From Perna viridis (Eukaryota), in the NCBI GenBank assembly GCA_037379345.1, contig CM074522.1:4030001-4094000 (forward strand): a stretch of 64,000 nt of DNA. The letters are read 5' to 3'. Shown here in pieces: positions 1 to 64,000 of this stretch; position 1 is the stretch's first letter, and each line of letters opens with the position of its first letter. The notes under the pieces are model-generated. The model saw only the letters and a list, made by a program, of their open reading frames with translations. It was not told the origin of the DNA and did no database searches. The position numbers were made by a program, and so were the translations under genes.

Positions 1-425
1 TTTTAATTCCGATAGACTAGCATTAATTCTTGCACGTCTTCTCTTTTCCATTACCGGCTTGGAAATCTGCAACAGATTAGATAGCAGATGTTTAATGATC
101 ATTAGCAAATTAGAAAAAAAAACAGCGTAGTTTCGCCTGGTAACATAAAGGCAAACGAAGCAATTTTACCATAAAATAAACTGAAATCAAATACATTAAT
201 TCATTTTCACGAACACCATATTGTATTAAAATAAAGATCATAAAATGTTTCCGTTTTTATAGACTATTTTGTAGCCTTTTGATATTATATAAACATTTAA
301 AGCAAACTCACTTTTCTTCTTTCCATTGCAGATGATGTGACCTTATCCGATTTAGTGCTAGAAACATCATCAACCATTTTGCTACCTTTGTCGGTTGTAT
401 GGTCATTTAGTTCCTCATTGCTCAT
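1..425 (-). CDS. Hes: HES/hairy-Enhancer of split family bHLH repressor, 5' part (exon 1 = 312-425, exon 2 = 66 to beyond window start)
   Basis: Manual translation: exon 1 MSNEELNDHTTDKGSKMVDDVSSTKSDKVTSSAMERRK, then GTGAGT donor (311-306). A 245-bp phase-0 intron ends with a CTAAT branch point and TTGCAG acceptor. Exon 2 reads ISKPVMEKRRRARINASLSELK. The basic-region proline (KPxMEKRRRARIN) is diagnostic of HES rather than HEY, and the intron after 'RK' matches the known Hes1/hairy structure. Exact orthology cannot be assigned. Confidence 0.95.
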
Positions 426-509
426 AGCTAAAACTACACGGTGGTTTAAGATTAAATTTTCATGTTCTGGCTTTTAACAATACTTTTTTTCATATATTCG
501 AAAGAGCAG

Positions 510-720
510 GCTTTTTCATTTGTCAATCAAAGTAAAAATTCCTTAAGAGTGAAAATGATTCTTTTATCTTATTGGACGACGTGAAGGAAGGTCCTTTTTA
601 TTTACTTATTTGCGCAGTTAATGTAGGTATGGCACGCGACAATCTGTTTTTAGAGTGTGGGAAAAACACGCCCCCTTTTAGATGAAATGAACACCTGTAA
701 TTGACTGTCTTACCTGAACT
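510..720 (-). promoter_or_regulatory. HES proximal promoter module (copy A): E-box, KLF/Sp, CSL, HES site, CCAAT, PBX/MEIS-like site
   Basis: On +: GGCACGCGAC 631-640 (Hairy/class C site), TGTGGGAA 656-663 (CSL/Su(H)), CACGCCC 667-673, ACACCTGT 691-698 (RCAGGTG E-box), ATTGG 571-575 (CCAAT), GTCAATCA at about 522-529 (TGATTGAC). Lies about 100-300 bp upstream of the HES ATG. Confidence 0.8.
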
Positions 721-1595
721 ACAATGATTTATTGTACAAAGTGAATCCGCAATAATAAGATATATGTCTTCGTTTACACGCTGTTCAGCCCTATCGCCAA
801 CGGTGTCCTTCTAATACAGGGAGTCTTTATGTGAATCTATATTCATCTATATGCCTGTGATTTAGCGACCCGACCTATACCAATTATGTTTTAGGAAAAA
901 AAATAAAAGTTATGTAAACTTTAAAGTACACCAGATATTTAGCAGATATTTAAAAACGTCATTATTTAAAATTTTGTTAAAGTATTTTTTTCTATGCGTA
1001 AACATCGATTTGTTAGTAATTAAACTTGTATGTTAGTTAAATTACTCATTGAAATGCAATATGGAGAGCAATGGTCTAATTCACTTGTAACCAGAAACCT
1101 TATATGCAAAGGTACTTGGAAGAAAATTAATATGATTGATATTTCTACCGAGCAGATAAGTCTTCAAAAGACAGGAATGGCTTAATATACAGTTTTAACT
1201 GCTTTTTAAATGAAAGTTTTCCGCAGGAGGATGCTTAAATTTGAAAATTTCTAATGATCAGTCAATACCAGAAATGTCCATCAACGAAAGAGGTTTTCTG
1301 TAAGCTACATATATGATACAAACATATATAAGGTCTCTTTAAATTGTCAGTATAACAGTTCGTGAAATGTTCACCTAGCAAAATTTTGGAAAGTGCTTTC
1401 TGAACCAAGATTCTCTCTTAAAACAATTTTTGACAATTCTACTAGATAACTCTGCCCTGTAAAATTTTACAGTGGAATATTTGCTAACAATTCTACTTAA
1501 AAACATGATGCTAGATATTTAGAACGCAGTACTTGAGCGTTCTGTTGTACCTTAGAATAATTCCTTGCAATTAGATATTGGGGGTTTAACGATAA

Positions 1596-1838
1596 AAGTG
1601 TAATCAAGGAACTCACGATTCTAGCGAAAATCAAAGTAATGTAATCAAGCGACAAACACCAGACGGGAAAAACAGACACACATAACAAAGAACACAAAAT
1701 AACCAAAATAATACGTACAAAGCAACAAAAAACAAATGAGCAACTCGAACTAACCTAAAAAAGCTAGGAGAATGGACCAGGTGCACCGGTTAGGTAAGCG
1801 TCTTATGTTTTTTTTTATAAACACCAGCCGAGTTGATC
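1596..1838 (-). mobile_element. Naiad-type 3' end fragment
   Basis: Reverse complement of the family 3' region (GGACCAGGTGCACCGGT...GGTAAGCGTC). Confidence 0.75.
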
Positions 1839-4227
1839 AAACAATTTTTTTTAACCCACGATGTTCACTCACAGCTCTCAAACAAATGTGTCATGCAAAT
1901 TAATTAATGGTGCAATCTCGGAACATGAACGAATACAATTCCAACATTGTATGTGGCAAGTTTAGGTTATTGACTTAGTTTGGCTTTATTGTTAAAAGGT
2001 TAAATTAATCCATTTTAAAACGAATTATTTTTTATTGCCATTTGTGCCCTGTCAAACGGCCCATGCAGATATGATATGTATAGCATAGTTTTTTTTAAAT
2101 AACCTTTATATATATCTTCATAAATAATAAAATAAATTCAAGTAAAAAACTATATATGTCAGGAAAAGTTTGCTAGGCTTGAAATAATTTGCATACAAGA
2201 ATTACGACCGTTTATACACCTTTAACTGTTTTATTATAAGTGCACTTTTATTTTTCTCTCGGTAATAAAGATGTCAGTTAAGTTAACATTTGAAATGTCT
2301 TTAACAACGCGAACATGTGAATTCACTTTTTAAATCTCCTTCTTGAGGTCGAATACATCATACATGTTAAGTAAGAAAAGAATATTAAAAGTAGTAAAAT
2401 GACATATTAAGTCTAACGCGTTCCTTTCCCACGATCCGAAGTCACACCTGATATATTTATTTATGCAAAAGGAAGATAATGTTTTTTTCTATATTTTAAA
2501 TATCTAGTTGTCATTCGTACACAATTACATTTTTGACCATAGTTTATAGCCTTTTATGACATATTAACTTTAGTTTTGAAAAATGTATACCAGTAAAACT
2601 ATCTCATTAAAACATCAAACAAATGTGAGAAAATTCCAGTTTTGAAATAAAATGCACTTTATGCTGTATAGGCTTTCCATTTATTGTAATTTAAATTCAA
2701 GGAAAATAGGACACAACATTGTTGATTTTTACCAGCAATTGAGTACTCATTTTCTTACAAGAAGTAAAACAGCTGTTCGAATATTAATAAAAAAAACCTT
2801 TCAAAGCACCTGATTTAAACCATGTATTTAATGTAATCATCTGTTTGTTTACTTTTAGGTGTCTGAAGTTTTCAGCTTGTTTTTTACTGTTGTCCTTTTG
2901 TGATTTTTTTTTTGATCCTGGAATTATTTTTTTAGCATAGACGTCCAATCGTTTGAAAATTTAATACTGGTGCTTTTTCGCAAGGAAGCAAACTATAAAA
3001 TAAAACGTTGACATGTTTATAATGAGATATTGATATGCATGTTATTTAAAAGAAGATAATTAAATATTATCTAAATTTTATACCAAGAGTAAAAATGCAA
3101 ACAGCAAACAAAATAAATTAGCTCAAGACAAACACAAACAATCAGTAAAAAATCCTGTATATTGCTATTCCATTTGTTTTTCCATAACTTGAGAACACAT
3201 AAAAACTTTCTGTAAATATATTTATTATTAGTTCTTTTTATATTTGGAAACTAAAACACAATCAAGAATCAGAAATATTCAAAAAATTAATTTGTCTTCG
3301 ACTAATCTATTACGAGAATATGTATGGTAAATATGTAAAAATGACAACAATCCCACCGGGGAATAAATGTCAACCCAAGGCTACCTACTGGTCTTCATTG
3401 AACAAAGATGAAACCCTCACACCATAGGGCAGCACTACTATACACAGGAACAGCAAAAGAGTTGCTCCTATATACTAAATAAAATAAAAATAAACTAAAG
3501 CTGAAAATGAAACAATACATACAGAGACCAGAAATTTCTGTCCTGGTACAAGCGCAAAATTGCGACTGGTTAAAACACTTTGGCGTGATCACAACACTTC
3601 CCCTTTAAAATCTTGCCACAGTGGAAAAAAATATTACACAAGTAAACAAATCTAAAAATTAATTAAAAATGTCTGAATCCCTTCATACAACGGAAATGTT
3701 GAAACTGAATACAAATTACACAAATGTGCAAACTAATGACAACTAGTATTTGACTGACATGCCAGCTCCAGACCAGTTTAATCCTACAAAAAGTTATGTC
3801 CCCAACGTATGTAAAATCAATCCAAGTACTTCCCATGCGGAGGTGAAAACCAGGGTACACCATAAGTAATACAATAAGGACTCAACCCATATTATGCCAA
3901 AATCTGCTTTTAAATATAGTGTTTTAGTGTGTTTTAATTGTTATGTAAAGACCCTATGAGCGAATCATTTTCATTATCAAAAAAAAAAAAAAAAAAAATA
4001 AATAAATAAATAAATAAAAAAAAAATAATAATAAAATAATAAAATAAAATAAAATAAAATAAAATTAACCAAAATAAAAAAAATCAAAAGAAGTAACTAA
4101 AAATGATCTAGAAGAATTCGACCAAATACTTTCACATCCCGATTTATTAAATGACCATTTGATAAGTTACATTGATTTTTGTTTTATGAGATAGCAAATT
4201 TATTAATCATGATCTTTTAACATCTAT

Positions 4228-4885
4228 ACTCAAAGCTGTCAAAGAGGGTCTCCAGTCCTACCACAACATTTGTTACTCCCGTAATGGTATTAATTCAATA
4301 TGAGTCCTGATTAAATTTGAACGATCTTTTGGAGACCCTCAAGTCAAGGTTATTATCAGACTATAATAGCATTAAAACCTATGGCTTTCCAAAACTGTTT
4401 ACTTCTATTCCCCATACTCAGTTAAAATCCCGACTTGAAAACATTATATATCTTGTTTCTGAACAAAGGCACGCCTAGATACAAATATATAGTTCTTGGT
4501 AGAGATTCCTCATACTTTGTATATACTACAGAAGTTTTATGGTCGTCATCATGAACTCGTGGATCGTTACTCTGTATCCATCTGCACCATTAAAAAAATT
4601 AGTTTGTTTAAGGTGTCATAGTTTTATTTCCTCCTATGTCTACCCAGGACTTGTCTTTTTGTGAGCAACTCGACGGGTGCTTCTAGAAAAGCAGAGGACG
4701 CTTATTCTACCCGTGCACCTGGTCTATGCTTCCAGCCTAATTTTAAGTGGAGTCTGGGTTGCTTTTATTTTTGTTTAGTTTACGTTAGGTTCTTTGTTGT
4801 GATTGTCTTTTTTCTAGCCTGGTCTTTGTCCCTGGATTACATTCTTTTGATTTCCGCTACAATCTTGGTTCCCTTGATTACTCTT
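4228..4885 (+). mobile_element. Naiad-type element, internally deleted, degenerate
   Basis: N-terminal RT-coding homology (4228-4520) is joined directly to the RT end and 3' region. Confidence 0.75.
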
Positions 4886-6227
4886 CTTCTGCTACATCCA
4901 GCGTACTCGGCTATCGTCGTCATGTTTTTTTTTTAAATGTGTACCAGTTAAGTGTCAGTCCCTATAAGAATCAGGCAGAGGGGGAAACAAAGTATTTTGA
5001 AAGTGTAATTTTTTATTATTTGCATTGGACATACATACAAATACGTGTGATTATCTTTTATGTACATGCACATCATTACAAATTAATTAAAACCTGGAAT
5101 ATCTTAGTCTGACATTGTAAATAACAGTCATATTATAATTACGAATAACATACATTTGTAAAACAAGAGCAGTTTATTTCGTATGTTGAGAAACTACAAA
5201 TTCCGTATCATACTTCCTTAAGTGTTGCTTGGCAGTCTAGTGAGCAATAAGTGTCTCGAGGGTCGTGGGAAAAGATACACGTTAAAACATGATATAATGT
5301 TGAAAGCTTTTTGATATTCTTGACTAAACAAATGATCATTTCATTCTGACCTCCAATAAAACATTTAAATGCTTGGGTTCACCTGTATTACTGTATAACG
5401 ACACAGTACAAATAAGCGTTAGGGCTGTTGACTTCTGTACAGAAAGTTTGGTCCGTATCAAATTGATTTTTTACGATTTTATAATTGAAATGGGATAATT
5501 TCTATCATACTGAAGATCAGAAAGCTTGTAAAAGTGAAAAAAAAATGAATTGTGTTTGGTGATCTGGATCGTCGTCTTACTGACATTGACTGAAGATGTT
5601 AAGAATTAGAAACAGAGGACACTGAACCCGTTTTTCAATCAAAATATTTTTCACGTACAATCCTAAATCGAATGATTTATTCGTAAATTTGCAAACTGTT
5701 AGTAATTGTGAACTAAAAATGCATTTTGATAAGTATTTTGAACGACTTTCTACATGCACATCTACTAAAGATATTTAAGTAAATAATCAGGTTCATAATA
5801 TATACCCATCAATGAACTCAGTGCTATCATCGACCAAAGTTTCAGACACTGTTGGTTTTGTTGAAACAGATGAATATAATATGAACAGACTCATAGCTAA
5901 AAGGGTTGAACAGCAACAAATGTGTATTCTTTCCATTATCACTGGTAAAATATGAGGGTAACCATTGCAAGATTGTGTTTATATATATTAATTATACACT
6001 GAAACATGTCAAAATGTAACCATTTTAGTGTGTAAGATTTGCTTCGTTTAGGAAGGTGTTTTGTTATTTCAGATTATTTCTGCATTTAAGTAGCAGGCTT
6101 TCTAAAAATCAGGCAGAAGGTGGTTCATGCATGTCAAAAACACACTGAATAGTTTTATTTCTTGTTCAGAAACAGTTGCTGATCACACAACCAGTCTTGG
6201 TTTTTCAAATTTTTGTTGCGCTTTTTG

Positions 6228-6503
6228 GGTGTCAGTACAAAGGTCCGGTTACAGGGCGTGTTAGCAAAGTGATCCTGTTATAAAGGTGTCAGTGTAGTGA
6301 TTCTGTTATTGGAGGTGTCGGCGAAATAATCCTTTATAGGAGTTGTCAGTGTAGTGTTCCTGTTATAGAAGATGTCAGTGAATTGATACTCTTATAGGAG
6401 GTGTCAGTATAGTGACCCTGTTATGAGGGATGTCAGTGGAGTGGACATGTTATAGGGGTGTCAATGTAGTGATCATGTTATAGGGGTATCAGTGAAGTGA
6501 CCC
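6228..6503. repeat. ~29-bp minisatellite, about 9-10 copies
   Basis: Consensus about GGTGTCAGTGTAGTGATCCTGTTATAGGA. Confidence 0.85.
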
Positions 6504-6532
6504 TTAGTATTAATAAAACCTAAATAAATCCT

Positions 6533-7360
6533 AGCTGATCTGATCGGAAAGAAAGAATATCGTTTGGCTAGATCCTTCAATCTCAGTTTCCGCTATATAG
6601 ATGACGTATTATTTTTAAACAATCGTAATTTCGGGGATTTGATACATTGCATCTACCCAAAAAAAAAAACACACCTACATTTGTATTTTACCCCAAAGAA
6701 CTTGAGCTAAAGGATGCTACAGACACTGTGAAGTCAGCCTCATATCTTGACCTACACTTAGAAATCGATGGTAAAGGAAAACTATTGATCAAACTTTACG
6801 ACAAACGTGATGACTTTTCATTCAGAATTGTCAACTTTACTTTCATCTGTGGCAACTTCCCTTTGGCTCCTGCATATGGAGTGTTCATATCACAACTCAT
6901 AGGTTATGCCAGAGCTTGCCGAAACTACGCAGACTTTTTATATCGCGCTAGAACTCTAACAAATAGGCTTCTGGAACAGGGTTATGTTGCTACAAGTTTG
7001 AAATCATCACTACAGAAGTTTTATGGTCGTCATCATGAACTCGTGGATCGTTATGGTGTATCCATCAGCACCATGAAAACTGATTTATTCAACGGGTCAT
7101 AGTTTTCCTTTCCTCGTTTGTCTACCCCGGACTTGACTTTTTTATGAACAACTCGGCGGGTGTTTCTAAAAAAGCAGAGGACGCTTACCCTACCGGTGCA
7201 CCTGGTCCATGCTCCCAGTTTTTAGTGGAGTCCGAGTTGCTCATTTACTTTTGTTACTTAATGTTCTTTGTTGTGTATGTCTGTTTTCCATGTCTGGTCT
7301 TTGTCCCTGGATTACATTCTTTTGATTACCGCTATAACCTTGGTTCCCTTGATTACTCTT
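6533..7360 (+). mobile_element. Naiad-type element, RT C-terminal half plus 3' region
   Basis: ORF 6647-7102 matches the 61377-61880 RT; ends GGTTCCCTTGATTACTCTTT. Confidence 0.85.
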
Positions 7361-8069
7361 TCGCAGATACACTTTTTCGCACTTTTCTGTCCACCGCCAA
7401 AGTTAGTACACCTATCAACTAATACGTTTACACAAGTAGCAGCCTTTTGCATAATTTGTAAGGCATTAGAGGAATATTATTATATTAATTTGAATTTATC
7501 TTTTGATCTTTTTTTTTAGCTGTAAAGTTCACTCTGTAATACATAATACATATTCAACAGATGAAAACAATCGAGATAAAACATTATATATCTTTTCATA
7601 ATAAAAATGTTGACAGACATAGTAACGGTCTGTTAAGATTAAAAAAATATTTTGGTCATTCGCCTCCCTTTCAATATGATTTACGTTGATTAGACACTAA
7701 ACGTCATTATAAATCCTTTAAACCTATCACGCGTGGTCATTTGAATACATGTTTTTAATTAACGATGCTGACATATATTTTTCGTCCTTACAGAGTTAAT
7801 CAAGAAAATGTGCTATTTATTACTTTTTATAAAGAAACGAGAAATTCTTGTGTATTATTAGAAGAGAAAACCGAGCAAGCGGTCGCATCATAATTACACG
7901 TACTTGTATTTTATTAACTTATTTACATTAATTTATGGTAAGAACTGATGCTTTCTGAATTGTTTATCAATAAAATCGCAAAGTAGTGAATACGCATGTA
8001 TATTAATATGAACATTTACAACGATAATCCATTAACAATTATGAATAATTAATTAGGGATATCAATGAT

Positions 8070-8352
8070 GATTTTCCTTTCCTCTTTCGTCTGCCCCGGA
8101 CTTGACTTTTTATGAGGAACTCTGCGGATGTTTCTAGAAAAAAAACAGAGGACACTTACCCTACCGGTGCACCTGGTCCATACTCTCAGTTTTTTTAGTG
8201 GAGTCCGAGTTGATTATTTACTTTTTTAACTTTGTATTATTATTTTAGTTACTTTATGTCCTTTGTTGTGTGTGTCAGTTTTCCATGTCTGGTCTTTGTC
8301 CCTGGATTCCATCCTTTTGATTTCCGCTACAATTTTGTTTCCCTTGATTACT
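8070..8352 (+). mobile_element. Naiad-type 3' end fragment
   Basis: CTTACCCTACCGGTGCACCTGGTCC ... CCCTTGATTAC. Confidence 0.8.
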
Positions 8353-10352
8353 TTTATATGAATATTTTCCTACACTTTTTCCCCTATATAAACTGTGAAA
8401 ATATTTCAAAATAAGTCAAAGATGCTTCAGATAAATTTGAATGGCTTGTTTTTATACATGTATTGAGTATATTTGAGGCACTTAATACATTAAAAAGTGA
8501 GTTGCCGCCCATTGCCTGATTATTAAAAAGAAGTGTACTTAAATCGCTTTTCTAATTTTTATACTGCAGTTTTTGCAAAAGTTGAAATTGATTTGTCGAA
8601 TTTTTAGCGTATACTGTTCTAATGCACGAATGTCAATAAATTTGTTTTTATTGTACTTAATATGATATATATTATACCTTTTTTTTATAAATGTGTTACA
8701 TTTAATTTTTGGTGTTTATATATTCCTCGCCATATTTTACACACCTGCATGAAAGATAGCAATGAAATGCAAATAAATAAAGTAAAAGGGAATGTATTTA
8801 TTAAAAATGGCTTGTTACCTAAACTTGGAAAAATTAAGCCGTGTCGAATTGAGTTCCTGCTATTGCAATTTAAATTTTACGAGGCATACTATTCCTAAAT
8901 ATTCCCGTAATTGCACTTTTTGTTGAAATTGAACTATTATTTTTGCATATTTGAATATTTTATATCTCAAGTCCATTAAATTATTTCATACTTGCATTTA
9001 TTAATTTATGCCGATTTTCAATGTTGCTTGTTATAGGATTCTCTGCGAAAATATTTTTTGTTCCATACAGTTTATGACATGAATGTTTAAGGAGCCCAAT
9101 GCTCAATATTCTGCAAAGTCTTTCAAAATAATTAACCTTTTAAGTATGTTATTGCTCTGTACATATTTAATCTGTTTGCTTGGAACCCATATTTGAACCT
9201 GAAAAAAAAACACACAAACAAACAAACAAACACCCGTCCAAAAACAAAGCAACAACAACAAATGACATATAGAGTTATTAGGTTTATAATTATATAAACA
9301 GCATTCATCTAAATCCGTAAACGATACAGATAAATGTACTTTATGTCTAGGCATTTTTATATTGCGTTGCTAGCTAATGATACTTGGAACCTTCACTTTA
9401 AGAAACAAAACGATTGTAATCAGCAATGATCTTAAGAAAAGAAGATATCGCCTACCCTACGGGGCACCTGGTCCATGCTATGAATACTGTATAAACTGTA
9501 GTTTATTCAAGTGTATTTCTAAGAGAAAATTTTATTTGTGGTGCATTTACTTATTCTACTTTGTTCAAACTATTAACTGATGGATTCAAAATTACCTTTC
9601 CAAGATAGACAATCCACACAGAAAAAAAGACACATTCTAATTATGATTTACGTTGCATATTAATATAACTTAAAAAACCTCCACATACGTCTCTAGTTTC
9701 GTTCCGTAAAAAAAGTAGTAAACTTTAAATACTTATGTATCATGTTATGTATTAACCATTCTAGTCTCTGAATGATATTATGATAATTTAGTATAAAGTC
9801 TATTACATTTCATTGAAAGCAAAAGGTTTTTTTAAAAAAGTCTTTAAAGAATTTGACCGTTTCTGAAGATTACTTTTGATTATTACAGGGGTATTTGATT
9901 TCATTTAGTGATATCATTGTCATATTAGATACATTAATTTTGTTTTCACATACTATAGAAATATAAACGTCACATCTAGCAAACGTTTCGTCTTTCACAA
10001 GATAAATAGAGGTCTTATATGTGATTAAGTAAGAAAAGTACCCTTAATTATTCTTAATCTTACAAAAATGAATTGCAAATGAAGTTTATGAGATCATCTT
10101 TGGCGACTTAACAGATAATATCTTTCCATGAACAAAAGTGTTATAAATGAGAAAGTATCTATTTATAGATTAGGCAGCAGATAAAAAATATAAATATTTC
10201 GTTTTAGAAGGATCGTAATACAAGGAGAGCAAATTAAATTAAGGACACATTCACTCGTATAAAGTAAATGTAAATATATAGTTTTGTTCCGAAACTGTGG
10301 AGACATAGCTTACATTTTTATCTCGGGACAGTATGTTTTACAAGTGGTCACA

Positions 10353-10705
10353 CTAATCTGGTTCCCTGGTCAATATCATAAGCGCAAAAATATAGACGCC
10401 GGTCAACAGCGACTGATATGCACAATATATGAGTAAATTGCCGCTTATTAAATTAAATAAAAACACAGATAAGATAATCTAAATTAACTTTATAATTGTG
10501 CATTTATATCGAAGGATGTTATAAGTAATTTGTAAAATACTTAATCGTATTTTTCTTTGAATTTGAATATTCGAACGTATAAAAGTAAATAAAAGAATGT
10601 CATATTCGCTCAGCCAATCAAAAGACAGAAGACGTCACTGGTGACCTGGGGTTATATTTGAGACACAGTTGTGGAATGAAAATATTACCCGGGCTTCCAG
10701 ATTAA
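10353..10705. mobile_element. MITE with ~24-bp TIRs and 8-bp target-site duplication (hAT/P-like)
   Basis: CTAATCTGGTTCCCTGGTCAATAT ... ATATTACCCGGGCTTCCAGATTAA, flanked by direct TGGTCACA at 10345-10352 and 10706-10713. Confidence 0.75.
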
Positions 10706-12739
10706 TGGTCACATCATCTGATCTGTTCGGAGTACAATACATCACTTATTGATATCACCGACAGCTTTATAATGCGCGTCCTGAAACTGTTATAGTAAAG
10801 ATTGATTTGTCCTGCATATAAATAATTATGACATGAATGTAGAACCTAATACGATTTTTTTTCTTTTTTGATGTACCTACTTTAAGGTATGAAAATATAT
10901 TGTTACAGTTAGTCCGATTTCATGGTTATTTTAGTACTAAGATAGCATAATGTTGACTGTAGTAATGCATATCAGTTCAAAAAGTATACAGAAATTTAAT
11001 TTTTAATTGAACATTTGGTATTTCAAATTACATTTGAAACATGTTATCATTGACATGTACATTTTACTTCTTTAAACCCTTTCGTGTTAACTGCAAGGTA
11101 ATCAATAAACATTTACGCAAGGACAATTCTTTTTTTCTTCCAAAATCTACCTCAAAGATGTACGTGCGTTAACTGACCCGCAATTGACACAAAAGGGTCT
11201 ATGGGTGTAAGATAATGATAATGTCTGATAATGATAAACTTTAATTACTGATGGTTAAACACCATCCATTTTTTTTTTATCATGAAGCGACCTGGGATTT
11301 GATTCAGATTAGAAACTTTGTATTTTGTGCAAGCACGTATATTATATTTATATTTCAGCAGCAACCGAAACCAATATTTTTATTTGAAAATTTGGTAATG
11401 GCGAAAATATATAATCGTTTACTATAATTATAATGCTATTATCATTTCGTTCAATGAATGAGTAAAATATTTCATCTCCAAAATATGAGACATTTTTTTT
11501 TGTTCAGAAAAAGTCAGGACCCTCTCGATAAATTGACGGTACCGTGGCAACCGTCTCATATAGAATTCAGAAAATGCCAATAGTTGAGGTGATAAAAGGT
11601 GCAGAAAAAAACACCGAATAAACGATGCTTTCGGTATTCATACACCATATTGTTTACATTACTTCAGTCCCTTCTGCATATAGACCAGTAAAGAGAGATA
11701 ACCATCATCAATCCAAGTCTTAAATCAGCAAGTGCAAGAACGATAACTCTTGAAAATGCCAATTTACATAATTCTATTTCAACAGTGCGACAGCCGAATG
11801 ACAAAGTAAGACTGTCTATGTGGTGATTGTAACTGTTTCTGAGTTAGAAACAAAAGTAATTTTGTGGCTTTTGATATGCATGTTTCACTTCTTGTCTGAT
11901 TGCATAAAGACTGCTACCTAAAGAAAAACAGTGATCATGTTGTGGGAAAGTGGTTAAGCTATCACGCTCAGATTGGCAAATGAAAGCATCGTTTTATGAA
12001 TCATTTAGTCCTTTCATACTTAATATATCGACTGAAAGGGGAACAAATAGTTGTCAAAAAGTTCTCAGATATAAATATTCAAAGAGCGACATGACGTCGC
12101 CTTTTTGCTTACAACGAAAAGCTTTATTCTATATTTGAAAAAAATCTATTTTGTTTTTAATCGTGAGAAAGTGAACTAACAAACTACCTATGAAACGAAT
12201 ATGTATACGATGTTATGTTAAAAGCAAATTCCGTTGAACAAAAGTATAATTTCTTATTACAACAGTGTAATGTAAATGATAAGGAACCTTGATGGCATGC
12301 AGTTACTTTACAATGAAACCTGCCAGAAAAAAAAAACGGTAAATTATCCCCAAATCTGGCGTCGACTTCACAAAAAGTAGTAAGCGTAAGGTAAAATTGA
12401 TCGTAAATTATGACGTCACAATGCTATTTTACATAGGTTTGAATTATTTTACGCCGTGTAAACCAAACAAATATATACAAGGAACCAGTTTAAACTGAAA
12501 GCGGGATCGGCATGGACAGGTTTCACTGTGTTTATCATTTAAGTTATGTTAAATAAATTCATTATTGCATTAAATGGAACTTTTGAATATGTATTCAATA
12601 CTATTATATTCCTTTTTGCCAAAGATGGGTTCCTAATACCTAATATCCAACATTTCTTTAAGTTTATTTGTTCAGTGTATTACTATCGAAATTGACCACC
12701 ACAACAGTCTTTGAAAGAGCAATTATGCCAAATTTTATA

Positions 12740-12935
12740 CGTTAATTCGTGGATACCAATTTTCGTGGATTAGAGAAGAAATACGTGTTCGTGGTTTCTT
12801 GAATTCGTGGTTTCGGGGTTTTCAGTAAACACATAAATGGAAATCTCCTTTTCGTTGGGAACCAAATTTCGTGATTTAGCCTAGATCAGAAAGCCACAAA
12901 AATTGATACCTAACGAACAATAGTACTTCCACAGT
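12740..12935. mobile_element. MITE fragment with TTCGTGG subrepeats
   Basis: TTCGTGGATACCAATTTTCGTGG mirrored by CCACAAAAATTGATACCTAACGAA; ends CCACAGT. Confidence 0.6.
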
Positions 12936-14304
12936 GGCAAAGAGGTAAAGTGAAACCTATCTACAGCGAACACTGAATAACCTGTAAACAAGTCTATAAA
13001 CCAAATAGTTTTTAGTCACTTATAATCAATTTAAATGTATTTTAACCCTTGGTAAACCACATATATGTCTATACAGTTAAAAGGTGGTTCGGATTAGACA
13101 GATTTCATCGTACTATCTTTTGATTCAAAAGTTAAAACAAGGCAAATCACCTTAAAGTGACAGTCAAAACTCGGCATACAAAACCGACTCAAAACATTGA
13201 AAATTATATATAAACCAAATGGCAAACACATCCCACAAAAATGGAAAATAAATAACTGCAATCTGTACAATAAAATTGCTTATGAGTTTTCCATACTTTA
13301 GCGTTCAATTGTTAGAAATGAACTTTTTAAAGATCTTAATAGATGTGTTTTACTGTCAAAGATTTGAAAATTCAGTGATATAATATTCACTAAACAAGCT
13401 ATTTTGTATTCACCTTTCACATGTAAAACAAACTAACATGGTAAGGTGCGAGACTTTAAGTCGTGGGAATTACAATTTTATATGCTAATATGAAAATAAA
13501 CTTGAAAAGACAAACTGAAATGATAATAATGTTATCATATTTGAGAAGGTTCTTGCTGGTGTAGGCGTTTCTGCATAATAGTTCGTTAAAGAAGTGTTTG
13601 TATAAGGAAATTTATTTTAAATTTTAATATTCAGTTTATTTAAAAGTAATATTTTACGGATGGATGTTCCAAATGTATTGCAATGATAGTAGAGAGATAA
13701 CGTACATGTTATAATATTTAGTGTATTTGTTCGATATATATATTTGAAAAAAATATTGCAGGCAATCTATTAAAAAAATCGGTTCAGATCCAACAATACA
13801 TCAACACATGTGCATTTGAAATATGTATAACATTTAAAAATGATTTAAATTAAAAATATACCAATAAAACTCCATAATGATTTGACCTAATGAAACTAGT
13901 AATAGATTTTTAACATTAACGCGACCGGCGGAAATCGTAAAACATAAATCATTTTACCTCCCCGATATACACCGTAGTATAAAACACACAACACACGTCA
14001 TAAAAGTGAACAGGCAAAATGACAAGGTATTTCCGGATGTCAATATGTTCTCCGAAATTGAGCAAGTTTTGTTTTTTCTTAATCCTGAACTCTTGGTCAA
14101 CCGAAAATAATAATGATGAACATAAAATAATACGTAAAAGAATTAGATAATATAATGCCCGATTCATGTCATACATTAAAACATTACACAAGAAATTACA
14201 TAATTATACAGTGGAGTGCGTTTGTTTAAAAAGTTTGAATGCTAAACATGCGCAAACGAGTACCTTAAAAGTCTCTATTTCAAATAATTTCATTCTGCTA
14301 CAGT

Positions 14305-14420
14305 AGTTTGCAGGTATATCAATTTATTACAGATGTTTACTTCAACTAAGATATGGGCGTGGTTTTCCCACAATAAGAAATGAGATTGTCGCGTGCCATA
14401 TTTGAATTAGACGCACCTGT
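14305..14420 (+). promoter_or_regulatory. Duplicated HES/CSL/KLF/E-box module (copy B)
   Basis: CAGGTA 14311, CAGATG 14330-14335, GGGCGTGG 14355-14362, TTCCCACA 14365-14372, GTCGCGTGCC 14388-14397, extra GCACCTGT 14413-14420. Same order and spacing as copy A, inverted. Confidence 0.7.
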
Positions 14421-15193
14421 ACCGAGGTCCTCAGACATTCCGTTAAACTCGTGACTCACACTTCTCAAAATGACATCAGATTTGGGCATAATAGTCTGCA
14501 TTTTACCATTATAACAAACAGAAACAAAGCGCAATTGTAAAAAAGGAGATACAAACAGTTTAATGAAAGATCATAGTTGAAAAGAAAACTATTTCTGAAA
14601 CAGCCACATATTGTTTGCTGAAAACTGATACTTCAATGTTGGTATAATATAAAATAATCTCAGTCATTTTTGTCCACAATAGGTTGGAGTGTTATAAAAT
14701 CTGATAAAGATAGTAGAGATTTGAAAAGTAAAAGAATTACCCGGAAGTCTTAGTAAAGCAATGATACAAAAATCATAAGTAATTGCAGGCTTCCTTGTGT
14801 TTATTAAAAAAACTTCGATAACGTTGTACATGCATTCATATAATTCCTACGAAAACTCTCTCTTTATCTTGCAAAATTGAACATCTCTTTCATGATAAAA
14901 TGTGAAAAAAACAATGCACATATTATTTACGTGATATCTAATATTTAGTACACTCTTAACCAGAAATTAAATATAGTTTCTGTAAAACTCACTGAAAGTG
15001 AGGTATCCCAGACAGACACTTTGCTATTTAATCCAAAAATCAAGATAATACTAGAGGAACAATGTAAATACCAACAAGTACTATCTTTCAAAAAAAAAAG
15101 ATAGCCGACGCAGTAAAATTTTGTTCCTTTTTATGTTTCTATACTTCTTTCATGAAAATAACACATGGCACACAATTTCAAATTTTCGATTGT

Positions 15194-15275
15194 TTTTTTT
15201 TCGAACGCAATTTCAGAATTTCGATACATTTTTTTCGAACGCAATTTCAGAATTTCGATACAGTTTTTTTCGAAC
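15194..15275. repeat. ~33-bp tandem repeat, about 2.5 copies
   Basis: TTTTTTTCGAACGCAATTTCAGAATTTCGATACA. Confidence 0.8.
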
Positions 15276-16884
15276 ACCACTAAGTTAGCAGTATTTGGCC
15301 AATAGGGAAACATAATTGCGATCACGTAAATTGCGTTTCCGTAGAAGAGCGTCCTTAAGGTCAAATGGTAAAAAGCGAAAGTATACCGACTGCGTCCGAA
15401 AAAAGTAAATATATACACATTTGTATTACGTCGTCTGGTGAATATAAATTATCAAAATTAAGAATAAAAAGAACAAAATGAAAAACGTAGGAGTCGGGAG
15501 TAGAGAATATGAACGGAAAATTATGATTCGTAAAAAAAAATCGATATCGTGAATAGTGTACGGTTAATTGTGAGTAATAAATAATTGCGTTATGAAAATG
15601 AATGATGGCGTATTGGAATTTGGAATAGTAAAACAAGAAAATGTCTAGCAGTATTTTATTTCAACTAGGGACCTTATAGCTTTTTTTTCAAGCAATCTAT
15701 TCAGTCTTATTGGTGGTATTCCTTGTATTGTGCATGGTAGAACCTCTCAGAGATGAATTTGGCGTCATATTTCGATAGTATGTGTTCAGTGACATGTATT
15801 AGTGTATTTGTTTCCTCTGATACCACTGTCGATATTTATTGTACTTCCATAAAAGGTTCAAAACAATCTGACACACATCCAATTGATAAACATAAGATTC
15901 TTGTACCGAATGATTTTTCTTTGAAAAGGCAAAACGTTTTAAGTGTACAATGCAATACATCTATATGTACATATGTATCATAAGGTATGACTAATTGATT
16001 GATTGTCTTTATTCACTCCAGCTGCTGAAGATTTACAAAGCATATATTTAACTATTCACCAAATTTAAAATATATACAATGAGGTTATAGGCGCAACTAC
16101 TTAATCTCTTTATATTATTAGTTTAGTTTAAAACATCGAAAACATATTAAGAGAGCAAAATACATATTTACTTAGCACAATTTGTGTTATTAACACAAGT
16201 ACTATGCTGTATATTGTTCACGTATTTCTTGGGCAAATAGTTGAAGCCCATGCCCTTTTAAATCTATGGATCCGCCACAAACTTTAAACAAACATGAAGG
16301 ATCATTGATAGCGACACTTAAAAAACAATAAAAATAGCAAATGTAATGTTCTTGCACTAAGTAAGCAAATGTAGTACTTATGGCCCATCACGAGACAAGT
16401 GAAGCATGGAAGGACAAGCTCGATGTCGTGGGAAAATATCTTCACAGTCATTTTTCATAATATCTGTCACATTAATATCGTCTTGATATAGATATATAAT
16501 AGCAAGTAGTGTTTTGTAATGAAGTTCGTCGTCCATTGTGATGTACAACTATTTATGAGAGTCATGCACATTGTAATTGAATATATTTATTGATTCAATT
16601 TCTTCCGTGTTTTTTGTCGTGTCTTTTATATAGAACCCGTTTAATCTCAATTTGTACTTTGTTGTTTTGCACTGTGTCTCTTTCCGTTGGATAATGCACT
16701 TTGTTCATACTTTCAGAGTCTAATTCTTTTTCTTTCTGTTCTCTCAATAAACAATTCTAATGTATTTTGATTTAAACCACGTATTTTCAAGTCTCTATAC
16801 ATTGTTTTTTGACTGTGATATCATAGTCTGTTTCGTTTCCTTTTTTTCCTGTTTGTTGTAGCTTGCTTCTTCACTTTCCTTTCA

Positions 16885-18048
16885 CTCGTGGATCGTTATG
16901 GTGTATCCACCTGCACCATGAAAACTGATTTATTCAACAGATCATGGTTTTCCTTTCCTCGTTTGTCTACCCCGGACTTGACTTTTTATGAACAACTCGG
17001 CGGGTGTTTCTAGAAAAGCAGAGGACGCTTACCCTACCGGTGCACCTGGTCCATGCTCCCAGTTTCTAGTGGAGTCCGGGTTACTCATTTGCTTTTGTTA
17101 CTTTGTATGTATGCTTTTAGTTACTTTATGTTCTTTGTTGTGTATGTCTGTTTTCCATGTCTGGTCTTTGTCCCTGGATTACATTCTTTTGATTACCGCT
17201 ATAACCTTGGTTCCCTTGATTACTCTTGTAAATTGTTCTTTGTGTGAGCTGATTTACCGATTATGACGCAATAACATGCAAATGCTATTTAATCAGCACT
17301 GGTATGTCCACGAAGCAATAGAAGAGGGAGTTTTAAACGCGCTGTAAAACCTAGATCCTTTAATATCAGTTTCCGCTATATACTTGACGTACTATCGTTA
17401 ATCAATCTTAGTTATGGGAATTTTACACGCAGCATCTACACGAAAGAACTTGAGATCAAGGATACTACAGACACTGTGAAGTGAGCCTCAAATCTTGACC
17501 TATACTTTGAGATGGATGGTAAAGGAAAACTATTGACCAAACTATACGACTATTTCTTTCATCTGTGGCAACATCCCTTCAGTACCAGCGTATGGAGTTT
17601 TCATGTCGCAACTCATACATTATGTCAGAGCTTGCCATAACTACGCAGATTTTTGTATCGCGCTACACTACTGACAATTAGGTTTCTGGATCAGGATTAT
17701 ATTGCTATATAAGATTAAAGTCACCACTACAGAAGTTTTATGGTCATCATGAACTCGTGGATTCAATTGCATCATGAAAACTGATTTGTTCTGAACTACC
17801 CCGGACTTGAATTTTTATGAGCAACTCGGCGGGTGTTTCTTGGATAACAGAGGACGCTTACCCAACCGGTGCACCTGGTCCATTCTCCCAGTTTTAGTGG
17901 AGTCCGAGTTGCTCATTTACCTTTTTACTTTGTATGTATTATTTTGGTAATTTTATATTCTTGTTTTATATGTCTGTTTTCCATGTCTAGTCTTTCTTCC
18001 CATATTACATTCTTTTGTTTTCCGCTAGAATCTTGGTTCCCTTGATTA
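16885..18048 (+). mobile_element. Two adjacent Naiad-type copies (16885-17228 and about 17350-18048)
   Basis: The first is the RT end plus 3' region. The second is degenerate RT from the YIDD-equivalent region plus 3' region. Confidence 0.8.
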
Positions 18049-19849
18049 CGCCGTAACCATCCATTGCGTTTGAAATGCCTGTATCAAGTCAGGACCATTG
18101 CGGCACAGGCTGCTCCGGTGGTGTAATATCTATTTCGGCTGATTCGTTTGGACTTGACTCGATTATCGACCGGATTAGTGTCCGGCAATTTGTTGTTACT
18201 TTTACTGTATGATGTTTTGGTGTCTATATTTTTATGATATCTTAAATGATAAACACACAACTGAATGACCCTTCCATTTATATATTTACTATGCAATATT
18301 TGTTTTAACCAATCATGACAATTGGTAGGAATTATAACATAAGTACAGATAGTGATGGAAAGCTGTAAAATTTCTTTGTTGGCTATTTTTGCTTCCACGT
18401 GGTTCTAAGTGGTACGAAGAAGACATGTGTACCTTTTAACCCTCGGAAAGGAAACCACAAAACTCAGAATTGTGAGAAAATTAAATATTACACAATCTCC
18501 ACTATGTGAATATTTTGCACAAAAAATAGACATGTAATGCACTGGCCATTTCTATTCTGGGGGGGGGGAGTTTTCCCGCAAGCGCAAAAGCTTTATTTAA
18601 ATTTCAGCACCGTCCGCTATCAATATATCTGCTTAAAAATCTGCTTTGTAGAGTAATGGAGAAGATGTGCATTATTTGGATGAGCACACTTTGTTTTCCG
18701 GGATCAGCGTCAAATTAAAAAAAAGAAAAAAAAACAGTTACATTGTGTATGTTCTATATTTAGGTTCAAATTTTCAATGAAGTCCGGATTCAATTTGTCC
18801 TGCTACTTAATATTTGAAGTGCATTTTCGGCCTATTTATATTATTTGCTGTTTTGAAATATCTACCAGGACATCAGTGTTCTTTTAATTATTTCTTCATC
18901 TTTTGTGGTTTGATCTAGAGTCAACTTGTTTATTTATTGTCGCATGCTAAAAATCTGTTTCTTTTTTCATATCATTGAAGAAAGAGTCAGATCAGTTACA
19001 GAATCATAGTGTTTATCGCTATTTTGTTTAAAATCCCTTTGATCTTGCTATACGATAATTTTCAATCTCACGCCAGTCGAGTGAGAATAAAAATTATCGC
19101 TAGTTTCTATGTCCTCGCGTGAAATACAAGGAACATCGTAGGAATATTTGACGACCCAAATAACCATCTGTTTGTTTACTGCATATGAAATAATGGCCAA
19201 TTTGTGGCGATATTTTCTAGTCTACAATTGAAAATGATTAAATACAGTAACTTAGAATTAGAATGATTAGAATGAATAAATCACAAAAGTATTCCACAAA
19301 TTTTAAACGCGACTGTCATAGTTAACCGGTTGTTTTTTTTTTTTTAAATATGTATCATAGCTGCACAAGATATGTGACGTCACGTAGCGCGTCGCTGAAA
19401 AATAGTCTCGAAAGGAAATTTTGCATCTCTTATAAAATTTACATATTTAGGTCAAGAAAACTGAAAATGAAAGAAAACTAATAACTTACAATTCATCAAA
19501 ACAGCGATAAACAGATTATTAAATATTTGTTTCAAGTCGCGCGAGTTTCTCATGATCATCTCGTCTCGTGGCAAAGCCGCTTGACGAGATAAGCATGCGA
19601 AACTCCCTCTCGTTGAAACAATATTGAATAATCTAATAAGTATGAGAAAGGCTTACTACAATATGAGAGTTAAAATCTAAAGCTCCACAGCAATACTATT
19701 TTAAAACATCAGCAACAACAAACAATACAGAAATAATAAGATTTGGCATGTGATATATAAATCGTCATAGATAACATTACTTCACTGCTTACAAATGAAT
19801 ATAGCATTGATTTTTGAATCAAATATGAATCACTCGGATAAAATATATA

Positions 19850-19985
19850 TGTGGGAGACAGACGCCCTACAGACCGTTCGTGTGATGACACATAAGTGCA
19901 AATGAAACAAGAATGACACGAGACACACTGTATCTAGACTGTGGGAAAACCACGCTTCTTTTGAAGTGGACTAAACACCTGTAAA
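19850..19985 (-). promoter_or_regulatory. Duplicated HES/CSL/E-box module (copy C)
   Basis: GACACGAGAC 19915-19924 (N-box CACGAG), TGTGGGAA 19940-19947, CCACGC, CACCTG 19976-19981. Spacings of 15 and 36 bp are identical to copy A. A partial TGTGGGAG..GACGCCC echo lies at about 19850-19867. Confidence 0.65.
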
Positions 19986-22900
19986 GGTGAGGTCTATCTT
20001 CTATAAATAGACATTGACATAGACACCTAATCATGACCATATCTAATATGACTGATATCATAAGTATGTTTTTCCCCTAATTTCAGTGTAGTGATTTTAA
20101 AAGATAAAAATGGCTGAATCTTTTGCTGAACAGAATGTTTTCATCATCTTAAACAACAACCACTTTTTAAAACGTGAATCTATACATGTAAAATAAATAT
20201 TTGGAAATCCCGATTTTTGTTAGATGTCTTTCATTCTAATCATTATCTATTTTGTACATATATGATTCGATAGGAAAGAAATCTTGATCTTTGAAGATAC
20301 CAAATATATTAATGACTGATGGAAGTGTTTTGAATTTTGGAAAATGAAATATTAAGGGTAAATATATAAAAAAAATATATATAAAAGATCGTACTATTGC
20401 CGTATAAAGTACTTGAAATATGATCAAAGTAAATATTTAAATTAGAGGCGTTAAAAAAAATGGTGCAAGAATTGGTAAATTCTAGAGAGAAAAAATCTTA
20501 CGTGTCACTCATATACTAGTAAATTTATAATCTAAGTAAATTATACAACCGGACAAAATGTTCTGGTCACAATACTTAATGTAATCTATTTAAAATAATA
20601 GGTAATGAGTTTTGTTTGATTTGTGTAAAAACCATGTATTTATGTGTGAAAGCCGTCAATGTCAGTAAAATAAAAGTTGAAGAAATTTTTTTTATAGCAA
20701 CAAAAACCTGCATGTGGAACATCTAAATGCAGTACATAAACTGGTGTATCCGGACGCTGTAAAGAAAAGGTAACAAATAATTAAAAATCGAAAGTAACTA
20801 TGGTTTCTAACGGAGGCGTGATGAACAAAGAAAATATTTTTTTTTTCACTTGTATTCCGAACTCGGTCGGTAATACAAAGGAAGCAGGAGATACTTACCT
20901 CTTCGGTTCATGTCATCCTAGCTCGTATTTCTCTTGAACCCGGAGTTGTCTGTTCCGTATTATTGGTTTTAGTTGCCGAATATGTTTGATTCGTTTATTC
21001 GATTGACTTCGTCCTTTTTTCAACATTGCATATTCAATGGACCATAACTCCGATTTCCTAAATAGGGCTCAGCGACTTTCGCAATCTTACTAAATGATTT
21101 TGCCCATAGGTTAAGGTTGCCAAAAGGCGGCAAAGGGTTATGTTTTCAACTTTCTCTTTAATCTAATTGTTATGCTGCAGTGCGCACTCGAACAATCGAA
21201 TTACATGCCTTAGGGTATTTTTGTCTTCATTTTAGTCATGAACGTACCAGGCCAACCGGAAGTAAGTTTTGTCTAACCGAATAAGGGCGAACAACCTAAG
21301 GCTGTACACAGCAATAAATTGCCGTCAACACGAGTTCTCATGTAATTGCCCTTTTTAACAAATTAGTTTCGACTTTTATGTTTTAAACGTTATGATTTAG
21401 AAGTGGAGTCAACAATGGCTAATTCATCTAGTTTATAAACGATGTCTATTACACCCTCCACTCACGTAAAACATTTTTATACTGGTGTTTTGATACAATC
21501 CAGTAACCTTCTGAGTAATATGTACTTTTTACATTACTGATTCTTCATACATGTAAGTAAGTGTAATATCTAGCATATTTAGTTTGCTCTTTACAATCAC
21601 AAGTCATTTTTGAAAAATTAAAATATGCAGATACTGGGGTGAGAAGAGTGGTGGTTCCGTGGCGATGGTTGAACTCTCGGCTTCTAGACTAGCCGCATGA
21701 AATTCGTCACAAACACGCATACAAATTCACAAACAGTGCAAAGAAAAACAGTTTGTCTTTCAATAAGTCTATGGAATACATTTGCTATCTGCAGGATTTC
21801 AGTGTATGTTCATTGCTGACATTTATCTACCTGCTCCGTATTCCTGTCTGTAAAAATCTCCACTTCATTTCGATCACTTTATGTTTCTTGTAAATAAGAA
21901 TATATGTTGATGTTGTCAAAAATCGTTACTTGACTACTGGATGGTCATAACATGGTACAATCTACTGTCCAGTATGCCGCTCGAGGGCGGGTTTCTATAC
22001 GACACTAACTACTCTTTGAAGTTATACTTGCATTTCATAATTTATAGCAGTATATGCATTAAATATGCATTTCAAATTAAGTCCTCAATTCTCTATGCAT
22101 TTCAAGCTATATAATTTGATATTAAAATATAAAACTTAACGAAGATGCATATTGATAATATCTAATCTAATATAGTGAATAGTGGTTGTTGATTAATAGC
22201 CATAAACCGAGTTTCAATTGATGGTATCACTACCAAAGATTGCAAAGGTTCTTTAAACACATCTATTTAAAAACTCAACGTCATACTTACTAATGGTAGG
22301 TGCATTGTGGATCTAAGTCAATGTTTCTTTTCTTTCTTATTTTCAGTATTTAGGTACATGTACATGTCATTGCACTTTATTTTTCTGTTTCCTGTGTTCC
22401 TGTTTTGACCATGTCTTTTGATTCTCGTAGGTCTGACTTGTCTATCGGTTTTTGACGTTTCGATATTTTTTGCCGATATGTCTACTTAAAGTTGAGGTGT
22501 TTTGTAGGTAAAATCTACTCCAATCATTTCTGATATTCACCGGAACGACGTTTCATAAAAAGCTGAGTACATCTAAATATTTTGGTCCACTTGGTCCATG
22601 ATGCATCTTTACTTAAACTCCGATTTTGGTTTTATTCTTGTTTTAGTTTTCTGTCTTGTTTGCTTTGACTTACTGATGGATTTTCTTTGTAATCTATATT
22701 AATGTCGAGTTTGTATTTATGAAAAAATATATTTATATTTTTTTTAATTGATTTTCTACTAACTTGATAAACTAATTAACAATCACTGAGTGAAAGAATC
22801 ACAAACGAGGAACTGTTTTCGACGAAAATATTGCTAGGAATACTAACATGATAATACTAAAAAAAGAACATAAAAGTGCATCGAAAAAAAACCTAAAAAA

Positions 22901-23727
22901 TTCAAACAAACAAAAAACCAAACCAAAGTAAACAAAACAAATTGCACTTCATTTTAAGACAACTAAGAAGTACAAAAGGTATTGGGTTCTACTATAATAA
23001 TATTAAAAAAATATAAACAAGCACTTTTATCATAAAACAACAGTAATATATAATGGGGCACTGATCGAGTACGTTATTTCACTATCTGATTTAATCTAGC
23101 CACCACACACAAACATTGGAAATGAATTTTACAAACCCACTATACTTTCAACTCAAGAACCCAGTCATTTTTAGGCATGTCTACTCCTGTTTTTCGATAC
23201 TGCTGCCCGTGTACACGTAACTCCTAAAGTGATTCACAATGATACTACGCTTTCGCAACATATTTATGGCTGGTACGCCGTGTGCGTTTAGTGGTACTTT
23301 ATTGTATATATATCGGCTGAATAATCAAGTTCATGTAGAGGTATATAACACATTAATTCTCAGAACTTTTTACATTTATATAACAGTCTATATAAAAATC
23401 AGGTAGGAAGGGATCCATGGATGTCAACAACCCATGCACCAAAAACCGACGCGTCAGCAGTGGGATGATTTATATACGTCGAAGTCCAAAAGAGTGGCCT
23501 AAAGCAATAGCAATAAAAACTCCCACAAAAAACGGGGAGTGACATCGGGTGCATCGATAGGGTAAGCAAGTTCTGTTTCGCCAACGGCACCTACCATATC
23601 GTAAGTGAGTATAATCTGGTAATAATCTATCAACAATAAGGCAATATTTTGCGACTCATGTCAAACACTTTTGACACTAGGGTGTAATCATTCATCAACT
23701 AACCTTTCTTTATTTCGAAATTAAAAA

Positions 23728-23825
23728 CAGACAACAGTCAGAGAACAGTCAGATAACAGTCAGAGAACGGTCAGACAACAGTCAAAGAACGGTCAGACAA
23801 CAGTCGGAGAACAATCAGACAACAC
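23728..23825. repeat. 11-bp tandem repeat, about 9 copies
   Basis: CAGA(C/G)AACAGT units. Confidence 0.85.
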
Positions 23826-24189
23826 CAGTGTTAGTTTGACATTCTGTTGCTGTAAGATAAACATTTAATAGATATATATTGTATATGAAATTGGCACATT
23901 GCAAGATTGATTAATCATTCTTGGCTAATTTGATTTCGCTATCATTACCTACATCTTGCTTAAGTAAATCGAAAAATAGCATCTTGTGTTTGTTGTTTTT
24001 TTACACCACAAATTACCTCTACCACAGACAGCTTCTGAATTCTCTATGGCATGGTTTGTCTTATAATTTCGAAGTGCGTCTACGTGAAAAGAAGTAAATA
24101 AATGTGTTTCCTAAGAGTCGTCAATACACTTCCAAATTTTGATTTTATTCTTGCAAGTCAGCTTCACAAAGCAAAAGTAAAGTGATAAT

Positions 24190-24820
24190 GGATACTTCAG
24201 ACACTATGAAGTCAGCCTCATATCATGACCTGCACTTAGAGATCGATAGGTAAAGGAAAACTATTGACTAAACTATACGACAAACGCGATGCCTTTTCAT
24301 TATGTATAGTCAACTTTCCTTTTATCTGTGGCAACATCCCTTCAGTACCTGCGTATAAAGTTTTCATATCACAACTCATACGTTATACCATAGCTTGACG
24401 TAAATATGCAGACTTTTCGTATCGCCTTAGACTTCTTAAAACTAGGCTTCTGGAACAGGGTTATGTTGCTACAAGTCACCACTACAGAAGTTTAATGGTC
24501 GTCATCATGAACTCGTGTATTGTTTCGGTTTATCCACCTGCACATGAAAACTTGTAATAGTTTTTTTTCCCTCTTTCGTCTACTCTAGACTTGACTTTTT
24601 ATGAGCAACTCGGCGAATGTTTCTAGAATAGAATAGCAGAGGAGGTTTACCCTACCGGTGCACCAGGTCCATGCTCTCAGTTGTTTTTTTTTATTTTTTT
24701 TAAATTTTTTTTTTATTTTATAAAAAAATCTTTGTTGTGTTTGTCTGTTTCCATGTCTGGCCTTTGTTCCTGGATTACATTCGTTTGATTTCTTCTAGAA
24801 TATTGGTTCCCTTGATTACC
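24190..24820 (+). mobile_element. Naiad-type element, degenerate
   Basis: Homologous to 6715-7355. Confidence 0.8.
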
Positions 24821-26848
24821 TTGGTTACCGGAATTACGAAGATGTAATTAATAGCTAGATGAACCCTACCCTAAACTTTGTGAGGTTTTTAGTGGTCAAG
24901 GAAGCCGAGGAGGTCGGACGAAAAAAAAGATTACTCGATTATCTTAAATACACCCACAATATGATATTGATATTATTTTCTTGATTGCATGATAAATGAA
25001 ATGAAATGAAATAATTCTTACCTTCTAGGGCACGTGGGTGTCACTCCCGGTTTTTCGTGGAAGTTCATATGTTGCAGGTGTTTTTGTTTGGTGTGTGTGT
25101 CTGTTATCAAATATTTCTCAATATTACGTCTGCGCCAATCTGTTAGAGTACAATTACTCGAACTGACATAGAGTAGCGTAATCAAAGAATAATTTTGATT
25201 AAATTAACTTCTGTGTCATGTGCTATAGGTGGATTCCAGAGGGATTCGGGCACGATAGCCTGCCCCTTATTGTTGTATGTACGAAAAAAAAATCGACACT
25301 CGTATGGGTTGTATTTTTGCAATTATATAATAATAAATAACACCAACATACCGAATCAAGGATGTAACTGTTTTTTTTTTATCTAAGTTAAATATGGGAA
25401 TTTATAACCATCCACATAAATTCAAGTTTATTCAATGTATATGTCTTTAATGTGAGTTATGTTCAGAAATATAGTGTCGTTGAAATATTTTCTCTGAAAA
25501 GATTTAAAACATACGGTGAAAGGTGAAATTCAGTATCGTGGGAACGCTGTATTTTTACTGAAAATGTCATTTTACAGCTTGTAAACTCTTACATGACACT
25601 TATGAAGTATGTTTAAATTTTTTGCTCCAGAAATGGGCGTTTAAATGCATCTCATTTATTTATCTGTTTCGCTCATTGCAGTCATATCTCATCCTGGTTT
25701 AAGTTTCACATTTCAGTAAAAAAATATCTTAAATTTCGATGCACTACTTTGGACCATATGTTTCAAGCAATGAGCGCTTCGTTGTTTAAATGGTGGTTAT
25801 CATTTTACATCGGGTCTCGGAACACAATCTATTAGAATCATCAAAAAATGAGACAAGTACGGTCCAACATTTAAATAGAACTACGAGTAATAAACCGATT
25901 GAAACCATTCGCGGATTTGAAAAGAAATAAAAACTATGTCAGTATATGTAACATAGGCGAGACACGAAGAAACAAACATGCACATAAATTATATGAACAT
26001 TTGCACGAACTATTATATTCGAATATTTAGTGGTCAATAATCAGAAAAAGAAACGTTAACACATCAAAAGGTCATTTTTGTTTTCATTTGTTTTTATTGC
26101 TTTTAGCTTCCATATTTCCTCGATTTAACGTTTTACCAGAATGCAACTACATACTATACGTGCATAATAATTCATATATGGCACAATAACCGGGTTATTT
26201 CATAACATGGTGGAAACGGGAATATATGATTTACCTCCTTTTTATGTAAATATACTTACAGAAGAAGAAGATGGTTTGTATCCAATTAAGGTGTCTCGGG
26301 GCGCATATGATTTACAATGATCAATGAATACTTAATATAAAGACACAATATAAAATAAAATTTGAAATATTACACCATGGATGGGAATCAGTTTCTTCCA
26401 GATTCAGAGAAATAATGAATTATTCAAAGTCTAACACACTATTTCTTGTTAAATGCTAGTGAACATATACGATGAGGTTAACCCATGATTATCGCCTCAC
26501 TGAGAAGAATGAATTGATAAACATACCAATGGCCTTTAATATATCTAAGATCTCCTTGTCTCATAAGAGAAAGAACATTTTGAAGAGTTATTCAGATTAC
26601 AAATTTTTACACATTGTATAAAAACAACTATTTTTCTGTTCTACAGAAGGTAAAATCATTCGTCAATTAGTTGAGTTAACCCAAGGCAAGCTAACAACCT
26701 ATCCAAGTTGTCTTAAAATTGGTTCGTGACTAGTTTTTGGTTCGACTTGTCATGTTTTATAGTTTCAAAATATTGTCGGTATTATTAGACGGAGAGTAAA
26801 CCACCGAAACACGTGACTGAGATTTTTAATCATTTTGGTTACGGTTAT

Positions 26849-27050
26849 GTTCAGGTACGACAATTATTTACAGGTGTTCATTTCAACTAAAAGTAGGCGT
26901 GTTTTTCCCACACTCTACAAAACAGACTGTCGCGTGCCGGTTAATGATAAAATATACGAATGTTCCACAAAGGGAAACGTTCCGATGCATAGACCAATCA
27001 AATAACACTATGACAATCCATGGGACCACGACTTTCAAGTTTGATTGACA
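26849..27050 (+). promoter_or_regulatory. Near-complete duplicate of the HES promoter (copy D)
   Basis: About 90 bp core is roughly 85-90% identical (by eye) to the reverse complement of 631-719: CAGGTG 26871-26876, TTCCCACA 26905-26912, GTCGCGTGCC 26929-26938. CCAAT (26994) and TTGATTGACA (27041) are retained in otherwise diverged sequence. Confidence 0.75.
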
Positions 27051-40615: not shown

Positions 40616-41743
40616 GAGTAATGGTCAAAAGGTCAACCAATTTAGTTATAATTTTAGAATCGGATCAGATTCGTAGGCCAAGTACAGCAAATAGTTCCGA
40701 TCCTTGGCAGGACGCCGCTGAAGGATCGACCAAGTTTGCGGTCTGGCTTTTATCTAATTGTTTTTACTGACATTGGGATTTCATAATGTATTGCATTATA
40801 ATATGTTTCAGCCGGACCGAATGATCAAAGTAAATAAATAATTATTTTACGTCCGTCGATTGTTTCTCGTAGTCCATCAATCGTTGTTCGTCTTCAGTAA
40901 GCCTTTCTCATTTTGGTTTGTATTGAAGCAATACATCATGTAGCTGAAAGTTAATGCAGTGAAACTGAAGAACGCCTCTGGTTGAAACATTTTGAAAGAA
41001 AGTATAAAACAAAAACAAACAATAAATCAAATAAAGAAAACAAACAAGGTGTATAGAAGACAAACAAATATAGATATATAAAAAAAACCAAGAAAGAAAA
41101 ACACAAAGACTTGGATAACGGAGTTTTTGTACGATGTCCAGAGTTATTGAAAAATAAGTTTTTTTAATTTTTTTTTTAAAAAGAAAAACCAACGCAAATA
41201 TGTTACTATTTAGTACGCACTGATCTGGAAGTAAAAGAGGACTTTCAGAAAGTGAAGTTTAGAAAGGTGGTTGTAGCCTATCATTTACACTTTTTTCTCC
41301 AAATTGAGCACAAAAATAACAAAAATTTCTAACAAAAACGCAAGTGTCTTCCAGTGCAATTAGTATGCTTAACTCCGAATATTTTGTCGGTCAAGTAAGG
41401 TTCTACATAAAAGTGGAGTGAGGTCGTAAGTTCGTTATATACTTGTTTACCTTTATGAACATCATTACAGATAGTTATATCTTATTTCATGTCAGTTTGT
41501 GTGTCAAAAGAAATTAAATTTAAATACCCCATACCACATATAGAATCAAATTGTTCGGATATGCTCCATCAAACTTCCGCATTAAGATCCTTTTGATATA
41601 GGACGTAATTGGAAATACCCGAACTTTATTTCTCATTCATATATAATTTTGTTGTCCAAGCTGTGATTAGCTTATAATCTTTGTCCATCGGCGAGTGATC
41701 GTGACTTTAGAATCTTTAATGATACATTGGATATATTAGAAAC

Positions 41744-42811
41744 ATGTCGAATAATGAGTCAAAAACAATAGACGAACTAGAAGCTGAACACTTACACCAA
41801 CTTCTGGCACCAACAATTTTTCTTGTGATTCTAATGATCATCGGGATACCCGGAAATTTGACAATTTTAATAATATTTTGGAGGAAGTATACCAAAAGTG
41901 TTTACCGGACTATAGTATGGAACCTTGCTGTGGTGGACCAAATATTTTGTACCGTTGGGATACCGTTCAACATAGCTCGTATCGTTCATTACTACTCATT
42001 CCAAGGAGAGTGGGTCTGTATCCTTGGAGTCGTCATGCTGTATTTTCTATTAGTCTACTCGACCCATCTGTTAATGCTTTTATCGATTCATCGATTCCGT
42101 AAAATATGTTTCCCCACGAGCAAACATATGGATGCAAACAATGTGAAATATGGCATCGTCGCCTGTTTGATTATCGCTGTAGCACTGTCATCGCCGCATT
42201 TCGCATTGCCAAAATACGTAGAAGTTGATCTTGGTGATGGCATGAAGGGTCACAGTTGTGCCATTTCACTTAAAAAACCTTCCATCTACTCAACTGCCGC
42301 TAGTTATACGTTTTTGTCTCTGTTTGTATTCTATACCATTATACTTATTATTATGTATTCGCTGATTGGACGACGATTGTACTTGCAGCGGAAACGCCAA
42401 AGGGAGACAAAAATATTGACGATCGATAAAAACATCTCGAGTAAAATAACGAAAATTGCATTTGCTATCTCTGTTGTGTTTGCGTTGAGCTATATACCGG
42501 TGTTCACACTTCAGATAACGAATAAGTACATTCCACAAGAAAACCTGAATGGATTTTTGTTTTCTCTCCTCAGAATTGGAGAGCGCCTGTATGTCATCAA
42601 CCATGTTGCCAATCCATTTATCTATGGTGCTTTCGACAGTCAGTTTAAGACCCATCTAAAGGAACTTTTATCATTTCCATGTATAAAGAAATATTTCCCT
42701 GAACGAAAACCTTCAAGTAAATCAGTTTGCAGTGATGATGGACGAGATTTGTCCACAAGTGCATCTTTTACGACGTCGGAGAGTAACTTGACATTGGCGA
42801 CAGTGACATAG
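41744..42811 (+). CDS. Intronless class A (rhodopsin-like) GPCR, orphan peptide-receptor-like
   Basis: 355-aa ORF with seven hydrophobic segments and class A motifs: TM1 GN (GIPGN), TM2 NLAVVD, TM3 Cys and HRF in place of DRY followed by ICFP, ECL2 Cys, TM6 FALSYIP, TM7 NHVANPFIY, and a Ser/Thr-rich C-tail. Confidence 0.95.
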   Translation: MSNNESKTIDELEAEHLHQLLAPTIFLVILMIIGIPGNLTILIIFWRKYTKSVYRTIVWNLAVVDQIFCTVGIPFNIARIVHYYSFQGEWVCILGVVMLYFLLVYSTHLLMLLSIHRFRKICFPTSKHMDANNVKYGIVACLIIAVALSSPHFALPKYVEVDLGDGMKGHSCAISLKKPSIYSTAASYTFLSLFVFYTIILIIMYSLIGRRLYLQRKRQRETKILTIDKNISSKITKIAFAISVVFALSYIPVFTLQITNKYIPQENLNGFLFSLLRIGERLYVINHVANPFIYGAFDSQFKTHLKELLSFPCIKKYFPERKPSSKSVCSDDGRDLSTSASFTTSESNLTLATVT

Positions 42812-43153
42812 TGGCAAAAAAACAAACGAAAATAGCAAGCTCAGAATTAAACTTTAGTCTTGATATTTCTGATAAACAAATATAGAACGTGTAGTCTGGT
42901 TCAAGACATGTGCACAATAAGCTTTTGTAAACATTACATTTTGTACATTCATGTACTTGTAGTTGTGTGTGCTATTGTGCAATCGTATCAGGACAGAGAA
43001 TGTAGGGGTAAAAAGTCCCTGATTGGGATCGGGAAAACTTTAAGATAAGTAAATGTACACAATAAATACCCCGTAATGTTCTACATATATTGCATGATGG
43101 GAGCTGTGTCGAGGCTGTTACAGAAATGGATGAAACCACAGTACAACAACAAC

Positions 43154-43154
<1 letters not shown>

Positions 43155-43184
<30 letters not shown>
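43155..43184. repeat. (TAA)n microsatellite
   Basis: Direct inspection. Confidence 0.9.
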
Positions 43185-43187
<3 letters not shown>

Positions 43188-43269
43188 CAAGAAAACAAAC
43201 AAAATATACGTTAAATAAAATATTTAGTATGTATGTATACATGGTGTAGTGTTTTAAGTTACAGATGTA

Positions 43270-43487
43270 ATTGTGCATGTACAATTAAAGGCTTATTCTA
43301 CTGCAGTTATATTTTACTTATTTAAGGAAATGTTACGGAATTCTGAATTATGATACTAGTAACTTCCTGATTAGAAATTAAAATAATTGTGCATATGTAT
43401 ATAAATGAAAGCTTATTCTACGGGAGTTTCATTTCGCCTATTTAAAAAATGTTACGGAATTTTGAATTATGATACTAACTTCCTGAT
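43270..43487. repeat. ~105-115-bp direct tandem duplication
   Basis: AATTGTGCAT...GCTTATTCTAC...AATGTTACGGAATT...TTATGATACTA...AACTTCCTGAT occurs twice. Confidence 0.8.
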
Positions 43488-44249
43488 GATGATGGTATGT
43501 TGCTATTTATATTCGAATATCTCACAGTCACTCTAAATTGTATTCATGGAAAGGGATTTTTTTACGAAGTGCAAAATTGAAAATTTTGCAATTAAATTTC
43601 CATGTAGCCTTGGCCCTACTACTACAAATAAGTGTTATTGTATTAATCTCGCACTGCATTTAAGAGAGTACCCACTAATTCACCTTTCGTAATTTGTCTG
43701 TTACTTATTGAAAGGTTTTCATTACCAGTCCATATAATAATCAGACACTGTAGAGGCGATCAAACGATTCTCTTTATGTCTACGTATGCTATAATTTAAT
43801 GTCACGACAGTCCTTTTTGTATTCAAATCTGTATTTTTGAGAAAACCATCCGTTCCCACTAAAGTCACCCAGAACAGACAAAAGCGAGAACATCAAATGT
43901 TTCACAGCGCCGATTTTTATTATTTATCTCGAAAGTGCAAGAACAGAGTGACAAGCTAAAACAGGTTATGTTGTCTGTAAATGTTGTTTCTGAATTAAAA
44001 GTATCATTGTTTTTTTAATGTGTATTATCACTTTCTCCTGCCTGTTTTTTTATATAGATTGCTACTTAATAAGTCGGCTCAATACCGTCTATTTAAACAT
44101 CAGGTCTTTCTGACATTGCACTTACTTGTAAATTATACTTTTCCAATGCAGTGATTTTAATACCAAAATAAGAGAGTGTTTACTCTCAGCTCTACATTAC
44201 ATGAATATGTAAAGTAAGTTGGATGTATATTCCTGTACATAGTGATATA

Positions 44250-44547
44250 CAGTTAATCCTGTCTAAACTGAGCACTAAATAATCCGAAAACTTGTCAGAA
44301 CCAGACAATATTTACATTGTTAAATCCATTTATACCAGTTTAAATGTATTTTGAACCTTGGTAAACCGAACACCTGTCTAAACCAAACATCTGTATACAC
44401 CAAACACCTGTCTTCATCAAACATCTGTCTATACCAAACACCTGTCTAAACCGACACCTGTCTACACCAAACACATGTCTACACCAAACGCCTATCTACA
44501 CCAAACAAAAAGTCCAAAATGGGTTCTTTTTAAGACAGGTTTTACTG
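44250..44547. mobile_element. Same CAGT MITE family, with expanded ~19-bp internal tandem array
   Basis: TACAGTTAATCCTGTCTAAA ... AGACAGGTTTTACTG; about 7 copies of CACCTGTCTACACCAAACA at 44370-44510. Confidence 0.7.
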
Positions 44548-45134
44548 AAGTATTATTAACTTAGTATATGAGTCATTTTTATCGTAGTCAGAATCTTGAT
44601 GCAATCGACAATGACTTCTTTTATTCATTCTATACATGTACAAGCGGATTGTTGTGATTTTAAGAAAATTAACTTCCTGTATCATTTCATTATATCAAGT
44701 ACATGTTTGTACCAGCATACTTAAAAAAAGAACGCGTCGTATTACGTACATGTAATGATGAATGCATCCTCTATTTTACATTAAATTGTGCAAATAAAAT
44801 ATTTTTATTGTCAAAAGGCCATTACATTTACTTTTTACTTTAAAGACACAAAATCTACGAGAAACAACATTAAAAAACACTAAAGGGGGATGTGTCTCTT
44901 CAGGATTTTTGACCTCCTCTACTAGTTGACATTTTTGGGGAGCCAATTTTTGCGTATTTAGTATTTTTTTTCATGCATGCCCATGTATTAGTAATATTTA
45001 AAAAAAAAACCAATCAGATGGTAGCTTGTCAATCTACTTTGCGATGAAATTTTGCAAAAAGTTCAGTAATGCAAAGATGGAGATGTGTCAATAATACGAA
45101 CCAATGTTCCGACTTAACACTGTAATAGCATTGA

Positions 45135-45395
45135 CAGGGGCGGATTTAGGCAGGGGCGTGGCGGGAGTGCGCCCCACTAAAATTTGGAAAGTATGGATTG
45201 TCAGGGGTAGAATTAGGCGGTTTTTAGGTTGAAACTTTAATTTCTCTCTAATTTTACCGCAAAAGATATCTACATTGCACCCGCTCTAGAAGAATATTTC
45301 AAAAACTTAACATCAAAAACTTTTCGCCTCGCTCTGCTAGGCGAAATTTTAACTGTGCCCCCCCCCCCCAATCTAAAATCCTGGACCCGCCCCTG
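45135..45395. mobile_element. GC-rich MITE with CAGGGGCGG termini
   Basis: CAGGGGCGGATTTAGG ... CCTGGACCCGCCCCTG; no clear TSD seen. Confidence 0.65.
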
Positions 45396-48334
45396 ATTAA
45401 ACACATTTTTTACAAATGTTTCTAGTCAGATTAGACAATTCGTCAACATTTCACTCCTTGTTCTTGTCCTTGTTCACTATCCGGTGTCGATTAATTCTTG
45501 GTCCGGCCGGATACAGAATGTCAACATTTTGGGTCCGCCTTGGTTTGAATTGACATCTATTTATTTATTAATTTTATTTATTCATTTATTCTGTGTAAAA
45601 ATATATATGTAATAATTTGTGTTACCACATTCTTAGTACATTTAAGGGAATATCCAAAATACGTCGTCATTATGACATCTATCAAAAGTGATGAAAACCT
45701 TACAATACCATTATTATAAGACAGTCACGTAGTTATAAATCCTACATTTTATTTCTAATACTATCTTTCGAAGTTTTTTTTCCCATGTTAACTAAATAAA
45801 TTTAATTGTGTCTTGCCTGGCTCTTTAGATCAAAAAGTGATTGATATATGCACATGTGTTACAGAAAGATTCCCTATAAGAAAATTTAATCAACCGAACA
45901 GACTTTTCTTTCACAATACATTGTATGCCCGATGCGCTGCAACAGGATTGTTTAAAGTGTTTTTGTTTATGTTTTTGTGTTACAGTGTAGCTGGCAGCAG
46001 CAACAGTCATTGGAAGCATTTTTCGCCATTTAACTAACACACATCATTCCTCTTAAACCAGGTACTTGATAGCAATCGTCACTTCTTTTCCTTGTCGCAC
46101 GCTTCGAGGAATAAAATCGTGTCAACCAATTTCGAAGTCTTTGGTACGACGGTCGAATTGTACATCGAAGCAGCGACCTCTATTATACCGTGTAACTTTT
46201 CTATACGCAAATTAGACAGTATCTGACTAACCTCAAGAACGTGCGGCATTTCAAAAACATTAATTATCTTTATCACGCGTAAAATAGTCATTGAGAATCA
46301 TGGAGGATAAGGAACTAGTTATAACGAAAGTTTCAATTTGGCCCCATTTCGAATTTTAAGCAAAGGCAACACCAAAATTTTAGAATAAGGAACTAAGTGC
46401 AGTTTTTGTGTCAATCGTATGAAACAAGGTAACAATATGGACAGTGCGTAATGACATTGAAACGCACCATTTTATTGAGATCTGAAAAAAGAGTCTTTAT
46501 CTATTTATTCATATTTATTATCAAATTTAAAAAGCAATGTATTGTTAGTGCATTTATCAAGATCTTGTGCTATAAATACGTTGATGATTTTCCTATCACT
46601 TCTCTTGTAATCACATGCGTACACATCAGTACAAAAGGCACCAAATATTGGTTACCAATTTTCGGTTTTCAGGCCGCCTTATATACCCACTTGTGCAATT
46701 GATAATCCGTTCCTTATTTCGTTTCCGCTTAAGAGATCGTGACCTTTTAAACCACTCTTAACCTTGCTTTGTTGGACATAACGTATTTTTGAAGAAGTAA
46801 CTATTTATAGAAGTGTACTTTTATTTCGATCCATCTTTAAATATGTCCGAATTAGAAAGAAAATGTGTGCTTTTACTATTATTGATCATCAGAGGAGAAT
46901 GACACCGAAAGGTAAGAGGAGAGAATCCTGTAACCCAGACAAGACAAACCAACTGGCCTAAATATGCACAGGGTAATCCGTTTTAAAATCTTTTTTTCTC
47001 AAACACAAGTTTATCAGCCAAAGTCAATATAACTATAGGTTAAAAGCGTTCACACTAGTCATGATCACAACGTTGTGAAACGGCTAATGTAATCGTACAT
47101 AGGAATAATAATTAAGTAAAAAGTAGCCACATTGAAAAGGTGAAAATGGAACATAACACACACAAATACAAACAAATAAGTGTTTACGATGACAGGAAGG
47201 CAAAAGTTTCGGCCCCTTCGGCACCGACCATTTTTATCATGAGGGGTAGAGGTTGGAGGCTGGGATTTGATGTCGGATAAAAGATATTTTTTATTGGAAA
47301 ATCTGCCTTGTCTACTAAATTTTGAACAATTCTTTCTTTTTTCTCCAAAAGATCCCCCTCGCCAATAAAATGTTGAGTGCCTAAATTACTCATCGATCGG
47401 TAACTTGGAGATTGACCGTTAAAAAATTGTAGTTCTTTGAATTCTTTTAAGATACCTAGATATCTAGTGCTAATCAAGAACTAATATATAAAAACTTAAA
47501 ACTTTGTGAGAAAAAAAACCTTATTTAACTGGAAAATAGGATAATTTTACAATCGACAAAAAAGTCATCTACACAGAAATTACAGGGGTTTTATAGTTGT
47601 CCCGATTTGAGTTGATATGTCTGATTCCGGTGTATACTTATTTCCCTAGGAATGTTGTGTCATTACCCTAAAAAAATGACACGTTTTGTGGAAACACGTG
47701 AACCGATATGTTTACTGTTAGAGCAGCGATTATATCCCAAAGGGAAAAATCATTAATCTCACCTGCATATAGTGACCGAATTCTACTTCATGAAATGGCT
47801 ACATTCATTTATATGGTTTTAAGTATGATTCTTCCTAAAACCCAGGCAGTTAGGGGAGGGATTCATCATATCTTAAATAATCAATGAAATTGTATAGAAA
47901 CTTAATAAGGTCCTAAAAACAACACTTTCTATGTTCATTTCCTTGGATCTGCTACTTATCGTGAAATAATTTTAACTAGTTGCAGTGTAAAAATTCTTGC
48001 GGGAAGTTTTCCTGTATTTTTTCTGTAGTAGAACATAACCAGACTTAAAAATTTTATTACAATGTACCTCCGGTGGACTACTTTTATTTACACGTATATT
48101 TTCTAATACAGTTTGTATGGGGCCGATGAAAGGATTTGTAATAAAAATATTTAGGATTAAGAAATGCATAAATCACCCTTTATAGGCCTCTACATGGTTT
48201 TTAGGCAGAGCTGTACTTAAAAGAGGAAAAGGGAATCTTCTGTTGTTTGTATTGTACTTACTGTCGATACTTTGTGTGTTTACAATTTTATCATTATTGA
48301 TACCATGTATGTAAATATGTGACGTATGATAATA

Positions 48335-48516
48335 CAGTAAAACCTGTCTAAATTAAACCTTGAATTATCAGAACCTGTCTTAACCAGATACTTTTGAAAG
48401 TCAATGTATATCAATAAAAATGTATTGTGAACCTTAATTAACCGAACATCTATCCTAACTAAATACGTTCTACAATCCAAAACAGTTTACGGGTTCGATT
48501 TAGACAGACTTCAGTG
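48335..48516. mobile_element. TA-flanked CAGT...ACTG MITE (Tc1/mariner-pogo-like); relatives at about 12947-13112, 27190-27375, 56585-56739
   Basis: TACAGTAAAACCTGTCTAAA ... TTTAGACAGACTTCAGTGTA with internal ACCTGTCTAAACC subrepeats. Confidence 0.7.
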
Positions 48517-48784
48517 TATTTTGCTAACGTCACTGACATTCCTTAAGGAATATCAGACATTTACACTTTAACAAACAAAATCAGTATACCGTTGATTGAT
48601 TCAGAAAAAAAAGTGAGATGCTGATTGGCCTGTAAAAGTGTGGACTTCACTGAATTCAAGTTTTTTTTTCATATTATCAACCGAACCTTTCGAGGATAAG
48701 GTGTGGGTGGACCTCCGTCATATAGTATCTACATGTATCTATGGTATGTAACTAAAGTTAGATGTACATGTACGACCTGAAATG

Positions 48785-49925
48785 CCTCCATGGTACCGTT
48801 CGAAGTATACATTCTTTTGATTACCGCTATAACCTTGGTTCCCTTGATTACTCTTTGCCATAAATAACTCCATGGTACTGTTAGAACTTTGCCATAAATA
48901 ACTCCATGGTACCGTTATACGGTTGTCAGAGTAATCAAGGGAACCATGGTTATAGCGGTAATCAAAAGAATGTAATCCAGGGACAAAGACCAGACATGGA
49001 AAACAGACATACACAACAAAGAACATAAAGTAACTAAAATCATACATACAAAGTAACAAAACCAAATGAGAAACTCGGACTCCACTAAAAACTGGGAGCA
49101 TGGACCAGGTGCACCGGTAGGGTAAGCGTCCTCTGATTTTCTAGGAACACCCGCCGAGTTGCTCATAAAAAGTCATGTCCGGGGTAGACAAACGAGGAAA
49201 GGAAAACTATGACCCGTTGAATACATCAGTTTTCATGGTGCTGATGGATACACTATAACGATCCACGAGTTCATGATGACGACCATAAAACTTCTGTTAT
49301 GAAAAATACTGTCGGTAGGTTGCCATAAAAAATATCCATGGTAGTGTTAGAAGGTTTCCAAAAATCCATGGTACCGTTAGAAGGTTGCCATGATTACATT
49401 TTTTGTACCGCCATGGTACCGTTAGAATGTTGCCATAAATTGCTTTATAGTACAGTTTGAAAATTGCCAGAAATACCTTCACGGTACCGTTAGAGGGTTG
49501 CCAAAAACATCCATGGTACCATTAAATGTTTGCCATAAATACTTCCATGGTAAGTTAAAAGATTACTAGAAAAAGAAACATTTATGGTACCGTTAAAAGG
49601 TTGCCAAAAGTGTCTCCATGGTACCGTTAGACGCTTGCCAGAAAAGAAAAAAACATCCATGGTCCCCTTAGACGGTTGCCATAAATACCTCCATGGTTGC
49701 GTTAGTTGGTTGCCATAAATACCTCAATGGTTGCACAAGAAGGTTGCCATAAATACCTCCATGGTTGCGTTAGAAGGTTGTCATAAATACCTCAATGGTT
49801 GCGTTAGAAGGTTGCCTTGAATACCTCCATGGTACTATACGAAGATAGCCTAAAAAACCTCTATAGTAATGATACCATTAGAAGGTTGCCAGAAAAAACC
49901 TCCATGATACCGTTAGAAGATAGCC
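48785..49925. repeat. ~33-35-bp minisatellite interrupted by a Naiad insertion
   Basis: Consensus about CCATAAATACCTCCATGGTACCGTTAGAAGGTTG. Confidence 0.85.
48928..49296 (-). mobile_element. Naiad-type 3' fragment inserted in a minisatellite, with an inverted short tail at 48811-48858
   Basis: Near-consensus family 3' sequence; its last ~45 bp are repeated in opposite orientation about 70 bp away. Confidence 0.85.
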
Positions 49926-50689
49926 AGTCTTTATCTCATACTTGAAGAAATTTAACTGAATTCTCTCTTGTTTAAAAGCATATAAAATTTATAAAATTCC
50001 TTTAAAATGCTATGAAATCTTTATGAAATAAGGACAAACATTAAAAAAACACAGAACAAAAAATATACCAAAAGTATATCAGTTCAAAGAATATGATTAA
50101 GTGACCTTTAATATGGAGGTTCGTAAAATTGAGTAATTATTGAAAATAAATTGATTTTAATGCTAAGGTAACAAATTATAAAAAAAAGAAATAGTAAAAT
50201 AATAAATCATACTTCAGTGTCTGAATTCATCTCCTATGAAAAATCAAATGTTTCAAATTAAAAAAAAAGAAAGTAATTTTGTCATATCAAAAAATAATTT
50301 ATTTTTGCGGAAGCAGAAGACCTTGAAATGAAGACGAGCCAATGTTAAGACGGAACTGATTGTATTTATGTCAATTCAGAATACTTTCGGGATATAAAAC
50401 ACCCAGGATGACTTTGATAATTTGATACTTAATGATGGAATCGATGACATTTTACCTATGATATATGCTAGTACCAGGAGATACTACATGCGGGATTATC
50501 TTTCTTTCGCCAGGAAATAAGTATTATTTATTCTAATGTCTAAAAAAATAATTATATGATGTAGATTAATACACGACCTGTTTGATATTGCCCTTGTTAT
50601 CAGCCCGAGATCTTGATATCAGCTCCGAGTGCTGATAACATACAGGAAGCCACGGTTTATTACATATGCAAAAGTAGTTAAGGGAATTC

Positions 50690-50815
50690 AAGTGGAAATA
50701 TCAAAAGAATGTAATCCAGGGACTAAAATCAGACATCAGACACACGCATCAAAGCAACTCGGACTCCACTAAAAATGAAAGCATGGACAAGGTGCACCAG
50801 TAGGATAAGCGTCCT
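50690..50815 (-). mobile_element. Naiad-type 3' fragment, internally deleted
   Basis: AAAAGAATGTAATCCAGGG...GCAACTCGGACTCCACTAAAA...GGTGCACC. Confidence 0.7.
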
Positions 50816-52039
50816 AAAACGATGTCATTTCAATGAAATATGTGATAATTCACTTGTCCTTTACGTGACTGTGACATTTTCTATGTGTATAAGTAAAACT
50901 TTTCTTGGATATACATCAGTGGCGGCTCCATCATTTTTGGAAAGTTCAGTTCATTTTGTACAATATTTGGTAAAAGAAGAGCAAATTTTAGTCTAGACCC
51001 TCCTTCCGTTTGGCTCGAAACACTCCTGCTTTTCATAAAGTTCTCCCCTGTACATGTTCAATTCATTATGATACTTATCATTCTGTACATTTGTATTTAT
51101 ATTTATGTAATATGTAAGAGGCAAACGGATACCTGTGTTCATCGAACAAAAATGGTATACGCTTTTTAAGTAATGCGATTTATAAAAAGAAATAAACTTT
51201 TGTTTCAATGAGGACCTTTGGCATTATACATGAAGGTCACGATACAACGGCAATCAAAGGTACACTCGATTCCAGATACATCAGTTTTGTCTCAAAGTCA
51301 AGGTCCAGTGCATAGATTTAAATGGAATGTCAAGGGTTTAAACAATCAATATAGCACCAAAATGTAAATTTTCGCAACAGGTCACTAGGTCATTTTCGGA
51401 AAAATACGTACTTTCCTGTCAGGCTTTGACCATTCGTGTAATAAATCGACTGAGTTATGACACTGTGCTGCACTGGTGGCGAAACAAGCAGCAATGACGC
51501 TGAACTTCCTGTCGATGTCAAGGCCCCCACGCAGGATACAAGACTTTGTACTCCTCCACTAGGAAGCACCGAGTCAATTGTACATACAGCATGATTTAAA
51601 TTATTACCTTTATTATTAATATTCAAATGCCAACGACCCCCAGTGGTATATATTTTTTCATTAAGCATGATACATTGTTCATTAAAACGGCGAAAGACAG
51701 ACGAATCCTTAATAAATCTTGAATGTTCCTCTTCCTCGATCAGACGGAACCAGACGTTTCCTTATAGTGCCGACGGTCACGTAAAGTAATGTGAAATACA
51801 TAGGAAATAATTACGGAAAATTGTATGCCACGTCGTACTGACTAAGGATAACAGAATCCCTCTTATCCTCATGGTTATGACACTTTTTGAAAAGCAGGTG
51901 GACATTTGACGGTTGTGAGTAAATATATCTTTGTTGTCTCTATTAATCATCGAAATAATTTGTGAAAATGAACTATCATGACTAATCTTTGAGTTACTTT
52001 TGAGTTTTTCTCCTCTCTTTTAGGAGAATATGCCATTTT

Positions 52040-52330
52040 CATATCTATTTGTCTCTTTCCATTGCTACTTCGCTTGGTTCAGCCCATGAATAACGCTAAT
52101 AATATTTTCTTTCTCCTTCTCCTCTATCATAACTTGCTTCGTCCTATTTTTCCTTCCCATCTGGTGTCCATATGATTTGATATGCCCGGTATTTACCATT
52201 CTTGGGTCATGTCCTAGCCGTTTCATTCTTCTTTTGATGTCAATATTAATTCTTTCAAATCCTGTTCTTATCCTCACTTTCTCATCTTTAATTTTCTGTG
52301 GCTTGTAGATTTGTTGAAACATTATCCTCT
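52040..52330 (-). mobile_element. RTE-like LINE C-terminal relic
   Basis: EKVRIRTG...IDIKRRMKRLGHDPRM resembles the RTE-clade motif I..RRLRW.GHV.RM. Confidence 0.5.
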
Positions 52331-53504
52331 AGGGACTCTTGTGGCGAAATGTATTCACCATGTTTTCATAATTTTGTTTAGTCCTTTTGCACGTTTCGCT
52401 TTCGTTTAGAAGGACGGATTTTGCTTTAGAGTTGAAAAAGCGGAAATAAATCCTCTTTTTATTTGGTGTTATTTCAAGTAGATACAAAAAAGGAATTTCA
52501 GCTGATCGAAAATATTATCTACTGAATGTTATGATAGGCATCAATACAATACCCCACGTATACACCTCTGTCATTATCAGACCCAAGGCTTATAAGCTAT
52601 CGGAGTGATATATAATAACACCGGAAGTAGTCATAAGATTTGCGGAGGAGATTGGCTCATTTCTCTGTACTGTACTTTTATAAAGAGACGGGTTATAGCA
52701 CTGGGAATAAACGAGGTGCAAAAGCTCAATAACGGGTGCCATTGCAGCACGTGTTTGCCCTGTCGGGGAGCATGATGTTACTCCTGGAATTTTATGGGAG
52801 TTCATACTGCAAGTGCTTTCGTGTTCGACTTATTTATCTTAACTTCAATTCTCATGTGTAATTGTACTTTATTTATTCTGTTATCTATATTCAATATGTC
52901 CATATAGATCGTCTCTGCTTTGGCTATATGCTTGGATATTGATGTCTCTGATCTGTTTATCTTGTTTGAGTTTGATAGGGATATAGAAGCTTTGAAACGC
53001 AAATGACCGTGGAAGAGATTATAAACGTTAGAATTTTTCCTTAAGAATACCGTTGTTTTATCAATACATTTCTAATCCAAATTTTCTCCATCAGTAATTT
53101 ATTGTTTTTCAACAAAGAAAAGTGGAACTTATGTTTGGTTTTTTGGTTATAAATGTTTTGGCTGCTTCAATCCGTGTAAGATGTAATTAAACTTTTTCAA
53201 CGTTGAGATTTAATACAATGTAAGTACATTTGATTTGACCGGAAGAGTTCATTTAAGTATGGTTAATATTATTACAAAAGCTTAATCTTAATAATTTTAA
53301 TCGTCTTTTGACCAAGTTAAAATGTCATGTTTTGGCCCAAAACCAAAATTTCAATGACCATTCATTGGTGTTTGATTTAATTTTAGATACTCTGGATGTT
53401 TTAATATGAAAACGAAAACTGATCAATTATTAGTTGTTATATAGAGATACAAGTCAGAGTAGTACTTGATTTTTTGTTGTTGTGAAATTGGTACTTTATG
53501 AATA

Positions 53505-54541
53505 CCAGTCCATATAAAATTCAGACACTGACTTGATTCATTGTGTAGATAAATTCAACAAACAAATGATAGTATACATACACAAAAGTAAATTTGTAAA
53601 TGACGATTGTCCTTTCTATAATCAAATCTGTATTTTTTTAGAAAACCATTTAATCATCTCCAAATAAAATTAACCAATTCAACAGAACCAAGAATGATAA
53701 CTCTTGCAAAGTGCGTATTTCGTACACAATTTATAAAATTGCAACAGTCAAATGACAAACTAATTATCATGTCTGTTACTGTTTCTAAATTAGAAATAGC
53801 AGTTCGATTTATATTGAGACTGCTACGTTAATAGAAATTAGGTCTAGATGCTTGAACCTCGTGGATACAGTTCTACTGCGCATCAAAGTTTTCCCAACAA
53901 CTGATCGATCATCCATGACGTCAGTCAACTTTATTCGAAATTGAAATTGGTCCATATAGACTTTTTATGTTAAATTGTCTTCTTGTTCATATATGAATAT
54001 GCATTGACACATTTTTTAAGTAAGTCACGCCCCAACAGGGCACCTGTAAAACACAATCTAAATTATGTGGCACATACATGTACATGTAATTGCCACCAGT
54101 GGTTATATGCATCCTCCAATGTCCCAACAAGTGTTTCTTTTTTATTCCGGAAACAAAATTGTTCAAGTAGCAGAAACAGTTACAGACCACGGAAATAGTC
54201 TTAGTTTGTACAGACGAAATAAACAGTCTTCGTTTGTACAGACCACATAACCAGTCTTAGTTTGTACAGAACACATATCTAGTTTTATTTTGCCGTTCGG
54301 TTGTTTCACCCCCTCGTGATAAAAACTATATAGATTGTGTATGAAATTCATACTTTTAAAGAGTTATCGTTCTTGATTTTGTTTGATTTGGTTGACCTGA
54401 ATACGGATTGAATTATCGCTACGTAAAAAATATAGCAAACGTTCACCCCAAAAAGCATCTATAATTCGATTTATTTTTTCTTCTGTAACACCATAAATAA
54501 CTTCTACCATAAACAAAGTATCTGATTTTTATATGGATTGG
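53505..54541. mobile_element. ~1-kb foldback/MITE with long diverged inverted arms, TA-flanked
   Basis: TA-CCAGTCCATATAAAATTCAGACAC ... GTATCTGATTTTTATATGGATTGG-TA. Internal arm landmarks (AAGAATGATAACTCTT / AAGAGTTATCGTTCTT; CTGTTTCT / AGAAACAG) are mirrored. Confidence 0.6.
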
Positions 54542-55771
54542 TACTTAATGCAAACATAGTTGTTATAGTTACGTGTAGCGCTGAACCACTTAATCTACCT
54601 CACTCATCTCATGATAATTGTACCAGCATTTGTACAACATACGACTGACAAACACATACCAATCTGAACATTGAGTGCCAAGTAAATGTAGATTTATAAC
54701 AAAACTACGGAACTGATAGGCAACAACTCAAGGAATAATCTAAATGAATGGTCAAAAAAAGGAAAGTCCATGTAACAAATGACATAACTGCACCGGAAAA
54801 TAATCAATTAAAACGCCATAGTACTTTATATCAAATAAATATCCCTATAAAGTTATGGAAAAAGTCCAGTAATTCTTCCCACATATTTTTCCCACTTTTT
54901 GTTGAAAAGCGTAACCCTGCTACTCATTAATAATATACGCCTTTGATTCAATCATAGAGAAAGTTCAGACGAGAATATCTAATTCTGACTGATGTTTGAA
55001 CAAAATCAGACCATCAATAATAAAGATATATATCATTGCCTAACAAATGTTTCCCGTCCAAATAGACAAAGATTTTAAAATTGGCTTAATTTCCCCTGAT
55101 ATAATTAGTTCATGAAATGTCAATTTCAAGATAGAAATTGATTACATTTCAATGTAGGAAAGCTATTGAGGCTTTGTAGCCTAACCAAAGTTCTGTTCAA
55201 TTTGGAAGAAATGTAATTTATTTCTTAATGAAGAGAACAAAACTCCATTGAAACAACTAGGAGTGATAATTTGGTATATTGCTATAAATCACAGGGTATC
55301 GACTTGGCTTTACATATCAATCTAATCAATGGTATATAAAATACATCAGAAATTTCTTAAAACGAAATACATACTTGATGAATCTAAAATATGGCTGGCT
55401 TAATATTACTAGATTCAGTGTTTTATTGAAAAATAATTCAGTAGAACGGTTGTTAATATCGTAATTACAGTGCTTTTTGTCCACCTACAAGCGAAAAGTA
55501 GTGGATAGATATAATCTTACTGTGATACAAACATAATGCACTTTGAATACTTTGATTTTGCTAACTTTACCCGTTGACAATTTTATACTGCAAACTTTTA
55601 TTGCAATATACTACTTACAATTAACAGAAGAGGGAGAATTAACGCGCGAAAGAACCTGGTTTAACTCCCCATTTCTATCAGAAATGCCGGTACCTAGTCA
55701 TAACAGTGGCAGTTGTTTCCAAATTTTCAGTTCTGTTTTATGGACTTTCTTTCTTTTGACTATTGTTTAGA

Positions 55772-55948
55772 AAGAGTAATCAAGGGAACCAAGGTTATAG
55801 CGGTAATCCAAAGAATGTAATCCAGGGACAAAGACAAGACATGGAAAACAGACATACACAACAAAGAACATAAAGTAACTAAAATCATACATACAAAGTA
55901 ACAAAAGCAAATGAGCAACTCGGACTCCACTAAAAACTGGGAGCATGG
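55772..55948 (-). mobile_element. Naiad-type 3' end fragment
   Basis: Near-consensus terminal ~175 bp. Confidence 0.85.
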
Positions 55949-57421
55949 ATTTTCGTACGTTAAAAAACCAACATGAAAACACATGACAACATCTGTTTAA
56001 TCAATGAAAAAACATGGTATTAGTTATCCATTGGGCATTAAATCTAGTCTTGTATGAATTTTGAAAACATATGTTTTGTGTGTTTTATGTGCGCAATAAC
56101 TTAAATTTCCATATCAGTCCTAAACACATGTTTCTGTAAATTTTAAGACATATGTATACATACGTTGCATTCGTTTTCTGTATTAGTAAATAAATTTTGT
56201 AAAAAAATAAATATTATAATGAAAGAAACCTTCGAAATCATTCCTTAAATGTAACCATGTAAAAAGATCTTTAGATAATACTTAAATACATGTAGCTTAG
56301 TCTTAAAAATCAACAGCAACAACTGTCTTAGTGTATATACATGTACTCATTTAACTATATCCACATTTAACGTTTGGTTAAATATCACCGTAATTAGTAG
56401 AGATTTTTTTTGAATTAACAAAATGTAATTATCACTATTTTTTACGGTGCTATAATCTGGTAGCTGCTATACGTATAAAAATTGCTCATTCTTGTACTTG
56501 TTCGACAATTGTCGTTGCAAGAAAAGAAAGCAAGTTTAATAAATGTAAGTGTTTCTCCCCGACATTCAATTCATATTATTATACATGTACCTATCATAAC
56601 CAAACTATGAATCACCTGTCTATTACCAGGCACTTTTAAAGAATTGTTTATTTTTAAAAGTACTTTTAACCTTAGCAAACCGGACACTTGTCTAAATCCA
56701 ATCAATTTTATATTCAAATGGTTTAGACATGTCTCACTGTATAAAGAAGAAAAACACAATACAGATAAGATCGGAACCAATTCTATGATACATTTTTGAT
56801 ATGACGCCACACCACTTTGTAGATTTATTGAAAATTAGCCGGAATTCCTGCTTTGTGGAACCTGTGTATCGGTCTGTTCTTCCTAAGTTGGAACAAAGAA
56901 CATGTTTTGTAGCATGTTGACACCTGAAGTGATGCATTCCCATAACGCTAAATACAGTCCTTATATTAGAATTGACAATTGTAACCGTTTTATCTACAAT
57001 GTTCTCGTACTTAGGGACCCGATTGTTATATACTGTTCTAATCGTTATTTCTCTTTCAATATAGTTTTAATAAAATATTTATTATTTTGACAATACGTTA
57101 AGATATACAACAAATAAAATATGAACGTTACATTGTGAATTGTTGATATCAAGTCATATTCTACGGTCATGAACGGTGAGAACTCGTATATGTACATGTA
57201 GGTGTACAGAAAGGTTAGGGTTACAGCCAATGGAAATTGTAGACCTCTTCATATTTTATATTTATATTATAATACCTGTATTGTTGTAAAAGCAATTAAA
57301 TGGATTAGAAGGAGCAAGTATACAGGCAAAGTGGACGTAATCTTACGTATAGACAGATGTACGATATATACAAAGAACATTGCGACTCCGTATGAGTTTA
57401 TCAAAAAAGTTTAGAAGGAAC

Positions 57422-58627
57422 ATGTGGATATCGGTTGTGTTGATTCTTTCTATAGTATTAGTAGGAGTAGTTGAATGTCAGACATCGACGAATGTCAAAC
57501 AACTTTACACTGACATTTTTAATAACTACAATAAAAATGTCATGCCGCTATCAGATTTTTCAGTACCACTCAATATATCAATTGTATTCTATCTAACCAA
57601 CATCGTCGAATTCGACGAAATACAAGCTACCCTTACATTAACGGCAGGGTTAATGATGTCCTGGAAAGATGCAGGAATATCGTGGACACCATCGTCTTAT
57701 GGTAACGCTCGATACATATATCTGACACAGGGAGATTTGTGGATGCCGCAAGTTTTCCTGTTTAATTCAGTAGATGAAATAGAGCCCATTCAAAAAGGGA
57801 CACCCTTTTACACTAATGCCATGTACGACGGAAATGTAACACAGCTATTAATGGGAATGATGAAATCAAAGTGTACCGCGGATATAGCTAACTTTCCGTT
57901 CGACTCTCAAACTTGTGAACTGAAATTTGCGCCCCTAGGATTTTTTGAGCAACAGATCGTTTTGAACAACGATATTAGTAACGGAATAGATACTTCATTT
58001 TTGATAACAAATTCCGATTGGGAGTTAACAAACATAGAATCAAAAACGGTGATTTGGAATACGATGTCGAATTATATTGTGTCTGTGACAATTAAGAGAG
58101 CTTCATTATATTACAGTGTTGTCATCATTTTACCGTTCCTTGTTTTCTCGATCCTGAACGTCTTCGTATTTGTTATACCAGAAGAAACCGGGCGACGAAA
58201 CGGGTTTGCAATGACTCTTCTCCTGTCTTATACAGTTTTTCTTTCACTTGTGACATCCGCGATTCCTGCATCATCAAGTCCAATGAGTAGACTTCTTGTT
58301 TGTTTAGTAACTACTATAATTATAAGCTCTTTGATAGCTGCTTTGACAGTCGTTCTCGGAATACTCTACTCAAGAGATGAAAACATTAAGAAAAATAAAT
58401 TTTGGGTTTTCCTGGGGACTAAATTACCTTGGTCTAAGAAGAAAAAGTCAAATTTAAAGAGCGTAACTCCTGTAGGAAATGAAAACGATACACAACGCGA
58501 TCTTCCACCAGATGATGTCGTTGTGACGTGGAAAGACGTCTGCCATTCGTTGGATGTTTTGTTTGCAATCTTTTACATTGTCGGTATTGGAATCATTACA
58601 ATTCTATATTTTGCCATGGCGGCTTAA
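57422..58627 (+). CDS. Intronless divergent nicotinic acetylcholine receptor-like (Cys-loop) subunit, non-alpha type
   Basis: Signal peptide from ATG 57422 (MWISVVLILSIVLVGVVEC); the track's TTG start at 57380 is less likely. Contains YNKNVMP, LWMPQVFLFNS, Cys-loop CTADIANFPFDSQTC, M1-M3, a short M3-M4 loop and M4 preceded by WKDVCHSLD. No vicinal CC in loop C. Confidence 0.95.
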   Translation: MWISVVLILSIVLVGVVECQTSTNVKQLYTDIFNNYNKNVMPLSDFSVPLNISIVFYLTNIVEFDEIQATLTLTAGLMMSWKDAGISWTPSSYGNARYIYLTQGDLWMPQVFLFNSVDEIEPIQKGTPFYTNAMYDGNVTQLLMGMMKSKCTADIANFPFDSQTCELKFAPLGFFEQQIVLNNDISNGIDTSFLITNSDWELTNIESKTVIWNTMSNYIVSVTIKRASLYYSVVIILPFLVFSILNVFVFVIPEETGRRNGFAMTLLLSYTVFLSLVTSAIPASSSPMSRLLVCLVTTIIISSLIAALTVVLGILYSRDENIKKNKFWVFLGTKLPWSKKKKSNLKSVTPVGNENDTQRDLPPDDVVVTWKDVCHSLDVLFAIFYIVGIGIITILYFAMAA

Positions 58628-58871
58628 AATCAGATTTTAACTAAGATACATGTACGTATAAGTGTTAGCAATGATTTATAATAGTTCGCTATAATAATGG
58701 TAAAAGTGAGGATATAAAAGGAAAAATAAGCTTGTTAATTGTCTCACCTTTTTGCACTCCCGATTGTATCAAACCGAGAAGTTGTGAATTTGTACATGAA
58801 AATGTCAACATCACAGTACGGTATAGCACTTTAACAAAAGAAATATATTTCACTTAAGAGGAATATTTTAG

Positions 58872-58921
58872 ACACACACACACTCCCACCCACACACACA
58901 AGCACAAACACACACGCACAC
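58872..58921. repeat. Imperfect (CA)n microsatellite
   Basis: Direct inspection. Confidence 0.8.
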
Positions 58922-59204
58922 GGAAGTGGTAGGCAATTAAACTAGGCCCTTTTCTTGCAAAGTCCTAAATTTCTAAACCGCGAAAAATGCCAACTTATTG
59001 TATTGTTCAATTGCATAATTATTTACGCATTTAACTGATCGCTACCTGAAATACAATTTTCTTAAGAGTGTCGTACATTCGGACTGAAAATATATCAGCA
59101 CCACCGGGTATACCCAATTTATCTCACACCAGTCACATGTGGGTCCTTTAAAATTATAAAGAAAACCCCGGAAATTCTCACTGCCAGATAATTATAAGAA
59201 TATA

Positions 59205-59660
59205 ATAACAACAAGACCTATGATTTTATACTACTATTCCCCTTACTCAGTTAAAATCTACTAGATTACTACTCATCTTCCAGAAATACCGAATATGTTT
59301 TCAAAATGCTAGAAATTTTGATCGACAATATATTTGTCTAATGTGAAGGACACGTTTTTCAACAGACAGTCGGCATTCCTATTGGAACAAATTATCCTCA
59401 ACTACTCGCCGACCTATTCCTTCAAACTTATGAGGTTGTCTTTACAGCTGATCTGTAGTCAGTTATAGTTTACGCATATAGAAGATGTATTTTCTTTAAA
59501 CACTCCTAGTTTCGCGAATATTATACAACGGATCTACGCCAAAGAACATTACAGACAATGGGAAGTTAGTCTCATAACTTGACCTGCACTAGGAGATCAA
59601 TGAAAGAGGAAAACTAACGTCTAAACTTTACGACATACGCGATGATTTGTTATTCCGAAT
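59205..59660 (+). mobile_element. Old degenerate Naiad-type RT fragment
   Basis: Homology to FLIDNIFV...FQQTVGIP(M)GTN...LADLFL and KLYD.RDD. Confidence 0.7.
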
Positions 59661-61112
59661 TATTCGGAAAGATTCCCTAAAAAAACAGACTACGGTGAAA
59701 TTAATCTAATTTCCCTAATACAAAACGTCATATTACATTTAGTAAAATATTCCTCGGCGAACGTCATGAATGGATATCTGGACTAAAACTTTGTGTAACG
59801 CTGATCAATCTAGCATGTTTCCATACAAAATGTAATATATTTATATTGTTTGTCTTATATATTAAGATTTACTTATACCTCCTTGGCCTTGAATTAGTAT
59901 AGTATGGCTTTTAAATAACCTGCAAGGCTCGATCTTGAAGGCATTAAATGCGAACGCGACATAGATCATTCATGTGCCGCTATAGATAAGGCATTTAGCG
60001 AGGTGTTATACTTTATTTCATTCTATTCATTTTGTGTTCAAAGAGGAATAGGTAGTGAACCTAGATTGCGGCCTATTTTCTTTATTTGGCAATGGATGAT
60101 AGAATGTAGCAAAAATAATGAAAACGGCATTTTCCCCTCTTGATGGATCTAACTCAGGACATCAAGTCTTTCTCTGTGTGTGCGTGTGGGGGGTGTCGTG
60201 TCTTATATTAGACTTATATTAGATTGTCTAATTTGAGCTTGTTACTAATAAAATTATGATAATTCGTTCGGATAACAACGCGGATACATATTATTTAATT
60301 TTTCACTAAAAAGGAAATCTATCATAACATAAACAATAAACCATGATACTGACAAATGAGACATACATAATTTTCTTAGCATATCATTGATAAAACGAAC
60401 GACCATGCTTGTACTCTGCTGCAAATAATTCGATCACTGCGTTTAACCTCAAATATCGTTTACAATATTTCTTCCACATGTTTTTACTTTTTCAATGCAA
60501 ATGTTTGCATATCTAAATGTATTTTTACTTGATATTCAGATCATTCTAGGATACTACATGCTTTCATTGTTTTCATGATCTATTATGCGCAAAGGTCGGT
60601 GTAGAAAATAATGCGTTTGTGATGGTAGAATGAGTAATGAGAGAAAATATCTATGAGATAACCACTCTTCAGTTGCTTCTAGTCTTAAATACTTTCTACG
60701 TTTTGTGCTTAAGTATCCGTCTTTATAAAAATCAGACAAGAGGTGATTCATGCATGTCAAAATCTCACGAAATTCAACTTTCTTGTTTAGAAACAGTTAC
60801 CGATCACATACTTAGTCTTACTGTTTCATTTGGTTGCTGCGCTTTTGATATAAAAATTATACAGATTGTACATGCAGTTGACACTTTGCAAGAGTTATCG
60901 TTCTTGATTTTGTTTTCTTTGGTTGATTTTAGAGGAAAAGATATATGTACAATTTTCTCAGAAGTGCAGATCCGATCACAGAAATAATTATCGGTATGTG
61001 AAAATATATATAGCATCCATATGTGTAGACTGAAAAAGCATCATTTTTTTGTAGGTTCTTCTACACCATAAATTACTTTATTACTGCTCCACCAGCGGCC
61101 TTCGCCACCCTG

Positions 61113-62395
61113 AAAGAGTAATCAAGGGAACCAAGAATATAGCAAAAAGAATGTAATCCAGGGACAAAGACCATACATGAAAAACAGACATACACAACAA
61201 AGAACATAAGGTAACTAAAATCATGTATACAAAGTAACAAAAGTAAATGAGCAACTCGGACTCCACTAAAAACTGGGAGCATGGACAGGTGCACCGGTAG
61301 GGTAAGCGTCCTCTGGTTTTCTAGAAACACCCGCCAAGTGGCTCAAGTCCGGGGTAGACAAACGAGGAAAGAAAAACTATGACCCGTTGAATAAATCAGT
61401 TTTCATGGTGCTGATGGATACACCATAACGATCCACGAGTTCATGATGACGGCCATAAAACTTCTGTAGTGATGACTTCAGTCTTGTAGCAATATAACCC
61501 TGTTCCAGAAGCCTATTTGTTAGAGTTCTAGCGCTATACAAAAAGTCTGCGTAGTTTCGGCAAGCTCTGGCATAACGTATGAGTTGTGATATGAACACTC
61601 CATACGCAGGAGCCGAAGGGATGTTGCCACTGATGAAAGGAAAGTTGACAATTCTGAATGAAAAGTCATCACATTTGTCGTAAAGTTTGGTCAATAGTTT
61701 TCCTTTATCATCGATTTCTAAGTGTAGGTCAAGATGTGAGGCTGACTTCACAGTGTCTGTAGTATCCTTTATCTCAAGTTCTTTTAGGTAGATGCGATGT
61801 ATCAAATCCCTTAAATTAGGATTGTTTAAAGATAATACGTCATCTATATAGCGGAAACTGAGATTGAAGGATCTAGCCAAACGATGTTCTTTCTTTCTGA
61901 TCAGTCAGCTATAAAGTCAGCCTTATAAGAGTGAAGGGATAGGTCAGCAAGTAAAGGAGCACAATTTGTTCCCATTGGAATGCCGACTGTTTGTTGAGAA
62001 ACACGTCCACCACACTAGACAAATATGTTGTCGATTAAAAATTCCAGCTTTTTGTAAACATCTTCCTCTGTATAGTTGGAAGATGATTTGGAATTATTTC
62101 TTACAAAGTATGAGGAATCTCTACCAAGAACTATATATTGGTATCTAAGTGTACCATCTTTTTTTTTGGAAAAACAACGATGTATAATGTTTTTAAGTCG
62201 GGATTTTAATTGAGTATGGGGAATAGAAGTATGCAGTGTTGACAAATCATAGGTTTTAATGCTATTATAACTGATTGTCTCCAAAAGATCTTTCGAATTT
62301 TTCAGGATCCACATTGAATTAATACCACTACGGGAGTAACAAGTGTTGTGGTAGGACTGCAGACGCTCTTTGACAGTTGTGAGTATAGAAGTTAA
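61113..62395 (-). mobile_element. Penelope-like retroelement (Naiad-type, C-terminal RT), 5'-truncated and frameshifted
   Basis: RT segments CYSRSGINSMWILKNSKDLLE, TYDLSTLHTSIPH, GIPMGTNCAPLLADL, FRYIDDVLSLNN, LYDKCDDFSFRIVNFP, YGVFISQLIRYAR. The ORF stops right after the thumb (KTDLFNGS*) with no C-terminal GIY-YIG, followed by the family 3' region. Confidence 0.85.
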
Positions 62396-62555
62396 ATTTT
62401 TTTAAAATGTGGGTAAAATTCGCTTAGAATCTAGCTACAATGTAGCTCCCCGGCAAACTGTCAAGGCCGTATCACAAGGACGTCTAATGACTCTTACTCA
62501 AAACTGTACAAAATATGACTTCACATACTGTGACATAGGAAACATTGGTTTGCTA

Positions 62556-62575
62556 TAATAATAATAATAATAATA

Positions 62576-62611
<36 letters not shown>

Positions 62612-63900
62612 TCTTTTATTTGAACAGGATGACATATTTAGTTACATAACTAGTTTACAATATGATCCTGCCGTATATACGTATTTGCAATATGAATTAT
62701 ATAATTGACATTAAAATTACGATAATATTACTAAAAATGATGCAGGTAGTATTCACCTTAATTAACCAAAAAGTACTGCTCTAAAGAAGACTATTCAAAA
62801 GATTGTACAGTGTTTTTTTTTAAATCACCACTCTGCTCGTTCCACAGATACAATGAAAGAGCGCTTATAACATTCTGTTTTACATTTTGGAACATAAAAT
62901 ATATTTTGATTGCTCTGTCTGGTGGATCCACACTAACTTGATGAACATGTCTAAATACATTTAAATATTCTGCAGTAGATTTATGGACTTGAAAACTACA
63001 AGTGCCTTTCTGTATAAAAAAAATTATAGCATAGCCATCCACTTACGCTTGTTAAGAAGTACAATTGGTGGAGTTAAACATTTTGCTTATTTAAAATTTT
63101 CCGTGCTGCTCCTTTTTGAAATCTGATCAATATTAGCAACTTTCGTTTAAAATTAGTATAAATTACAGAGTTATAAATCTTCAGTAAAGCATTGCTAAAC
63201 ATTAAGGTTTTTTTAATCTACATAACACATCAAGTTTTTTTCGATATCTTCTTAGTTAAAATATCTATATGATAAGACCATGGCAAAGTACAATCGATAT
63301 TTACTCCTTGGAGTTTTGATACATTAACAGTTTCAAGAATACAATTTCATGTTCATCGCCTGAATATAGCTGAAATATCAATCAAAAATAACACCATTAA
63401 TTTCAATTCATATTTTCTTGTATGTTTTGACAAACTTTGCTTTGTTTCAATTAACATACATCATGTTTTCCTTAGAATGTACAGTCAATTTATTTCTTTT
63501 TATCCACTGCTTGGCATTAACCAGATCTGCCTTTAATTTGTTTTCCTTTGGTATCAATTGATTAATATGATACTTATTGGGATGTACCATCTGTATAAAT
63601 TGTAGCATGTTAATATCTTTATATGTAAACATTTCGAATAATCATTTACATATAATAAAAAATAAAAGGTCAAGTATAAAACCTTGTGGGACATCTATAC
63701 ACATTCTAGACTTTGACAAAATACAATTCCAACCAACACATTGTAGTCTATTACCAAATTAGGATTTGAAACATAAAAGCGAATTATCACAAATACTAAA
63801 ATATTTTAACTTGTATAACAAGAAATAATACCATTGTTAATTTACCATTATCAGGAATCAGCCACCGATCAACAAGGCTATTTAATGCTATCTCACAAGA
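62556..63900 (-). mobile_element. Degenerate CR1/L2-like non-LTR retrotransposon 3' part with (ATT)n tail
   Basis: Minus-strand remnants DVPQGFILDLLFFII (cf. GVPQGSILGPLLF), TIYTDGT (cf. YADDT), DLVNAKQWIKRNKLTVH. AATAAA is immediately followed by the (ATT)n tail at 62556-62610. Confidence 0.7.
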
Positions 63901-64000
63901 ATATTTTGGTCTAAAACCAGACTGACAAAAACTGCTCGATTTATTTGTAGCAAGATAATTATAAAACTATTGACAACAATAGTCGTTCAAGAATGTTACT

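What the first reader, a model, noticed from the sequence alone, without database searches (positions are those of the whole stretch)
631..27050. Rigid-grammar Notch/HES/proneural cis-regulatory module repeated four times upstream of a HES gene
Seen: the same ordered motif set occurs at 631-716 (HES promoter), 14311-14397, 19915-19981 and 26852-26938, alternating in orientation. The HES-site-to-CSL spacer is 15, 15, 15 and 16 bp. The CSL-to-E-box offset is 36, 37, 36 and 36 bp. The CSL octamer TGTGGGAA is invariant. Changes inside motifs preserve function: CACGCG becomes CACGAG (class C site to N-box, both bound by HES) in copy C, and CAGGTG becomes CAGATG (still an E-box) in copy B. Spacer sequence drifts in B and C. 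Established: GGCACGCGAC is the classic Hairy site, YGTGRGAA is the CSL site, RCAGSTG is the proneural site, and HES genes are autorepressed Notch targets. The canonical Su(H) paired site is absent here; a HES repressor site sits 15-16 bp from a single CSL site instead. Inference: the HES promoter was serially duplicated and the copies are kept under selection as an array of shadow enhancers, or as promoters, integrating Notch activation, HES autorepression and proneural input.
Basis: partly seen in the sequence, partly recalled or inferred. Interest (0 to 1): 0.9.

Follow-up and report, generated by a model that had tools for sequence, protein, structure and literature searches.

The report
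Ancient HES promoter core, copied fourfold
A 95-base block of binding sites for Notch-pathway factors, which sits in front of HES genes in mussels, pearl oysters, freshwater mussels and abalone, is present in this mussel-like genome once as the working HES promoter and three more times further upstream, where its binding sites are preserved while everything around them has decayed.

Summary
All motifs and spacers are as reported.

- **Copy number.** A profile search finds exactly these four in the 723-Mb genome. They lie in single-copy DNA and are not a transposon, an RNA gene or relic HES exons.
- **Constraint.** Named motif columns vary far less than spacers (3/25 against 24/45 columns; 6% against 31% pairwise differences). 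Flanks are at random level, except that copy D also keeps A's CCAAT and TGATTGACA promoter motifs.
- **Comparison with other molluscs.** The same block lies 200-380 bp upstream of HES genes in Mytilus. Its core, a single CSL site 15-17 bp from a HES class-C site, also occurs in Pinctada, Potamilus and Haliotis. Haliotis keeps the whole order, CAGGTA to TGATTGACA. Mytilus also has a gene-less inverted copy that resembles B.

The module is therefore an ancient molluscan HES promoter core, and the fixed CSL-to-HES spacing is conserved. Enhancer function of B, C and D is inferred only. Four RNA-like runs that hold about half of the HES gene's words show no transcript from D. The "proneural" label is doubtful, because CAGGTR is what is conserved.

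The parts
625..720 (-). Module A: working proximal-promoter core of the HES gene. Order in the gene's direction: CAGGTA, ACAGGTG, GCGTGTTTTTCCCACA (CSL site), 15 bp, GTCGCGTGCC (HES class-C site).
   Evidence: 96.8 bits. 83-86% identical to the Mytilus HES promoter modules.
472..624 (-). Rest of the proximal promoter of gene A, with CCAAT (571-575) and TGATTGACA (521-529). The transcription start was not mapped.
   Evidence: Aligns with the Mytilus alpha promoter flank (z 16; 189-bp blastn hit).
1..425 (-). 5' part of the HES gene. Exon 1 coding part is about 425-342 and starts MSNEEL. Exon 2 (basic region, KPVMEKRRRARIN) starts near 66 and runs off the left edge of the window. Exons 3 and 4 (Orange domain, WRPW end) lie at G000:C12:4027246-4029100.
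14307..14404 (+). Module B: distal copy 13.7 kb upstream, inverted relative to the gene. E-box changed to CAGATG; CSL site and GTCGCGTGCC intact. A TTTGAATTAGAC-like remnant follows 3 bp after the HES site.
   Evidence: 88.6 bits. Flanks are single copy. Groups with the Mytilus orphan copies with weak support (78/80).
19909..20005 (-). Module C: distal copy 19.3 kb upstream, same direction as the gene, and the most diverged. CAGGTA is lost, and the HES site is changed to GTCTCGTGTC (CACGAG core).
   Evidence: 84.1 bits. Flanks are single copy. No HES exon relics nearby.
26848..26943 (+). Module D: distal copy 26.2 kb upstream, inverted. 94% identical to A over the 70-column core.
   Evidence: (92.6 bits).
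26944..27101 (+). Remainder of the promoter copy attached to D, with CCAAT (26994-26998) and TGATTGACA (27042-27050). Homology to A ends at A position 472, before the start codon.
   Evidence: z 4.1. No RNA contig lies on 26697-27090 in four runs.

Best explanation
The four elements are paralogous copies of the core of an ancient molluscan HES proximal promoter.

**Layout.** In the gene's direction the core reads: a CAGGTA box; an ACAGGTG box; about 28 bp; one CSL/Su(H) site in reverse orientation with a conserved G-rich left flank; 15-16 bp; and a HES class-C site, GTCGCGTGCC. In full promoters a CCAAT box and TGATTGACA follow.

**The copies.**
- A is the working promoter of the HES gene that leaves the window on the minus strand.
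- D is a younger or gene-converted inverted duplicate of the whole proximal promoter, up to about the transcription start.
- B and C are older copies. Only the ~95-bp core survives, embedded in unique DNA.

**Shown.** Common descent, restriction to this locus, motif-biased conservation, and deep conservation of the architecture and of the CSL-to-HES-site spacing in other molluscs.

**Inferred mechanism.** The distal copies bind the same factors as the promoter. CSL with the Notch intracellular domain would activate. The HES protein would bind 15-16 bp away and shut the element off again, by Groucho recruitment and possibly by direct contact with CSL. A CAGGTR-binding factor (proneural bHLH or Snail/ZEB) would set competence. 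On this reading they act as redundant distal Notch-responsive, HES-autorepressed enhancers of the one HES gene.
For: - **Four copies and no more.** Profile search of the whole genome. Strict patterns find only these (control 1). The 16-mer GCGTGNTTTTCCCACA occurs 5 times in 723 Mb: these four plus the promoter of a paralogous HES gene.
- **Genomic setting.** Flanks are single-copy DNA. The next genes are a GPCR at 41.7 kb and a Cys-loop channel at 57.4 kb, so B, C and D lie in the 41-kb HES upstream intergenic region.
- **Motif-biased conservation.** 3/25 motif columns vary against 24/45 spacer columns (Fisher p 0.0005). Pairwise differences are 6% against 31%.
- **Flanks.** At random level, except A-D downstream (z 4.1), which shares CCAAT and TTTGATTGACA.
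- **Cross-species promoters.** The module is found at 75.7 bits in front of the Mytilus galloprovincialis and M. trossulus HES gene, and at 56-57 bits in front of a second Mytilus HES gene.
- **Cross-species core.** TTCCCAC(A/G), 15-17 bp, (G/T)CGCGTG lies 240-380 bp upstream of HES genes in Pinctada, Potamilus and Haliotis. Sinanodonta has CACGTG instead. Haliotis keeps the full order, CAGGTA to GATTGAC.
- **Orphan copy in Mytilus.** Mytilus has a gene-less inverted copy 3.3-5.4 kb downstream of one HES gene. It shares a 1-bp insertion, TAAG, and an adjacent ATATTTGA..GAC with copy B.
- **Factor identity.** HES proteins bind class C, class B and N-box sites, and Hes1 represses its own promoter and interacts with RBP-J (PMC1950541).
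Against: - There is no functional evidence of any kind: no accessibility, binding or reporter data.
- The identity of the binding factors is inferred from motif matches only. CGCGTG also contains an AhR/ARNT-type GCGTG core, and CAGGTR fits Snail/ZEB.
- A-D identity (94% including spacers, with sharp edges) could reflect gene conversion rather than selection.
- C has lost one box and changed its HES site, as expected under relaxed constraint.
- Distal copies could not be sought in relatives beyond 10 kb from the genes. Long-term retention of B rests on a weakly supported grouping with the Mytilus orphan (bootstrap 78; flank z 1.7).
Confidence: 0.55

Rival explanations
1. B, C and perhaps D are relic promoters left after loss of neighbouring HES paralogues. 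They have no present function and are simply not yet erased. In Mytilus two HES genes lie in tandem 61 kb apart with an inverted orphan copy between them. On this reading C would be the promoter of the lost upstream gene and B the orphan.
For: - The HES family evolves by lineage-specific tandem duplication (PMC4172395).
- Mytilus trossulus has two module-bearing HES genes on one chromosome, with ranges 6241203-6266165 and 6307611-6332609, plus an orphan copy.
- The order and orientation C (forward), B (inverted), A (forward) match the Mytilus order: alpha promoter, orphan, beta promoter.
- C is the most degenerate copy.
Against: - Flanks of B and C are at random level, yet the CSL site, its GCGTG flank and the HES site are invariant or change only to another HES-type site. 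A neutral relic should decay evenly.
- No exon relics were found with the gene's own exons or with Mytilus proteins.
- If B is orthologous to the Mytilus orphan, it has outlasted divergence that reduced the HES C-terminal protein to about 30% identity.
- This history is compatible with later co-option as enhancers, so it is a rival only in its 'no function' form.
Confidence: 0.2
2. The distal copies are promoters, not enhancers. They would drive unannotated non-coding or alternative transcripts, for example D as a captured promoter pointing toward the downstream GPCR gene.
For: - D keeps the CCAAT and TGATTGACA promoter motifs at the same distances as A.
- C is followed by a TATA-like run about 70 bp downstream.
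- A low-depth contig piece lies at 27091-27164 in three of four runs.
Against: - In four RNA-like runs from four studies that hold about half of the sampled words of a 3-kb stretch of the HES gene, no contig covers 26697-27090. Unique DNA up to 29.8 kb is essentially empty.
- The 27091-27164 piece continues into a dispersed repeat found on other chromosomes. The window sequence before 27164 resembles that repeat, so it is a repeat fragment and not a spliced exon.
- No credible ORF follows B, C or D.
- B and C were not tested with reads.
Confidence: 0.15
3. Sequence similarity among the copies, above all A and D, is kept by non-allelic gene conversion, with no selection on the distal copies.
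For: - A and D are 94% identical over the core, including spacers.
- Identity drops abruptly at both edges while the adjacent promoter is near saturation.
Against: - B and C are 21-32% diverged in the core from each other and from A and D, with a star-like pattern, so they have not been converted recently. Their differences still avoid the motifs.
- Conversion does not explain the preservation of the CCAAT and TGATTGACA islands outside the high-identity tract in D.
Confidence: 0.08
4. The block is a small mobile element or a small structured RNA gene.
For: Short length (~95 bp), sharp edges and both orientations.
Against: - Only four copies in 723 Mb, all within 27 kb.
- No terminal inverted repeats, and the flanks are unique.
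- Fold z-scores range from -1.9 to +0.5 with no shared structure.
- No Rfam match in 1-42000.
Confidence: 0.02

Closest known systems
Su(H) paired site (SPS) Notch-response elements of Drosophila E(spl) genes and vertebrate Hes1/Hes5/Hes7 promoters
   Same: Promoter-proximal CSL site in a HES-family gene, with HES-type repressor sites and CAGGTG-type boxes nearby. A fixed architecture is conserved over very long times (as summarised for Rebeiz et al. 2012 in PMC4887206).
   Different: There is one CSL site only. No second site lies head-to-head at 15-17 bp. The partner at that distance is a HES class-C site on the promoter side, in an orientation that cannot form an SPS.
Hes1 negative autoregulation through N-boxes in its own promoter
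   Same: HES-type sites (class C CACGCG, class B CACGTG in paralogues and Sinanodonta, CACGAG in copy C) lie next to the Notch input of a HES gene (PMC1950541).
   Different: Here there is a single site at a conserved 15-17 bp from the CSL site, rather than several N-boxes at loose distances. Binding is untested.
Shadow (redundant distal) enhancers and promoter-derived enhancers
   Same: Several elements with the same site content lie at one locus. The distal ones derive from the promoter sequence itself.
   Different: Known shadow enhancers usually share inputs but not sequence ancestry. Here the copies are recognisable paralogues of a 95-bp promoter core. Activity is unproven.
Tandem HES gene clusters, such as the E(spl) complex and lophotrochozoan HES clusters
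   Same: A repeated Notch-responsive promoter architecture within tens of kilobases. HES genes duplicate in tandem often (PMC4172395).
   Different: Only one HES gene is present. Three of the four promoter cores have no gene.

Membership tests
Su(H) paired site (SPS) | Two CSL sites (YGTGRGAA) head-to-head, 15-17 bp apart | tested here: not met
   All 26 GTGRGAA cores in the window are listed. No plus site is followed by a minus site at that distance. The modules hold one site each.
CSL plus proneural 'S+A' Notch code | CSL site with a nearby proneural E-box RCAGSTG | tested here: inconclusive
   ACAGGTG is present in A, C and D, and CAGATG in B. Across molluscs the conserved core is CAGGTR, and unionids carry CAGGTA twice, which is not an E-box. 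The bound factor is not identified.
HES autoregulatory promoter | HES-binding site (N-box, class C or class B) in the promoter of a HES gene | tested here: met
   GGCACGCGAC lies about 205 bp upstream of the start codon of a gene with bHLH, Orange domain and WRPW. Site classes follow PMC1950541.
HES autoregulatory promoter | HES protein binds the site and represses | not testable with these tools
   Needs EMSA, ChIP or a reporter.
Shadow enhancers | Two or more separate elements at one locus with the same inputs | tested here: met
   Four copies with the same site set lie at 0.6, 14.3, 19.9 and 26.9 kb.
Shadow enhancers | Overlapping enhancer activity on the same gene | not testable with these tools
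   No accessibility or reporter data. RNA contigs give no signal at D.
Transposable element / MITE | Many dispersed copies with terminal repeats and target duplications | tested here: not met
   Four copies genome-wide, all at this locus. Flanks are unique.
Conserved molluscan HES promoter architecture (proposed here) | Reverse CSL site 15-17 bp upstream of (G/T)CGCGTG, a few hundred bp before a HES gene | tested here: met
   Found in this genome (A), Mytilus (three species, two genes), Pinctada, Potamilus and Haliotis. Each is the only hit in its 14-26-kb locus, apart from the Mytilus edulis orphan copy. Not found at the Liolophura and Lineus genes fetched.

The most novel reading that the evidence does not exclude
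Molluscs may use a Notch-response code of their own, in place of the paired CSL site of arthropods and deuterostomes. It would consist of a single CSL site locked 15-17 bp from a HES class-C site, preceded by two CAGGTR boxes. It has been conserved since before bivalves and gastropods split. It would behave as a self-contained ~95-bp unit that can be copied to new positions and kept by selection as a distal Notch-on, HES-off switch. This genome would hold three such copies and Mytilus one.
Probability: 0.35. Interest if true: 0.8.

Novelty: new variant of a known kind. Interest (0 to 1): 0.62.

Why it matters
Notch control of HES genes is one of the oldest regulatory links in animals. However, conserved site architecture has been described only for arthropods and deuterostomes, both built on the paired CSL site.

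A different fixed architecture, shared by bivalves and a gastropod, would make spiralian Notch target logic directly testable. It would also give a natural test of regulatory "grammar": the same 95-bp unit exists as a promoter, as a full promoter copy without a gene, and as bare cores. The 15-17 bp coupling of an activator site to the site of the gene's own repressor suggests a built-in off-switch. That is relevant to pulsatile or oscillatory HES expression.

Tried and rejected
- **Transposon.** Rejected by copy number and unique flanks. Nearby repeats are separate from the modules: a 630-bp high-copy element at 19012-19639, and Penelope-like fragments at 16.9-18.0, 24.2-24.8, 27.4 and 28.6-30.8 kb.
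- **Small RNA gene.** No stable or shared fold and no Rfam hit.
- **Hidden HES genes or pseudo-exons beside B, C and D.** None found by motif scan, Pfam genome search or tblastn with the gene's own exons and Mytilus proteins.
- **Cryptic paired CSL site.** None.
- **Larger duplicated segments.** Pairwise blastn of 6-kb neighbourhoods shows only the modules, shared repeats and the 250-bp A-D promoter homology.
- **D as an active promoter.** No support from four RNA-like runs. The loose end at 27164 before a GT looked like a splice donor, but it continues into a dispersed repeat.
- **Metagenome scan for the composite.** Nothing found.
- **Orthology of gene A to Mytilus alpha or beta.** Unresolved: a polytomy in the protein tree, a best protein hit to beta, and a best promoter-flank match to alpha.
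- **Distal copies in relatives beyond 10 kb.** Could not be fetched.
- **Spliced protein.** Protein searches used exon 4 by reference (L034:7246-8367, minus strand).
- **Complex prediction.** No CSL-HES complex prediction was run.
Full report
**What is in the sequence.** The four copies exist as described.

In the window's plus strand, A (625-720) and C (19909-20005) read HES site, CSL site, E-box. B (14307-14404) and D (26848-26943) read the reverse. The HES-site-to-CSL spacers are 15, 15, 15 and 16 bp. The CSL octamer is invariant. C has CACGAG for CACGCG, and B has CAGATG for CAGGTG.

- An invariant GCGTG-N-TTTT directly abuts the CSL site.
- A CAGGTA box lies 13 bp before the CAGGTG in A, B and D.

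**The gene.** A HES gene runs leftward out of the window on the minus strand.
- Exon 1 has its start codon near 425.
- The basic-region exon lies near 66-1.
- The helix-2 exon and a last exon of 374 residues, with an Orange domain (Pfam E 5e-11) and a WRPW end, lie just left of the window.

The window is G000:C12:4030001-4094000. The functional reading of module A is therefore CAGGTA, CAGGTG, CSL (reverse), HES site, then CCAAT (571-575), TGATTGACA (521-529) and the start codon. Searches used exon 4 by reference.

**Copy number and genomic setting.**
- A sequence-only profile of the four copies finds exactly these four in the 723-Mb genome (84-97 bits). The next hit scores 21 bits.
- Strict patterns give the same picture.
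- The 16-mer GCGTGNTTTTCCCACA occurs five times: the four copies plus the promoter of a paralogous HES gene at C12:26.487 Mb.
- The flanks of B, C and D are single-copy.
- The high-copy repeats nearby are separate from the modules.
- No HES exons, relics or other plausible ORFs lie beside B, C or D.
- The next genes are an intronless rhodopsin-type receptor at 41744-42811 and a Cys-loop channel at 57380-58627.

B, C and D therefore sit in the 41-kb intergenic region upstream of the one HES gene. The element does not fold as an RNA and matches no Rfam family.

**Pattern of divergence.** The 45 spacer columns have 24 (Fisher one-sided p 0.0005). Pairwise differences are 6% in motifs and 31% in spacers.

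Core identities are:

| Pair | Identity |
|---|---|
| A-D | 94% |
| A-B and B-D | 79% |
| A-C and C-D | 75% |
| B-C | 68% |

Beyond the core, all flank pairs score like shuffled sequence. The exception is the downstream flank of A against D (z 4.1), which shares the CCAAT box and an 11/11 TTTGATTGACA. A-D homology ends at A position 472, before the start codon. D is thus a copy of the whole proximal promoter, and B and C are bare cores.

Two single-base indels in 45 diverged spacer columns is about what common descent alone would leave. The four copies by themselves do not prove a spacing rule.

**Comparison with other molluscs.** This is the decisive new evidence.

The exon-4 protein finds HES proteins of mussels and other molluscs. 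Their genomic loci could be fetched with 10-kb flanks. The results are:
- **Mytilus, first gene.** The profile hits the region just upstream of the Mytilus galloprovincialis and M. trossulus HES gene at 75.7 bits, with every box and both spacings intact.
- **Mytilus, second gene.** It hits a second Mytilus HES gene at 56-57 bits.
- **Core composite.** TTCCCAC(A/G), 15-17 bp, (G/T)CGCGTG lies 240-380 bp upstream of the called HES gene start in Pinctada, Potamilus and Haliotis. Sinanodonta has the class-B site CACGTG at that place. Each is the only such hit in its 14-26-kb locus, apart from the Mytilus edulis orphan copy.
- **Haliotis.** This gastropod keeps the entire order: CAGGTA, 16 bp, CAGGTG, about 30 bp, CSL, 16 bp, GTCGCGTGCC, CCAAT, GATTGAC.
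- **This genome's own paralogues.** Two paralogous HES promoters keep the order but with 18 and 29 bp between the CSL site and a GGCACGTGG site.
- **Chiton and nemertean.** The genes fetched showed no such promoter composite. These may not be orthologues.

The module is therefore an old molluscan HES promoter architecture. From my own knowledge, the bivalve-gastropod split is Cambrian.

**Orphan copies elsewhere.** In M. edulis and M. trossulus an inverted copy lies 5.4 and 3.3 kb downstream of one HES gene, with no bHLH exon nearby. It has the CSL site, 16 bp, GTCGCGTGC and TTTGA(T/A)TGACA, but no CAGGTG.

In M. trossulus the two module-bearing genes lie in tandem 61 kb apart, and the orphan sits between them.

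Copy B shares three features with this orphan: a 1-bp insertion before GGGCGTGG, TAAG after the CSL site, and an ATATTTGA..GAC stretch directly after the HES site. B groups with the orphan in a tree, but with weak support (78/80), and the wider flanks do not align (z 1.7).

If the grouping is real, a gene-less copy has been kept since this lineage and Mytilus parted. That is long enough for the HES C-terminal region to fall to about 30% identity.

The order C (forward), B (inverted), A (forward) matches the Mytilus order of alpha promoter, orphan, beta promoter. C may therefore be the promoter core of a lost neighbouring HES gene. Orthology of gene A to alpha or beta is unresolved.

**Transcription.** Twenty public runs hold part or all of a 3-kb stretch of the HES gene's 3' part. 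Fourteen of them are RNA-like and hold about half of its words, as expected for exons only.

Four of these, from four studies, were laid on 26500-32400. No contig lies on 26697-27090, and almost nothing lies on unique DNA up to 29.8 kb. Very deep coverage falls only on a repeat at 29.85-30.83 kb.

A low-depth piece at 27091-27164 in three runs ends before a GT. However, it continues into a dispersed repeat that the window sequence itself resembles up to that point, so it is not a spliced exon. There is thus no sign that D drives a stable transcript. B and C were not tested.

**Factor identity.** CGCGTG/CACGCG (class C), CACGTG (class B) and CACNAG (N-box) are the known HES/E(spl) sites. Hes1 represses its own promoter and has been reported to interact with RBP-J (PMC1950541). 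The switches seen here stay within that set: class C to CACGAG in copy C, and class B in Sinanodonta and in the paralogues.

The "proneural" label is weaker. What is conserved is CAGGTR, and CAGGTA is not an E-box. From my own knowledge, Snail and ZEB-type zinc-finger repressors bind CAGGTR. The CGCGTG site also contains a GCGTG core of the AhR/ARNT type.

CSL cores as such are enriched in the window (26 against 12.7 expected), and 20 of them fall in the first 38 kb.

**Verdict.**
- **Firmly supported:** descent of the four copies from a HES promoter core, their restriction to this locus, motif-biased conservation, and the antiquity of the architecture.
- **Most likely but untested:** that B, C and D act as distal Notch-responsive, HES-repressed enhancers.
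- **Remaining rivals:** relic promoters of lost paralogues, unannotated promoters, and gene conversion (for A-D).

Conserved Notch-HES site architectures have been described for arthropods and deuterostomes (Rebeiz et al. 2012, as cited in PMC4887206). I found no description of this CSL plus class-C architecture in molluscs in the searched library. That is not proof of absence.

Noticed in passing
G000:C12:26444500-26488343 (L027, L013): Two paralogous HES genes share a related promoter layout. In order: a reverse CSL site with GGCG(G/T)(A/G)G flank, GGCACGTGG at 18 or 29 bp, (T)GATTGACA, CCAAT, inverted CCAAT, a forward CGTGRGAA, and TATA. The order is kept but the spacing is not.
   Followed up: partly
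L056:18291-18369 (-) and L052:20213-20289 (-): Mytilus trossulus and M. edulis carry a gene-less inverted copy of the HES promoter core 3.3-5.4 kb downstream of a HES gene. It lacks the CAGGTG box and has TTTGA(T/A)TGACA right after the HES site.
   Followed up: partly
window 19012-19639: A ~630-bp element with inverted ends is present in very many copies genome-wide at 84-89% identity (35,364 first-look candidates). It is MITE-like and lies 270 bp from module C.
   Followed up: no
window 29849-30833, with related pieces at 1593-1844, 4661-4936, 6647-7422, 16928-18049, 24184-24849, 27424-27647, 28593-28856 and 61377-61880: Fragments of a dispersed element with recurring ORFs (MNNSAGVSRKAEDAY..., ...RNYADFLYRARTLTNRLLEQGY...) and no Pfam match. 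The 30.4-30.8 kb piece is covered at word depths of 20,000-60,000 in all four RNA-like runs.
   Followed up: partly
window 27091-27164: A contig in one run (X2) matches up to 27164 and then continues into a dispersed repeat absent from the reference at that point. Low depth over 27091-27287 is seen in three of four runs. This is probably a truncated repeat copy or an insertion/deletion polymorphism.
   Followed up: partly
window 41744-42811 (+) and 57380-58627 (+): An intronless rhodopsin-family receptor (7tm_1, E 1e-29) and an uninterrupted 415-codon open reading frame for a Cys-loop ligand-gated channel subunit (E 9e-38). These are the next genes beyond the HES upstream region.
   Followed up: partly
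window 1-38000: CSL core motifs (GTGRGAA) are enriched: 26 in the window against 12.7 expected, with 20 in the first 38 kb. Isolated TGTGGGAA sites lie at 11941, 29842 and 37511 without the module grammar.
   Followed up: partly
window 14399-14480: Just downstream of module B lie a CACCTG box, a TGACTCA (AP-1-like) site and a TGACATCA (CRE-like) site. The other copies lack these.
   Followed up: no
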